Source: an uncultured bacterium
GTDB taxonomy: Bacteria; Hydrothermota; UBA3073; NMUJ01; CBEVQO01
Direction of reading: 5' to 3'
DNA length: 64,000 bases
Assembly: GCA_965552055.1 (NCBI GenBank)
Contig: CBEVQO010000004.1
Coordinates: forward strand, 32,001-96,000
Shown here: positions 1 to 64,000 of the stretch, in pieces
How positions within the stretch are numbered: position 1 is the first letter of the stretch
How the letters are laid out: each line of letters begins with the position of its first letter
Made by a program: the position numbers and the translations under genes
The notes under the pieces: generated by a model
Database searches by the model: none
Told to the model about the DNA's origin: nothing
The model's input: only the letters and a program-made list of their open reading frames with translations

Positions 1-19
1 TAAATAACTTTTTCATGGA

Positions 20-190
20 TTAAAATAAGGTGTAAATAAAAGGACTTACCCCTATTACCGCTGCAAAAATGAGGATGAGTGTAAGGATAAGCAAAATAAG
101 TATTAAAGGAATTAACCATATCATCTTTCTCTTTTTCAGGAATGTGAATAACTCTCCTAAAATGCTGATACTCGAAAGAAATTTCCTCAT
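20..190 (-). CDS. DUF5989-family small membrane protein (56 aa)
   Basis: ELFTFLKKRKMIWLIPLILILL...SPFIYTLF matches the family pattern; ATG at 190 overlaps the stop of the upstream gene (ATGA). Confidence 0.75.
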   Translation of the reverse strand: MRKFLSSISILGELFTFLKKRKMIWLIPLILILLILTLILIFAAVIGVSPFIYTLF

Positions 191-603
191 TCGCCCATTA
201 TCTGAATTATTACTCTTCTTCTGCTTCGTGGTCCATCGAATTCGCAAAACATGATTGCCTGCCATGTGCCGAGCATCAATCTGCCATTCACAATAGGAAT
301 TAATCTATTTGAACCTACTATCGCGGATTTTATGTGTGCGCCTGCATTGTTGTCAATCCTGTCATGTAAATATCCTGCGTGGTCAGGTATTGCTCTATTT
401 ATCGCATTTATAAAGTCGGTTTTTATATTGGGGTCGGCACTTTCGTTTAATACGATTCCAGCTGTGGCATGAGGAATATAAACATTGCATATGCCATTTT
501 TTATCCCGGATTCATCTACTGCACTCTCTACTTCATAAGTTATGTCTATTAATTCATGCTGGCTTTTTGTGCTTAATGTTATTTCTTTAACAAAATGCTT
601 CAT
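187..603 (-). CDS. yjbQ: YjbQ/UPF0047 family protein
   Basis: Motifs HATAG..NE.ADP, Y.HD.IDNN..AHIKS, LGTWQ.I.FCEFDGPR.R. Confidence 0.9.
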   Translation of the reverse strand: MKHFVKEITLSTKSQHELIDITYEVESAVDESGIKNGICNVYIPHATAGIVLNESADPNIKTDFINAINRAIPDHAGYLHDRIDNNAGAHIKSAIVGSNRLIPIVNGRLMLGTWQAIMFCEFDGPRSRRRVIIQIMGE

Positions 604-610
604 TCTTTAA

Positions 611-637
611 ATTTTATCTATTATTTCAAAATGTCAA
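611..637 (-). promoter_or_regulatory. sigma70-like promoter TTGACA-N15-TAAAAT, 7 nt before the yjbQ ATG
   Basis: Reverse complement reads TTGACA ttttgaaataataga TAAAAT ttaaaga ATG. Confidence 0.7.
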
Positions 638-642
638 GGGTA

Positions 643-1392
643 TTATCGTAAAAACATCCAGTCATGTGATTTGTATTTTTCTTTCAATTTTTCGGCGAGT
701 TCCATTTCGTAACTCTCTGGTTGTGCGACTTCAAATTTGAAGCCCCTTTTTTCCATTCCCTTAATGAGTGCTTTTTTTAATTCTTCTATTTTGAATTTTT
801 TACCCGTTATTTCTTCTATCGATGGTTGAATTCCGTCTTTTATCACGAGATTTATGGGAAGATGTGGCTTTATTACGGGTATTACGCCCTGCTGGAGTAT
901 GAAGCCTTTTTCCCTGTATTGTGCACTTCCAAGTATTTTTTTGCCTTTTATCGTTAATTCATACCTTGATGGTGCTCCAAAGCATGCTCTCAAACCTTTA
1001 TATTTCAAAGTTCCGCGACTTAATTCACAGGAAATTCCCAGCAATTTAAAACCTTCTGCAAATGCTAAACTTAGTTTTTCAAAAGTTTGAAGCGGATTCC
1101 CGCCGAGTAGAGGATTACTTTCCCTTATCATAAAACTATATGTAAGGTCACCGCAATGAAAAACAGCCCTTCCTCCTGTGGGTCTTCTTACGACATCAAT
1201 GCCATACTTTTTACAATTTTCAAAATTTATGTCATCTGCGTGTTGTAATCTGCCAAAAGTTATTGCAACCGGATTAAATGTAAAAAAACGGAATGTCTCG
1301 GGAGAGCGCCCTTCTTTTACGAAGTGAAAAATAGCTTCATCAAGTGCCATGTTAAAGAATGCATCATTTTCGCCGGTATCTATAAGGCGCAT
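643..1392 (-). CDS. Lipoate-protein ligase A / LipM octanoyltransferase family
   Basis: NMALDEA, VVRRPTGGRAVFH, KKILGSAQ motifs. Confidence 0.85.
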   Translation of the reverse strand: MRLIDTGENDAFFNMALDEAIFHFVKEGRSPETFRFFTFNPVAITFGRLQHADDINFENCKKYGIDVVRRPTGGRAVFHCGDLTYSFMIRESNPLLGGNPLQTFEKLSLAFAEGFKLLGISCELSRGTLKYKGLRACFGAPSRYELTIKGKKILGSAQYREKGFILQQGVIPVIKPHLPINLVIKDGIQPSIEEITGKKFKIEELKKALIKGMEKRGFKFEVAQPESYEMELAEKLKEKYKSHDWMFLR

Positions 1393-1398
1393 TAAATT

Positions 1399-3186
1399 TT
1401 ATACCTTAGGATAAAGGTCAAGGGCTGTAAACCATTCTTTTAATTTTTCTATTCTTTTCTTTCTATCTTCTGGAATTTGAAGTGGTCTACCTCTGCAATC
1501 TATTATCAATCCGACTGTACCGCCCTCTATTTTTGCTACTGTCTTTTTGCCTTTGCCTTCTCCTACATCAAAGCCCTTTGCAGGTATTATTTCTACTTCT
1601 TTAATTTCTCCTCTTTCCAAAGGTATTCTTTTAATTTCACCGAAATTCACTTTTATTTCTTCGCCGTCCATTTTTACTGTTACACAGTGTTGTCCTTCTT
1701 TTCCTACACCTTTGGGTGCAATACATGTTCCCAATCTTACAAGGCAATCTTTGTCAAAAACTTCCATAGCTGCTTTTTCGTGGACTGTTGCTAACACACC
1801 CAGATGTGGCATCATAAAGATACTGTCAACTGTTAACATTGTTACACCTTCTGGCTGGAATGCATCGATCATCATAAGTGCAGATTGTACACGCCTTGGA
1901 GCATGTGACAATACTCCACCAGAACCTATCAATAAATTTAATTCCATCATGTTGATTAATGTTTGACCTGTCATCGTTTGTTCAAATGCATCGGAGATTG
2001 TTCTTTCCTGTTGTACACCTTTTAGTCCAACTGCCATGGTTTTGTGATGCTCAAAAGCCAATCTCAATGCTTCCCTTGCTATTGCCTGTTCTATCATTAA
2101 TTCATCGAGTGTTTGAGGAATTGATGTTGGTCTAATCATCTTATTTCTGATTCTGTTAATAAGGTCACTTTCTTCTATTTCAAAAGGAATCCATCTCATT
2201 ATGTTTTCTATTCCTGCTTCTACAAGCACATTCGATATTGAATAACTCATTCCAAGGTTTGCGGAAACTGTGCGGTTGAAAACGCCCTGAAATACACTGA
2301 AAACATCGGTTGTTGCACCACCTATATCAACGCCGATGACAGAGATTCCTCTTTCTCTACCTACTCTTTCAACAAGATATCCGACTGCTCCTGGTGTGGG
2401 CATTATTGGGGCGTCAGTCCAAGACATCAATTTAGGGTATCCAGGTGCATGTGCCATTACATGTTCCATGAACAATTCATGAATTTTATTCCTAGCAGGT
2501 TGTAGATTCTCTTTTTCGAGCACAGGTCTTATATTGTCAACTATTTCGAGTGCTGTTTTTTCTTTTAATACTTCTTTTATTTTTTCTCTTGCATCTTTAT
2601 TCCCAGCATAAACTACTGGCAATCTGTAATCTGTTCCAAATCTTGGTCGGGGTTCAGCTGCTCTTATTATTTCTGCAAGTTCTACTACATGGGATATTGT
2701 TCCACCATCAACTCCTCCTGCGAGCAAAATCATATCCGGTCGCAGATGTCTAATTACTTCTATTTTCTGGTGTGGTAAGCGTCCATCGTTTGATGCTATG
2801 ACTTCCATTACAATTGCTCCTGCACCTAATGCCGCTCTTTCTGCGCTTTCAGCGGTCATGGATTTTACAACACCCGCTACCATCATCTGTAATCCGCCGC
2901 CTGCACTCGAAGTGGATACATAAATATCAACGCCTTCTTTATCGTTTTTCCTTGGTTTTATAATTTTTTCACCTTCCAGTATCTTTTTGCCGGTTAACTC
3001 TTCAAGTTCCCTTACGGCGTTTAAGACCCCTCTTGTTACATCTTCAAAGGGTGCTTCAACCGTCGTTGGTGCTTCTCCTCTTGCGATCAATCTATATTCT
3101 TCGCCTCTTTTTTCTATCAAAATTGCTTTTGTTGTAGTACTGCCACAATCTGTTGCTAATATTGTATTAATTTCATCGGGCTTCAT
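1399..3186 (-). CDS. GlmL/MutL (glutamate mutase L)-like ASKHA ATPase
   Basis: Two phosphate motifs TDCGSTTTKA and VDIGGATTDVFS; SSAGGGL, MPTPGAV, IGSGGVL. Confidence 0.8.
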   Translation of the reverse strand: MKPDEINTILATDCGSTTTKAILIEKRGEEYRLIARGEAPTTVEAPFEDVTRGVLNAVRELEELTGKKILEGEKIIKPRKNDKEGVDIYVSTSSAGGGLQMMVAGVVKSMTAESAERAALGAGAIVMEVIASNDGRLPHQKIEVIRHLRPDMILLAGGVDGGTISHVVELAEIIRAAEPRPRFGTDYRLPVVYAGNKDAREKIKEVLKEKTALEIVDNIRPVLEKENLQPARNKIHELFMEHVMAHAPGYPKLMSWTDAPIMPTPGAVGYLVERVGRERGISVIGVDIGGATTDVFSVFQGVFNRTVSANLGMSYSISNVLVEAGIENIMRWIPFEIEESDLINRIRNKMIRPTSIPQTLDELMIEQAIAREALRLAFEHHKTMAVGLKGVQQERTISDAFEQTMTGQTLINMMELNLLIGSGGVLSHAPRRVQSALMMIDAFQPEGVTMLTVDSIFMMPHLGVLATVHEKAAMEVFDKDCLVRLGTCIAPKGVGKEGQHCVTVKMDGEEIKVNFGEIKRIPLERGEIKEVEIIPAKGFDVGEGKGKKTVAKIEGGTVGLIIDCRGRPLQIPEDRKKRIEKLKEWFTALDLYPKV

Positions 3187-3202
3187 ATCCCCCTCCGCAA
3201 TA

Positions 3203-3229
3203 ATTTTAATCCAATAATGAGAATGTCAA
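3203..3229 (-). promoter_or_regulatory. promoter TTGACA-N15-TAAAAT for the GlmL-like gene
   Basis: Read directly; a GGAGGGGG RBS follows. Confidence 0.7.
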
Positions 3230-3285
3230 GGGTAAAATGATAAAAAATTGAGCTTGACAAATTAAAATTTTGGATATTTATATAA

Positions 3286-3358
3286 TGCGGGGTGGAGCAG
3301 CTGGTAGCTCGCCGGGCTCATAACCCGGAGGTCGTGGGTTCGAATCCCACCCCCGCAA
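3286..3358 (+). tRNA. tRNA-Met(CAT), initiator type, no encoded CCA
   Basis: Acceptor TGCGGGG/CCCCGCA; anticodon arm CCGGG-CTCATAA-CCCGG with three G-C pairs; A11-U24; T arm GTGGG-TTCGAAT-CCCAC. Confidence 0.95.
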
Positions 3359-3370
3359 CTTTTTATTTTT

Positions 3371-3904
3371 ATGAAAAAAGCAGTGTTCCTGGATAGAGAC
3401 GGTACTTTAACTTCAGAGAGAAACTACACATTATCACCCGAAGAGATTAAAATATTGCCACAAACTCCCGAAGCGATAAAAATTTTGCATCAAAGTGGAT
3501 TTTTGACAATCGTTGTTACGAATCAATCGTGTGTCGGTAAAGGATTAATAACTCTGGAAGAGCTCCATCGAATTCATCATGCGTTCTTAAAAATTCTCGA
3601 AAAAGAAGGTGCTTCGATTGATGCTATTTATTTTTGTCCGCATCATCCGGATGCAGGATGCAAATGCAGAAAGCCCAGCCCCGAGCTCATATTTAGAGCG
3701 GCAAAAGATTATAATATTGATTTATCCAAATCATATTTGATAGGTGACCAGAAAAGGGATATTGAAATGGGCAAGCGTGCTGGTTTGAAAACAGTAATGG
3801 TGCTGACAGGTTATGGCGAGGAACAGAGTAAAGAAGCGAATCCTGACTTTATCGCAAAAGATGTCCTTGAAGCAGCAAAGATAATAACCCAACTAATACT
3901 TTAA
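3371..3904 (+). CDS. gmhB: D,D-heptose 1,7-bisphosphate phosphatase (HAD IIIA)
   Basis: FLDRDGT, VVTNQS, CPHHP...C.CRKP, IGD...DI motifs. Confidence 0.85.
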   Translation: MKKAVFLDRDGTLTSERNYTLSPEEIKILPQTPEAIKILHQSGFLTIVVTNQSCVGKGLITLEELHRIHHAFLKILEKEGASIDAIYFCPHHPDAGCKCRKPSPELIFRAAKDYNIDLSKSYLIGDQKRDIEMGKRAGLKTVMVLTGYGEEQSKEANPDFIAKDVLEAAKIITQLIL

Positions 3905-4222
3905 AATTTTGAATTCCACGCGACGATTTAATGCCCGCTCTTCTTCTGTTTCGCCTTTTGTAAGGGGATATTTCTCACCGTATCCTACTGCTTTTATTCT
4001 ATCCGGTGAAATACCGTGCTCTACGAGATATTGTTTTACTGCGAGGGCACGCTTTTCTGAAAGCTTTAGATTATATTCTTCGCTACCGAGTTCATCAGTG
4101 TGACCCGCTATTTCGACTATCATACCAGGGTGTTCTTTCATAATCCTCACGAGTCTATCGAGTTCATATTTTGATTCGGGTTTCAGTTCGTATGAATCGA
4201 AATCAAAGAAAATATTTCGCAA
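3893..4222 (-). CDS. OmpA-like peptidoglycan-binding domain; probably the frameshifted C-terminus of the WD40 gene
   Basis: NIFFDFD, IAGHTD..G...YN..LS..RA, NRRVE; weak TTG start and no signal peptide of its own. Confidence 0.85.
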   Translation of the reverse strand: MRNIFFDFDSYELKPESKYELDRLVRIMKEHPGMIVEIAGHTDELGSEEYNLKLSEKRALAVKQYLVEHGISPDRIKAVGYGEKYPLTKGETEEERALNRRVEFKILKY

Positions 4223-5523
4223 AATAATTTTGCTTCAAAAGGAAAAGCATCCCCATATTTTCCTTTTTCATATTCGAAATCTGCTTTTGTAAGAATTTTA
4301 TTACCAAAATATACTTCTTTAATTTCTTTATCATCAAAAACTATTCCTTTGACATAGAGGTCTGGTTCTATCAATTTTGTTTGGTAAATTTTTATGACAG
4401 GAGGTGCATTTATCGTTATTTTGTCTTCTTCTATCCAGCCTTTTAATCCTTCTTCTGTTTTTACATAGAGATATTTATCAGCTACTTTTATTATTTGTAA
4501 TTTGAGGGGTGGTATAAGTTTTTTTATTTCGCCTGTTAAACTTTTTAAATCTGCTTCTTCCTTTAAATACACAATTTGCCCTTCAAAAAGTTTATAAAAC
4601 TGCCATATTCTTATAGTTCTATCATTACCGCCTGATGCAAGGTATTTGCCATCTGGTGAAAAACAAACAGAATTCATCCAACCTTTGTAACCTTTCAATG
4701 TCTTCATGCATTCCCCTGTTGCTACCCGCCATATTTTTATTGTGTTATCATAACTGTTTGATACTATATATCTGCCATCGGGTGAAAAGCAAATAGAATT
4801 TACTAAACCTTTATGACCTTTCAATGTTTTTATGCATTCTCCCGTTGCTATCTGCCATATTTTTATTGTGTTATCAACGCTGCATGACGCCAGATATTCG
4901 CCATCGGGTGAAAAACAAATAGACAATACAGGTTTTTCATGTCCCTTCAATGTCTTTATACATTTTCCTGCTGCTACCTGCCATATTTTTATTGTTTTAT
5001 CAGCACTGCATGATGCAAGGTATTTGCCGTTAGCTGAAAAACAAACAGAATACACATAACCTTTATGTCTTTTCAGTGTTTTTATGCATTCTCCTGTTGA
5101 TACTTGCCATATTTTTATTGTTTTATCATCACTGCATGATGCGAGGTATTTACCATCGGGTGAAAAACAAACAGACCTTACCCAATTTTTATGTCCCTCT
5201 AATGTCTTAATGCATTTTCCTGTTGATACTTGCCATATTTTTATCGTTTTATCATAACTGCACGATGCTAGATATTTGCCATCGGGCGAAAAACAAACAG
5301 AAAGTACATAATCTTTATGTCCTGTCAATGTCTTTATGCATTTTCCTGTTGCTACTTCCCAGATTTTTATTGTGTTATCACTGCTACCCGATGCAAGATA
5401 TTTGCCATCAGGTGAAAAGCACACTGAATAAACACCGCCTTCGTGCCCCTTTAGTGTCATAATACATTCCTGTGCACTGGCTATGCTAAAAAGTAGAAAA
5501 ACAAACAAAGGAAGGTGCTTCAT
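4183..5523 (-). CDS. Secreted 7-repeat WD40 beta-propeller with SH3-like and partial Ig-like segments
   Basis: Signal peptide (...SIASA/QE); seven 42-aa GH..V.SVCFSPDGKYLAS.S.D.TIKIW units; YVKTEEGLKGWI SH3-like motif. Confidence 0.9.
   Translation of the reverse strand: MKHLPLFVFLLFSIASAQECIMTLKGHEGGVYSVCFSPDGKYLASGSSDNTIKIWEVATGKCIKTLTGHKDYVLSVCFSPDGKYLASCSYDKTIKIWQVSTGKCIKTLEGHKNWVRSVCFSPDGKYLASCSDDKTIKIWQVSTGECIKTLKRHKGYVYSVCFSANGKYLASCSADKTIKIWQVAAGKCIKTLKGHEKPVLSICFSPDGEYLASCSVDNTIKIWQIATGECIKTLKGHKGLVNSICFSPDGRYIVSNSYDNTIKIWRVATGECMKTLKGYKGWMNSVCFSPDGKYLASGGNDRTIRIWQFYKLFEGQIVYLKEEADLKSLTGEIKKLIPPLKLQIIKVADKYLYVKTEEGLKGWIEEDKITINAPPVIKIYQTKLIEPDLYVKGIVFDDKEIKEVYFGNKILTKADFEYEKGKYGDAFPFEAKLFCEIFSLISIHTN
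4600..5457 (-). repeat. Seven 126-bp WD40 coding repeats with high mutual identity
   Basis: Recurring plus-strand blocks such as ccatatttttat and ccatcgggtgaaaa at a 126-bp period. Confidence 0.9.
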
Positions 5524-5531
5524 ACACCCTC

Positions 5532-6260
5532 CTATCTGCCATACAGCAACCTCTCTGCAAGTATCACTGGTAAATCTGCCTCTATTATTTTGCGCTGCGC
5601 AAGCCGAATATCATAATCAACCCTTATAATGCGAAAATGCTTCTTATCTGTATCATAAATACCAAAAGAGGCTCGGGGGTCAAAATCACGGGGCTGACCC
5701 ACACTTCCAACATTTATCAAATATTTTTTGCCATCTTCTATAAAAAACTCCTCTCTATCAATCATGAAAATATCAAGGTTTTCATCAAGCATAAATGTAA
5801 CTGGAACATGTGAATGCCCTATAAAACAAACATTTTCCTTTATAACCTGCAGTTCATAGTATGCATCATAAGCATTCAGGATATATTTCCATTCTTCAGG
5901 AGAATTCGGTGAAGCATGTACAAAAAGCAAATTTTCATATTTTAAAGTTAAAGGCAATTTTGATAAAAAGTCAAAGTTATCTGGTGTTAATTTTTTCATC
6001 GTCCATTCGATTGCCGTGCGGGCATTGGGATTGAACCAGTCGAGCGGTGTCTTCATACACACGGCAGAATCATGATTTCCCATCACAATTTTATCTGTTA
6101 ATTTTTTAACAATGTCACAGCATTCGTTGGGATTGGCACCATACCCCACAATATCTCCAAGGCACACTATTTTGTCGGGCTTTTCTTCTTCTATCTTTTT
6201 GAGAACAGCGTTAAGGGCTTCGAGATTTCCATGTATATCACTTATTATCGCTATCTTCAT
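5532..6260 (-). CDS. Calcineurin-like metallophosphoesterase
   Basis: SDIHGN, LGDIVGYG, GNHD, GHSH, NVGSVGQPRD. Confidence 0.9.
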   Translation of the reverse strand: MKIAIISDIHGNLEALNAVLKKIEEEKPDKIVCLGDIVGYGANPNECCDIVKKLTDKIVMGNHDSAVCMKTPLDWFNPNARTAIEWTMKKLTPDNFDFLSKLPLTLKYENLLFVHASPNSPEEWKYILNAYDAYYELQVIKENVCFIGHSHVPVTFMLDENLDIFMIDREEFFIEDGKKYLINVGSVGQPRDFDPRASFGIYDTDKKHFRIIRVDYDIRLAQRKIIEADLPVILAERLLYGR

Positions 6261-6666
6261 CTTTCAAAACATAATCTTTATAAATTCTATCAAGCACACC
6301 GTTTACAAATTTTCCTGAATCTTCTGTCGAGTATTTTTTTGCAAGTTCTATTGCTTCATCAATTGAAACTTTTGGTGGTATATCTTCCATATATAGCATT
6401 TCAGCTGTTGCCATGCGTAAAATGTTGCGGTCAAGTGATGCAAGTCGTTTCAAATCCCAGTTTATCAATACTTTTTTTAAAATTTCGTCTATTTCTTCAA
6501 TATGTGAAATTGTTGTATCCACAAGTCTTTTTGCAAATTTTTTTACGGATTTTGGTGGATTGTATCTATAAAAAAGGTCTTCAAGTATTTCGTCAATTGA
6601 ATTTTCTGATAATTCGTGGCAATAGAGTGCTTCTACTGCTATTTCTCTTGCCCATCTTCTTTTCAT
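6238..6666 (-). CDS. nusB: Transcription antitermination factor NusB
   Basis: RR.ARE, W...RL..LDRNILR, IDEAIELAKKY, FVNGVLD; follows ribH. Confidence 0.95.
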   Translation of the reverse strand: MKRRWAREIAVEALYCHELSENSIDEILEDLFYRYNPPKSVKKFAKRLVDTTISHIEEIDEILKKVLINWDLKRLASLDRNILRMATAEMLYMEDIPPKVSIDEAIELAKKYSTEDSGKFVNGVLDRIYKDYVLKDEDSDNK

Positions 6667-7127
6667 TTAGCTTTTTCAATTATTGAGAGCATTTCAAGAG
6701 CTGTGTAAGCTGCTTCGTATCCTTTGTTACCCTGTTTGCCACCTGCGCGCTCAAGTGCCTGATTTAAATCATCGGCTGTTATTATGCCGAAGACAACGGG
6801 TATTTCGGAAGTGCGTGAAAGAGCACCTATACTCCTTGTTACTTCACCTGCTATGTAATCGAAATGAGGGGTTTCGCCCCGGATAACCGCACCAAGACAT
6901 ATTATGGCATCGTAGCGCTTGCTTTTGACGAGTATTTGGGCAATTTGGGGGATTTCAAAAGAGCCCGGCACCTTGAATACTTCTATGTCATCGTCATTCG
7001 CACCATGTTTCAAAAGGCATTCTCTCGCACCATCAAGAAGTTTATCCGTTATAAGTGAATTAAAGCGCGATTGCACTATTGCAAACTTTTTACCCTTTGC
7101 AGATATTTCGGGATAATGAATTTTCAT
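6663..7127 (-). CDS. ribH: 6,7-dimethyl-8-ribityllumazine synthase
   Basis: SRFN, VPGSFEIP, LGAVIRGETPHFDY, GNKG. Confidence 0.97.
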   Translation of the reverse strand: MKIHYPEISAKGKKFAIVQSRFNSLITDKLLDGARECLLKHGANDDDIEVFKVPGSFEIPQIAQILVKSKRYDAIICLGAVIRGETPHFDYIAGEVTRSIGALSRTSEIPVVFGIITADDLNQALERAGGKQGNKGYEAAYTALEMLSIIEKAK

Positions 7128-7133
7128 AGCCCC

Positions 7134-7907
7134 TCACTTTTTAAATTTTATATCTTCTAACTTAAATTTTTCTATACCTTTGCCTTCGAATTTCACATAA
7201 ACATATTTTCTGAAAAGGTCAAGTTCGCTTACAATTCCTTTACCTGCTGGAGTTTCTACTTCATCACCGACCATCGGGAATTTATCCTGTATTTCTTCGT
7301 AAAATTCTTTTTCAAAAGCAAGACAGCACATAAGGCGACCACAGACACCTGTCACTTTGTCTATTCCACAGCTGAGACGCTGTAATTTTATCAAACTTAC
7401 GCCTATTGATTCAAATTCTTTAATAAAGGTAGAACAACAAGTTGGCAAGCCACACACTCCGTATTCTGTGAAGAGTTTTGCATAATCGCGTGCACCCATT
7501 TGCTGGAGCTCTACCTTTAACTTAAATTGCCTTGCAGTGGCTCTTGCTAAATTTTTGAGATTAAGTTTCTTTTCTGATAAATATCTTATCTTTATGTAAG
7601 TGCCATCAAATTTTATGTGATGGTCTGCGATTTTTACAGGTAAATCTTTTTCTTTTATTTTTTGTCTGATAAAATCAATAATTTTTTCTGCTTTTTTCTT
7701 TTGCTCTTCGTATTTTTTAAGGTCTTCTTCTGTTGCTTTTCTAACGATTAAAAATCCGACTTTTCCTTCTTTTATTATGTTTATGATTTCACCTATATCC
7801 AGTCCTGCGTGAGTTTTAAATATGACAATATCACCTGGTTTATAATCTAAGTATGGTGTAAAAGATGCTTTTACTATATCTGGACCTGTTTTTATTTCGG
7901 CAATCAT
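7134..7907 (-). CDS. PSP1 / RicT (YaaT) family Fe-S protein
   Basis: G.CG.PTCC..F and G.CGRLMCCL.FE motifs. Confidence 0.85.
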   Translation of the reverse strand: MIAEIKTGPDIVKASFTPYLDYKPGDIVIFKTHAGLDIGEIINIIKEGKVGFLIVRKATEEDLKKYEEQKKKAEKIIDFIRQKIKEKDLPVKIADHHIKFDGTYIKIRYLSEKKLNLKNLARATARQFKLKVELQQMGARDYAKLFTEYGVCGLPTCCSTFIKEFESIGVSLIKLQRLSCGIDKVTGVCGRLMCCLAFEKEFYEEIQDKFPMVGDEVETPAGKGIVSELDLFRKYVYVKFEGKGIEKFKLEDIKFKK

Positions 7908-8012
7908 ACTAAAATTTTTAATAAAATAATGAGGATGTCAAGTTGAAAATTTTTTTATTTTTTTCTTGACAAATCTCCTTTTTGAATAAATATGGAGTAG
8001 AAAGGGGGTGTT

Positions 8013-8270
8013 ATGAAGAGGGTATGGTATCTTATAGGTTGTGCGGTGTTGTCGCTAGCTCTTATGGGCTGTGGTAAGAAGGTGAAGTATGCAGATGAAG
8101 CCACGCTCGGTAGATTGGACGAGTTGATTACCGAATATGAGAAAGCGGATAAGGAGTTGAATGCTCTTACGGGCGAAAAGGAGAAGCTGATGAAGCAGAA
8201 GTCGGATCTTGAGAAACAGGCAGAGGAATTGAAGTCAAAAATTGCAGAACTTAAAGGGGAGGGGAAATGA
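8013..8270 (+). CDS. Small coiled-coil lipoprotein
   Basis: Lipobox LMGC, heptad-rich body, GGGGG RBS. Confidence 0.7.
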   Translation: MKRVWYLIGCAVLSLALMGCGKKVKYADEATLGRLDELITEYEKADKELNALTGEKEKLMKQKSDLEKQAEELKSKIAELKGEGK

Positions 8271-8842
8271 GAGGCATACTTGCAATAATGGCATTGGTGA
8301 CATTTGGGGGACTGCTTTACGCTCAGGAAGGAACAATAACGGATGAAGAAGCGAAAACACTCCTGGAACAATATAATGAAACGGGGAAGTTGAAGGCTGA
8401 TGAAGCAGAGGCACTGATTAAATATTATGAGGCAAAGATTAGCGAGAAAAAGAGTGAGATTGATAAGATAAAGCCCGAGGTTGAGAAATTGAGAGCAGAG
8501 GTTGATAAACTGACCGCTCTGGTTGATAGTTTGCAGAAAGTAATAGCCGAGTTAGAAGCTGCGAAAAAGGGAGCAGAAGAAGTAGCCAAGGAAGAGAAAG
8601 CAGAGGTTAAACCCGGTGAATACAAATATTATGTTGTGAAGAAAGGCGACTGGCTATCAAAGCTCGCAGAATATCCAGAGGTATATGGTCACGGATACTA
8701 CATGCTATGGCCCGAGATCTACAAGGCAAATAAGGACATAATAAAAGACCCGAATCTGATATATCCGGGGCAGAAGCTAAAGATACCTGTGCTAACACCT
8801 GAGCAAAAAGAGGCGTTAAAGAAGAAATATCTTAAAAAGTAA
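8267..8842 (+). CDS. Secreted coiled-coil LysM-domain protein
   Basis: Signal peptide; YVVKKGDWLSKLA...W.EIY.ANKD.IKDPNLIYPGQKLKIP. Confidence 0.9.
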   Translation: MRGILAIMALVTFGGLLYAQEGTITDEEAKTLLEQYNETGKLKADEAEALIKYYEAKISEKKSEIDKIKPEVEKLRAEVDKLTALVDSLQKVIAELEAAKKGAEEVAKEEKAEVKPGEYKYYVVKKGDWLSKLAEYPEVYGHGYYMLWPEIYKANKDIIKDPNLIYPGQKLKIPVLTPEQKEALKKKYLKK

Positions 8843-8858
8843 TGTATATCTAAAATTG

Positions 8859-8892
8859 AGCCCCCTATCTTCAATGGTAGGGGGTCTTTTTT
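8859..8892 (+). terminator. Rho-independent terminator
   Basis: CCCCCTATC/GGTAGGGGG stem followed by TCTTTTTT. Confidence 0.8.
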
Positions 8893-8898
8893 ATTAAA

Positions 8899-9825
8899 AT
8901 GATTATAACAAAAGTATTATCAATAAGCGGGATAGACCCTGTGAAATTGCTTGGTCAGGCAGATGAGAATCTACGCTATCTCATTAAGAGATACGATGCC
9001 CACATAGTGCTGAGAGGGGATAATCTTCTGATTACGGGTGACGATGCGGAAGTTGATTTCCTGTATGATAAGTTAAATAGATTGATTCAGGAAGTGAAGA
9101 AAGGCAAAGCGATAACTCTCGATGATTTAAAAGAGACCCTCGAATCATCATTTGCGGAAAGAGAAAGGAAACCTTTTCTTGAGACCTATCGCGGTATAGT
9201 TAAACCAAGAAGCAAGGGTCAGGAAGAATATATAAGGGCTTTGAACGAAAATGACATTGTTGTTTGCGTAGGTCCTGCAGGTACCGGTAAAACTTTTCTT
9301 GCTGCTGCGAAAGCAGTTTCTTTGCTAAAAAATAAGAGGGTGCAGAGAATAATATTAACCCGTCCGGCAGTAGAGGCAGGAGAAAGATTGGGCTTCTTAC
9401 CAGGGAGCTTCAAAGAAAAAGTTGACCCTTATCTGCGTCCTCTTTATGATGCATTGTATCAGTTAATGCCATTATCAAAATTCAGACAATTACTTGAAGA
9501 TGATATTATAGAAATTGCACCACTTGCTTACATGAGGGGCAGAAATTTAAATGACTGCTTTGTTATCCTTGATGAAGCACAGAATACCACTAAAATGCAG
9601 ATGAAGATGTTTCTCACAAGGTTGGGTCCTAATTCCAAAGCATGCATCACTGGTGATGTAACACAAATTGATTTGAAAAACAATCAAGATTCTGGACTTC
9701 TTCATATAATGAAAATTCTACAGGGAATAAATGGCATAAAATTTGTAACACTATCAGAAGAAGATATTGTTCGTCATCACCTCGTAAAAGAGATAATCAA
9801 AGCATACGAAAAGAATGGATTCTAA
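8899..9825 (+). CDS. phoH: PhoH-like ATPase
   Basis: GPAGTGKT, LTRPAVEAGERLGFLPG, YMRGR, LDEAQN. Confidence 0.95.
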   Translation: MIITKVLSISGIDPVKLLGQADENLRYLIKRYDAHIVLRGDNLLITGDDAEVDFLYDKLNRLIQEVKKGKAITLDDLKETLESSFAERERKPFLETYRGIVKPRSKGQEEYIRALNENDIVVCVGPAGTGKTFLAAAKAVSLLKNKRVQRIILTRPAVEAGERLGFLPGSFKEKVDPYLRPLYDALYQLMPLSKFRQLLEDDIIEIAPLAYMRGRNLNDCFVILDEAQNTTKMQMKMFLTRLGPNSKACITGDVTQIDLKNNQDSGLLHIMKILQGINGIKFVTLSEEDIVRHHLVKEIIKAYEKNGF

Positions 9826-11866
9826 AACTGACCTTACAATCAAAATATTTTCCTTTGCTGTTTTTCTTGTTCTTTTAAATGCGCTTTTCCCCATTCGTCC
9901 ACCCCGTTATAATTTGAAAATAGGAGAAAAAGCCAAAGAAGATATAATAGCTCCCTATGACTTTTTTATAATGAAAAGTGCCAATGAACTTGAGAGAGAA
10001 AGGAAAGCAGCAAAATGGGAGGTGCCTCCTGTTTTCAGCAGAATAAAAAGCGTAGGAGAAAGAGTAGATTCTATCTTCGATAGAATACTCCTTGCACAAA
10101 CAGAAACCGAAATAAGAAAAATCATACCGGAATTATCAAAAAAAGAAGCCATAACAGTTTTGTATAATAAACATAGTGTTAAAAAGGCAGAAGAAAAAAT
10201 CAAAGAAATACTCGGAAAAGGAATTATACAGAGTAAAGATGCTCTTATATTTAACAAAATTCAGTTAACATCGGGGAAAATTTTAAATAAAAAAGAGATT
10301 TTCGATGTCAAAACGGCTAAAGAAGATTATGAAAAATATTTGAAAAAAATAACGGGAAATCAAAATTTAATTTCTGCTCTTACAAAAATTTATGATAAAG
10401 TGGTTAGAAGCAATCTTATTTTGAATTATAAAGCTACGCGACTTGAGATGAAAAAAGCCGAAGAAAAGGTATCTCCATATAAAGGTAAGGTTTCTAAAGG
10501 TGAAGTTATTGTGAGGGCGCATCAGCGTATTGATACAACTATTTTCGAGAAATTAAAAGCGCTTGCGAATTACAGCAAAACATTAAAGGCAAAACTGCTT
10601 TCTGTAATCGGGCAAAATTTACTATACATTACAATAAGTATCGCAATGTTTATAATGCTTAAATTTTTATCACCGCAAACTTTAAAAAACAGAAAAAAAT
10701 GGCTGATCGCTTTTTCTTCTTTATCACTATTTTTCCTTTTACATGCTTTACAATTTTACAGATTATCGGTTTATTTAATCCCGATTGCTTTTCTTTCTAT
10801 AACTCTTTCTTTACTTTTAGATGAAATTACTGCAATAATAATGGTAGTAACTGCATCTGCTTTCATCGCTGCTTTACCGCAAACAGGATTCGAAGAGCTT
10901 ATGATCAGTTTGCTATCCGGGATTACAATAGTTTTTATTTGTTCAAGAGTAAGAAAGACATCCGAATTTTATAAAGTTGTGCTTTACTCTATTTTAAGCT
11001 ATATGGTTGTTGCTTTTTCCTGTGAATTTATAAAGACATCAGATTTTAAAATTTTATTAAGAGAGATAAAATTTGCTGCGTTAGGGGGACTTGGTTTCAG
11101 TGTGCTTGGTTTTGGTCTCATACCCTTTTTTGAGCGCTCTTTCCGCACTTATACCCGTCTATCTCTTATAGAATTCGCAGATTTAAATCGTAAGATAATG
11201 AAAGAATTTGCAGAAAAAGCACCCGGCTCTTACAATCACTCAATACTTGTTGCATCGCTAGCAGAAGCAGCAGCAAAAGAAATTGGAGCTAATTCATTAC
11301 TCGCATTAATAGGCGGATATTATCATGATATCGGCAAACTCGTTAAACCCGAATATTTCATTGAAAATCAAATGGAAGGGATGAAACCTGCAAAAGAAGT
11401 GAAACCCGAGATGATGCGTTCAATACTGCTCGCTCATGTAAGAGAAGGAGTAAAGATTGTAGAGAAAGAAGGCTTACCCGAAGAAGTGATAAACATAATA
11501 AAAGAGCATCACGGAACAACACTTATGGAATCACTTTATTATGAAGGAGCACCCGAAGAAGAGTTCAGATACAAAGGACCTGTACCTTCGTCAAAGGAGT
11601 CGGCTATCGTTATGCTTGCCGATGCAGTAGAAGCAAGAGTTAGATTGCTCGAAAAGGTAAATCCAGCAAAAATAATGGAGATAATAGAAGACACAATCGA
11701 TAAAAGATTAAAGGAAGGACAGCTATCAAACTCAAATCTCACACTCTCTGACCTTGAAAAAATTAAAAAGGCATTTTTACCTATATTGATGGGAATATCT
11801 CATAGAAGGATTGAATATCCAAATGCAAATAGAAATTCAAGACCTGACAAAAAGCAGGATAAATAA
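9815..11866 (+). CDS. 7TM-HDIG phosphohydrolase (PgpH-like, candidate c-di-AMP phosphodiesterase)
   Basis: Extracellular domain, 7 TM helices, APGSYNHS, YYHDIGK, EHHGT, MLADAVEA; conserved phoH-HD-ybeY context. Confidence 0.85.
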   Translation: MDSKTDLTIKIFSFAVFLVLLNALFPIRPPRYNLKIGEKAKEDIIAPYDFFIMKSANELERERKAAKWEVPPVFSRIKSVGERVDSIFDRILLAQTETEIRKIIPELSKKEAITVLYNKHSVKKAEEKIKEILGKGIIQSKDALIFNKIQLTSGKILNKKEIFDVKTAKEDYEKYLKKITGNQNLISALTKIYDKVVRSNLILNYKATRLEMKKAEEKVSPYKGKVSKGEVIVRAHQRIDTTIFEKLKALANYSKTLKAKLLSVIGQNLLYITISIAMFIMLKFLSPQTLKNRKKWLIAFSSLSLFFLLHALQFYRLSVYLIPIAFLSITLSLLLDEITAIIMVVTASAFIAALPQTGFEELMISLLSGITIVFICSRVRKTSEFYKVVLYSILSYMVVAFSCEFIKTSDFKILLREIKFAALGGLGFSVLGFGLIPFFERSFRTYTRLSLIEFADLNRKIMKEFAEKAPGSYNHSILVASLAEAAAKEIGANSLLALIGGYYHDIGKLVKPEYFIENQMEGMKPAKEVKPEMMRSILLAHVREGVKIVEKEGLPEEVINIIKEHHGTTLMESLYYEGAPEEEFRYKGPVPSSKESAIVMLADAVEARVRLLEKVNPAKIMEIIEDTIDKRLKEGQLSNSNLTLSDLEKIKKAFLPILMGISHRRIEYPNANRNSRPDKKQDK

Positions 11867-12224
11867 AAAAAGATTGAAAAAACTTGCAAAAAGAATTTTA
11901 AAAGAAGAAAAATCAGGGCAAAAAATTAAAATATCAATAACGATTATTGATAAAGAAAAAATAAGGGAATTGAATAAGAAATACAAAAAGAGGGATAAAG
12001 AGACGAATGTGCTTGCTTTTGAGATACCGGTAGAAGGTAAAAATCTGAAATTGTGCGACATTTATATATCTGTAGATGAAGCTCGGAAATATGCAAAAGA
12101 ATTAAAAGAAAGTTTGATAAAAAATATAGCAAGATTAATGATTCACGGGATATTGCATACTCTGGGGTATAATCACGGAAAAGAAATGGAAGAAAAAGAA
12201 AATTATTATCTTTCTAAATTATGA
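11823..12224 (+). CDS. ybeY: rRNA maturation endoribonuclease YbeY
   Basis: LN..Y...D..TNVLAF, DIYIS, HGILHTLGYNH; start uncertain (11811 TTG or 11823 ATG). Confidence 0.9.
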   Translation: MQIEIQDLTKSRINKKRLKKLAKRILKEEKSGQKIKISITIIDKEKIRELNKKYKKRDKETNVLAFEIPVEGKNLKLCDIYISVDEARKYAKELKESLIKNIARLMIHGILHTLGYNHGKEMEEKENYYLSKL

Positions 12225-13132
12225 ATATCTTCTTATTTTGTTTAATACCCTTTCTCCTCTATTTATCTGCTTTCTTTTCATCCACCGAAGCTGCAATTTT
12301 TCATCTTCCTTTGCTAACGATTGAAAAACTTGCTTTTAAGAATGCCCGATTTAAGGAACTGCTACAAAGGCAAAAATATCTATTAACAATTTTATTTGGA
12401 AATACACTTGTAAATCTTGCATTTGCTATTGTTTTGAGCACTCTTCTTCTTTCTATTTTTAAAATAAAATCAGCTGCATACGACCTCGTTTCCACACTTC
12501 TTGGTGCTTACATTGTGCTACTGTTTGGCGAAATATGCCCAAAATTATACGCACTGAAAAATGCAGAAAAAATAACTGTAAAAAATTTCCCGATTATAAA
12601 GTGTCTTTATTGTGTATTTTATCCTGTTACAAAACTTTTTGAAAAATTGCTACCAGAAATGACAGAAAGGACACCTTTATCTTTATCAGAGCTAAAATTG
12701 CTTATTTCTCATGGTTTTTCGGATGGTGCAATAACAGACAGGGAAGCGAAGTTTATAAGTCATATTCTTGATTTGAAGGACATAAAGATTGCAAATGTTA
12801 TGACAACAGAAATGGAAGTGGTATCCGCATCTGAACCCGTTCAAAAGATAATTAGAAGGGTTAAACATTCAAGAATTCCTGTTTATGAGGGTGTAAGTTC
12901 AAACATAATTGGTGTTTTATACATAAAAGACCTCATTGGTGTGAAAGATGGCGTAGCGAGGGATTATATGCGCAAACCTGTTTTTATAGATATCAACACA
13001 TCGTTAAAAGAGATGCTCGATTATTTCCTTGAAAATAGAGTTCATATTGCACTTGTGAAGAAAGGAGGAAGGGTAGTTGGCTTAATAACCCTTGATGACA
13101 TTATAGAAACGGTTTTAAGAGGTGTTGTATGA
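12221..13132 (+). CDS. CNNM/DUF21-CBS membrane protein
   Basis: SAFFSSTEAA, TIL.GNTLVN, FGEICPK, HSRIPV, GLITLDDI. Confidence 0.85.
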   Translation: MNIFLFCLIPFLLYLSAFFSSTEAAIFHLPLLTIEKLAFKNARFKELLQRQKYLLTILFGNTLVNLAFAIVLSTLLLSIFKIKSAAYDLVSTLLGAYIVLLFGEICPKLYALKNAEKITVKNFPIIKCLYCVFYPVTKLFEKLLPEMTERTPLSLSELKLLISHGFSDGAITDREAKFISHILDLKDIKIANVMTTEMEVVSASEPVQKIIRRVKHSRIPVYEGVSSNIIGVLYIKDLIGVKDGVARDYMRKPVFIDINTSLKEMLDYFLENRVHIALVKKGGRVVGLITLDDIIETVLRGVV

Positions 13133-14307
13133 TTGAGCTTATCTTATTGATAATCGGCTTATCTATTTTCACAGCTGCTGAAATGGCTTTGATATCTGCA
13201 GATAGGCTTAAAATAAGGTATCTTGCGCTTACAGGCAAAAAGAGCGCTGTATTTTCGCTTGAAATCTTAAAAAATCCACAATTATTTGCACCCACGATTT
13301 TAATCTGCCAGAATATTTTGTTAATAGCAATAGGAGTTAAATTCTTTGAATTATGGCACGAAAAATTATCAGATATCGCAATAACACTTATCAGTACTTT
13401 CATAGTGATGATATTTGCAGAAACTCTTCCAAAATCTTTATCTTACAGATGCAAAGAAAAGCTTGCATTATATTTATCTTATCTTGTTTATGCGATGTAT
13501 TTTTTGGTTTATCCATTTGCGGAATTTTTGAAGATAAGTTCTTCTTTGATATTGAGGCTACTCGGTGTAAAGCGCGTTGAAACCTTCCGTCATTCCCGTG
13601 AGGAAGTCAGGAGAGCTTTTAAGGATGTGATAAAAGGCACAGAAATTACGATAATTGACCGTATTTTAAGCTTTTGGGATAAGCGTGCAAAAGATATAAT
13701 GGTGCCGAGGCACAAAATAGTGGCAATTTCAATAGATTCATCAGTCGAAGAAGCAAGAACTTTGCTTAAAAAACATGGATTATCAAGATTGCCTGTTTAT
13801 AAAGGAACGATTGATAACATTAAGGGCATAATTCATGTTAAAGATTTATTTAATGCGAAAAATTTAAAAGATGCCATACGCAAATGCAAGTTTATTCCCG
13901 ATACAAAAAGAATATCAAGTTTGCTTGAAGAATTAAGGCGAGAAAATATCCACATGGCTATTGTAAAAGATGAATACGGTGCGACAGTGGGTTTAATCAC
14001 CGTTGAAGACATTCTCGAAGAGTTATTTGGTGAGATAAGGGATGAATATGATAGATTTGAAGAATTCCCGATTAAAAAAATTTCCGAAAACAGATATATT
14101 GTAAAAGGGGATGTCAGTTTGTTTGACATAAAGCAATATATCGGGATAGAGCTACCTGCTGGTGATTACGAAACAATCTCTGGGATGATTTTTGAACATC
14201 TCGAAAGGATTCCACAAGAAGGAGAAACATTTGAAATAGGAGGTTACAAATTTAAGATACTCGATATGGTTGGAAATAGAATTGACCGTGTTGAGATTGA
14301 AATTTAG
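13129..14307 (+). CDS. Hemolysin-family CNNM-CBS-CorC protein
   Basis: FAETLPK, SRLPVY, VKDEYG..VGLIT.ED, CorC C-terminal YETISG. Confidence 0.9.
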   Translation: MIELILLIIGLSIFTAAEMALISADRLKIRYLALTGKKSAVFSLEILKNPQLFAPTILICQNILLIAIGVKFFELWHEKLSDIAITLISTFIVMIFAETLPKSLSYRCKEKLALYLSYLVYAMYFLVYPFAEFLKISSSLILRLLGVKRVETFRHSREEVRRAFKDVIKGTEITIIDRILSFWDKRAKDIMVPRHKIVAISIDSSVEEARTLLKKHGLSRLPVYKGTIDNIKGIIHVKDLFNAKNLKDAIRKCKFIPDTKRISSLLEELRRENIHMAIVKDEYGATVGLITVEDILEELFGEIRDEYDRFEEFPIKKISENRYIVKGDVSLFDIKQYIGIELPAGDYETISGMIFEHLERIPQEGETFEIGGYKFKILDMVGNRIDRVEIEI

Positions 14308-14534
14308 TCTTTATTTTCTGTCACAAATATTGCGAAGTCAGGGCAGGTATATTCGCAAATTTTACAATTTACACATTTTTCAGGATATTTCGCATAAGGA
14401 TAGTGATATCCTTTTTCATTAAAATCCTTTGACATTTCAAGGACTTTACGGGGACATAATTCTACACAATAGGTACATCCTTTGCATCTTGTTTTTATAA
14501 CATTTATTTTGTATCTGGGTTTTGTTTCTGTCAT
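14304..14534 (-). CDS. 2x[4Fe-4S] ferredoxin, likely 2-oxoacid:ferredoxin oxidoreductase delta subunit
   Basis: [12 protein letters not shown] and [21 protein letters not shown] motif. Confidence 0.85.
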
Positions 14535-15397
14535 AATATTTCTTTTAAAATTTGTGCTACTTCTGCGGGTTCTGTTGCAACTTTTACTCCTACTTCATTA
14601 AATACTCTTATTTTTTCTTCGGCTGTACCTTCACTTCCAGCGATTATTGCACCAGCATGTCCCATACGCTTACCAGGAGGCGCTGTTTTACCGGCGATAA
14701 ATGCAACAACAGGTTTTTTAATGTGCTCTCTTATAAAATAAGCAGCATCCTGTTCATCTGTGCCACCTATTTCTCCTATCAAAACAACGGCAGAAGTATC
14801 TTTATCTTCTTCAAACATTTTGAGTAAATCTATAAATTTAAGACCAATTACCGGGTCACCTCCTATACCTATACAGGTAGATTGTCCCATTCCGCTTTTC
14901 GTTATGTGATAAACTATTTCATAGGTCAAGGTGCCGCTCCTTGATATTACACCGATATTACCCGGTTTAAACACATGAGCAGGCATTATACCGACTTTAC
15001 ATTTACCGGGACTTATGATTCCAGGGCAATTGGGTCCTACGAGTTTTACTCCTTTGTAATCGAGGTATTTTACCACTTTTGTCATCTCATCTACGGGTAT
15101 TCCTTCGGTTATACAAACTATAAGTTTAATTCCTGCATCCGCTGCTTCATAAATTGCATCTGCTGCAAATGCTGCCGGCACGAATATTATTGAAGTATCG
15201 GCTCCTGTTTCTTTTACTGCCTCTTCTACAGTGTTGAAAACAGGTACATTCTCAACCTTTTGACCGCCTTTACCAGGGGTAACACCTGCAACAACCTTGG
15301 TGCCATACTGGAGCATCATCTTTGTATGAAAAGAGCCATCCCTACCTGTTATACCCTGAACCAGAACCTTTGTATTTTCATCCACAAGGATACTCAT
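14531..15397 (-). CDS. sucD: Succinyl-CoA ligase alpha subunit
   Basis: [27 protein letters not shown] (phospho-His). Confidence 0.97.
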
Positions 15398-15405
15398 AAC
15401 ATCAG

Positions 15406-15432
15406 ATTATAATAAAAATTTATGTTTGTCAA
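15406..15432 (-). promoter_or_regulatory. promoter TTGACA-N15-TATAAT, 8 nt before the sucD ATG
   Basis: Perfect hexamers, 15-bp spacer, no RBS. Confidence 0.75.
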
Positions 15433-16025
15433 GTTTTTTCTATCCGGATTAATCTACCTTTTGATAGGTAAAAAATATTATCACAAATCTCACGGGGAAA
15501 ACCTTCATAGTTTGCAAATATTAAAATGATTTCGGATTTTTCTTTCAATCTAAGGATAAAATTTTTCACTTTTTCTCTCATTATTTTATTTAATCCTCTA
15601 AATGGTTCATCCATTAAAATTATTTGTGGCTCGTAGATAAGTGATGCTATTGTCAAAATTTTTTTCTCACTATAAGAAAGATTATGCGGACTTGCATCTC
15701 CTTTCAATCCAAAGTATTTTATAACTTTTTCAACATTTTCCAGAGGTTTTTTATAATTTTTCACTGCAAATGCAATTTCCTCATATACGGTATCAAGAAA
15801 CAAAGAATCATCAGGTGTTTCAAAACATAGTCCAGTTACAGGAGAATCTACTCCTTCGACTTCTACTTTACCTCTATCCGGTTTTTTAAGTCCTGCAATT
15901 ATGTTAAATAAAAGTGTTTTACCACTGGAATTTGCACCGAGTATAGCGGTTATACCCTTTTCGACTACAAGACTTATATCACGCAGAATGTTTGAAAAGG
16001 TGATATTTTCTATCTTTAATCTCAA
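15429..16025 (-). CDS. ECF/ABC ATP-binding protein, degenerate
   Basis: Walker A GANSSGKT, TVYEEIAF, Walker B ILMDEP; signature LSYSE; no H-loop His. Confidence 0.75.
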   Translation of the reverse strand: MRLKIENITFSNILRDISLVVEKGITAILGANSSGKTLLFNIIAGLKKPDRGKVEVEGVDSPVTGLCFETPDDSLFLDTVYEEIAFAVKNYKKPLENVEKVIKYFGLKGDASPHNLSYSEKKILTIASLIYEPQIILMDEPFRGLNKIMREKVKNFILRLKEKSEIILIFANYEGFPREICDNIFYLSKGRLIRIEKT

Positions 16026-17740
16026 AATTTCATTCCAATACCTATGTGAATAATGCGTGGTCGCCCGGGATATGTATCAAATGGACTGAAACCAAAACAC
16101 ATTTTATAATCCACATCAAAAAGATTTTCGCATCTTAAATAAATATTTAAAAAATCACGAAATTGATAAACAAATCCTATATTTAAAAGATGATAATCCT
16201 TTAAAATCTTCTCTTTATCGCCATACGCTTTGTGCATTTTACCACGATAAATGTAAGTAATTTCGGGTGTTAAGAAAGATTTATATCTTAAAGTCATAAC
16301 AAATTTGACCCTTGGTATTCCCTCATAATCTTTAAAGAAAAATAACAAATTTTGTATGTATTCTACTTTGAGCATAGAAAATTTATAAACCATTTCTACT
16401 CCTTCTCTCTCATAATTTACCAGATTCTTTGGACGATATACGAAATCCGTATCCTGAACCCATTCTATTTTATCACGGATATAATTCTTAAATAAGTTTA
16501 GATTTAGAAACATATTCGATTTTTTCATTTTAATTCCAGCGTTATAAAATTTTCCCTTTTCCGGGAGGAGCTCTGGATTTCCCTCAGCCCATCCGGTATT
16601 GGGCCAGTAAAGGTCGTTAAAAGATGGATACTGAAAGCCCTGGCTATAACTGAAATATAAATTGAAAAATGAGAAAGGCACACTGATACCCGTTACTCCC
16701 GAAAACTTACCCTTATATCTCGAGGATTTGTCAAATCTTATCCCTGTTAAAAGAAAAGGTTTAAAAATTTTCCTGAAAAATGTTAAAGAAGCACCGCATT
16801 CCCATTCTCTTTTGTCATAATATTCAAATCCGGAACTTCTGAAAAATGCTTTATAATTCCTTGCATCAAAATTTAGATAAAAAGGAGGTTTCGATAAATT
16901 CGCAGAAAAATTTAAAATATCAGAATAAATTGTATCTTCACCGTAAGCCGACTTATAATCTATCAGATAAACTGCATATCCTGAAATTACATTGAGTGAA
17001 AAATTCTTTTTCAATAATTTGCCTGACAGTGTTAGAAATAGTGCTCTATCCTGTTGTTTGTCGCTAAGTAAAGCGATTGAAGGCTCTGTATCGGGCGAAG
17101 GTCCTGGCACCCCATATTTTTTCACGCATCCACCAGAAAGCAGATTTATCTCCCAGTCATTTATAGAATAGGTGAAACCAAGAACTCCTGAACTTTTTGT
17201 AAAATCGGAATTATCGCGAAAACCCTTACCATTATGTGCATCTAAACCACCAAAAAATAAAGGATTTGTGCCCCTCCTTATCGACATATAGAGCATCTCT
17301 TCCGAATAATTACCACGAAAATATCTAAAATTTGACTTCTCATCTGCATCATAAGTAATATTTATGAGATTCAAACCATGTGCACCACATGCTAAACTAT
17401 ATCCCGAATGAATAACCTCAGCCCTTTTAAGATTGCAAAGCGGAATTAAAGAGAGGTCAAAAGTATTATCTTTCAATGTATTTAATGGCAAACCATTTAC
17501 CGTAATCAAAGTATTTGTCGAAGATAAACCCTGAATGCTCGAAGTAGCAAGCTGTACATATCCGCCATATTCATTTAGCAAAAAACTCGAAAGATTCAAA
17601 GAGAATAAAAGTGGATGAAATTTCGCAAACTTCACTTCTTCTACGAAAAATGGCAATTTATATGGGTCAATGTGTAATCTCGTAGCTTCAACAATCAAAG
17701 TATCGGCATAATAAATTTGAAATAACAAAAATAAAATCAT
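16022..17740 (-). CDS. TonB-dependent receptor (BtuB-like)
   Basis: TonB-box-like DTLIVEATR, plug-like segment, P.FNDLYW...GNPELLPE, NLFD, terminal Phe. Confidence 0.75.
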   Translation of the reverse strand: MILFLLFQIYYADTLIVEATRLHIDPYKLPFFVEEVKFAKFHPLLFSLNLSSFLLNEYGGYVQLATSSIQGLSSTNTLITVNGLPLNTLKDNTFDLSLIPLCNLKRAEVIHSGYSLACGAHGLNLINITYDADEKSNFRYFRGNYSEEMLYMSIRRGTNPLFFGGLDAHNGKGFRDNSDFTKSSGVLGFTYSINDWEINLLSGGCVKKYGVPGPSPDTEPSIALLSDKQQDRALFLTLSGKLLKKNFSLNVISGYAVYLIDYKSAYGEDTIYSDILNFSANLSKPPFYLNFDARNYKAFFRSSGFEYYDKREWECGASLTFFRKIFKPFLLTGIRFDKSSRYKGKFSGVTGISVPFSFFNLYFSYSQGFQYPSFNDLYWPNTGWAEGNPELLPEKGKFYNAGIKMKKSNMFLNLNLFKNYIRDKIEWVQDTDFVYRPKNLVNYEREGVEMVYKFSMLKVEYIQNLLFFFKDYEGIPRVKFVMTLRYKSFLTPEITYIYRGKMHKAYGDKEKILKDYHLLNIGFVYQFRDFLNIYLRCENLFDVDYKMCFGFSPFDTYPGRPRIIHIGIGMKF

Positions 17741-17752
17741 CCTGAAATTTAA

Positions 17753-18859
17753 TTAAGATATCAAAAAGTCAAGTATTTTTTTTGACATTTTATCAACTGT
17801 GAATCTTTTTGCATTTGCAATTCCTTTTTGTTTTAATTTTTCGTATAATTCCCGGTCTTCAAATATTTTTTCTATAGCATCTTTGATATTTTCTGGTGTT
17901 GGCTCACATATTATTGCGGCATCTCCCACAACTTCCGGTAAAGATGCTTTGTTGGAACATATAACGGGCACTCCGCAAGCCATTGCCTCAAGAGGAGGCA
18001 AACCAAATCCTTCACACAATGAAGGAAAAACAAATAAAAAAGCACCATTAAAGAACATGGGCAAATCTTCATCCGTAACATAATCTAAAAAATGAACATT
18101 ATCCAGTTTTTTAAAATTATACTTTTTGCTTAAAATTTTTAACTTTTGAACTAAAAAATCTGAAATTCTCCCAATTATTAACAACTTGAAGCGTTTTTTA
18201 ATTTCTTCTGGCAATAATAAGTATGCTTCCACTAAACTTTCTACATTTTTGTGAGGCTTAAGACCTCCAAGATAAAGGATGTATTCAAAATTTATCCCAT
18301 ATTTTTCAAGAACTTTTTTTGTTTTTTCTTCTGGAAGGACTTTAAATTTTTTATCGACAGCGAGATGAATTACTTTTATTTTTTCTTTCGGTATTTTCAT
18401 CAACTTACTTATTTTTTCTTTTGCATCGTAAGATAGTGTAAAAACTTTTTTTGCGAATTTTGCACAAAATCTTCCAAAATAAAGGTAATACATTTTTTTG
18501 AAAAAATTTACAGGCAAAATTAATGGTGTCGCATCGTTTATCGAAATTATCATCTTTTTGCCAAGAAGTAATGGACCTTTGAAGTAAGGTGAGAAGAAAA
18601 TATCTACCTTTTCGCGTATAGCAAGGAAAGGTAAAATAATTTGGTCCCATAAAATTGTAATAATTTCTTTTTTTCTGATGAATTTGATGTTTTTTGCGTT
18701 TAAAATATTTTTTGGGATTTCTGTTTTTTGATTTCCAAAAAGAATATAAAGATTTTTTTTGTCGTTATCTATCACCCAGTTAAGGAAATCAAGTAGATAT
18801 CTTCCTATTCCCGTGTGTTTACCGCGTTCAAATTCTCTTACATCTATTCCTATTTTCAT
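17753..18859 (-). CDS. GT4 glycosyltransferase
   Basis: [31 protein letters not shown]. Confidence 0.92.
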
Positions 18860-19818
18860 CTATTTTTGAGTTTGTGACGCCAGTAATTGAGTAAATCTTT
18901 TAAAGTTTGTTCAAATTTATATTTGGGTTTCCAACCTGTTTTCTTTATAAATTTCTCTGGATTTCCATAGAGAATAGGCACATCCGAAGGTCTTAACCTT
19001 TGAGGGTCAACTTTTATTTCTGCTTTTATTCCTGATATTTCCATCAACATGTGTAAAATATCTTTAACTTTTCTGGGTTTTCCGGAGCAAATATTATAAA
19101 CTTCGCCTGGTTCACATTTTTCTGTAGCAAGCCAATAAGCTTCTACAATATCTCTAACATCTGTGAAATCCCTTGCAGATTCGAGATTTCCGACATAAAT
19201 GATGGGCTCTTTTATTCCCATTTCTATTTCCACTATTTGTTTGGCGAAATTAGAACATACAAATACTTCTGCACGACGGGGTCCTGTGTGATTAAATGCC
19301 CTTGTCCTTATTACTCTTAATCCATAACTTTTAAAATACTGAAAACCAAGTAAATCCTGTGCTACTTTACTCACAGCATAAGGACTTAAAGGACGCAAAG
19401 GAGTATCTTCTTTTATCGGTAATTCATCTTCTCCTACGAGACCATATTCTTCAGATGAACCTGCTATATGAATTATTGGATTTATTTTCGCCCTTCTTAC
19501 TGCTTCAAAAATATTCAGCTGACCTATGATATTGGTTGTAAGTGTCTCATAAGGTGCCTGCCATGATTGCGGGACAAAGCTCTGAGCTGCTAAATGAAAG
19601 ATTTTGTCAGGTTTAACTTCCGAAATTACTTCGGAAACACTCGTGGAATCCCTTATATCGCAGGTATAAAGTTTTATCTTATCCATTATATGTTCTATAT
19701 TTTCTGTACGGCTGCGCCAGCGTATTATTCCAAATACTTCGATATCTTTAAACTTCAGCAAATATTCTGCAAGATGACTGCCAACGAATCCAGTAATTCC
19801 GGTTATTAAAACTTTCAT
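18856..19818 (-). CDS. GDP-mannose 4,6-dehydratase / GDP-6-deoxy-mannose reductase family SDR
   Basis: GITGFVG, HLAAQSFV, SSEEYG, YAVSK, FNHTGPRR. Confidence 0.88.
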   Translation of the reverse strand: MKVLITGITGFVGSHLAEYLLKFKDIEVFGIIRWRSRTENIEHIMDKIKLYTCDIRDSTSVSEVISEVKPDKIFHLAAQSFVPQSWQAPYETLTTNIIGQLNIFEAVRRAKINPIIHIAGSSEEYGLVGEDELPIKEDTPLRPLSPYAVSKVAQDLLGFQYFKSYGLRVIRTRAFNHTGPRRAEVFVCSNFAKQIVEIEMGIKEPIIYVGNLESARDFTDVRDIVEAYWLATEKCEPGEVYNICSGKPRKVKDILHMLMEISGIKAEIKVDPQRLRPSDVPILYGNPEKFIKKTGWKPKYKFEQTLKDLLNYWRHKLKNR

Positions 19819-20348
19819 TCGTGGTTATAACCGGCTTCGAAGGCTGAGATGTTGAGTTCAAGGGTATGAGGTGGGACTTCTGATTCGACCGATTTTTTCA
19901 AACTCTCTTTCTTTACTATTTTTGTAACTTTGCAGAGATAACCGAGCATTACAATATTTGAGGCAATTCTATTTCCTATTTTTTCGGCAATCCTCGTAGC
20001 AGGGATTTTATATAATTTTTTACCTTTTAATACTTCAAAATTTTCGATTTTCACCAGATCCTGGTCTATGATAACAATACCTTCTTCTTTAACTCTATCT
20101 ATGAATTTCGTAAATGCTTCCTGTGACATTGCAACGAGAATTTCTGGGTTATCAGCATAGGGGTAATGAATTTTTTTATCGGATATAACAACCTGAGCTG
20201 AGCAAGCGCCTCCACGGGCTTCAGGTCCATACGACGGTATAAAGGTGGCTTCTAAGCCCTCGTAAACCACAGCAGATTTACCCAAAATAAAGCCTGCCTT
20301 TAAAATACCCTGACCACCGAAGCCCGCTAAAATAATCTCCCTGCGCAT
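19815..20348 (-). CDS. korC: 2-oxoacid:ferredoxin oxidoreductase gamma subunit
   Basis: AGFGGQG, SYGPEARGG, NIVMLG. Confidence 0.9.
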   Translation of the reverse strand: MRREIILAGFGGQGILKAGFILGKSAVVYEGLEATFIPSYGPEARGGACSAQVVISDKKIHYPYADNPEILVAMSQEAFTKFIDRVKEEGIVIIDQDLVKIENFEVLKGKKLYKIPATRIAEKIGNRIASNIVMLGYLCKVTKIVKKESLKKSVESEVPPHTLELNISAFEAGYNHE

Positions 20349-20782
20349 CACCTGTAAGCCATCTTCAAAGCATCATTCACTTTTATGAATTTATCTTTTT
20401 GCTTCAAAAAATCATAAACCTGTGAAAGAGGAACATCAAAAAACGGAGCAATAACCCTGTCCTTATAAGAGATTATCTCGAGCATTATGTTTTTCACCTC
20501 TTCATCTATAATTTTCCTCTCATAAAGTCTTTCGATTAATCCTTTGGAATTACGACCAAAAATTATATCACCCTTTGATACCAGTAAATTTTTAGCGATC
20601 GCAATTATGTTATCTATCAGTGAATTCAAGTAATAGGAAGAAATTTCTTGTAGCTCGGGATTGCTTTCATATTCTTTCAATGAACTTATGCTATCCGATA
20701 GCTTTACGATTTCAGAAGTTATAAAATTTAGTTCTTCAAGCAAATTTAACGCAAGACGATTTGAAATATCATTTTGGGTCAT
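20348..20782 (-). CDS. DUF86/HepT-like HEPN-fold protein with degenerate active site
   Basis: Helical pattern LID.IIAIA..L...G......LIE.L....IID.E; the family GFRNxLVH motif reads SYKDRVIA. Confidence 0.55.
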   Translation of the reverse strand: MTQNDISNRLALNLLEELNFITSEIVKLSDSISSLKEYESNPELQEISSYYLNSLIDNIIAIAKNLLVSKGDIIFGRNSKGLIERLYERKIIDEEVKNIMLEIISYKDRVIAPFFDVPLSQVYDFLKQKDKFIKVNDALKMAYR

Positions 20783-21591
20783 TTTACCCCCTCTTTTAAT
20801 CTCTCTTCAAAAGTTTTTCTCTCAATGTCAACAAATTTACCACAAACTATTTTATCAGATGTGAGGTCGGTTTCTTTTGGGTCTGCTCCGTGTTTTATCA
20901 CAGATATTTTTCGGAATAATTTAATCCATTCTACACCCTGTGGCATTTTATTTCTTCTACCATAACATGTTGGACATTGGGATATTACTTCTACAAATGT
21001 AAATCCCTTTTTTAAAATTGCTTCCTTTATCGATTTTACCAGCTGCAATGGATGAGCGGTTGTCCATCTTGCTACATAAACGGCACCGCAAGCAGCAGTA
21101 ACCCAGCAAAGATTAAAGGGATACTCAAAATTACCGTAAGGCGAAGTGGTTGTTCTACCGCCAATGGGTGTTGTTGGACCAACCTGACCGCCTGTCATAC
21201 CGTAATTGAAGTTGTTAACACAAATTACTGTCATATCGATGTTTCTCCTTGCAGCATGTATCAAATGATTTCCACCTATGGCAAAGAGGTCACCATCCCC
21301 ACTTATTATGACAACATTCAATTCAGGGTTTGCAAGTTTTAAGCCCGTTGCAAAGGGAATTGCCCTTCCATGTGTCGTATGATATGTGTCAAATTTTAGA
21401 TAACCGGGAGCCCTTCCTGTGCAACCAATTCCCGATACAATGCAAAACTTGTCAAGGGGTAAACCCGAATCTTTTATCGCTTTTAGCATGCAAGATACAA
21501 CAGTGCCTATTCCACATCCAGGACACCAGATATGGGGAAGACGCTCTGTTCTCAAAAGGTCATCCAGTGGATGTTTCAAATTTTCGCTCAT
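20779..21591 (-). CDS. korB: 2-oxoacid:ferredoxin oxidoreductase beta subunit
   Basis: WCPGCG, SGIGC, HGRA, TPP motif GDGD...NN, YGMTGGQ. Confidence 0.95.
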   Translation of the reverse strand: MSENLKHPLDDLLRTERLPHIWCPGCGIGTVVSCMLKAIKDSGLPLDKFCIVSGIGCTGRAPGYLKFDTYHTTHGRAIPFATGLKLANPELNVVIISGDGDLFAIGGNHLIHAARRNIDMTVICVNNFNYGMTGGQVGPTTPIGGRTTTSPYGNFEYPFNLCWVTAACGAVYVARWTTAHPLQLVKSIKEAILKKGFTFVEVISQCPTCYGRRNKMPQGVEWIKLFRKISVIKHGADPKETDLTSDKIVCGKFVDIERKTFEERLKEGVK

Positions 21592-22736
21592 TTTAGTAAT
21601 TGCTTCGCTTTCTCATATATTTCCTGCATTGTTGGGAGACCACCACCGGGATGCCCCACAAAACCCATCTTAGCTCCGCCTTTGTTGCATCTCTCAACTT
21701 CATAGTAAATTTGACGATTGTTTAGTTCACAAACCAGAAATGCACCGCATTTTGACGAAAGCTCTGTTATCTTTTTCTCGGGAAAAGGCCAGACCGTTAT
21801 CAGACGCAAAAAGCCGGCTTTTACACCTTCATTCTTTAGCCGTTCGAATACAGGATAAATAAGACGGGCAGATACGCCGTAAGATACAAATACGATGTCA
21901 GCATTATCTGTATCTATCTCTTCAATTTTTGTGATTTTTTCTGCGTTCTTTTTTATTTTGTTACAAATTCTTTCTATCAGCTTTTTATGTGCTTCGCCAT
22001 TCATAGCGTCATATCCTCTTTCGTCGTGTGTAAGCCCTGTTGTGTGAGCTTTATAACCTGTGCCTGCAATTGCCATCTCAGGTATCAAACTCTCATCTGC
22101 AAGATATGGAAAATAATCTTCGGGAGGTTTTGAGGGTCTCTTCCTTTCCACCAATTTTATATCTTCTTCTTTTGGGATAACTACTTTTTCTGTCATATGT
22201 CCTATTATCGCATCGGACATTATGAAAACAGGGATTCTGTATTCTTCTGCGTAATTAAATGCCTCGATTGTTAAGTCAAAGCATTCCTGCACGGAACTCG
22301 GTGCAAGAGCAATAATTTCATAGTCACCATGAGAGCCCCATTTTGCCTGCATTATATCCGCTTGAGCCCATAAAGTCGGCAAACCGGTAGATGGTCCTGC
22401 TCTCTGAATATCTGCAATTACACAGGGTGTCTCCATCATTATGGCGAGTCCTATGTTTTCCATCATCAGTGAAAAGCCAGGTCCTGAAGTTGCTGTCATA
22501 CTCTTTGCACCAGCCCATGATGCTCCTATTATCGCAACGATGGAAGCAATTTCATCTTCCATCTGTATAAACACTCCTCCGACTTTTGGCATCCTTAAAG
22601 CCATCCTTTCGGCTACTTCTGTGGCAGGGGTTATAGGGTAGCCGGCAAAAAAATTACAACCAGCAGCTAACGCTCCTTCTGCAATAGCAACATCTCCTTC
22701 CATAAAATGAACACCCGTTAAAATTCTGCCCTCCAC
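21588..22736 (-). CDS. korA: 2-oxoacid:ferredoxin oxidoreductase alpha subunit
   Basis: AGYPITPATE, QMEDE, TATSGPG, QRAGPSTGLPT. Confidence 0.95.
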   Translation of the reverse strand: MEGRILTGVHFMEGDVAIAEGALAAGCNFFAGYPITPATEVAERMALRMPKVGGVFIQMEDEIASIVAIIGASWAGAKSMTATSGPGFSLMMENIGLAIMMETPCVIADIQRAGPSTGLPTLWAQADIMQAKWGSHGDYEIIALAPSSVQECFDLTIEAFNYAEEYRIPVFIMSDAIIGHMTEKVVIPKEEDIKLVERKRPSKPPEDYFPYLADESLIPEMAIAGTGYKAHTTGLTHDERGYDAMNGEAHKKLIERICNKIKKNAEKITKIEEIDTDNADIVFVSYGVSARLIYPVFERLKNEGVKAGFLRLITVWPFPEKKITELSSKCGAFLVCELNNRQIYYEVERCNKGGAKMGFVGHPGGGLPTMQEIYEKAKQLLK

Positions 22737-22741
22737 TTACC

Positions 22742-22768
22742 ATTATAATCAAATAATTTCTATGTCAA
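22742..22768 (-). promoter_or_regulatory. promoter TTGACA-N15-TATAAT, 5 nt before the korA GTG
   Basis: Read directly. Confidence 0.75.
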
Positions 22769-23457
22769 CATTTTTTTCGTTTACCTTCTTTTTTAAGTTT
22801 GAAATTTGCTATTTTCTTTGCGATATAAATTCCTATAATAGCACCTGCGAATGTATCGGAAAACCAGTGTTTATCTTTGTAAATTCTCATAAATGCAACC
22901 GATACTGCCATTGAGTATGCTAAAAAATCTTTCCATTTTTCTTTTGAAAATTCAGAGATTGTTGTAGCAACTGTGAAAGCAAGTGATGTATAGCCCGAAG
23001 GCAAAGAATTTTTTCCCTCCCCAAAACTAAAAGGAGAAAAATTAAACGCCCCTCTGCCTGTGTAAGGTCTACTTCTGCCAAACAAAATTTTGAAAAAATA
23101 AGTGGTAAGCTCTGCAAAAATCATACTCTCTATCATTGCATCTGTTAATCTTTTAAGGTTTTCATCTTTGGTCAATAATCCCAAACTTGTGACTGTAAAA
23201 ACAGGAATTCCTATTATTACCCCATCAATTCCTATTTTCTTGGGAAAGAGAGAGTCTATTTTGAAAAAAGTTGGATTGTGATATTGTGAAACAAATTCCC
23301 TTATATTTTTGTCAACGAACATTAAAGAAAAGGTTGTAACACAAGAAGAAGTTGCCAGAAATAACTCTTTTTTATTCCAGTAAAAAGGCGATGAATACAA
23401 AGATTTTGCATCCTGTAAAAAATCCGAAAAAGTAAACGCAATAAAAACTATGAACAT
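22765..23457 (-). CDS. PAP2-family phosphatase
   Basis: K...GRSRP, SLPSGY (canonical PSGH altered), RIY...HWFSD. Confidence 0.85.
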   Translation of the reverse strand: MFIVFIAFTFSDFLQDAKSLYSSPFYWNKKELFLATSSCVTTFSLMFVDKNIREFVSQYHNPTFFKIDSLFPKKIGIDGVIIGIPVFTVTSLGLLTKDENLKRLTDAMIESMIFAELTTYFFKILFGRSRPYTGRGAFNFSPFSFGEGKNSLPSGYTSLAFTVATTISEFSKEKWKDFLAYSMAVSVAFMRIYKDKHWFSDTFAGAIIGIYIAKKIANFKLKKEGKRKKC

Positions 23458-24326
23458 CAGAACTTTGCTTCTATAGTCAAAATATGAGAAAATGCTAAAC
23501 CGTATCTATAATGGCATAGAGCGTAAGAAATTGCAAAATGGGAATAAAAAACTTCAAATCCTGCGGAAAAATTCTCTGTATCATGGAAAAATCTTTTACT
23601 TATCTCTATTTGAAAAATATTAAGCGGTTTAAATACTAAAGCTGTGCAGATTTGCAAAAATTCGTCGACTTCTTTTCTAAAATCACAAATGAATTTTAAT
23701 GTTTTGTAAGAATATGAAAATCCAAGGTTTACAGTCACAGGTGCTGTTGGATAAATTCTGTAAAACACCAGATTTTGAACACAAAACCCTATTTCTAAAT
23801 TTTTGACTTCCGGGAGAAGATAAAAAATCCCAAGGTCAAAAGCATAAAATCCCTGTTTTTGCCAGAATAAATTTTGTTGAACTAACTTGCAGTTTAGTCC
23901 AAAAGAAAGTGTTTTAAAAGTTTTTGAAATGTTAAAAATCATAGCCCAATCTTCGATATTATATGTTGTTAAAGGTTTGTCCGAAGGTTTTTCACGGAGA
24001 GGTATTTCACCAGATGATACGGAAAAAAGCCCGAAACCCACATTTACTCCTGAAGCCTTCGAAACGATAGCCCATGAGAATGAATAAGTATCGAGAAAAT
24101 GTTTATTGTAAGAAAAAGAAAGATTGGAAATGGTTGACACATTTGCAGGATTACAGAATATTGCTTTTGCACCTTTTATTTCAGTTGAATAACACATTGA
24201 TAATGCTCTTTGAGTTGCATTTGCAGGTAGTTTTAAAAAATAGTAACCTACATCTTCTCTTTGAGAAGCGATTACCGAATTATAAAAATCCGACCAAATT
24301 GCTGTTATTAGAAAAAATATTTTCAT
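23457..24326 (-). CDS. PorV/PorQ (UPF0164)-like outer membrane barrel
   Basis: FLKLP..A.QRALS, AIFCNPA, FDLG, QNL, terminal Phe. Confidence 0.7.
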   Translation of the reverse strand: MKIFFLITAIWSDFYNSVIASQREDVGYYFLKLPANATQRALSMCYSTEIKGAKAIFCNPANVSTISNLSFSYNKHFLDTYSFSWAIVSKASGVNVGFGLFSVSSGEIPLREKPSDKPLTTYNIEDWAMIFNISKTFKTLSFGLNCKLVQQNLFWQKQGFYAFDLGIFYLLPEVKNLEIGFCVQNLVFYRIYPTAPVTVNLGFSYSYKTLKFICDFRKEVDEFLQICTALVFKPLNIFQIEISKRFFHDTENFSAGFEVFYSHFAISYALCHYRYGLAFSHILTIEAKF

Positions 24327-24332
24327 GATATT

Positions 24333-24421
24333 CGGAGGGGGTGGGATTCGAACCCACGCGGGGATTTTACTCCCCTACGCGATTTCGAGTCGCGCGCCTT
24401 AGTCCACTCGGCCACCCCTCC
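24333..24421 (-). tRNA. tRNA-Ser(CGA), no encoded CCA
   Basis: Acceptor GGAGGGG/CCCCTCC with G discriminator; anticodon arm CGCGA-CTCGAAA-TCGCG; long variable arm. Confidence 0.95.
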
Positions 24422-24439
24422 TGAAATACCACATCACTT

Positions 24440-24466
24440 ATTTTAACCTTAACTTCATTTTGTCAA
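24440..24466 (-). promoter_or_regulatory. tRNA-Ser promoter TTGACA-N15-TAAAAT
   Basis: Read directly. Confidence 0.75.
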
Positions 24467-24477
24467 GCATACATTTT

Positions 24478-24867
24478 TTATTTTATCCTTTGTGCACGAA
24501 GCAAAGCATTTTTATCAATTATGATCTCGCGATGCAACGGGTCTAATTTTATCTCGAAGCGTTGCATAAAATCATGTCCTACAAGAATATCGTAATCTTT
24601 ATCGAGCACCCAATCTTCTACGACATAAACAGGATGCATGCACCATACATCGAGAAGTTTTATCTCAAGATTCATTAAATGAGTCACTTCAAATTCTCCT
24701 TCGCCCAAGCCCTTCAATTTAATTTTTCGCGGTAATGCAAGTAATCCTCCCAGCTCTTTTGCGACTGTATGTTTTATAAAAGTAAGAGATGAACCTGTGT
24801 CAAAATATAAATTTAGCTTTTTTGAATTAATAGAGCGCACCTCAAAATTTTTTATTATATCACCCAT
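24478..24867 (-). CDS. Retropepsin-like aspartic protease
   Basis: YFDTGS catalytic motif and ILVG.DFM. Confidence 0.8.
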   Translation of the reverse strand: MGDIIKNFEVRSINSKKLNLYFDTGSSLTFIKHTVAKELGGLLALPRKIKLKGLGEGEFEVTHLMNLEIKLLDVWCMHPVYVVEDWVLDKDYDILVGHDFMQRFEIKLDPLHREIIIDKNALLRAQRIK

Positions 24868-25085
24868 TATTCCATAAATTTTGTGATTCTTTTCAAATAG
24901 TTGAAAAATCTTACAGCCATAACCGGTATCGCAATACCTATTATTATGAGGGCTACAGGCCAGTATATTCTCCAGATTTGCGGAACAATACCAAGATTAC
25001 GGAGTAAAGCAACTATACCAAGGGAAGCAACAAGCAAACCGACGATTATAAATGGAAAATATATGAAATCCCGTAAAAATGTCAT
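24867..25085 (-). CDS. Small two-TM membrane protein
   Basis: Hydrophobic helices, YWPVALIIIG; overlaps both neighbours. Confidence 0.6.
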   Translation of the reverse strand: MTFLRDFIYFPFIIVGLLVASLGIVALLRNLGIVPQIWRIYWPVALIIIGIAIPVMAVRFFNYLKRITKFME

Positions 25086-25423
25086 CTCTCAAATAAAATT
25101 TTGCCTTCTTTTATCGGCTTTTTATCCTTTTTACTTTCAAATTCTTTTTCTGTATAAACGAAAACATCAAGGTCGCAAGGTGCATTCTCATCATAAAATT
25201 CCTTCATCCTGTCACAAAATCTTTTATCAGATTTCTCAACCACTATCACGATATCAATATCACTGGAGGGCAAAAAATCACCTCTTGCATAAGAACCAAT
25301 GAGTATAACCTTTTTCACATTTACATTTTTCTTCAACTTTTCTACATATTCTTTTATGAATTGAAAAACTCTTTCCTTATTTGGGAAAATTACTTTTACA
25401 GAATTTGATGATTTCTTCAGCAT
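25082..25423 (-). CDS. MNT minimal nucleotidyltransferase (antitoxin)
   Basis: GSYARGD...SDIDIVIV. Confidence 0.9.
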   Translation of the reverse strand: MLKKSSNSVKVIFPNKERVFQFIKEYVEKLKKNVNVKKVILIGSYARGDFLPSSDIDIVIVVEKSDKRFCDRMKEFYDENAPCDLDVFVYTEKEFESKKDKKPIKEGKILFER

Positions 25424-25760
25424 AGCTTATTGCCCTTTCTGCTTCTGCTTTTGTATAATGTTCATGTGGTATCCCTTCTGCATGCATATTTGGATATCGA
25501 GGTCCCAGATAAAATTTGTCTAACTCTTTTGCTTTTTCTATTAATTCTTCCGGAACTCTTAGTGGTAATCTTTTAAGCAATCCTGCGATATTGTGTCCAT
25601 ATGCCTCTGAATTCAACGCATTAAAGAGAGCTTTTACTGCCTTTTCGGCTGATTGCTGAGCGGAAAAGCACGCCCATTCATAGAAGCCATCATTTAAATC
25701 TTTTCGGGCATGTTCAAGGTCAACTTCTGCCTGCATCATCCAGTCCCTGCTTCGCTCCAT
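25377..25760 (-). CDS. HEPN domain protein
   Basis: W...A..DL..A, ACFSAQQSAEKAVKA, RYPNMH (Rx4H). Confidence 0.9.
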   Translation of the reverse strand: MERSRDWMMQAEVDLEHARKDLNDGFYEWACFSAQQSAEKAVKALFNALNSEAYGHNIAGLLKRLPLRVPEELIEKAKELDKFYLGPRYPNMHAEGIPHEHYTKAEAERAISYAEEIIKFCKSNFPK

Positions 25761-25761
25761 T

Positions 25762-27192
25762 TTATCCTTTTACCACGCCTATTGGGCGCATTTTACATAC
25801 TTTGCGTGAAATGCCCGCTCTGTGCGTAACATCAACAACGATATCAACATCTTTGTATGCTTCGGGTACTTCTTCGTGCAATGTCTTTTCGGATTTTGCC
25901 ATAACCATTATGCCTTTGCCTGCCATCTCCCTCTCAATATTTCTTCCCCTTGTTCTTCTTATTGCTTCATGGCGTGACATAACTCTACCTGCTCCATGTG
26001 CAGTTGTGCCGAATGTCTCTTTCATAGCGAGTTCTGTACCAACAAGCACATAAGATGCTGTCCCCATATCTCCCGGTATAAGCACGGGTTGACCTGTTTT
26101 TCTGTATTTTTCGGGTAATGCTGGATGACCCGCTGGAAATGCCCTTGTAGCACCCTTGCGATGAACACAAACTTCTATCTCCTTGCCATCAACAACATGC
26201 TTTTCAAATTTTCCAATGTTATGGGCAACATCATAAACGAGTTCAAGTCCTAACTCTTCTTCTTTTATTCCGAACACCTGCATAAACGACTCTCTAACCC
26301 AATGAGTTATTGCCTGACGATTTGCCCATGCATAATTTGCAGCACAAAACATCGCCTTTATATAAGATTGACCCTCTTCGGAATTTATAGGTGCACATGC
26401 CAATTCTTTATCAGGAACATGAATCCCATATTTATGCACTGCCCTTTCAAGCACTCTCAAATAATCACTACAAACCTGATGACCAAATCCCCTTGAACCT
26501 GTATGAATCATGCAGGTAACGAAACCTTTCCTCAATCCCCATTCTTCTGCGAGTTTTTCATCGTAAACTTCCACAACTTCCTGTATCTCAAGGAAATGAT
26601 TTCCAGCACCAAGTGTGCCGAGCTGGGGTTGACCACGCTCATAAGCTCTTGGTGGAACTTTGCCAGGGTCTGCGCCCTTTATAGCACCTCCTTCCTCACA
26701 TGCAATCAAATCTTCTTTCTTGCCGAGACCCCTTCTTACCATCCAGCGAGCACCTTCAACAAGTACTTCTTCGAGCTCACGCCTGCTTAAGCGTAACTTG
26801 CCTTTTTCACCCACACCACATGGCACATTATCGTAAATAGCCCTCAATAATTCTCTCAATCTCTTTTTAACATCGGAAACTTTCAAATTTGTTCTCAATA
26901 ATCTAACACCGCAATTTATATCGTAACCAATTCCTCCTGGCGATATAACACCATCACTTACCCTTGTTGCAGCAACACCCCCTATCGGGAAGCCATATCC
27001 TGTATGAATATCTGGCATTGCGATCGAATATCCGACGATTCCGGGTAAATGCGCAACATTTTTAACCTGGCGTAAAGCACCTTGCTCAATCTCTTTTAAC
27101 ATCCTTTCGCTCGCATAAATAACCCCTGGAACACGCATGCCACCTTCTTTCGGTACCTCCCATTTATATTCTGATATTTTTCTCAAGTTCAT
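25762..27192 (-). CDS. rtcB: RNA ligase RtcB (archaeal-like long form)
   Basis: MPDIH.GYG, DINCG, GNHFLE, HTGSRG, YDVAHN, HRKGATRA, HGAGR. Confidence 0.96.
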   Translation of the reverse strand: MNLRKISEYKWEVPKEGGMRVPGVIYASERMLKEIEQGALRQVKNVAHLPGIVGYSIAMPDIHTGYGFPIGGVAATRVSDGVISPGGIGYDINCGVRLLRTNLKVSDVKKRLRELLRAIYDNVPCGVGEKGKLRLSRRELEEVLVEGARWMVRRGLGKKEDLIACEEGGAIKGADPGKVPPRAYERGQPQLGTLGAGNHFLEIQEVVEVYDEKLAEEWGLRKGFVTCMIHTGSRGFGHQVCSDYLRVLERAVHKYGIHVPDKELACAPINSEEGQSYIKAMFCAANYAWANRQAITHWVRESFMQVFGIKEEELGLELVYDVAHNIGKFEKHVVDGKEIEVCVHRKGATRAFPAGHPALPEKYRKTGQPVLIPGDMGTASYVLVGTELAMKETFGTTAHGAGRVMSRHEAIRRTRGRNIEREMAGKGIMVMAKSEKTLHEEVPEAYKDVDIVVDVTHRAGISRKVCKMRPIGVVKG

Positions 27193-27209
27193 AACCCCTC
27201 CTTTCTCTA

Positions 27210-27236
27210 AATGTATAAATATTTTTAAATTGTCAA
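27210..27236 (-). promoter_or_regulatory. rtcB promoter TTGACA-N15-TACATT
   Basis: Read directly; AGGAGG RBS downstream. Confidence 0.65.
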
Positions 27237-27248
27237 GTGGGAGATTTT

Positions 27249-28136
27249 TTAAATAATCCTATTTTTAATTCCATATTTCTCACACATCCTTTTTGATTTT
27301 TCTTCAAGTTCCTTCTGATATTCTTTTGATGGTGCAAAAGAGATTTTATATAAACTCTTATATTTTGGTAAAAGCTCGGGGTAGTATTTTTCTAAAAATC
27401 TGTAATAAAGAGTTTTGCAATCCGCATGACCTTTGCCAAATAAAGTCAAACTACCGACAAAAATAAAATCCGCTCCATAATTTTTTGCTTTCCTAATCAT
27501 TTCATCGAGTTTTTCCTCAGAATCCGATAAAAACGGTAATACGGGAATGTAAGAAACACCTGCCATAAGTCCTTCTTCTTTGATTTGTTGCATCGCTTCT
27601 AATCTTTCTACAGGACTGGGGGCACCCGGTTCAAGAAGTTTTGCCAGTTTTTCATCCAAGGTTGAAATCGAAAAATTTACAATTGCACCTCTTTTTAATT
27701 TATTTTTCAAATCTTCCGGTAAAATTGCATTTTTGTCAATCTCTTTAAGCAAATCCAGATCTCTCAAAACCATGGTTGATTTCGTTAAAATATGAACTGG
27801 AAAACGGTATTTAAGAATTATCTCAAGAATTTTCCTTGTTAACTTCAGTTTTTCCTCAATTTTTAGATATGGCTCTGTTGATGTTGATATGGCGATAATT
27901 CCATATTCTCCTTTCTTTTCCCTTCTTTTCAATTGTTTTTCTAAAACTTCAGGTGCATTTATTTTTACAGATAGCGTTTTTGACATGTTTTCACCATATT
28001 TGCTTTCCCTGATATAGCAATAAATGCAATTAAAAGAACAACCAGAATATGGGTTTATTGAATAATCATCTAAAAACCATTCATCCCTCTTTTTATGTTT
28101 ATTTAATATCGATTTTACCTGAATTTCATTTATCAT
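27249..28136 (-). CDS. Radical SAM protein, SplB/Rv2578c-like
   Basis: NPY.GCSFNCIYCY, TEPY, ILTKS, LEPGAPSP..RL. Confidence 0.85.
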   Translation of the reverse strand: MINEIQVKSILNKHKKRDEWFLDDYSINPYSGCSFNCIYCYIRESKYGENMSKTLSVKINAPEVLEKQLKRREKKGEYGIIAISTSTEPYLKIEEKLKLTRKILEIILKYRFPVHILTKSTMVLRDLDLLKEIDKNAILPEDLKNKLKRGAIVNFSISTLDEKLAKLLEPGAPSPVERLEAMQQIKEEGLMAGVSYIPVLPFLSDSEEKLDEMIRKAKNYGADFIFVGSLTLFGKGHADCKTLYYRFLEKYYPELLPKYKSLYKISFAPSKEYQKELEEKSKRMCEKYGIKNRII

Positions 28137-28141
28137 TTTAT

Positions 28142-28645
28142 TTACCAGTACCTTTTACCCTGCAAAAAGGCTTCTATTCCATGTTTCTTAATCTTTCTAA
28201 GATTTTTGATATGAGCATCGCCATGATTTGGTTTTAAAAAATCGAGTTTTTTACAACTTTCGAATTCATCGCACTCCCAGCAACCCTCAATACCTTTTTT
28301 CTGACAGCATTTTCTAATCTTACAGAAAGGAGGTCCTCCACCTTTTCTACAACCTTTACATCGCATTTTAACCATTGCACCGAGAACATCGTAGCAGATC
28401 GGATAATCCTTGAACTCCTTTGCGAATTTCGAAAATTCTTTATAGGTCTTATGAAGTTTCGCCTCCCTTAATTTTTTCCTTAAATCCTTAGCTAATCTTG
28501 CAATTTCACCTTTGTAGAAAAAGCAATCACCACAGTAAAGTCCGCAATAAGCTACAAGTTCTTCATCGGGTTTATCTGTGGATTTTGTTGGGTCTTTCGA
28601 TAAAAACTCTAATTTTTTCTGCTCCTTTTCTGATAGTTTTTTCAT
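28142..28645 (-). CDS. DUF3795-like Cys-rich protein
   Basis: AYCGLYCGDC, C.GC, C.IRKCC, CWEC.EF..C. Confidence 0.8.
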   Translation of the reverse strand: MKKLSEKEQKKLEFLSKDPTKSTDKPDEELVAYCGLYCGDCFFYKGEIARLAKDLRKKLREAKLHKTYKEFSKFAKEFKDYPICYDVLGAMVKMRCKGCRKGGGPPFCKIRKCCQKKGIEGCWECDEFESCKKLDFLKPNHGDAHIKNLRKIKKHGIEAFLQGKRYW

Positions 28646-28676
28646 TCCCTCTTTTATTATCCACTTCGTATTTTTA

Positions 28677-29186
28677 TCATCGACCTTTACTTCTCAAAGC
28701 CCGGCTAATTGCTTTTTTAACATCTTTATCCTTCTCACGCATCGTCTTATCTAAAAACTCCAGACAAATTTTTGACTCTGTTTTCCTCGCCCTTATGTAA
28801 GGTGGGATTGTTGCTACCGCCAATCTTCTTAACCATTTATTATCAGAGTTTATCCATTGCTCCATCAAAGAAAATATTTCTTTTTGATTCTGAACCGCTA
28901 AATTTACAATCACCTTTATCTTTTCTAAAGCACTTATTACAATTAATCTTTCATCTCTTTTGCCTTTTTTCCATAATTTCAATAATTTTTCAAATTTCCA
29001 GTCCTCCTCCAGTAATAACTTGCCCAGTTCTTGCCCTATTGAGTTAAGCAAAGGAGTTCTGGTAAATTTAAGTTTATCGGTCTTCCCCTCCTCAAGTTCT
29101 TTTGAAATTAAAGATAAGGTTAATTCAATATCTTCTTTTTTCAATCCATCGTAAATCAACTTTGCTATTTCTTTTTTATCTTTCAT
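28677..29186 (-). CDS. AlkD-like HEAT-repeat DNA alkylation repair protein, possibly truncated
   Basis: W..SDNKWLRR.A, D..V.KAI..ALR; only 169 aa. Confidence 0.55.
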   Translation of the reverse strand: MKDKKEIAKLIYDGLKKEDIELTLSLISKELEEGKTDKLKFTRTPLLNSIGQELGKLLLEEDWKFEKLLKLWKKGKRDERLIVISALEKIKVIVNLAVQNQKEIFSLMEQWINSDNKWLRRLAVATIPPYIRARKTESKICLEFLDKTMREKDKDVKKAISRALRSKGR

Positions 29187-29196
29187 CAGGTTAAGT

Positions 29197-29224
29197 ATTA
29201 TAACAAAGAATAAAAATTTGTCAA
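29197..29224 (-). promoter_or_regulatory. promoter TTGACA-N16-TATAAT
   Basis: Back-to-back with the guaB promoter. Confidence 0.65.
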
Positions 29225-29234
29225 CCCATTTATC

Positions 29235-30720
<1,486 letters not shown>

Positions 30721-40209: not shown

Positions 40210-42089
40210 TAGATATCGAGATTTACTGCAAACTGTGCGTTTTCTTCTATGAATTTGCGGCGTGGCTCAACTTTCTCGCCCATCAAAATAGAAAATAATC
40301 TATCTGCCTCTTCTGCATCTTCTATCGTCACCTTCTTTATAACTCTCTTTTTCGGGTTCATCGTGGTTTCAAATAATTCATCAGCATTCATTTCTCCCAA
40401 ACCTTTATATCTTTGGATCTCCACTTTTGTGTCTCCCAATCTTTTAAGCAAGCGCTTCAATTCTTCATCAGAATGCACATAGTAAACCTCTTTTTTGGTT
40501 TTAACTTTATAAAGAGGTGGTTGTGCTATAAACAATTTGCCTTTCTCAATGATGTCTCTACCATATCGATAGAAAAGAGTTAGTAAAAGCGTGCGTATGT
40601 GTGAGCCATCGATATCTGCATCTGTCATCAAAATTATTTTCCCATAGCGCAATTTGCCCGTGCCCATACCTGTAGCTGCCATTATCGCTTTTATCTCATC
40701 ATTTGAGAAAATTTTATCGGGTGATGCTTTCTCAACATTTAAAATTTTTCCTTTCAATGGTAATATCGCCTGATAGCGTCTGTCCCGTGCTTGCTTTGCA
40801 GAACCACCAGCTGACTCTCCTTCCACAATATATAACTCGGAGTGAGGAGAGCCCCTGTTTGAGCAATCAGCCAGTTTACCCGGTAAGCTTCCAAACTCTA
40901 TTTTTGCCTTTTTGCGCTCTACTTCGCGTGCTTTTTGAGCAGCAATCCTTGCCCTCGCAGCATTTATAACCCATTTTATTATCCTTTCAGATTCCCTTGG
41001 ATTTTCTTCAAAATATTTTGATAAATGTTGCCTTACAATACCTTCAACTATCCCCTTTACTTCACTGTTTCCCAATTTTGTCTTTGTCTGACCTTCAAAC
41101 TGTGGATTTGGCACTCTTACAGAAAGCACACAGGTCAAGCCTTCCCTTGCATCGTCACCTGTAATCTGGATATTTTTCTTTACAAGATTCATTTTCTTTG
41201 CAAAGTCATTTATCACTTTTGTTAATGCCGATTTAAATCCTATTAAATGTGTTCCGCCTTCTTCTGTATGAATGTTATTTGCATAGCAATAAATATCTTC
41301 GATGTAAGTTGTTGTATATTGCATCGCAAGTTCTAACTGTATGTTTTCCCTTTCATCTTTCACATAAATTATTTTGTGAATCGGGTCTCTACCTTCATTC
41401 AAATACTCAACAAATTCAACCACACCTCCATCATATTTAAAAGTTATAACTTTATCTTTCCTGCCTTCAATTTTGACATCTATTTTTATCCCTTTATTTA
41501 AAAATGCTAATTCCCTTGCTCTTGCCTGAATTATTACAGGGTCAAATTTTATCGTTCTTTTAAAGATTTCTTTATCGGGCAAAAATCTTATAAGTGTGCC
41601 TGTTTTAAATTCTGGTTTTTTGTTCAAAACTTTTAACTCGGTTTTTGGCTCTCCTCTTTCGTATCTCTGATAATAAACTTTTCCGTCTCTCATAACTTCT
41701 ACTTCGAGCCACTCAGATAGTGCATTCACAACGGATATTCCTACACCGTGCAATCCCCCAGCTACTTTATAAACTTTGTGGTCAAACTTTCCACCTGCAT
41801 GTAGTGTTGTTAAAACAACTTCAACTGCTGGACGCTTCTCTGTGGGATGGATATCAACCGGTATTCCTCTTCCGTTATCTAGCACGCTCACGCTTCCATC
41901 TTTGTGCAGTGTTATCCTTATGTAATCGCAGAAGCCAGCCATTGCCTCATCTATACTGTTATCAACTACTTCGAATACAAGATGATGCAAACCCCTTTTA
42001 TCGGTATCCCCTATATACATCGCTGGCCGCTTCCTTACTGCCTCAATATCTTTTAAAACCTGAATTTTCGATGCATCATATTTGCTCAT
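40209..42089 (-). CDS. gyrB: DNA gyrase subunit B
   Basis: EAVRKRPAMYIG, EVVDNSIDE, LHAGGKF, VEGESAGG, MTDADIDG, QRYKGLGEMN, terminal NLDI. Confidence 0.93.
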   Translation of the reverse strand: MSKYDASKIQVLKDIEAVRKRPAMYIGDTDKRGLHHLVFEVVDNSIDEAMAGFCDYIRITLHKDGSVSVLDNGRGIPVDIHPTEKRPAVEVVLTTLHAGGKFDHKVYKVAGGLHGVGISVVNALSEWLEVEVMRDGKVYYQRYERGEPKTELKVLNKKPEFKTGTLIRFLPDKEIFKRTIKFDPVIIQARARELAFLNKGIKIDVKIEGRKDKVITFKYDGGVVEFVEYLNEGRDPIHKIIYVKDERENIQLELAMQYTTTYIEDIYCYANNIHTEEGGTHLIGFKSALTKVINDFAKKMNLVKKNIQITGDDAREGLTCVLSVRVPNPQFEGQTKTKLGNSEVKGIVEGIVRQHLSKYFEENPRESERIIKWVINAARARIAAQKAREVERKKAKIEFGSLPGKLADCSNRGSPHSELYIVEGESAGGSAKQARDRRYQAILPLKGKILNVEKASPDKIFSNDEIKAIMAATGMGTGKLRYGKIILMTDADIDGSHIRTLLLTLFYRYGRDIIEKGKLFIAQPPLYKVKTKKEVYYVHSDEELKRLLKRLGDTKVEIQRYKGLGEMNADELFETTMNPKKRVIKKVTIEDAEEADRLFSILMGEKVEPRRKFIEENAQFAVNLDI

Positions 42090-42385
42090 AGCTTCCCCAC
42101 TTTAAATTTTATCCTTTTTATTGTGCTCTCCGGAAATTTTTCTTTTATCCTTTTCAAGAAATCTTCTTCATGCAATGTATAAGAATGAGCTAACAATGGG
42201 TCCGGCACTTTAACTATCAAAGTATCTTTTTTTATCTTTATAGGTTTTGTGCTTTTTACAATTATTTCATCAAAAATGTCTTTCCAGTGAATGATTACTT
42301 CACAATTTCTCATCTCTTTTAAAAGTTTATATTTTTTCAAAATTTTCTCCATTATCCCGGAAATATGTAAAGGTCTTTCTTTCAT
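42086..42385 (-). CDS. dciA: DciA/DUF721 family protein
   Basis: W..I....I...TKP......L.V pattern; directly upstream of gyrB. Confidence 0.75.
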   Translation of the reverse strand: MKERPLHISGIMEKILKKYKLLKEMRNCEVIIHWKDIFDEIIVKSTKPIKIKKDTLIVKVPDPLLAHSYTLHEEDFLKRIKEKFPESTIKRIKFKVGKL

Positions 42386-43593
42386 TTTGATAGGAGATAT
42401 AATCTCAATATATTTAACGCTTCCTGAGCTGCTTTTTCCTTAATCATCCTTCTATCACCTGAGAAGATGTATTTATATGCCTTTGAATAATCGGGTGTTG
42501 CTATTCCGATGTAAACCAGACCCACGGGTTTTGTAGGTGTAGCACCTGTTGGACCCGCTATCCCCGTAGTTGATAACCCAATATCTGCATCGGCAACTTT
42601 TTTAACACCTTCTGCCATCTCAATGGCTACCTGCTCACTAACAGCACCCCACTTCATTAAAGATTCTTCCCGCACTCCAAGGACCTTCATCTTCATCTCA
42701 TTACTGTAAGCAACCACACCTCCCATAAAATAGTTTGAACTGCCAGGAACATCTGTTATTCTATCTTTTATCAAACCTCCTGTGCACGATTCTGCCACTC
42801 CTATTTTCAAACCTCTTTCTTTCAAAAGTTTACCTATCACTTCTTCTAATTTTTGCTCATCTTCACCATAAATGTAATTTCCAAGTATTTCTTTAATCTT
42901 TTCCACCTTCTCATTTAACTCTTTTTCTGATATTGCACTCACTTTTATGTCTACACCTGTAAATTTAGGCAAATAAGCTAATCCCTCAAAATCCCGAAGC
43001 TTTTCCTGAATTTCTGATTCGGGTATTCCCGTTGTCCTTAAAATCTTTGAATAAATCTTTTTCTTGGGCTTTAATTTCTGGATTAAATATGTAAGCCCTT
43101 CTTTTTCGAACATGTTTTTCATTTCCTTTGGTACTCCTGGCATCATAATAACTATCTTTCCTTCTTTTTCTATTATTAAACCGGGTGCTGTACCCAGTTC
43201 GTTTTCCAATATTTTCGCTCCTTCAGGTATATATGCTTGAGACCTGTTAATATCGGGACATTTTAAACCTCTTTTTTCAAATCTTTCTTTAATCTTTTCG
43301 TAAATTTCATCTCTATAAATCAATTTCAATCCGAGATATTCTGTTATTGCTCCTTTTGTCAAATCGTCTTTTGTTGGTCCAAGTCCTCCTGTTGTCAGAA
43401 TTATTTTTATATCTTCATCTTTCATCAATTCCCGGAATGCCTTTTTTATTTCATTTTTATCATCGCCAACTGTTAATTTCTTTTTCACGATAAATCCTGC
43501 TTCGGTGAGTTTTTGACCGAGATATGCAGAATTTGTATCTACTGTTTTACCCGATAAAATTTCATCTCCAATTATGAGTAATCCTGCCTTCAT
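42382..43593 (-). CDS. cinA: CinA competence/damage-inducible protein (MocF + PncC domains)
   Basis: GDEILSG..VDTN, GGLGPT.DD, AESCTGG, GIAGP. Confidence 0.95.
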   Translation of the reverse strand: MKAGLLIIGDEILSGKTVDTNSAYLGQKLTEAGFIVKKKLTVGDDKNEIKKAFRELMKDEDIKIILTTGGLGPTKDDLTKGAITEYLGLKLIYRDEIYEKIKERFEKRGLKCPDINRSQAYIPEGAKILENELGTAPGLIIEKEGKIVIMMPGVPKEMKNMFEKEGLTYLIQKLKPKKKIYSKILRTTGIPESEIQEKLRDFEGLAYLPKFTGVDIKVSAISEKELNEKVEKIKEILGNYIYGEDEQKLEEVIGKLLKERGLKIGVAESCTGGLIKDRITDVPGSSNYFMGGVVAYSNEMKMKVLGVREESLMKWGAVSEQVAIEMAEGVKKVADADIGLSTTGIAGPTGATPTKPVGLVYIGIATPDYSKAYKYIFSGDRRMIKEKAAQEALNILRLYLLSK

Positions 43594-44354
43594 CAGTACG
43601 CTCCTTCCATGAAAAGCACAGCAGGTATTGTTTTTGCAAGTATTTTAAGATCAAGCCATATTGACATATTCGAAATGTAATAAAGGTCTAAAAAAGCCAT
43701 TTGATTAAATGGGCGCTTACTCCTTCCCATAACCTGCCATAGCCCTGTTATCCCTGGTTTCACAAGTAATCTCATCTTTTGCACATCTTCTGCCATCTTA
43801 TATTCATAATCGATTTGAGGGCGGGGTCCTACCAATGACATTTCTCCTTTTAATACATTAATCAACTGTGGTAATTCGTCAAGTGATGTTTTTCTCAAAA
43901 TTCTACCAAATCTTGTGACCCTTGGGTCTTCCTGCATCTTATAAACTTTACATTTATTTTCTCCTTTTATTAATTTTTCGACAAATTTCTTATGCAAATG
44001 ATGTGGCACTCCATTATACATCGTCCTGAATTTGAAAAATTTAAAGGGTCTACCAGATTTACCAAGACGCTTTTGCTTGAAAATAACAGGACCCTCTGAA
44101 TCAAACTTTATAAATATTGCAATGGGTATCCAGAAAGGAAGTGAAATTATTAAGATTATAAATGCAAGTATGTAATCCAGAATTTTCTTTAATCTGTATT
44201 CTACGGATTTTAATTTCTTAAATTTTATTCCTTCAGAATTTTCGAGCTCGGGAAAAGGTGTGGGACCTTTCACAATTACATCTTCTTTCTGCAAAGCTTT
44301 GTAAATTTCTTTTACAAATTCCAGGTCATTTCTATATTTTAATGCCACCGCCAT
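43593..44354 (-). CDS. Polyprenyl-phosphate sugar phosphotransferase (Bac_transf)
   Basis: KFRTM, DPRVT, SLDELPQL.NVLKGEMSLVGPRP, KPGITGLWQV. Confidence 0.92.
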   Translation of the reverse strand: MAVALKYRNDLEFVKEIYKALQKEDVIVKGPTPFPELENSEGIKFKKLKSVEYRLKKILDYILAFIILIISLPFWIPIAIFIKFDSEGPVIFKQKRLGKSGRPFKFFKFRTMYNGVPHHLHKKFVEKLIKGENKCKVYKMQEDPRVTRFGRILRKTSLDELPQLINVLKGEMSLVGPRPQIDYEYKMAEDVQKMRLLVKPGITGLWQVMGRSKRPFNQMAFLDLYYISNMSIWLDLKILAKTIPAVLFMEGAY

Positions 44355-45945
44355 CTGTTATGTAACCGAGATTTTTAAGCATTTCTTTTATACCTGCTTC
44401 TTCCTCTTTTGTGAATACCTTTTCTTCCTTAAATTCAGGTTTCAATCCATAATCTTTATATCTTACGGGATTTTTCTCTTTAAATTCCTGCGTGAAGGCG
44501 TCCAAAACCGGTTTGCCATCTATTCCTTCGGGAATGGGTGCGCCTGCTGCATACAGAAGCGTGGGCATAACATCCATTATCGTGATTTTTTCGAGAACCT
44601 TCCCCTCTTCTATAACACCAGGTTTATACGCTACAAAAATTCCATTAAGCCTGTGTTGCCCAGTATCTTCATAGGGAGAATTTTTAAATAACTCCTTCAC
44701 TCCTATTCCTATTTCTTCTGATTGCACATAAGAGTAATTTTTCATAATAAAAATTATATCGGGGGCTTCTTCAAGATAAGGACCCCAGTAAAGCTCTTCT
44801 TTGAAATAAACTTTATCTGTTACTTTTTCTCCTGTTTCCGGGTCTTTTATATTCAATAAAATCTCTTTTATTTTTTCTCTCAATTTTTTATAATCTTTGC
44901 CTTTTACTTTTTCTTTGTTTATAAAAATTTTTCCAAGATAACCTTCAGCATACGCGTATGTCCTTTTCCAATCTATATCCTGTGGTGATATGAAGGAATC
45001 GATTATATCCTGACGCTTTTTCTTCGGGATAAGCATCGCAAGATTCCCCAAACCAAGTTTATTTAAAAAACGATAAATTTTCATTATAATACCTGTATAC
45101 GCTATAAAAACTTTTATATTTGTCGTTAAATCATCTTTTAACTTTAACAAACCTTCTCTCATCAAAATTTGATTTATGTTTACTTCTTTTAAATATCTCC
45201 CTGCACCATGATCCGATACTATGAAGAAAAGGTCATCTTGATATTCGGTGAGAAGTTCACCCAGAAATTTATCTATTTCTTTATAAATTTGCAATATCGC
45301 ATCTTTATATTTTCCTCCTTCTTCCATTTCTTTCCAGAATTTATGTTGTGCAAAATCTGTTGTCATAAAAACAAAAAAGTTTATATCCTTTTTGTGATTC
45401 TTTAAAAGATATCTGATAATATTTTTGTGATTTTTTGTCATTTGAAGCAAATCTTTCAAAAACTTGTCTTCTGAACCTTTTCGAAAAACCTGCCGTGGTA
45501 TCACCTGATAATCACCGAATTTTGTTAAAATCTCGTGTTTTAATTCCTTTGGATAGGTAAAATCGGATTTCAAAGAAGGTGTTAACATTCCCGTTATCAT
45601 ATAGCCATTTATTTTTTGTGGCGGGAAAGAAAGTGGCACATTCATTATTCCACAGGTTATTCCTTCTTTTTCTGCATATTCCCACAATCTCGGTGCTTTT
45701 ATATCGAGTGAACTTAAATATTTACCTTTGTATCTCCAATCATAGACACCATGTTTCCCTGGGTTAACCCCTGTCAGCATCGAAGCCCATGCAGAAGGAC
45801 TTATGGGATGAATAACAGATTGCAATACTGCTCTCGCACCATTATCACAAAGGAATTTCAGATTAGGGAGAAAACCTTTTTCCATCCAGCCATCCAAGAA
45901 ATCAAAAGATGCACCATCAAGACCTATTACTATTATCTTTTGCAT
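44332..45945 (-). CDS. Alkaline phosphatase superfamily / type I phosphodiesterase
   Basis: IGLDGA, AW.S..TG.NPGKHG, D..QH, VSDHG, L..LGYI tail. Confidence 0.85.
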   Translation of the reverse strand: MQKIIVIGLDGASFDFLDGWMEKGFLPNLKFLCDNGARAVLQSVIHPISPSAWASMLTGVNPGKHGVYDWRYKGKYLSSLDIKAPRLWEYAEKEGITCGIMNVPLSFPPQKINGYMITGMLTPSLKSDFTYPKELKHEILTKFGDYQVIPRQVFRKGSEDKFLKDLLQMTKNHKNIIRYLLKNHKKDINFFVFMTTDFAQHKFWKEMEEGGKYKDAILQIYKEIDKFLGELLTEYQDDLFFIVSDHGAGRYLKEVNINQILMREGLLKLKDDLTTNIKVFIAYTGIIMKIYRFLNKLGLGNLAMLIPKKKRQDIIDSFISPQDIDWKRTYAYAEGYLGKIFINKEKVKGKDYKKLREKIKEILLNIKDPETGEKVTDKVYFKEELYWGPYLEEAPDIIFIMKNYSYVQSEEIGIGVKELFKNSPYEDTGQHRLNGIFVAYKPGVIEEGKVLEKITIMDVMPTLLYAAGAPIPEGIDGKPVLDAFTQEFKEKNPVRYKDYGLKPEFKEEKVFTKEEEAGIKEMLKNLGYITDGGGIKI

Positions 45946-46859
45946 TTTTTACGAATTAACTGCAATACCTTGAAAACACCGAAACACAATATTTCGCATA
46001 TAGTAATCCATATTCTCACAAAAATCGTAAAAGCAGAAGCCAAATAAGACGGGACTGCAAGAGCAAGGAACAAGGCAAAAAGCCCTTCCCTTACACCCAG
46101 ACCATCAGGCGTAATAACGCTTACAAGTCCACCAATCCATGATATGGCAAAGCCAGCACTCACAGTGAAGTAATCTGACCATTTACCTATACCGAAACTC
46201 AGCATTAATAACAGGATAGCGAATCCACGAAGCAACCAGAGACCAAAATACATAGCCGTTATCAAAAGCGTTCTCTTATAGCTGTAATCTATTTTCGGTA
46301 AATCTTTTTTCAAAATTTTTGACAATAAATTTATCCCTATTCTACCGATATTTGGATGAACTACCACAAGTATAACAGGTGCACTACACAATGCAATTAT
46401 TGACAAAACTCTATAAGTGCCTTTCAATTTTATTCCGGTTGAAATAAGAAAAAGTCCAAAAAGCAAAATACCAGAAAGACATGATAAAATAACTTCAAGA
46501 TAAAAGCTGTAAGAAGATTTTGTTTTACTGATACCATCTTTTGAAGTGAGATAAACTCTTGTTGCGAGCGTCCATACTCTTCCCGGTATATATTTGCTAA
46601 AATTAGAAAGTATCCATGCATTCATACCATTCCATGTATCGAGTTTTGAATTTAGAGAATGAAGTGTATAAACCCATACATTACTATTTATAAGCATTAC
46701 CGAAATCCAGGTAAGGGTCGCAAGAGCCAAAAGTAAGGGCTCAAATTTCCAGTGATATTGAGAAATTTTCTCCCAATTTTTATAAATGTGAAGACCTAAA
46801 AAGTAGAAAATCAGGAGACAAACTGCAATCGGCAATATTTTTTTCAGAATATCACGCAC
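45933..46859 (-). CDS. Lysylphosphatidylglycerol-synthase-TM / flippase-like membrane protein
   Basis: Multi-TM, KYIPGRVW, P.GLGVREG. Confidence 0.8.
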   Translation of the reverse strand: MRDILKKILPIAVCLLIFYFLGLHIYKNWEKISQYHWKFEPLLLALATLTWISVMLINSNVWVYTLHSLNSKLDTWNGMNAWILSNFSKYIPGRVWTLATRVYLTSKDGISKTKSSYSFYLEVILSCLSGILLFGLFLISTGIKLKGTYRVLSIIALCSAPVILVVVHPNIGRIGINLLSKILKKDLPKIDYSYKRTLLITAMYFGLWLLRGFAILLLMLSFGIGKWSDYFTVSAGFAISWIGGLVSVITPDGLGVREGLFALFLALAVPSYLASAFTIFVRIWITICEILCFGVFKVLQLIRKKCKR

Positions 46860-47205
46860 CTTCTACAAACTTTTTGCAAACAGTATAAACAAAATATCCC
46901 TTTTTCATGGCTTCCTGGACATTTTCTTCTGTAACTTCGGTATCTTTTATCCCTTCTATCACATCACAGATAACAGGTATATATTTATCAAAAGGTTCAT
47001 GGAAATACTCCTCAAATTTACGAAGAAGTTCAACAACATCTGCATTTTCGTCAGCAGGCAATGATACTGCATTGAAAACAGCAAGCACAGAATATTTCAT
47101 GGCATTTAGCAAATTTATTTTTACTGCCTCATAATTCATATTTTTTATTTCCTTCGTTGCTTCTTCGAGAAAGCCCTCTGCCCATAACATATAATCCTCT
47201 ACCAT
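46852..47205 (-). CDS. Acidic HEPN-fold-like protein lacking Rx4H
   Basis: A..FL.EA...I....YE.....L..A....VLA pattern; C-terminal TEE.VQEA helix. Confidence 0.5.
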   Translation of the reverse strand: MVEDYMLWAEGFLEEATKEIKNMNYEAVKINLLNAMKYSVLAVFNAVSLPADENADVVELLRKFEEYFHEPFDKYIPVICDVIEGIKDTEVTEENVQEAMKKGYFVYTVCKKFVEGA

Positions 47206-47657
47206 TATTTCTGATGCTCACAAGGTCCTTCATTCAAGTTTTTACCGCAAATAGGGCACAATCCCTTGCAATCGGGTTTGCAGAGCATCTTTATGGGTAT
47301 CGAAAGCAAAATAGTGTCTCTTACAATTTCCTCAAGGTCTATCTCGTCCCCGTAATATGGCACGGTATCTATTTCTTCCTGTGTTAATTCAAGTTCCCTG
47401 CGCTGAACAAAAAGCTCAGGAGGCACACAGGTAACATTTATCTCAGCTTCCATTTCTTTCTCAAATTCCTCTGCACATCTTGCACATATAAATCGACCTT
47501 TGAAACATACTTTTCCTGTTATATGGACTCGCTTTTTGGCTTTCATCAATACAATTTCGACTTGTGGTCTGTCTATCAAAAAGTCAGCAATTTCCTTTGA
47601 CAAAGTGAATTTCATCCTATTCTCGCCTTCTGCAAGCGAATGTACATTTATTCTCAA
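47205..47657 (-). CDS. yceD: YceD/DUF177 family protein
   Basis: CARC, IDL.....D.ILL..P...LC.PDCKGLCP.CG.NLN; TTG start after AGGAGG. Confidence 0.88.
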   Translation of the reverse strand: MRINVHSLAEGENRMKFTLSKEIADFLIDRPQVEIVLMKAKKRVHITGKVCFKGRFICARCAEEFEKEMEAEINVTCVPPELFVQRRELELTQEEIDTVPYYGDEIDLEEIVRDTILLSIPIKMLCKPDCKGLCPICGKNLNEGPCEHQK

Positions 47658-47659
47658 TC

Positions 47660-48313
47660 CTACCTCCTTTGTGGATAGCGACCACATGACTTCTCTTCGG
47701 GACAATAACCCAGATGCTCACAACGGGGCTTCAAAAAGGAACTTAAAAAGGGGTCAACTTCTCTAACTCTTTCTTTTATTTTTTCAAAGAGCTCTCTTAT
47801 CTCCCATTGTGCACGATTACATAATCTGAGAGACGAAGCATGTATCAACTCGCGCAAATTCATAGTCATAATTATATTTGTCTTAACAGCATGTGGTAAA
47901 ATAAAACGAGCATCTTCTTTTGGTATTCCTTCTTTTATCATCTCCTCATATAGTGAAAAACATTCTTCAACTATTTTTTTGAATTTTCCGAAAAATCTTT
48001 CATCTTTTTTAATGGTCTCCGGTATTATGTAATCTTCGGGCTTTGTATATCTCATTGATTGTTGAGAATAGCTTGCGATTCTGTGGCGAACAAGTTGATG
48101 TGAACATACTCTTGAAATCCCTCTTATTTCAAATGTAAAAGAAACATGCTCTGTGACAGACAGATGTCCCGATTTTATAACCTTGCTTATTAAATTTTCC
48201 ATCTCTTTTCTGCTTGTATTTTCATCAATTTTATTCTGGGAATAACATATTTTACATGCTTTATAAATTTTTGTAACAGGGTCAGGAGTGTAAGTTAACA
48301 ATTTTACTTCCAT
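47660..48313 (-). CDS. thyX: FAD-dependent thymidylate synthase
   Basis: GH.S..EH, RHRIASYSQQSMRY (RHRx7S), EDARFILP, AQWEIR. Confidence 0.95.
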   Translation of the reverse strand: MEVKLLTYTPDPVTKIYKACKICYSQNKIDENTSRKEMENLISKVIKSGHLSVTEHVSFTFEIRGISRVCSHQLVRHRIASYSQQSMRYTKPEDYIIPETIKKDERFFGKFKKIVEECFSLYEEMIKEGIPKEDARFILPHAVKTNIIMTMNLRELIHASSLRLCNRAQWEIRELFEKIKERVREVDPFLSSFLKPRCEHLGYCPEEKSCGRYPQRR

Positions 48314-48651
48314 CAGGGTTTTATCGCTTTTTCACCTCTTTCCCTTGTGCTAATTCTAACTGCCTCTTCGCAGTGATACACAAATATCTTGCCTGAACCC
48401 GTTTCTCTTGGTAAATTATCGAGCAGTAAATTTATCATATCTTCGAGTTTATCGTCCGGGATAACGAATTCCAGTTTCACATGTGGTAGTGTTCTAAATG
48501 CGCTTTTTGGCTTATATTCTGTAGAGCCCCTTTGTCTTCCACAGCCACGAACAGGACACTCAGTAACACCTGTAATCCAGTCACAATCTTTTAATGCATT
48601 CAATATTTTTTCAACTAAAAATGCCTTCGTTATTACTTCTACTTTTTTCAT
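48313..48651 (-). CDS. P-II family signal transduction protein (atypical)
   Basis: MKKVE.I, G.GRQ.G, GKIFV, AVRI.T.ERGE.AI. Confidence 0.88.
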   Translation of the reverse strand: MKKVEVITKAFLVEKILNALKDCDWITGVTECPVRGCGRQRGSTEYKPKSAFRTLPHVKLEFVIPDDKLEDMINLLLDNLPRETGSGKIFVYHCEEAVRISTRERGEKAIKP

Positions 48652-49382
48652 TGCTCACTCTCTATTTTAAAATCTACTTCTTTCTGATACTTACACCAGA
48701 AATAACCCTGACCTTCTCCTTCGATGTTGCCTTCAACAGTATGCCCAAGATAAGGACCCGTGACCGCCCTTAATGTGACTTTTCCTTCTCCTCCTTTTAA
48801 AGTCCCTGTATCCTCCAGAACATCTTTGAAAACAACATCACTTGAAAAAGTTATCGTAGTATCTTTAAGTACGAGTGATGTATCAAATTCACCTTTGCGG
48901 GTAGGGCCAAAACCAACCTGATAATTGTAATTTATCTTTACTTCGAGTTCATAGTAATCTGCACCTTTCGATTTATTCCATGTTATAACTAAATCTTCGT
49001 TTTTTCTTAAGGTCTCATCCGATAAGGGACTCAATATTTTATATTCCTCTGGCATCGCAACAACTGCACTCGCTTCCTTACCATAAGTTACTTTTAGAGA
49101 ATAAGTGTCTGCAAGACCAACTTTTTTACACCATTTTGTATAATAAGTAAATCCATCTTCTATCTTTGAATCGATCAAGTTAAGAGTATCTTTATTTACC
49201 GTGACAACAGGAACAAGTTCGGTTCCCCAGATTTCAACCGTTGCCTCACACTCCTGATTTTGATCAACTATGTACTTTAAAACAACACCTTCTATTTTGG
49301 GGACACCGAAGCTTATCTCCGTAATGCCCGTCTCCTTACAGCTCAATATTAAAAGACCCAATAGCCATAAATACTTCCTCAT
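48648..49382 (-). CDS. Hypothetical lipoprotein (Ig/FN3-like)
   Basis: Lipobox ILSC; ITWNKSKGADYY; strong RBS. Confidence 0.7.
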   Translation of the reverse strand: MRKYLWLLGLLILSCKETGITEISFGVPKIEGVVLKYIVDQNQECEATVEIWGTELVPVVTVNKDTLNLIDSKIEDGFTYYTKWCKKVGLADTYSLKVTYGKEASAVVAMPEEYKILSPLSDETLRKNEDLVITWNKSKGADYYELEVKINYNYQVGFGPTRKGEFDTSLVLKDTTITFSSDVVFKDVLEDTGTLKGGEGKVTLRAVTGPYLGHTVEGNIEGEGQGYFWCKYQKEVDFKIESEQ

Positions 49383-49400
49383 AACTCCCTCCTAATTTAA

Positions 49401-49427
49401 ATGATAAGAATTATAAGAGTTTGTCAA
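49401..49427 (-). promoter_or_regulatory. promoter TTGACA-N15-TATCAT
   Basis: Back-to-back with the rarA promoter. Confidence 0.65.
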
Positions 49428-49444
49428 CTTAAAATTCACAAAAC

Positions 49445-49472
49445 TTGACAAATAAAAATTTTAAAGTATAAT
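49445..49472 (+). promoter_or_regulatory. rarA promoter TTGACA-N16-TATAAT
   Basis: Perfect hexamers; ATG 6 nt downstream (49479). Confidence 0.7.
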
Positions 49473-49478
49473 TTGATG

Positions 49479-50747
49479 ATGGACACCCCACTTGCTGATA
49501 AAGTTCGTCCTAAAAATCTCGATGAATTCGTAGGTCAAAGGCATCTTGTTGGTCCTTCAGGTCCTATCCGCCTTGCTATTGAGAGAAAAGCAATTCATTC
49601 TATGATACTGTGGGGACCACCTGGTTGTGGTAAAACAACTCTCGCAAAAATCATGGGAAATACAGAAGGATATGTCTTCAGGAGCTTCAGCGCTGTGTTA
49701 TCGGGTGTGCAGGAAGTAAGAAATGTGATAAAAGAAGCACAATTTTATAAATCACAGGGCAAGAGAATAATACTTTTTGTTGACGAAATACACAGATTCA
49801 ATAAAGCCCAGCAGGATGCCTTTTTGCCCTATGTGGAAGATGGCACTATAATTTTAATAGGAGCAACTACCGAAAATCCATCTTTTGAAGTAATTTCACC
49901 ACTTTTATCAAGATGCATTACTTACAATCTTTATAAATTAACTCCTGATGAGATAAAAATAATAATCGGAAGGGGCTTAGAAGCGATGAAAGATTTTAAT
50001 CCCGTTCTCGAAAAAGATGCAGAAGATTTCCTTTCACAAATATGTGACGGCGATGCAAGAATTGCACTTAACATTCTTGAATTCGCGATAAAGACAGAAA
50101 AAGAAAAATCCGGAAAAAGGATAATAACACTCGAAAAAATAAAATCAATTACCGAGAAGATTCCACTTTTATATGACAAAAAGGGCGAGGAACATTATAA
50201 TTTGATTTCTGCTTTTATAAAGAGTTTAAGGGGCTCTGACCCTGATGCTGCTCTTTACTGGCTGTGCAGGATGCTTGATGCTGGAGAAGACCCCCTCTTT
50301 ATTGCCCGCAGGATGGTAATCTTTGCTGCAGAGGATATAGGAAATGCAGACCCTCAGGCACTTCAGCTTGCTGTAGCATGCAAGGAAGCCGTGCATTTCG
50401 TAGGTCTACCCGAATGCTATCTGCCACTTGCTCAAACTACAATTTATCTTGCATGTGCACCAAAAAGCAATTCAGCATATTTAGCATATAAAAAAGCAGA
50501 TGAAGATGTAAAAAAGTATGGAGCATTACCAGTGCCGCTTCATTTAAGAAATCCAGCAACTCCATTTCTCCAGAAAATGGGCTACGGCAAAAATTATAAA
50601 TATCCGCATGATTACCCCGGACATTTTGTAAAAGAAAATTATTTCCCTGAAAAACTCGGTAAAAGAAAATATTTTGAGCCAACAGAACAGGGTTTTGAAA
50701 AGAAATTGAAAGAATGGATAGAGGAGAAAAATAAGTTTTTAAAATAA
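49479..50747 (+). CDS. rarA: Replication-associated recombination protein A
   Basis: PLA...RP, GPPGCGKTT, DEIHRFNKAQQD, GATTENP, SA..KS.RGSD.DAA. Confidence 0.96.
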   Translation: MDTPLADKVRPKNLDEFVGQRHLVGPSGPIRLAIERKAIHSMILWGPPGCGKTTLAKIMGNTEGYVFRSFSAVLSGVQEVRNVIKEAQFYKSQGKRIILFVDEIHRFNKAQQDAFLPYVEDGTIILIGATTENPSFEVISPLLSRCITYNLYKLTPDEIKIIIGRGLEAMKDFNPVLEKDAEDFLSQICDGDARIALNILEFAIKTEKEKSGKRIITLEKIKSITEKIPLLYDKKGEEHYNLISAFIKSLRGSDPDAALYWLCRMLDAGEDPLFIARRMVIFAAEDIGNADPQALQLAVACKEAVHFVGLPECYLPLAQTTIYLACAPKSNSAYLAYKKADEDVKKYGALPVPLHLRNPATPFLQKMGYGKNYKYPHDYPGHFVKENYFPEKLGKRKYFEPTEQGFEKKLKEWIEEKNKFLK

Positions 50748-50791
50748 AAGTGCTGAAAAAAGTTATGCAATATTGACGATTTAGAAATGGG

Positions 50792-50838
50792 TCGTGGAGG
50801 GCGAAGCCCTACGAAAAACATCTGGGTGGGCGGGTGGG
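50792..50838 (+). other. GC hairpin followed by a G-quadruplex motif
   Basis: TCGT-GG-AGGGC-GAA-GCCCT-ACGA, then GGGTGGGCGGGTGGG at 50824-50838. Confidence 0.55.
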
Positions 50839-50856
50839 ATAAATAAAAATAATTGC

Positions 50857-50883
50857 TTGACATTTAGAAAAAATCATTATTTT
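50857..50883 (+). promoter_or_regulatory. rgy promoter TTGACA-N15-TATTTT, 8 nt before ATG
   Basis: Read directly; no RBS. Confidence 0.6.
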
Positions 50884-50891
50884 AAAATCGT

Positions 50892-53800
50892 ATGGATGTT
50901 AATGTAATTTATAGAAATTTGTGTCCTGTTTGCGAAAGGGAGCTCACACTCTCCGAGATTGAAAAAGGCATCTGTCAGCGCACAGGCAGACCCTTCAAGG
51001 ATGTCAAATTCGAGAGGAAACTAAAAGATTTTGAAAAGTTTTTCAGAGAATTTGTCGGAAGCCGTCCCCGTAATATTCAAAGAATATGGGCAAAAAGAAT
51101 CTTAAAAGGCGAATCCTTCGCAGCAATAGCACCAACAGGAATAGGAAAAACAGTTTTCAGTATTTGCATGGCTATGTTCTTATCAAAGGAAAAGAAAAAA
51201 ACTTATTGCATACTGCCAACTACAACACTCCTCGAAAATATCAGAGAAAAAGTTTATAATTTCCTGAAACAGAAAAAAGAAAATATAAACATACTTTTCT
51301 ATCATTCAAAGATAAGGAAACAGAAAGAAGCAAAAGAAAGATTGGAAAAAAGGGATTACGATGTGCTCGTAACAACAAATGCCTTTCTTGCAAAAAACTT
51401 TGACCTTATAAAAGATGTAAAATTTGATGTAATCTTTGTGGACGATGTAGATGCACTTATGAAAGCATCAAAGAACATAAACAGAATTTTAATGCTCGCA
51501 GGATATACGGAAGATGAAATTAAAAAGGGAGAACCTGAAGAAGATAAAAAAGGTATTTTCATGATTTCTACTGCAACGGGTACACCGGGTAGAGGAACAA
51601 ATTTATTCAGAAAATTATGCAACTTCGATGTTGGATATGTAAAAGAGACCGTTAGAAATGTTTCGGATATTTTTGTGGAAGAAAAATCGATTGAAAAGTT
51701 AAAAGAAATTTTACGAATTTGTGGAACAGGTGGGTTAATCTTTACAACATCTGAAGAAGAAGCAAAAGAACTTTACGAAAAGTTAAAAGAAGATTTCAAT
51801 TGTGATATAATGATTTCAACGCAAAAAACGAATTTAAAAGATTTTGAATATGGCAAAATAGATATTTTGATAGGAGTTGGAAGTTATTATGGTTTACTTG
51901 TAAGAGGGATTGACCTTCCCGAAAGAATAAGATATGCGATATTTTATGGAGCACCTCGTTTCGCGTTCAGGATAAACCTCGAAGATATAAAAAATGGTGT
52001 GGCTCTATATCTTGCAAGAGTAATCGCAAGAAAAGAAAAAAATAGAGGACTTATTAAACTTGTAAATTACAGGGCTATTGACAAAATAAAAGAAATTTTG
52101 AAAGAAAAATTACAAAGCTATTCAGAGGAGGATTTACAATCTCTCGGTATTTATCTTAAAGGCGACAGGATGATAATCCCGGATATAAAGACCTATATTC
52201 AGGGCTCCGGAAGGACATCTCGTCTCTATGCCGGCGGTATCACAAAAGGTTTAACTATATTGATGGAAGAAGATAAAAATCTGCTCAATTTCTTTATAGA
52301 AAAAGCAATGATTAGAGATATAACCTTTGAAAAATTTGAAGAAGAAAAAATCAAAGAAATTCTGGAAGAAGTTGATAGAGACAGAGAGAATATAAGATTG
52401 CGTCACAGGGCAAAAGATTTGTTGAAGCCGATTTTATTCATCGTGGAGAGTCCGAATAAAGCACGCCAGATTGCAAGTTTCTTTGGCAAACCGAGTGTAA
52501 GAAAAATATTCGGAATAAATGTTTACGAAGTTTTAACAGGTGATAAGTTGCTTATGATAGCACCAACTTTTGGACATATGGTTGACCTTACAGAAGAAAA
52601 TGTTGGATTTTATGGAATTGAGATAAAAGATGGAAACTTTATCCCTGTTTACGGAACTATCAAAAGATGCAAAAAGTGTAACTTTCAATTTGTAAAAGAT
52701 ATAGATTTTTGTCCGAGGAAAAATTGTGGTAGCAAAGATATTTTTGATGCAAAAAATCAGATAAGGGCTTTGCAGAGGTTAGCGCTTGAGATGGAAAGAG
52801 TTTACATAGGAACAGACCCGGATACGGAAGGCGAAAAAATTGCTTGGGATGTTTATAACCTTTTGAAACCTTATGCAAAGGAGATAAAGAGAGCAGAATT
52901 CCACGAAGTAACGAAAAAAGCAATAGAAGAAGCTCTCAAAGATTTGAGAGATATCGATGAAAACCTTGTAAAAGCACAGCTCGTTAGAAGGATAGAAGAC
53001 AGATGGACGGGTTTTGAGCTTACAAAAAGGTTAACAAAAGCATTTTCAGATGAAAAAGAACGCTTATTATCCGCTGGAAGAGTGCAATCACCGGTACTCA
53101 AATGGATAATCGACAGGACAGAAGAACATAAGAAGAAACAGAAAATATTTATATCAGAAGATGGTAAAATATGGATTAATCTGCCGGAAGGTGTTGATGT
53201 GAAAGATAAGTTAAAGGTTAAGATAAAAATAGCAGATGTATATGAAAAAGATTTAATCGTTCATCCTTTTACTACGAATACGATGTTGCGTGATGCCAGC
53301 AGGCTGTTGCGTCTATCAGTAAAAGATGTGATGGCGAGTGCACAAAAATTGTTTGAAATCGGATTGATAACCTATCACAGAACAGATAGCGAAAGAATAT
53401 CCGAAAAGGGACACGAAGTAGCAAGGCGCTTACTTGAGAAAGATTTCGTAAAAAGGACATTTGGTGAAGGAGGGGCACATGAAGGAATTAGAATAACGAA
53501 ACCTTTGCGTCCCGAAGAATTGAGAATTTACTTTGAAGAACTCGGAATTGTAGCACCTTTGACAAAAGAAGATTTTAATCTTTATAAGTTGATTTTCAAC
53601 AGATTTCTTGCATCCCAAACCCATCCAGCAAAAGTTAAATATCAAAAAGTTATTTATGTGGTTGATGGGCATGAAATTGAAGAAGAGCGTCCCGTTGAAG
53701 CCAGTGGAAAATCTTATGAATTCTGCCCTTATATTATAAATGTCAGGGATTCTTTAAGAGAAGGGGAATATGTATTAAAGGGCAAAGTAGAAAAGATACC

Positions 53801-54143
53801 AGTTGTGCCTTTGTTCACACAATCAGATGTAATAGCACAGATGAAAGAAAGGGGAATAGGGAGACCTTCTACTTATTCTGCGATACTTACAAAGCTTTTC
53901 GAAAGGGGGTATATCTACGAATTAAATAAGACGCAAAAAATAATAGCAACGACATTGGGGAAAAAGTGCGGAGAATATCTTTTCACACATTACAGTCAAT
54001 TTGTATCAGAAGAAAGGACAAAACAATTGGAAGAAATTATGGACGAAATAGAAAGGGGTGAGAAGGACTATAAAAAAGTACTCGAAGAACTTTACGAAGA
54101 AATACAATCGCTTAATAAATTTAATTCCTGCTTGACAGATTGA
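50892..54143 (+). CDS. rgy: Reverse gyrase
   Basis: N-terminal CPVC; APTGIGKT; DDVD; YIQGSGRTSRL; Toprim IVESP.KA and TDPDTEGE; topo IA SAGRVQ, ITYHRTDS, GIGRPSTY. Confidence 0.97.
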   Translation: MDVNVIYRNLCPVCERELTLSEIEKGICQRTGRPFKDVKFERKLKDFEKFFREFVGSRPRNIQRIWAKRILKGESFAAIAPTGIGKTVFSICMAMFLSKEKKKTYCILPTTTLLENIREKVYNFLKQKKENINILFYHSKIRKQKEAKERLEKRDYDVLVTTNAFLAKNFDLIKDVKFDVIFVDDVDALMKASKNINRILMLAGYTEDEIKKGEPEEDKKGIFMISTATGTPGRGTNLFRKLCNFDVGYVKETVRNVSDIFVEEKSIEKLKEILRICGTGGLIFTTSEEEAKELYEKLKEDFNCDIMISTQKTNLKDFEYGKIDILIGVGSYYGLLVRGIDLPERIRYAIFYGAPRFAFRINLEDIKNGVALYLARVIARKEKNRGLIKLVNYRAIDKIKEILKEKLQSYSEEDLQSLGIYLKGDRMIIPDIKTYIQGSGRTSRLYAGGITKGLTILMEEDKNLLNFFIEKAMIRDITFEKFEEEKIKEILEEVDRDRENIRLRHRAKDLLKPILFIVESPNKARQIASFFGKPSVRKIFGINVYEVLTGDKLLMIAPTFGHMVDLTEENVGFYGIEIKDGNFIPVYGTIKRCKKCNFQFVKDIDFCPRKNCGSKDIFDAKNQIRALQRLALEMERVYIGTDPDTEGEKIAWDVYNLLKPYAKEIKRAEFHEVTKKAIEEALKDLRDIDENLVKAQLVRRIEDRWTGFELTKRLTKAFSDEKERLLSAGRVQSPVLKWIIDRTEEHKKKQKIFISEDGKIWINLPEGVDVKDKLKVKIKIADVYEKDLIVHPFTTNTMLRDASRLLRLSVKDVMASAQKLFEIGLITYHRTDSERISEKGHEVARRLLEKDFVKRTFGEGGAHEGIRITKPLRPEELRIYFEELGIVAPLTKEDFNLYKLIFNRFLASQTHPAKVKYQKVIYVVDGHEIEEERPVEASGKSYEFCPYIINVRDSLREGEYVLKGKVEKIPVVPLFTQSDVIAQMKERGIGRPSTYSAILTKLFERGYIYELNKTQKIIATTLGKKCGEYLFTHYSQFVSEERTKQLEEIMDEIERGEKDYKKVLEELYEEIQSLNKFNSCLTD

Positions 54144-54158
54144 CGCACCAGTTATAAT
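54132..54158 (+). promoter_or_regulatory. TA operon promoter TTGACA-N15-TATAAT
   Basis: Perfect hexamers with a 15-bp spacer. Confidence 0.75.
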
Positions 54159-54184
54159 AAGGATGGAAAATCAGTTGTTTAGAG

Positions 54185-54397
54185 ATGAAGTTAAAAGACA
54201 AAATAAAAGAGAAAATAGATAAATTACCGGAAGAACTTCTAAAAGAGGTGAATGATTTTGTTGATTTCCTGTTGCACAAAAATAAAAAAAGGGGAAAGAT
54301 AAAAATAGAAGGTTTATGGAAAGGCTGGCATGTTCCTGATGACCTAATTGAGAAGGCGAAAAAGATTTTATTCAAAAATGAAAAAATTTCTGACTGA
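54185..54397 (+). CDS. DUF2281-like antitoxin
   Basis: I..LPEELLKEV.DFVDFL; overlaps the PIN gene. Confidence 0.8.
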   Translation: MKLKDKIKEKIDKLPEELLKEVNDFVDFLLHKNKKRGKIKIEGLWKGWHVPDDLIEKAKKILFKNEKISD

Positions 54398-54773
54398 TAC
54401 GCACGCTATTTTGTGGTTTATAGCTGAAGATAAGCGTCTCCCCGCTAAAATAAGAGAAATATTTTTAAAAGCTGAAAAAGGTGAAGTTCAAATAATAATC
54501 CCTACAATTGTGCTTGCCGAGTTGCTTTATATATGTGAGAAAGGAAAAGCACCTTTGCCGTTGATTTATGTAATAGAAAGGATAAAGATGAGCACAGGCT
54601 TTAAAGTAGTACCTTTCGATTTGGATGTTTTAGAGGAAATGCTCGATTTACCAAAAGATTTAGAAATGCACGATAGAATCATTTGTGCCACTGCGATACT
54701 TTACGACGCAATTATTATCACAAAAGATAAAATTTTAACAAAGCTTGGAAAAGTTAAAACAATATGGCAATAA
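54378..54773 (+). CDS. vapC: PIN-domain VapC toxin
   Basis: DTHAILW, VLAEL, HDRIICATA, ITKD. Confidence 0.88.
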   Translation: MKKFLTDTHAILWFIAEDKRLPAKIREIFLKAEKGEVQIIIPTIVLAELLYICEKGKAPLPLIYVIERIKMSTGFKVVPFDLDVLEEMLDLPKDLEMHDRIICATAILYDAIIITKDKILTKLGKVKTIWQ

Positions 54774-54803
54774 ATTTATCAGAAGATTAAATAGGAGGGG
54801 GTT

Positions 54804-55055
54804 ATGGGTGGTTGTACTGTTTTCACTTGTGAGCGAATGGAAATAGATAGATTATTCTGGGAATTTGAGTATCTACTTCAGCGTGTCAAATTAAAATTTT
54901 TAGAATATATTGGAAAAGGGGAAAAATTTGAAAATTTAATTAGACGGATGTTAGAAAAATGTTATCATATTATTTTAGATTATAAAAAGTTTGACTGGCA
55001 TCTATCGTCGTGGCTTGATAAGGCAAAACGCAATGAATACTATAAAAATTATTAA
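54804..55055 (+). CDS. Hypothetical protein (83 aa)
   Basis: Strong AGGAGGGGG RBS; no recognisable motif. Confidence 0.45.
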   Translation: MGGCTVFTCERMEIDRLFWEFEYLLQRVKLKFLEYIGKGEKFENLIRRMLEKCYHIILDYKKFDWHLSSWLDKAKRNEYYKNY

Positions 55056-55086
55056 AAACGCGGAAGAAAAGATAGAGAAATTACAC

Positions 55087-55113
55087 TTGACAAAATAAAT
55101 TTTGCATTAAAAT
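55087..55113 (+). promoter_or_regulatory. apt promoter TTGACA-N15-TAAAAT
   Basis: Read directly. Confidence 0.75.
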
Positions 55114-55137
55114 AAGAGTGTTTAGGGGAGGTCTGTC

Positions 55138-55656
55138 ATGGACTTGATGGAAAAAATAAGGCTTGTGCCCGATTTCCCGCAAAAGGGGGTGCTGTTCAGA
55201 GACATTACGACATTGCTACAGGATAAGGATGCTTTCAAAGAGGTCATAGATATTCTTTATGAGCGCTACAGGGGTAAAGGAATTGATAAAGTTGTTACGA
55301 TTGAAGCAAGGGGGTATCTCTTTGGTGGAGCACTTGCTTACAGACTGGGTGCAGGCGTGGTGCCCATCAGAAAACCCCAGAAACTCCCATGGAAAACGAT
55401 AAGAGAAGAATACGAACTGGAGTACGGCAGAAATATTCTTGAAATTCATGAAGATGCAATAAAAAAGGGCGAGAAGGTGGTGATATTTGATGATGTGCTT
55501 GCTACAGGTGGAACTGCTCTTGCTGCATGCAAACTTTGTGAAAGATTGGGAGGAGAAATTTATGAAGTAGCATTTTTGATGGAATTGAAGAAATTAAATG
55601 GAAGGGAAAAGTTGAAAGATTATAAAGTATTTGCGATACTGGAGGATGAGAGATGA
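55138..55656 (+). CDS. apt: Adenine phosphoribosyltransferase
   Basis: PDFP.KGVLFRDITTLL, EARG, Y.LEYG, DDVLATGGT. Confidence 0.96.
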   Translation: MDLMEKIRLVPDFPQKGVLFRDITTLLQDKDAFKEVIDILYERYRGKGIDKVVTIEARGYLFGGALAYRLGAGVVPIRKPQKLPWKTIREEYELEYGRNILEIHEDAIKKGEKVVIFDDVLATGGTALAACKLCERLGGEIYEVAFLMELKKLNGREKLKDYKVFAILEDER

Positions 55657-56963
55657 TAGAAATTCAAAGAACAACCGCCCTTGATATAATTGAGCATTTA
55701 GGCGCGTATGGAACACCTCCGGAATATGGAGTGCGGTATTTTACCGAAGGCATACAGCATCTGCTTGATTTCTACAAAAAGGAATACTTCGCTGAATTTA
55801 TAAAAAATGGTGGCTCTATTTTCCGACTGGTTACAGGGGGGTATGGCTCGGGCAAAACCCATTTCCTCTACTGCATAAGGGATGTCGCATGGGAAGAAAA
55901 TTATCTCGTGAGCTATGTTTCGCTTTCACCGAGAGAATGTCCATTTACAGACCTGTCAAAAGTGTATCAAAGCATAGTTAACAATTTGATGTATCCGATG
56001 ACAGAAAAAGAGTTAAAAGACCCTACAGAGCACGGTATTAACGGTGTATTAAAAGTATTTGTGAGGGAGAAATTTTTGCAGGGTGATGGCAACGAAAAGA
56101 TAGATAATTTGTTAAAATCTCTGAGAATGGATTTACAATCTGTGGAAAGCAGCAGTTTTGCTCACGCAGTTTATCATGCTATAAGAAGTTTAGTAGAGGA
56201 AGATTTTGATATTTATGAGGGATGTCTTCAATGGTTAAAAGGCGAAGAACCTCCATCGGAGATAAAATTGCGTTACGGCATAACAGAGAAGTTAGATAAA
56301 ACAACAGCTCAAAGGAGAATAAGGTCTCTTGCTCAAACTGTTCGCAAAATGGGCTATTCTGGTCTTGTTTTGATATTTGATGAAGCAGAGATGATGACAA
56401 GCATAGCCACTCAGCGCTCCAAAAAGCAGGTTTTGAACAATTTGCGCGAATTGATAGATGAATGCGCAAGAAGGGGGCGTTTACCTTCTACTGTTATGTT
56501 TTATGCGATACCCGATAAAAGAGAGTTACTCGATGGTGAAGGTCCGCATTATGAAGCATTGCGTCAGAGGGTTTCTTCTTACTTCAACAATATGACAAAT
56601 CCATCCGGAGTGATAATAGACCTTGAGAATCAAAATCTTTTGAGGATAAGAGAGGATGAGCTTTTGAAGAAAATAGGTGATAAAATATCGCAAATATATT
56701 TTGTTGCATATCCGGAGGCACTTATTCCACCAAATCAGTTAAAAGAGATGATACAGGGTATAGTTGATGAGGTTATAAAGGTAGCACCGGGTGTTGTATC
56801 TCCGCGCAGGTTGTTTGTGAAAAGTTTGATAGCTGTTTTACATCTGTCAAGAGCAAGAGCAGGGGCACCTGTTTTGGAAGATGAAATAAGGGACATCGTA
56901 AAAGAAAACTTACAGGTAGAAGTAGAAAGACAGGAAAATTATTCAGAAGAAGAGGAATTTTGA
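55653..56963 (+). CDS. DUF2791 / BrxD-like P-loop ATPase
   Basis: GTPP..G, FRLV.G.YGSGKTHFL, VSYV.LS, GY.GLVLIFDEAE, Y.AL.QR. Confidence 0.75.
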   Translation: MIEIQRTTALDIIEHLGAYGTPPEYGVRYFTEGIQHLLDFYKKEYFAEFIKNGGSIFRLVTGGYGSGKTHFLYCIRDVAWEENYLVSYVSLSPRECPFTDLSKVYQSIVNNLMYPMTEKELKDPTEHGINGVLKVFVREKFLQGDGNEKIDNLLKSLRMDLQSVESSSFAHAVYHAIRSLVEEDFDIYEGCLQWLKGEEPPSEIKLRYGITEKLDKTTAQRRIRSLAQTVRKMGYSGLVLIFDEAEMMTSIATQRSKKQVLNNLRELIDECARRGRLPSTVMFYAIPDKRELLDGEGPHYEALRQRVSSYFNNMTNPSGVIIDLENQNLLRIREDELLKKIGDKISQIYFVAYPEALIPPNQLKEMIQGIVDEVIKVAPGVVSPRRLFVKSLIAVLHLSRARAGAPVLEDEIRDIVKENLQVEVERQENYSEEEEF

Positions 56964-56992
56964 CAATATAATTCCAAGTTTTTCATATTACA

Positions 56993-57460
56993 ATGTGGAT
57001 GGCAAGAAATATGAATGCAAAATTCAAAAAAGCTGAATATTTGATTTATGCTTTGACTTCGCCTCAACGAGAAGAAGGTCATCTTTCTTTAAAAGAAAAT
57101 CAAAAATTAGAAATGGAGTTAATAGATATAATTACTGATCTTCAAGATGAAAGTGAAAAAAGAGATTTTGTGAATTTTTTATTCAAGATGGCAAAAGAAG
57201 ATGCCATTATAACATTTGTTTTACAATTGTTTTTAAGATATTTTGATGTTTTTAAAAAAATTGTTGCGAAGAAAAAAGAAAAATTGCTAAAATATGCTTC
57301 ACACAAAGATCCGATGATTGGCTATCTTTCTATAAGTTTGTTTTTGAAACTTCTACAAAGTGAGTTAAAGGAAAGTAGTGTCAGCATAGAAAATAACGAA
57401 ATATTAAAGAAGCGTATGCAAATAGTGATGAAGAATAAAGAAATATTCGGGTTAACTTAG
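56993..57460 (+). CDS. Hypothetical all-helical (HEAT-like) protein
   Basis: Helical pattern, L..ASHKDPMI; TTGACA-N15-TTTCAT upstream. Confidence 0.55.
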   Translation: MWMARNMNAKFKKAEYLIYALTSPQREEGHLSLKENQKLEMELIDIITDLQDESEKRDFVNFLFKMAKEDAIITFVLQLFLRYFDVFKKIVAKKKEKLLKYASHKDPMIGYLSISLFLKLLQSELKESSVSIENNEILKKRMQIVMKNKEIFGLT

Positions 57461-58360
57461 GACTTTACAAAATTTCTCGATAATTTCTTCGATTAAATCT
57501 TTCTTTACAATTTTGTTCAGCCAATTTTGGGGTATTGCCTCGTATCCGTAATAGGTGCCGCTCAACCCTCCTGTAACCGCACCAATTGTATCCGTATCGC
57601 CACCGAGATTCACAGCGCGTAAAAGAGAATCGGTAAAGCTTTGGGTCGTTAAAAAACTCCATAAAGATGCTTCAAGGGTATCAATGACATATCCCGAGCT
57701 CTTTATCAAATCTTCATTTAAGTTATAAATATTGCAATCAAGGATTCTGCTAAAATGCTTTAACTCCGAAAAGAAAGGTTCATCTTTATAAAATTCTTCA
57801 ATTTCTTTGACAGCACTGTAATATGCTTTGAATTTATCTTCGCCTTCAATGATGTGAACGATTATTCTGCAATAAAATGAACATGCTATCAGGCTTCTTG
57901 GATGTGCATGTGTTATTGCTGAAATTTTATGTATTTTTTCACAGAAATCTTTTAAAGGTAATTTTTTAAAATAAAAAGCTGCTGGTAAAATTCGCATGAG
58001 TGAGCCATTGCCGTTTGACCACTCATCTTTGCCACCCGATTTTTCAGGCGAAGCACCCCTCATAATTCTTTGAAGCGCTAATCGAGTGGTTCTGCCAATA
58101 CCTATCGGATAACCAAAGGGGGTCAAATATCCTTCTTTATACCATTTTATAAAATTTTGTGCAATATCGTTTAAGTCAAATCCTTTAATCAAACTATCAC
58201 AAAGACAAAGTGTAAGCGATGAATCATCAGACCATACCCCCTCTTTTAAATCTTTTATAGGATTTTTGCGTAAATATCCGCGGGAAGAACCCTCACGCTG
58301 AAAGCCAAGGACATCACCTAAAATAACACCCCATAATCCTCCTTTAACTCTCCCTTCCAT
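57452..58360 (-). CDS. ADP-ribosylglycohydrolase (DraG/ARH family)
   Basis: GD.LG, WSDDS, GNGSLMRI, TH, GGDTDT. Confidence 0.93.
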   Translation of the reverse strand: MEGRVKGGLWGVILGDVLGFQREGSSRGYLRKNPIKDLKEGVWSDDSSLTLCLCDSLIKGFDLNDIAQNFIKWYKEGYLTPFGYPIGIGRTTRLALQRIMRGASPEKSGGKDEWSNGNGSLMRILPAAFYFKKLPLKDFCEKIHKISAITHAHPRSLIACSFYCRIIVHIIEGEDKFKAYYSAVKEIEEFYKDEPFFSELKHFSRILDCNIYNLNEDLIKSSGYVIDTLEASLWSFLTTQSFTDSLLRAVNLGGDTDTIGAVTGGLSGTYYGYEAIPQNWLNKIVKKDLIEEIIEKFCKVLS

Positions 58361-58366
58361 CTATAA

Positions 58367-58393
58367 AAATTACAAAAAAATAAAAAATGTCAA
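58367..58393 (-). promoter_or_regulatory. promoter TTGACA-N15-TAATTT, 6 nt before ATG
   Basis: Read directly; no RBS. Confidence 0.65.
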
Positions 58394-58423
58394 TCAATAA
58401 AATTTTAAAGTGAAAAATTTTTC

Positions 58424-58450
58424 TTGACAAAGGTGGATGATGTTTAAATT
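58424..58450 (+). promoter_or_regulatory. promoter TTGACA-N15-TAAATT for the DUF6754-like operon
   Basis: Read directly. Confidence 0.65.
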
Positions 58451-58452
58451 AG

Positions 58453-59565
58453 ATGATGAATATGATTATTTTCATTCTGGTTTTGCAGATTGCACCACCT
58501 GAATCTTTGAAAGCTTATGATACGCCTGCTGATGATGGAACATCTATAACACTTGAATGGAAGCTATCACCTGATGATGCTAAAATTCAGGGATATGAGA
58601 TTTACAGGGCATCAGAAGATAATCCTGATGAATTTATTTTTGTGAAATTTGTTCCAAATGGTGTGAATAAAACACAGGATAAAGATACTGCTTTTGTAGC
58701 TGGCAAAAAATATTTTTATAAAATAAGGGCAAGGGGAGAGGGAGAAATTTATTCTGGTTTTACAAATGTTGCAGTGGCGATTCCCCGTCCCCAATGGTTT
58801 AATGTAAAGCTTGTAAATGTTCTTGTTGCCACTTTGCTTTATACTTTTATAATAGTGTTTTTCATAAGGGCAGCTCGCAGAGGCGTTAAGCTATTTATAA
58901 GGAGGATACCGGGATTGGATGCTCTTGAAGAGGCAGTGGGAAGGGCTACGGAGATGGGCAAACCTGTTCTCTTTGTCCCGGGTATATCCTCAATCTCTGA
59001 TATTGCCACTATTGCTGCTTTAAATATACTGGGAAGGGTTGCTAAAAAGACAGCAGAATATGAGACAAGATTGATAGTGCCAAATATAGACCCCATTGTT
59101 ATGACAGTGGCTCAGGAAGTTGTTAGGCAGGCGTATACTGAGGCAGGCAGACCCGACATTTATAGAAAGGAAGATATATTTTTCTTAACGAGCTCACAAT
59201 TTGCTTATGCTGCGGGTGTAGACGGTATAATGATGAGGGAGCGTCCAGCTACGAATCTTTTCATGGGTTGGTTTGCAGCAGAATCATTAATCCTTGCGGA
59301 AGCAGGCAATATGACGGGTGCAATACAGATTGCAGGAACTGATTCTACAGACCAGTTGCCATTCTTCATTGTTTCCTGTGATTATACAATAATGGGTGAA
59401 GAGTTATATGCTGCATCTGCCTATTTATCGCGGGAGCCACTTCTTCTTGGTACTGTAAAGGGTCAGGATTTAGGCAAAGCAATTCTGATGTTTTTGCTGG
59501 TGCTCGGAAGTATTTTTGGTTTATTTGGCAGTAAAATAATTTATAACCTGTTCAATTTGCCATGA
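58453..59565 (+). CDS. FN3 + DUF6754-like membrane protein
   Basis: FN3 (DTP.DDG.SI.L.W...YEIYR...YFYKIRA), TM helix, IRRIPGLDALEEAVGRATEMGKP, AESLILAE, GEELYAASAYLS. Confidence 0.75.
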   Translation: MMNMIIFILVLQIAPPESLKAYDTPADDGTSITLEWKLSPDDAKIQGYEIYRASEDNPDEFIFVKFVPNGVNKTQDKDTAFVAGKKYFYKIRARGEGEIYSGFTNVAVAIPRPQWFNVKLVNVLVATLLYTFIIVFFIRAARRGVKLFIRRIPGLDALEEAVGRATEMGKPVLFVPGISSISDIATIAALNILGRVAKKTAEYETRLIVPNIDPIVMTVAQEVVRQAYTEAGRPDIYRKEDIFFLTSSQFAYAAGVDGIMMRERPATNLFMGWFAAESLILAEAGNMTGAIQIAGTDSTDQLPFFIVSCDYTIMGEELYAASAYLSREPLLLGTVKGQDLGKAILMFLLVLGSIFGLFGSKIIYNLFNLP

Positions 59566-60197
59566 ACAGGAGATTGCCTTTAGCTGTCTGTTTTATTACT
59601 GGAATAATAATGCTGATACAGTTTTTTATCCCGCATCCTCTTTTCTCTAAAAAGATTTACAATGAAGCACTGAGATGGGCGATAGTTATCTCTGCATTTA
59701 CCCTGATAATAGGTATAGAGAGTTTGATAAGGCTTCATGCCAATAAGATTCGCAGAAAGGTTCCTGGCTGGGGTTATAGTGTTATTGCAATTGTTATGAT
59801 GATTTTTGTTGCGGTTGTGGGGATATGGAAGGGGATAGGTGAAGGTTCTCTTTTTATAAAGATTTTCAGATATGTGCTTGCACCTCTGAATGCCACAATG
59901 TTTTCGATGCTCGCTTTCTTTATGGCATCTGCGGCTTACAGGTCTTTCAGGGCAAGGACTCCGGAAGCAGTTTTGCTTTTATGTGTTGCACTTTTTGTGA
60001 TGTATGGAAGGGTGCCTATTGGTCACATGACCTGGGAGAAAATTCCTGATATCGTTGAGTGGATATTGAGGTATCCGAGTATGGGTGCGCAGAGGGGCAT
60101 TTTGATAGGTGTTGGTTTGGGTGTTATGGCAACATCTTTGAAGATGCTACTTGGTATTGAGCGTCAGTGGCTCGGAGGAGCAGGTGGAGGTACTTAA
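59562..60197 (+). CDS. Uncharacterised ~6-TM membrane protein
   Basis: Hydrophobic helices; TMFS.LAFF.ASAAYR.FRAR; G.ER.WLG. Confidence 0.75.
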   Translation: MNRRLPLAVCFITGIIMLIQFFIPHPLFSKKIYNEALRWAIVISAFTLIIGIESLIRLHANKIRRKVPGWGYSVIAIVMMIFVAVVGIWKGIGEGSLFIKIFRYVLAPLNATMFSMLAFFMASAAYRSFRARTPEAVLLLCVALFVMYGRVPIGHMTWEKIPDIVEWILRYPSMGAQRGILIGVGLGVMATSLKMLLGIERQWLGGAGGGT

Positions 60198-61032
60198 AAA
60201 ATTATATTATTTGCCACGCAAAGTCATATTTATACTGATTGCGGTAGCTGTGATTATTCCTTTGATTTTGAAAATCGGTCTACCTGTTAAATGGACGCCA
60301 CCCGTAGAAGCTATTTTTAATGCGATAGATACTATGCCAGATAATCAGGCTGTGCTTCTGTCGTGCGATTTCGACCCATCCACTCAACCAGAGCTTTACC
60401 CTATGGCACTTGCGATAATAAGACATTGTTTCGCAGCAAAGAAAAAATTACTGGTAATGTCATTATACCCAATGGGAGTTGGTCTGGCTGCTATGGCGCT
60501 TGAAGAAGCAAAAGAAGATTTCCCCGATGTCGAATATGGTAAAGATTATGTATTTCTGGGATATACACCGGGGACAGGCATTGTAATATTGAAAATAGGA
60601 GAAAGTATCCAGAAGACATTTGAAAGGGATTATTATGGCACTCCTTTGAACGAATTACCTTTAATGAAAAAGATAAAGAATTATGATGATATAGGGCTAG
60701 CTGTGTGTCTTACGGGTTCTGGAATATGGACTTCATGGGTTTTGTATGCAAATACCACATATAAGCAAGCACTTGCAATAGGCGTTACTGCGGTTATAGC
60801 TACGCAGGTTTATCCTTATCTTGCAACGGGACAAATAATAGGGATGATGGGAGGACTAAAAGGTGCAGCAGAATATGAGGAGTTGCTCGCATATCACGGC
60901 TATTACAATAAGAAGAGGATAGCAACAAGGGGTATGGATGCTCAAACTATCACTCACCTATTGATAATCGCAATGATAATCTTTGGCAACATAAATTATG
61001 TTATTTTAAGAAGGAGGAAAATTGTCCGTTAG
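60184..61032 (+). CDS. Uncharacterised membrane-anchored alpha/beta protein
   Basis: N- and C-terminal TM; DFDPS..PEL.P, YG.DYV.LGY.PG, G..GG.KGAAEYE, MDAQ; GTG start after GGAGGA. Confidence 0.75.
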   Translation: MEVLKKLYYLPRKVIFILIAVAVIIPLILKIGLPVKWTPPVEAIFNAIDTMPDNQAVLLSCDFDPSTQPELYPMALAIIRHCFAAKKKLLVMSLYPMGVGLAAMALEEAKEDFPDVEYGKDYVFLGYTPGTGIVILKIGESIQKTFERDYYGTPLNELPLMKKIKNYDDIGLAVCLTGSGIWTSWVLYANTTYKQALAIGVTAVIATQVYPYLATGQIIGMMGGLKGAAEYEELLAYHGYYNKKRIATRGMDAQTITHLLIIAMIIFGNINYVILRRRKIVR

Positions 61033-61654
61033 CACGGATATATGGGTGTGGATAGCTGCATTTTTGACACTCTGTATTTATTCTTTCCTTTACAGGGATA
61101 ATCCTTTCTTCAAGCTTGCTGAGCACATTTTTATAGGTGCTAGCGTTGGGTATTCGATAGCACTGACATGGCATCTTGTGGCTATACCCAAAATATATGA
61201 CCCTTTAAAAAGGGCGTTTGCATCCGGAGACCCTGCACAAATAGTTCTCGCCATAATACCCGTTTGCCTCGGAGCATTAATGTTTTCCCGGCTTTTCCCA
61301 AGGATTTCATGGCTATCACTGATACCCATGGGCTACATGATAGGTCTGGGAGCAGGCTTATCGTTACCTCGAGGCTTTCAGGCGTATATTTTCAAGCATA
61401 TACAGAATACAATACTCGTGACACCCATTACTATCAGCCAAGTGATAGCATTTATTGCAGTTATAACGACACTCACCTATTTCTTCTTCTCAGTAGAGCA
61501 TAAAGGACCTGTTCGATATGTTGCCCGTGTAGGAATTTATTTCCTTATGGCATCATTTGGAGCATCATTTGGTTATACCGTTATGGCAAGATTATCATTG
61601 CTCATTGGAAGGTTACAATTTTTGCTAAAAGACTGGTTGGGGATAATTAAATGA
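61022..61654 (+). CDS. Uncharacterised ~6-TM membrane protein
   Basis: SFLY.DNP.FK.AEHIF.G, YFFFS.EH, FGASFGYTVMAR; AGGAGG RBS. Confidence 0.75.
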   Translation: MSVSTDIWVWIAAFLTLCIYSFLYRDNPFFKLAEHIFIGASVGYSIALTWHLVAIPKIYDPLKRAFASGDPAQIVLAIIPVCLGALMFSRLFPRISWLSLIPMGYMIGLGAGLSLPRGFQAYIFKHIQNTILVTPITISQVIAFIAVITTLTYFFFSVEHKGPVRYVARVGIYFLMASFGASFGYTVMARLSLLIGRLQFLLKDWLGIIK

Positions 61655-63456
61655 AAGATTTATCCCTGACGGATTATTTCCGTGTGATAAAAAAAAGAAT
61701 ATGGTGGCTTTTTATTTTTATGATTTCCGTTCCTTTATTTTTGAAATTCACACAGAAAAAACATATTCCCTTATACAGGGCGGTTGCCAGGGTGAAAATT
61801 TTTCCCCGTCGTCCCGTTGTTACCGTATCACAGGGCGGGATAACATGGTGGGAGCAGAGACAGGGACTTGAGACCGAGATTCAAACTGTAAAAAGTTACA
61901 GAGTATTAAAACATGCTGCAAATTTACTCAACTTATTCGAAAACGCACATTCAAAATACGATAGTCTTGGGATAATAGAAAATATTAGGAGAAAAATAAG
62001 AGCATCTCAGGTTAAGAATACCGATTTTATAGAAATACAGGTTACGGATGTGAATCCGGAATTTGCTGCTTCTCTTGCCAATGCAGTTGCGCAGGCTTAC
62101 ATAAAAGAATATGTAGCAGAGAGAATAAGTTCGGAGCAAAAGCAGTTATCTTTTATTGAAGAATATTTGAAAGATGTGGAAAAGATGCTCGAAGAATATA
62201 GCAAAAGATTATCTGATTTTTACGCATCTCCGGAATATGCGAAATTAATGACAGCACAAGAAATGAGGAAAAAACTTGGAGCACTTTATCTTAAACTGGC
62301 TTCGCTTATGCAAACATATAAAGAAGGTTATCCTGAGATACAAAAAATAAAGGAAGAAATAGCGAAAATAACCGAAATTTTGAAAAATTTCCCGGGTTCC
62401 AATATAGAATATGAAAGGCTCACAAGAGATTTAGAGATAAATAAAAAAGTGTATTCGATGTTAAGGACAAAATTGATGGAAATAAAGTTACAGCAGCTTG
62501 AGAAGATAAAAGAACCTGTTCTCGCGAGTCCCGCTGTGCCACCTCGTACGCCGATAAATCCACATACAAAAATTAATCTCGCAATAGGGTTAATGGCAGG
62601 GATAATTTTAGGTATTCTGGCATGTTTTATAGCTGAAGCACTTGACCCGACATTTTCATCAGTTGAAGATATTGAAGCAAAAACAAAATTACCTATAGTG
62701 GGTGTAATACCCGAAATGGTAAGAAGTAAAGAGAAGACATTGATACCAAAGGATACCCCTGAACTGATAAAAGAGTCTTATCTGCTTTTGACAGTCAATT
62801 TAATGCCGAAGATTGAAAATACGAAACATCTTGTCATCACATCTTCCTTGCCGGGTGAGGGTAAAACAACTACTGCTTTAAATCTTGCGCTATCTATAGC
62901 GATGTATGGGAAAAAGGTTCGACTTATCGATTTTGATTTTAAAAAACCAAGTATTTATAGCATTTTCAATATTAGGGCAAATGGTGCAGAGAAAGGATGT
63001 AATATTGTTGATGTCTTGATTGCAAATCCCAGTTTAAGGAAAGATATTTTATCCCAGCCTGCTCTCTCTAACTTTTTCTTCTATGAGGCAGGGAGATATA
63101 TAAAAGATTACAGGCGCTTTATAGAATCGAAAGAATTTGAACATTTACTTATGCTTTTGTCACAAGATGTGGATATTGCGATAATTGATACCTCACCGAT
63201 TTTGACAACATCCGAAAGTTTACTTATAGCCACTAAGTTAAGAAAAGCATTGCTTGTACATAGATTGAAACATACACCAAAAACTGCTCTCGAAAGGGCA
63301 ATTTCTCTTTTAAAGAGAAATGGAGTGGAACTTGTGGGAATAACATTGAACATGATAAAACCAGATGATATTCCTTCATCTTACGGATATTACTACAAAA
63401 AATATTATAAGAAATATTACAAATACGGCTATGCTAAGAAAATGAAATGCTCTTAA
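61651..63456 (+). CDS. Wzc-like polysaccharide copolymerase / BY tyrosine kinase
   Basis: Two TM flanking a coiled coil; SS.PGEGKTT, LIDFD...P, IIDTSP; C-terminal Tyr cluster YGYYYKKYYKKYYKYGY. Confidence 0.9.
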   Translation: MKDLSLTDYFRVIKKRIWWLFIFMISVPLFLKFTQKKHIPLYRAVARVKIFPRRPVVTVSQGGITWWEQRQGLETEIQTVKSYRVLKHAANLLNLFENAHSKYDSLGIIENIRRKIRASQVKNTDFIEIQVTDVNPEFAASLANAVAQAYIKEYVAERISSEQKQLSFIEEYLKDVEKMLEEYSKRLSDFYASPEYAKLMTAQEMRKKLGALYLKLASLMQTYKEGYPEIQKIKEEIAKITEILKNFPGSNIEYERLTRDLEINKKVYSMLRTKLMEIKLQQLEKIKEPVLASPAVPPRTPINPHTKINLAIGLMAGIILGILACFIAEALDPTFSSVEDIEAKTKLPIVGVIPEMVRSKEKTLIPKDTPELIKESYLLLTVNLMPKIENTKHLVITSSLPGEGKTTTALNLALSIAMYGKKVRLIDFDFKKPSIYSIFNIRANGAEKGCNIVDVLIANPSLRKDILSQPALSNFFFYEAGRYIKDYRRFIESKEFEHLLMLLSQDVDIAIIDTSPILTTSESLLIATKLRKALLVHRLKHTPKTALERAISLLKRNGVELVGITLNMIKPDDIPSSYGYYYKKYYKKYYKYGYAKKMKCS

Positions 63457-64000
63457 TTTTTCTCCTTTTAAAAACAGTTGAATTTGGTAGAGCAGGTGAT
63501 GGTGCTGATTTTTTACCCTATACTTTTTGCTTTGATTCACTCAACAGAAAGTTCAAAATAACGGATACAGCAGAGAGGTTAATTACCAGAGATTCCGTCA
63601 CTTTCTATTATGGTAAAAAAGCAGGTTTTACAATTTATGAAGGAGATTCTGAATATATTTTAAGTAAAGGGCTTAAAATAACAGGTTTTCGTCTAACAGA
63701 TGTTAATTTTTTATCCCCTGAGATACCCGGGTTTGGAACCGTATATGTAGACCCATTGAATGGTAGATTTAAATTTTCACCGATTAAATTGTGGCAGATT
63801 CAAAAAATAGATACATCAAATTTAACTACAGAAGATATCATAATATTAAGTAATAAAGATTTATCTTTTTGTGCATTTTCAAAAACATCTGCAAAAAGAG
63901 CGAGATTCGATGCAAGGAGATATACCATTAAACAATTTCTGGAAAGAAGGATAAAATTGCCCGCAGATTTTTTATATTTTTCGGAAAAAGAAGATACATG
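63447..64000 (+). CDS. Partial hypothetical exported protein running off the window (absent from the ORF track)
   Basis: Frame from ATG 63447 (MLLIFLLLKTVEFGRAGDG...VYVDPLNGRFKF...) is open to the window end and overlaps the wzc stop. Confidence 0.7.
   Translation, partial: MLLIFLLLKTVEFGRAGDGADFLPYTFCFDSLNRKFKITDTAERLITRDSVTFYYGKKAGFTIYEGDSEYILSKGLKITGFRLTDVNFLSPEIPGFGTVYVDPLNGRFKFSPIKLWQIQKIDTSNLTTEDIIILSNKDLSFCAFSKTSAKRARFDARRYTIKQFLERRIKLPADFLYFSEKEDT

Follow-up and report, generated by a model that had tools for sequence, protein, structure and literature searches.

Sigma70-type promoter boxes set 15 bp apart throughout the genome of an uncultured, likely heat-loving bacterium

The window analyzed, a 64-kb stretch of DNA from an uncultured and likely heat-loving bacterium, carries genes for reverse gyrase, GyrB, tRNAs and metabolic enzymes, together with a series of sigma70-type promoters whose boxes lie close together (Table 1). 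All 13 sites listed in a preliminary description of this DNA as TTGACA followed after exactly 15 bp by TAnnnT were recovered at the same coordinates and on the same strands. The pattern occurs 14 times in the window, against 1.08 ± 1.04 expected, and none of 100 dinucleotide shuffles reached that number; the fourteenth match (47597-47623, plus strand) is antisense within an open reading frame (ORF), without a gene behind it. No site is best read at 17 bp: the N17 pattern gave a single match in the window, with 1.15 expected, and this is an alternative reading of 15406-15432, the 15-bp box of which is a perfect TATAAT. The two sites described with 16-bp spacers (29197-29224, on the minus strand, and 49445-49472) are both real, and of four weaker 15-bp sites, three read TATTTA (3254), TAAAAA (7941, minus strand) and TAAATA (7966), and the fourth, TTTCAT (56960), is doubtful. 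A TTGACA at 30806, with TATAAT after 14 bp, was absent from the original list. At the tRNA-Met gene, the TATAAT found 21 bp from TTGACA runs into the first base of the tRNA, too far downstream to serve as its -10, and the mature 5' end, 32 nt from the first T, sets an upper bound for the start site.

Table 1. Promoter sites and associated genes in the 64-kb window.
Feature	Position	Strand	Remarks
Promoter TTGACA-N15-TAAAAT	611..637	-	in-frame ATG 7 nt past -10; UPF0047 gene 187-603
Promoter TTGACA-N15-TAAAAT	3203..3229	-	gene 1399-3186
Promoter TTGACA-N15-TATTTA of tRNA-Met	3254..3280	+	alternative TATAAT at 21 bp
tRNA-Met	3286..3358	+	mature 5' end 32 nt from first T of TTGACA
Weaker promoter TTGACA-N15-TAAAAA	7915..7941	-	ATG 7 nt on; gene 7134-7907
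Weaker promoter TTGACA-N15-TAAATA	7966..7992	+	back to back with 7915..7941
Promoter TTGACA-N15-TATAAT	15406..15432	-	succinyl-CoA ligase alpha-like gene 14531-15397
Promoter TTGACA-N15-TATAAT	22742..22768	-	2-oxoacid:ferredoxin oxidoreductase gene 21588-22736
Promoter TTGACA-N15-TAAAAT of tRNA-Ser	24440..24466	-	tRNA-Ser 24333-24421
Promoter TTGACA-N15-TACATT	27210..27236	-	rtcB 25762-27192
16-bp promoter TTGACA-N16-TATAAT	29197..29224	-	
Promoter TTGACA-N15-TAAAAT	29235..29261	+	IMP dehydrogenase 29269-30720
14-bp variant TTGACA-N14-TATAAT	30806..30831	+	
gyrB	40209..42089	-	only partner in genome is GyrA on contig C1, outside the window
Promoter TTGACA-N15-TATCAT	49401..49427	-	
16-bp promoter TTGACA-N16-TATAAT	49445..49472	+	mgsA-like gene; in-frame ATGs after 3 and 6 nt
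Promoter TTGACA-N15-TATTTT of reverse gyrase	50857..50883	+	
Reverse gyrase	50892..54143	+	TIGR01054, 1108 bits, cut-off 472
Promoter TTGACA-N15-TATAAT	54132..54158	+	overlaps reverse gyrase end
Promoter TTGACA-N15-TAAAAT	55087..55113	+	phosphoribosyltransferase gene
Doubtful weak site TTGACA-N15-TTTCAT	56960..56986	+	
Promoter TTGACA-N15-TAATTT	58367..58393	-	ATG 6 nt on; ADP-ribosylglycohydrolase
Promoter TTGACA-N15-TAAATT	58424..58450	+	DUF6754; in-frame ATGs after 2, 5 and 11 nt

The presence of textbook sigma70-type boxes 15 bp apart at hundreds of sites is confirmed genome-wide. Measurement of the distance from TTGACA to the -10 box over the whole genome (2.23 Mb in 15 contigs) gave a mode of 15 bp and none at 17: following 663 non-coding TTGACA, TAnAAT was found at 15, 16 and 17 bp in 239, 37 and 12 cases, respectively, and TATAAT in 111, 26 and 5; after 1155 TTGACA in the cores of ORFs, the spacing was nearly flat with a slight excess at 15. 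Mixture fits assigned approximately 433 of 627 upstream TTGAC[AT] sites to 15 bp, 50 to 16 and 1.5 to 17, and 388, 46 and 1.6, respectively, of 520 upstream TTGACA. An unbiased logo taken 15 bp after the latter read T.83 A.80 W A.72 A.69 T.72, and the fitted -10 matrix T.96 A.98 W A.84 A.75 T.87, with the T, A and final T strongest; the -35 TTGACA is nearly invariant, its sole common variant being TTGACT (22 at 15 bp among 724 unit heads). Such promoters were found at 221 of 366 divergent unit heads, and an upstream TTGACA at 26 of 47 tRNA/tmRNA genes, with TA at 15 bp in 25 of the 26. The 16S gene is preceded by two such sites; speaking against the 15-bp geometry, one of the two rRNA promoters has an alternative reading with TATAAT at 18 bp. 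The 15-bp sites are likely the main promoters of this genome.

These promoters resemble those of canonical sigma70/sigmaA (TTGACA-N17-TATAAT) in their hexamers, in the emphasis on T-12, A-11 and T-7, in an A/T tract and C just upstream of the -35, and in serving tRNA, rRNA and core metabolic genes, but they depart from the canonical 17 ± 1 bp with a spacer of 15, their start-site proxies lie 5 rather than 6 nt past the -10, and TG occurs one base further upstream, at -16/-15 in 139 of 488 sites as opposed to 22 of 488 at -15/-14, the canonical extended -10 register. Surveys have placed the median spacer at 17 bp in every panel genome, with 99.2% within 16-18 (PMC12641261; 10.64898/2026.09.23.753901), and 17 bp predominates in a panel of 49 genomes with transcription start sites, Bacteroides included (PMC12641261). 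The scan of PMC12641261 was limited to 15-19 bp with an E. coli-trained penalty, while that of ProFinder (10.64898/2026.09.23.753901) covers 16-18 bp only and hence is blind to 15-bp promoters. A housekeeping spacing of 15 bp as a genome-wide mode was not found in the literature searched.

A canonical start lies 35 nt from the first T of TTGACA, given a 17-bp spacer and a start 7 bp past the -10 (PMC12641261). Here, the mature 5' ends of tRNA and tmRNA lie 32-34 nt from that T in 10 of 26 cases. In-frame ATGs set in at 32 nt at 15-bp sites (95 of 339 in frame, 9 out of frame) and at 33 nt at 16-bp sites (14 of 64, vs. 1 at 32), the onset in relatives being 34 nt for 16 bp and 35 nt for 17 bp. 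The first in-frame ATG past the -10 box, taken as a sequence proxy for the start, falls 5 nt (62 sites) or 6 nt (35 sites) beyond it (n = 321). Because tRNA ends and leaderless-looking ATGs lie at 32-34 nt and a longer spacer brings a later ATG onset, a shifted -10 does not explain the pattern; a true -10 two bases further downstream, named at the outset as the refuting case, was not seen, the proxies leaving the box in place. Judged from them, transcription would start approximately 5 nt past the -10 and many mRNAs may be leaderless, and a shortened promoter geometry, with closer boxes in the normal -35/-10 register, is very probable.

The 15-bp mode is confined to this order, other members of the phylum, which is likely WOR-3, having modes of 16 or 17 bp. 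One genome of the sister family f2 (G001; 400 kb of 1.4 Mb scanned) gave 28.5 sites at 15 bp, 15.8 at 16 and 0 at 17 out of 64; assemblies of f2 are fragmented and 66-99% complete. The -10 consensus is TAwAAT in the present genome vs. TAnTTT in f2, in which TG at -16/-15 was found in 4 of 47 sites. The former consensus resembles that of family f4, which keeps RpoD and has TG at -15/-14 in 15 of 26 sites and at -16/-15 in none. The long RpoD is kept in all five outside genomes tested, with modes of 16 or 17 bp; modes of 16 bp arise in families keeping RpoD.

The genome carries both a long RpoD (contig C7) and a short Bacteroidota-type sigma70, the region 4.2 recognition helix being intact in both. 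The short sigma is RpoD-like without region 1.1, with Bacteroidota RpoD/SigA accounting for many of the best named homologs; it is present in all 22 class genomes, with gene order conserved wherever the flanks are long enough. In f2, the sigma set consists of the short sigma, as the only group 1/2 member, and one ECF: none of three f2 genomes has a match to RpoD, as against 17 of 18 elsewhere in the class, and in 2 of 2 a different gene comes after dnaG. The short sigmas of this genome and f2 are 49% identical in regions 2-4 and have 12 and 11 of 64 columns changed, respectively, vs. 12-23, an apparently better conservation that is biased because the reference set was picked by likeness to the protein of this genome. 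The long RpoD is full length, with regions 1.1-4 in one protein, adjoins dnaG and is modelled as folded (pLDDT 84); it falls under the RpoD_Cterm equivalog cut-off (TIGR02393, 285 vs. 354 bits), shares 35% identity with its best database homolog and has an end branch of 0.71 vs. a median of 0.11. Alignment of regions 3-4, proposed earlier as a check, showed that the region 3.0 helix has lost one residue and that region 3.2 has gained one residue at each of two places, with the region 4.2 helix-turn-helix unchanged. None of these three indels is seen in 17 of 17 class RpoDs or in the five best PDB alignments shown. A WW-to-GREP distance of 41 is found in this RpoD only among 84 parsed homologs, and its changes cluster in regions 2.4-3.0 (10 of 21 conserved columns vs. 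16 of 80; p = 0.02 in a post hoc comparison).

The best explanation overall, a tentative one that falls a little short of an even chance, is a ruler shortened in this order through handover to the short sigma70; that the housekeeping role passed to it from the long RpoD is slightly less probable still. Approximately 430 upstream sites with TTGACA and TA(A/T)AAT 15 bp apart would likely keep the normal -35/-10 register, with the holoenzyme that reads them holding sigma region 4 approximately 2 bp closer to region 2, and this shorter ruler would most likely come from replacement of RpoD by the short sigma in this order. Were there a single handover in the common ancestor of the order, it would account at once for 15-bp spacers in both families, loss of RpoD in one and a fast-changing RpoD in the other, and we infer that it is the short sigma that reads the 15-bp sites. 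The preliminary suggestion of a housekeeping sigma with altered geometry is, as an inference, in keeping with an RpoD that is altered in this genome and missing from f2. The short sigma without region 1.1 and the neighbouring lineage devoid of a long RpoD recall sigma-ABfr of the Bacteroidota (PMC7366714; Chlorobaculum, 10.1101/172254), but this genome keeps its long RpoD, and its TTGACA and TAwAAT boxes, with their shorter spacer, are unlike the -33/-7 promoters of sigma-ABfr (TTTG, TAnnTTTG); a search for the latter boxes in this genome and G001 found no TG tail past the -10, and TTGACA upstream instead. Against the handover, this RpoD is unlike a product of neutral decay, being full length, beside dnaG, folded, unchanged in region 4.2 and altered in clusters; the -10 consensus differs between the two families as if read by different sigmas; 49% identity is low for a main sigma; Bacteroides, with a main sigma of the short type, is among the 49 genomes in which 17 bp predominates (PMC12641261); and 16-bp modes occur in RpoD-keeping families also.

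That this genome still relies on the long RpoD as its main sigma, remodelled for 15-bp promoters, with f2 having reached 15/16 bp via the short sigma, is somewhat unlikely. On this view, the indels in regions 3.0/3.2 and the changes in 2.4-3.0 would displace both the surface facing the spacer and the extended -10 register, with reading of the -35 kept. The three unique indels, the singular WW-to-GREP distance, the clustering of changes that spares the 4.2 helix, a TG preference opposite to that of f4 and the f4-like -10 consensus all favour this; however, two separate solutions would be needed within one order, the protein scores below its equivalog cut-off, and its fast change fits relaxed selection too.

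It is improbable that the core enzyme serves as the ruler, the beta flap tip or beta' zipper having changed slightly and so bringing any sigma region 4 closer such that both sigmas read 15-16 bp, although this would account for one spacing with two sigma complements and accords with 16-bp modes among ordinary RpoDs. Flap-tip K822R and zipper E33D (the latter read by eye) are common to this genome and f2, and G839A, A842S and D847N occur in this genome only, at columns invariant in other families; the changes shared with f2 are conservative, however, and the four flap changes sit among approximately 40, by a count made by eye, in 360 such columns. The beta-flap indel entertained in the preliminary description did not materialize, none being found in the RpoB flap aligned across 19 class genomes, nor was an indel seen in the zipper, clamp helices or lid region shown (14 genomes).

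As the main cause, DNA topology is quite improbable; reverse gyrase without a working gyrase would leave DNA relaxed or overwound, and on it an ordinary holoenzyme would align its boxes at shorter distance. Within the class, reverse gyrase occurs only in this order (3 of 22 genomes), and the sole GyrA of this genome, under the TIGR01063 cut-off (817 vs. 877 bits), has a clean nine-residue gap at the GyrA-box (QxRGGxG) carried by 13 of 13 class GyrAs aligned. Supercoiling requires this box (PMC2647321), and thus the genome probably encodes no negative-supercoiling gyrase, making a topological contribution possible in this species only. Relaxed DNA favours short spacers (PMC9303308), but the equation of that study gives 16 bp at sigma = 0, and 15 bp would need approximately +0.065, all as twist; moreover, f2 has an intact GyrA-box and a mode still at 15 bp, and spacers of 16-18 bp are the rule in f28 and f30, two families that have reverse gyrase and in which the box is substituted. 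In the phylum, reverse gyrase is carried by 31 other genomes, of which 30 show an excess of 17-bp over 15-bp sites and one is tied 2:2, so reverse gyrase alone is not the cause; with none of these carriers at a 15-bp mode, and GyrA here without its box, the earlier appeal to a twist set by reverse gyrase plus gyrase fails as worded. Aquifex, too, has reverse gyrase. The sole type IIA enzyme of Aquifex aeolicus is, as here, a single GyrA/GyrB pair without a canonical GyrA-box (PMC2647321), but in the present genome the box is deleted outright. Alongside a handover to the short sigma, loss of the GyrA-box with reverse gyrase present, and the relaxed DNA that would follow, may have sharpened a 15/16-bp spacing to 15 in this genome.

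Very improbable is a merely apparent short spacer, in which a shift of register, with part of the motif read as duplex DNA, would leave approximately 35 nt between -35 and start: the boxes of S. aureus sigma-B promoters are likewise written close together (approximately 14-bp spacers) for this reason, regions 2 and 3 there reading a different -10 motif while the domains stay where they usually are (PMC11156646), and TA(A/T)AAT moved by two keeps an A at -11, but here the -10 is ordinary, there is no conserved T two bases past the box (A.43/T.42), the start proxies (32-33 nt) lie nearer the -35, the tRNA ends and ATGs at 32-34 nt would fall upstream of such a start, and the ATG onset shifts one base with the spacer.

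In its fullest form, the proposal that the order reset its RNA polymerase ruler by two bp via sigma handover, with this genome caught mid-handover and loss of negative supercoiling fixing approximately 430 promoters at 15, is rather unlikely. The 17-bp spacer has been treated as fixed across bacteria, to which a lineage with perfect-consensus promoters at 15 stands as a clear exception; the spacer range searched by promoter finders should be widened, and a holoenzyme tuned to 15 bp could yield promoters that ordinary hosts read poorly. As relatives within the phylum have spacers of 15, 16 and 17 bp, and their sigmas, core subunits and topoisomerases are comparable, what measures the distance between the -35 and -10 boxes, be it sigma, core or DNA twist, is testable by subunit swaps.

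All 13 sites in the window that the preliminary description had read as TTGACA, 15 bp and TAnnnT were confirmed as written. The pattern gave 14 matches compared with 1.08 in shuffles; at 17 bp there was one match against 1.15, at a 15-bp site that can also be read this way, though less well. The host genome (G000; 15 contigs totalling 2,226,318 bases, 97% complete, with a simple script for ORF calling) has its mode at the same distance, with 433, 50 and 1.5 of 627 upstream TTGAC[AT] sites fitted by a mixture model to 15, 16 and 17 bp, respectively. Fitted over 12-20 bp, the 520 upstream TTGACA alone gave 388 at 15, 46 at 16, 6 at 14, 1.6 at 17 and 79 with no box, and their logo at 15 bp, with no -10 required, was T (.83), A (.80), W, A (.72), A (.69), T (.72). 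TAnAAT stood 15, 16 and 17 bp from 239, 37 and 12 of the 663 TTGACA outside ORF cores, and from 22, 12 and 9 of the 1155 within them. An exact 15- or 16-bp site preceded 221/366 divergent unit heads and 134/358 tandem ones, and in the window divergent genes have back-to-back promoters with -35 boxes only approximately 10-30 bp apart. For the 363 of 724 unit heads lacking an exact 14-16-bp site, a spaced-word search revealed no second promoter class for another sigma; the words recovered came from sites with TTGACT, from the promoter of the divergent partner, and from tRNAs or repeats, and none of these heads held a FliA-type site matching the patterns tried.

In one survey, 17 bp was predominant in 49 genomes (PMC12641261). 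ProFinder, as described in its main text, which does not include WOR-3, scans only 16-18 bp and gives a median of 17 in each panel genome; its per-phylum spacer table may bear on 16 versus 17. Bacteroidota promoters use boxes other than those of G000 (PMC7366714; 10.1101/172254). Among the papers listed, the literature searches turned up none that describes housekeeping promoters with a 15-bp spacer; they covered WOR-3/Hydrothermae promoters, TSS studies and Aquifex promoters, with subscription journals largely outside.

Counts of TTGACA and -10 boxes at 15, 16 and 17 bp. Strict, TTGACA-Nx-TAnAAT in whole genomes; loose, looser -10 in fetched genome parts.
Genomes	Count	15/16/17
G000	strict	261/49/21
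f2, sister family in the same order (3 genomes)	strict	9/2/0, 4/4/2, 4/1/0
f3, other family of the class (3 genomes)	strict	17/17/6, 13/15/8, 10/21/10
f5, other family of the class	strict	2/37/22, 5/29/25, 8/41/11; G161, 9/34 at 15/16
f6, other family of the class	strict	5/100/45, 3/44/44
f7, other family of the class	strict	1/5/12
f4, other family of the class (8 genomes)	strict	0-3/2-10/152-277
G001 (f2; 400 kb of 1.4 Mb)	loose	28.5/15.8/0 of 64
G045 (f3; 400 kb)	loose	4.6/63.5/52
G050	loose	0/37/27
G100	loose	2.5/54/21.5
G065 (193 kb)	loose	0/0/26

The two sets of counts place f3 near-evenly at 15 and 16 (strict) but at 16 and 17 (loose). Outside the class, 17-bp sites outnumbered 15-bp sites in 138 of 141 sampled genomes, compared by eye; the three exceptions had 15- and 17-bp sites at 4:2, 1:0 and 2:2. 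In several of the 40 of these genomes also counted at 16, that spacing was clearly the mode (e.g., 3/46/16, 2/73/39, 3/44/27). A commonest spacer of 16, not 17, was observed in several families (G007, G010, G025, G049, G052, G105) and goes unreported in the published surveys. The rest of the phylum uses 16 or 17, and among the genomes searched 15 is confined to the order of G000; its 15-bp genomes are kin, not independent, and represent one evolutionary event. A smooth 17-16-15 series within the class was dropped because the RpoB tree (unrooted, 17 rows, no outgroup) sets both 17-bp families in the middle, with the 15-bp group on one side and the 16-bp group on the other; the 16-bp modes common outside the class are a further reason.

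It is very probable that the holoenzyme of G000 has a shorter ruler. Sigma70 region 2 matched five proteins of this genome: a 575-aa RpoD encoded after dnaG, a 265-aa Bacteroidota-type short sigma, a FliA-like protein and two small ones. No RpoD was found in the three f2 genomes (66, 87 and 99% complete), and an unrelated gene follows dnaG in 2/2, so by elimination the short sigma would read the 15/16-bp promoters there. Most plausibly, we suggest tentatively, the shorter ruler arose when, at the base of the order, the short sigma took over the housekeeping role from RpoD (a handover); this single event would give 15 bp in both families, the loss of RpoD in f2 and its acceleration in G000. Outside the class, 5/5 genomes whose mode is 16 or 17 bp keep the long RpoD, and that of f4, the sharp 17-bp family, is ordinary. 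Across the class, the short sigma gene sits between degP-like and M23-peptidase-like genes (labels read from sequence), and the named homologs of its product comprise many from Bacteroidota as well as entries for WOR-3 and TA06 32_111, so the phylum is probably WOR-3. Short sigmas of the class lack the C-terminal extension that Bacteroidota homologs keep. This extension packs on the flap tip, and one might guess that its absence has a role in the short spacing.

That a remodelled RpoD itself reads the 15-bp promoters is rather unlikely when set beside the RpoD-less f2, although the non-random pattern of change in RpoD favours it. Its best database homolog is 35% identical, and its regions 2-4 share 48-51% identity with class RpoDs that are themselves 60-80% identical between families, while the RpoB flap domain of G000 is as close to these relatives as they are to one another. 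Conserved columns are changed at 26/101 positions (8-15 in relatives), including 10 of the 21 in regions 2.4-3.0 and none in the 4.2 helix-turn-helix. The preliminary description proposed to look for indels in RpoD and the RpoB flap. In RpoD, the region 3.0 helix has lost one residue and region 3.2 has gained single residues at two places, and none of these three indels occurs in 17 class RpoDs; the flap had none among 19 class genomes. An AlphaFold model of RpoD has folded sigma domains, which it cannot place on core. Also consistent with a remodelled RpoD are the different -10 consensus of f2 and the displaced TG of G000, which lies at -16/-15 in 139/488 sites, compared with 22/488 that have it in the standard position, -15/-14; f4 has it in the usual place (15 of 26 sites, versus 0 at -16/-15). 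A search of genome contigs with RpoD for close relatives returned only four distant matches, and a metagenome search one identical copy plus two distant matches; cluster members were 99.8% (RpoD) and 96% (short sigma) identical, though not necessarily from one organism.

A core enzyme that sets the short spacing is improbable. The flap has no indel, and the few substitutions that fall in its tip or in the beta' zipper, of which f2 shares two, are conservative.

Topology as the main cause is more doubtful still. Reverse gyrase occurs within the class only in the order of G000, and the earlier suggestion that promoters are tuned to reverse gyrase plus gyrase was not supported in that form, as none of the phylum's 31 other genomes with reverse gyrase has its mode at 15; reverse gyrase was accordingly rejected as a sufficient cause. 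The sole GyrA of G000 has an unexpected 9-residue gap at the GyrA-box, which is present in 13/13 class GyrAs aligned (14 of the 19 genomes with a match went into the alignment; contig-split or insertion-broken loci mostly left out) and is required for supercoiling according to PMC2647321. An equation in PMC9303308 puts the best spacer at 17 for sigma -0.06, 16 for 0 and 15 only for +0.065. Yet f2 is at 15/16 with its GyrA-box intact, and two reverse-gyrase families with substituted GyrA-boxes, f28 and f30, are at 16-18. Topology can be a modifier, not the cause, of the 15-bp spacing. Judging from its genes, with reverse gyrase and no GyrA-box, G000 may resemble Aquifex and lack negative supercoiling.

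Features of the window, G000 and related genomes.
Feature	Location	Strand	Observation
Back-to-back promoters	window 7915-7992, 29197-29261, 49401-49472, 58367-58450
Leaderless-looking genes	window 58360, 7907, 603		occur genome-wide; G often precedes the ATG
Reverse gyrase	window 50892-54143
gyrB	window 40209-42089	-	partner of gyrA
gyrA (L232)	G000:C1:27242-29584	+	clean GyrA-box deletion, divergent C-terminal domain
rpoD (L002)	G000:C7:57373-59100		two region 1.1-like domains apparent in the model (residues ~1-60 and 67-120), same secondary structure
230-aa unrelated ORF	G000:C1:187446-188138	-	str operon, between rpsL-like and rpsG-like genes
f2 rpoB/rpoC	L198, L199, L212, L214-L216		rpoC not adjoining rpoB; different contigs, other neighbours
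f4 short sigma	L044-L049		lacks the first Trp of the region 2.3 pair, and its region 3.2 is some 7 residues shorter; mirror image of the order of G000
f4 gyrA	L230, L231, L234		several frames, 1120-1264 aa; break after model residue 66 suggests intein-like insertion
f28 gyrA	L264-L270		GyrA-box substituted
f30 gyrA	L260-L262, L271		GyrA-box substituted
f28 promoters listed			often CC just before -10; broad 16-18-bp spacing

The register at which the -10 is read was judged by proxies for start sites, namely tRNA 5' ends and in-frame ATG positions. With 26 of 47 tRNA/tmRNA genes, TTGACA lies within 70 nt, followed at 15 bp by TA in 25 and by full TAnnnT in 20. Counted from the T that opens TTGACA, ten mature 5' ends come after just 32-34 nt, as placed by ARAGORN, possibly one base off for some; Rfam also gives 32 for the tRNA-Met of the window. 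The canonical start, 7 bp past a -10 at 17 bp, is 35 nt from this T (PMC12641261). With the predicted starts, pre-tRNAs would carry leaders of 0-4 nt; a lack of RNase P as the cause was rejected, since its RNA is present. ATG onset is at 32 nt for 15-bp sites (95/339) and 33 nt for 16-bp sites (14/64; 1 at 32), and in relatives G050 and G100 at 34 nt for 16-bp and 35 nt for 17-bp sites (small counts). Onset thus shifts with the spacer, and the start with the box, contrary to a register shift like that of sigma-B, the precedent considered (PMC11156646). Against this, TATAAT can also be read at 18 in one of the pair of sites preceding the 16S gene. A -10 two bases further downstream, the earlier note's alternative, was not seen in either proxy, and a register artefact is highly improbable. 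The handover, a remodelled RpoD, core, topology and register artefact are not mutually exclusive.

In-frame ATGs lie 5 and 6 nt past the -10 at 62 and 35 of 321 sites (out of frame, 7 and 3), too near for a ribosome-binding site, and many mRNAs of G000 are therefore likely leaderless. As a form of the sigma70 promoter, the 15-bp spacing is real and, in the literature searched, new.

Follow-up and report, generated by a model that had tools for sequence, protein, structure and literature searches.

A four-gene membrane cassette that shares genomes with a long GlmL-type ATPase, and its possible role in ATP-driven import

The cassette lies in a window of 64,000 nucleotides (the whole stretch of DNA analysed) from an uncultured Hydrothermota bacterium and consists of four + strand ORFs with overlapping junctions, as the initial annotation had described. 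Gene 1 (58453-59565) is a 370 aa ORF, of which the database form, starting at the third Met, comprises 367 aa, and it is joined by an ATGA overlap to gene 2 (59562-60197, a 211 aa ORF). Gene 3 (60184-61032, 282 aa) begins with GTG 3' of a GGAGG site and overlaps gene 2 by 14 nt, the ORF finder having chosen the alternative TTG start at 60151; gene 4 (61022-61654, 210 aa) begins with TTG 3' of AGGAGG and overlaps gene 3 by 11 nt. A further ATGA overlap leads from gene 4 into a Wzc-like gene at 61651, and since no terminator-like site was found 3' of gene 4, the transcript may continue into that gene. As for the single promoter proposed earlier, its −35 part is clear, a perfect sigma-70 hexamer TTGACA on the + strand at 58424..58429, but no passing −10 box was found on the same strand; the 10/12 promoter site near 58424 lies on the − strand and points at the divergent gene. 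Promoter-scan sites were overall at chance level (18 found vs 20.7 expected).

Gene 1 is a full member of DUF6754 (PF20539; E = 2.7e-120, 400.7 bits against a gathering cut-off of 27), a Pfam family catalogued without a function. Its hydrophobic N-terminus, likely a signal peptide, is followed by an FN3-like domain (aa 26-95), a helix, the DUF6754 Rossmann-type domain, which is the most conserved part of the protein, and a second helix. The FN3 match (E = 0.0027) is under the FN3 cut-off, and FN3 was found in 10/51 aligned members. The FN3-like domain is predicted to lie outside and the DUF6754 domain in the cytoplasm. Gene 3 has the same layout in its predicted model (helix, Rossmann-type domain, helix), with the domain predicted to face outside, and hydropathy together with these models agrees with the earlier claim of two membrane-anchored alpha/beta proteins. 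It has no Pfam family, and an Atlas search returned unnamed clusters only, one of them partly archaeal, which we note as a lead; the Atlas search with DUF6754 gave no usable named match.

Two polytopic proteins of six helices each had also been claimed. This stands for gene 2, which has six hydropathy peaks, a predicted inside N-terminus and an invariant SAAxRxFR in a cytoplasmic loop, and whose relatives carry large insertions in two predicted outer loops. Gene 4 has only four peaks above threshold, and the alignment reads as probably six helices, with the N-terminus predicted outside and conserved residues T16, S21, N27, E34 and R190. All six motifs quoted by the initial annotation (EEAVGRATEMG, GEELYAA, ASAAYRSFRAR, KGAAEYE, DNPFFKLAEH and FGYTVMAR) are present and fall in conserved columns. 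Invariant residues also comprise RxxxGxxA..GRxTE, QF, QLPFF and CDY..GEE, which are candidate docking sites. No family match and no solved-sequence match was obtained for genes 2–4. RnfA/RnfE and NqrD/NqrE have conserved intramembrane cysteines, and the alignments of genes 2 and 4 showed no Cys column at 50%. Paralogy of genes 2 and 4 was rejected (E = 0.0066 vs 0.0072 for the reversed control), as was an internal repeat in gene 4, which was gone after re-trimming and scored lower than reversed controls; covariation over 113 paired cassettes gave noise at variable columns only.

The predicted models suggest that genes 1 and 3 have one common Rossmann-type fold placed on opposite sides of the membrane. 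Both soluble domains align at Z 8–10 and over nearly identical template ranges with DHS-like NAD/FAD-binding and RCK domains (templates: transhydrogenase dIII 4j16, ACDS epsilon 1ytl, sirtuins and TrkA/KtrA; for gene 1 against 4j16 279-445, Z = 9.3, rmsd = 3.5, 139 aligned; for gene 3 against 4j16 279-450, Z = 8.5, rmsd = 3.6, 144 aligned), but identities are about 10% and no match rises over the tied Rossmann-type background. A kinship of DUF6754 with ETF-alpha, suspected from a resemblance, was rejected with a profile score of 16.05 within the shuffle range of 14.5–21.5. Foldseek gave no match at E ≤ 0.001 for the models of genes 1 and 3, and PDB sequence searches gave FN3 matches or noise only. 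Of the two refuting conditions named by the initial annotation, a match to subunits of a characterised complex was not seen: no such complex was matched by sequence, and none stood out by fold with the models of genes 1 and 3.

The other condition, a lack of co-occurrence elsewhere, was not seen either: the four genes recur in fixed order in 88/97 distinct DUF6754 matches for which 4 kb or more was available. The comparison also extended the system beyond what had been noticed before, to the cassette's four genes plus an ATPase, an ATPase partner and two small proteins. In this genome the ATPase is a long GlmL-like ASKHA protein of 595 aa, the sole copy, encoded on the − strand of the window at 1399..3186; the partner gene lies at G000:C2:398082-399206, and C3:183335-183667 and C3:19811-20251 encode the two small companions. 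The genome also has a second cassette, located at C7:97927-101033. That this ATPase might energise the cassette had been suggested earlier, and the tie gains support from other genomes, through operon linkage and near-perfect co-occurrence. Operons run in the order ATPase, partner, cassette at loci of WOR-3-like genomes, Zixibacteria, Elusimicrobiota and Planctomycetota, and in the order cassette, ATPase, partner in Bacillota. Among 101 Planctomycetota genomes, 26 had DUF6754, long GlmL and partner, two had DUF6754 alone and 73 had none of the three. Among 151 Bacillota genomes, DUF6754 occurred in 8/8 with intact long GlmL and in only 1/50 other MutL-positive genomes, the short GlmL showing no such tracking. 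In the bacterial groups sampled, the cassette thus nearly always shares its genome with the ATPase and its partner, so that its likely role is that of the membrane half in an ATP-driven machine, perhaps one for nutrient import.

The ATPase matches PF13941 (E = 4e-131), its ASKHA core spanning residues 9-481, and its gene is 55 kb from the cassette on the opposite strand, both of which would fit an ordinary B12-mutase reactivase unrelated to the cassette, the latter then being a passive or ion-coupled carrier. MutL/GlmL has been called a chaperone for mutase reactivation in a statement citing a diol-dehydratase study (PMC4682846). However, the score against the GlmL equivalog NF040745 was 243.5 for a cut-off of 475, and the scores against Or-4 (NF040744; 226.9, cut-off 600) and TIGR01319 (176.2, cut-off 204) were likewise too low. 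In the 97% complete genome, a client search that covered PF06368, PF09043 and B12-binding domains found no GlmE (PF06368) and no lysine-aminomutase-type subunit (PF09043; 1/4 other genomes positive as control), and the seven B12-binding matches lay in frames of 402-837 aa, none GlmS-sized. Long GlmL shares the ASKHA core with GlmL/MutL of glutamate (methylaspartate) mutase and with Or-4, and the phosphate motifs are intact (by the usual ASKHA patterns, the phosphate-1 and phosphate-2 motifs occur in 79 each, and the adenosine motif in 78, among 81 long GlmL proteins), but it has about 115 extra C-terminal residues and travels with the partner and a membrane cassette. The reactivase explanation is largely refuted by the co-occurrence of DUF6754 with long, not short, GlmL, and we consider it very improbable.

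It is evenly balanced in our judgement whether the four genes are the translocating half of a new ATP-driven importer, with swappable cassettes powered by a common long GlmL ATPase and its partner. A channel of about 16 helices would arise from genes 2 and 4 and the four helices that genes 1 and 3 contribute. Outside, cargo would be received or selected by the gene 3 domain and the variable outer domains. In the cytoplasm the ATPase module would dock on the DUF6754 domain and drive gating by its ATP turnover, several cassettes per genome sharing one module. We infer a physical complex of the four proteins and transport energised by the ATPase, with ATP hydrolysis, its coupling to transport and the nature of the cargo, most likely peptides or amino-acid derivatives, belonging to the same inference. 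The conserved gene order argues for this importer, as do the operon linkage and co-occurrence with the ATPase, the ASKHA phosphate motifs of long GlmL, the opposite topologies that the positive-inside rule gives for genes 1 and 3, the outer-type domain fusions and insertions, the conserved polar residues aligned at or in the cassette helices, the retention of all eight system genes here despite their scattering over four contigs, and copy numbers, relatives having mostly 2-5 cassettes (11 DUF6754 copies in G268) vs 1-2 ATPases. Against it, 22/39 partner-gene loci that had 5 kb or more of downstream sequence showed no full cassette in it; one genome (G240) had a divergent cassette without long GlmL or partner gene, another (G153) a partner and a broken ATPase without DUF6754, and three (G009, G095 and G098) DUF6754 without either soluble gene. 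By sequence, the kinship between gene 1 and gene 3 is marginal (1/10 shuffles higher, another nearly equal), and no likeness to any known transporter was seen by sequence, or by structure with the models of genes 1 and 3.

ASKHA proteins also include kinases, substrate activators and enzyme remodellers, which likewise weighs against the importer. In one alternative, import would be coupled to chemistry, the ATPase being a kinase or ATP-dependent activator that modifies arriving cargo and the swivelling-type domain of the partner a carrier. ROK kinases and hydantoinase/oxoprolinase subunit A are models for such an ATPase. The ATPase has a weak Hydantoinase_A match (E = 2.3e-5), the middle part of the partner, a protein of barrel-sandwich/swivel/KOW type, an RraA-like one (E = 0.21), and a GntR-fused GlmL copy suggests small-ligand binding; yet the partner alignment has no invariant His or Cys and no second catalytic subunit recurs among the neighbours, and we regard this alternative as unlikely. 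No dedicated family covers the partner or either of the small companions. Lipoylation of the partner as a biotin/lipoyl carrier was rejected, the canonical-hairpin Lys being present in 1/77 repeats, vs the lipoyl-type motif in the genome.

Transmembrane signalling, in which the outer domains would sense a ligand and DUF6754 would switch or sequester an ATPase acting on other targets, could account for the high variability of the outer domains (FN3, CARDB and propellers), for several paralogous cassettes per ATPase, for the GntR-GlmL fusion at the head of one operon and for the RCK gating domains among the tied fold matches. We rate it as quite unlikely: some sixteen helices with conserved polar residues would exceed the usual need, the operon has no recurring output domain, and the GntR fusion was checked at a single locus.

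An envelope motor or exporter, moving proteins or polymers outward at the expense of ATP or exerting force on the cell wall, is suggested by an OmpA peptidoglycan-binding domain in 1 among the 120 DUF6754 proteins listed, by FN3 arrays that reach about 1,200 aa and could span the periplasm, and by the Wzc-like gene after gene 4, with Wzi-like genes at 3/85 and Wza-like genes at 1/85 of the other cassette loci (at least 9 kb). Wzc, however, was found at 0/85 of these, so that linkage to Wzc/Wza polysaccharide export is not conserved, and no secretin or substrate gene recurs. Bacillota cassettes occur without the N-terminal outer domain, and since one gene 3 cluster is also partly archaeal, the cassette is not bound to one envelope type. 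We consider such a motor improbable.

With respect to the cargo of the importer, 12/19 Bacillota loci (6 genomes) had a gene for a peptidase, an amidohydrolase or amino-acid catabolism within 2.5 kb, one case being a same-strand cluster of hydroxyproline dehydratase and Xaa-Pro dipeptidase, which supports import of such compounds; against this, the count comes without a background rate from amino-acid-rich genomes, and no catabolic enzyme family recurred among neighbours clustered from other loci. The most recurrent neighbour clusters contained no ABC ATPase, and sequence profiles of the membrane subunits (folds were modelled for genes 1 and 3) gave no BPD_transp, EcfT, S-component or binding-protein family above cut-off, BPD_transp_1 falling short of its own at E = 0.044. 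In group II ECF transporters several membrane units share one ATPase module, and the use of several small polytopic units on one module would be analogous here, but the energiser of group II ECF/ABC importers is an ABC P-loop protein, whereas the co-occurring ATPase here has the actin fold of PF13941.

To our knowledge, no solute transporter is known to be energised by an ASKHA-fold ATPase. The wider proposal, a little short of even in our estimate, is that of primary active transporters of a new class, powered by an actin/Hsp70-fold ATPase and not by an ABC or P-type one. Interchangeable four-protein cassettes, each with one Rossmann-type domain per membrane face, would take up peptides or amino-acid derivatives, and the class would be near-universal among members of one candidate phylum, with a scattered presence in many other bacterial phyla and possibly archaea. 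If true, this would be a new energising principle for membrane transport, could account for the nutrition of many uncultured anaerobes, and would imply that genome annotation wrongly takes long GlmL as evidence of glutamate mutase. Even if not a transporter, it would be a conserved eight-gene ATPase-membrane machine without a described counterpart. The system is large, with at least 8,000 DUF6754 proteins and 3,494 gene 3 clusters at 50% identity. A literature search, with subscription papers outside its coverage, gave no publication on DUF6754 or the system among the matches listed, and PADLOC 2.0 (2023 library) assigned the six proteins submitted to 0 anti-phage families at E = 0.01. LplA adjoins 12/85 cassette loci and GcvP adjoins 14 system loci, neighbours that we read as operon inheritance.

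The four overlapping plus-strand genes described in the initial annotation were located at 58453–61654 of the window with every quoted motif present, and starts refined from ribosome-binding sites were most likely GTG 60184 for gene 3 and TTG 61022 for gene 4. The promoter proposed there stood in part: a perfect −35 box was found at 58424, but no passing −10 box on the same (+) strand. In profile searches, gene 1 was identified as DUF6754 with a weak FN3 match, and genes 2–4 gave neither a match reaching a Pfam, NCBIfam or PADLOC cut-off nor a sequence relative in the PDB. A divergent ADP-ribosylglycohydrolase gene (57452–58360), whose promoter-like site overlaps the cassette −35 box, was found beside none of the other cassettes (0/85 loci). 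Downstream, a Wzc-like tyrosine kinase gene (61651–63456) overlaps the gene 4 stop, with no terminator-like site found between the two. An envelope motor or exporter is a rival reading of the cassette, against which it counts that the Wzc linkage is local to the window's genome (Wzc beside 0/85 other cassette loci). About 3.5 kb further on lies a second Wzc-like gene, judged by its sequence start (locus L158:5003–6823), with a BamB-like propeller gene in between; the same locus holds what we take to be an RnfE/RnfA-like gene pair (8982–10150), apart from other rnf genes.

The four-gene cassette is conserved as a unit, bearing out the earlier proposal that the genes recur together: genes 2, 3 and 4 stood in that sequence behind DUF6754 at 88 of the 97 distinct DUF6754 matches where 4 kb or more was available, counted across all fetched loci, which were collected by searches with system genes and are not a random sample. 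The nine exceptions were three tandem DUF6754 copies preceding the remaining genes and six cases of DUF6754 alone. Of 41 genomes from the window's phylum, which the named top matches suggest to be WOR-3, 40 carried DUF6754, usually in 2–5 copies each, as did 0 of 14 control genomes; the window's genome carries a second full cassette with 43–51% identity to the first. In three loci (L020, L024 and L036, around 4500–8800), a lone DUF6754 gene without FN3 closes a run of genes, which presumably encode proteins resembling HPr, PTS enzyme I and a sugar-phosphate isomerase.

The system exceeds these four genes. Neighbour clustering revealed a 375-aa partner encoded behind the long GlmL ATPase and two further small proteins, one soluble (48 loci) and one in the membrane (29 loci). 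The partner weakly matched barrel-sandwich hybrid repeats and RraA, and its C-terminal domain is, we assume, KOW-like. The commonest gene order was small membrane, small soluble, ATPase, partner and cassette(s), an alternative being the cassette ahead of the ATPase. Among 80 metagenomic partner loci, the ATPase adjoined the partner upstream in 37 of the 65 with upstream room, and a full cassette lay downstream in 17 of the 39 with downstream room. The window's genome retains all eight genes, spread across four contigs. There LplA and a small gene that we call YjbQ-like lie behind the ATPase gene (1399–3186, minus strand), and in locus L002 the same pair comes after the cassettes with one gene intervening, which is most simply explained by an operon that has come apart. 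As side observations, one full operon opens with a GntR helix-turn-helix fused to long GlmL (L072:10101–12218), with frames of similar length in genomes G028 and G036, and a second, divergent ATPase-partner pair occurs in L171, L172, L173 and L186. No cassette was seen in the sequence fetched around that pair, and the genomes concerned carry the standard system as well.

Co-occurrence was counted in three phyla, without p-values, related genomes being non-independent and completeness in Planctomycetota and Bacillota not established. In the window's phylum, DUF6754, long GlmL and the partner were found in 40, 38 and 39 of 41 genomes, respectively, and G030 lacked all three. Among 101 Planctomycetota genomes (the phylum of G041, seed included), they were found in 28, 26 and 26; the 26 long-GlmL genomes were the 26 partner genomes, all with DUF6754, and 73 had none. 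Of 151 Bacillota genomes (the phylum of G045, recorded as Eubacteriales), 58 had a PF13941 match, mostly the short form; the 8 with an intact long form, told apart by frame length (584–696 aa) plus a lower score band, all carried DUF6754 and the partner. One further Bacillota genome had the partner beside a broken ATPase (G153). Another had DUF6754 in a strongly diverged cassette (L196, G240:C1:2550055–2553588); it lacked the partner gene, and its MutL proteins were all short. That cassette has lost the GRxTE motif found in 151/151 DUF6754 matches counted, and this single case agrees with the motif being a putative ATPase dock.

The window's ATPase scored below every GlmL/Or-4 cut-off, and neither a glutamate mutase E subunit nor a lysine-aminomutase-type subunit was found in its genome, by which a GlmL mutase reactivase was rejected. 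The available text of PMC4682846 describes only short MutL, and in that of PMC5167688 'glutamate mutase' is assigned to Dtur_1345-1347. Separately, a 1,233-aa protein (L217:6306–10007; similar lengths in G257 and G260) has a GlmL domain from about residue 695, and its unannotated N-terminal half may be a B12 mutase.

AlphaFold models of DUF6754 (pLDDT 92) and gene 3 (pLDDT 96) had a common element order of helix, helix, six strand-helix units and a final membrane helix, and matched one set of templates across almost identical ranges (Z 8–10, no clear winner), pointing to a shared predicted fold. Profile comparison kept them in register across 212 columns; because E was only 0.02 and shuffles scored close, paralogy is not claimed as proven. 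By the positive-inside rule, the DUF6754 domain is predicted to be cytoplasmic, K+R averaging 4.9 and 3.0 on its side of the membrane against 0.8 and 0.8 on the outer side. The gene 3 domain is predicted to face outside, with means of 1.4 and 0.9 on its side against 3.4 and 3.4 at the termini. Natural variants agree with this predicted topology: CARDB repeats within the gene 3 domain, OmpA and FN3 domains ahead of DUF6754 (OmpA fusion, P0276), kelch and PD40 propellers in a gene 2 loop predicted to lie outside, and a natural fusion of genes 3 and 4 in a Planctomycetaceae cluster (P0198), apparently with one extra helix. Less typically, one gene 2 variant has ankyrin repeats in a loop predicted to be outer. 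Conservation was strongest in DUF6754, where 43/259 columns were conserved at ≥93% versus 9/282 in gene 3 (the more diverse of the two alignments), and in polar residues at or in helices. The latter were D339 and K342 (gene 1), S123, R127 and R178 (gene 2), H258 and N269 (gene 3), and T16, S21, N27, E34 and R190 (gene 4). No conserved Cys was found in the alignment columns of genes 2–4, by which an Rnf/Nqr unit was rejected; a lipoyl-carrier system was rejected on finding a Lys at the canonical hairpin position in 1 of 77 partner repeats.

An ATP-driven importer with swappable membrane units, in which one ATPase would serve many cassettes, would best fit four features: a constant face towards the cytoplasm, an outer face that varies, polar residues conserved in the helices, and many cassettes for each ATPase. 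This sharing logic resembles that of a group II ECF system, but the system falls outside that group, its ATPase not being of the ABC type. Signalling, and import coupled to chemical modification, are rival readings of the same genes. For the importer, evidence on cargo is circumstantial. Within 2.5 kb of 19 loci from 6 Bacillota genomes (part of their DUF6754 matches, annotated in two batches, the first picked by eye), a peptidase, amidohydrolase or amino-acid catabolic gene was near 12 and absent from 7, with no background rate measured. The best handle is L207:5651–13158, where hydroxyproline dehydratase, Xaa-Pro dipeptidase and TetR genes directly precede a cassette on the same strand; DUF885 follows it. 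No paper on the cassette was found in the literature searched, though its genes may be listed in supplementary files. The system is real, widespread and, by that search, unstudied; its function we infer.

Elsewhere in the window, 50892–54143 likely encodes a reverse gyrase, and 55653–57460 presumably a BrxD-like P-loop ATPase, downstream of which lies a small gene. At 3893–5523, ORFs 4183–5523 and 3893–4222, which we take to be a WD40-like repeat and OmpA-like, respectively, overlap out of frame with each other and may be a single gene interrupted by a frameshift.
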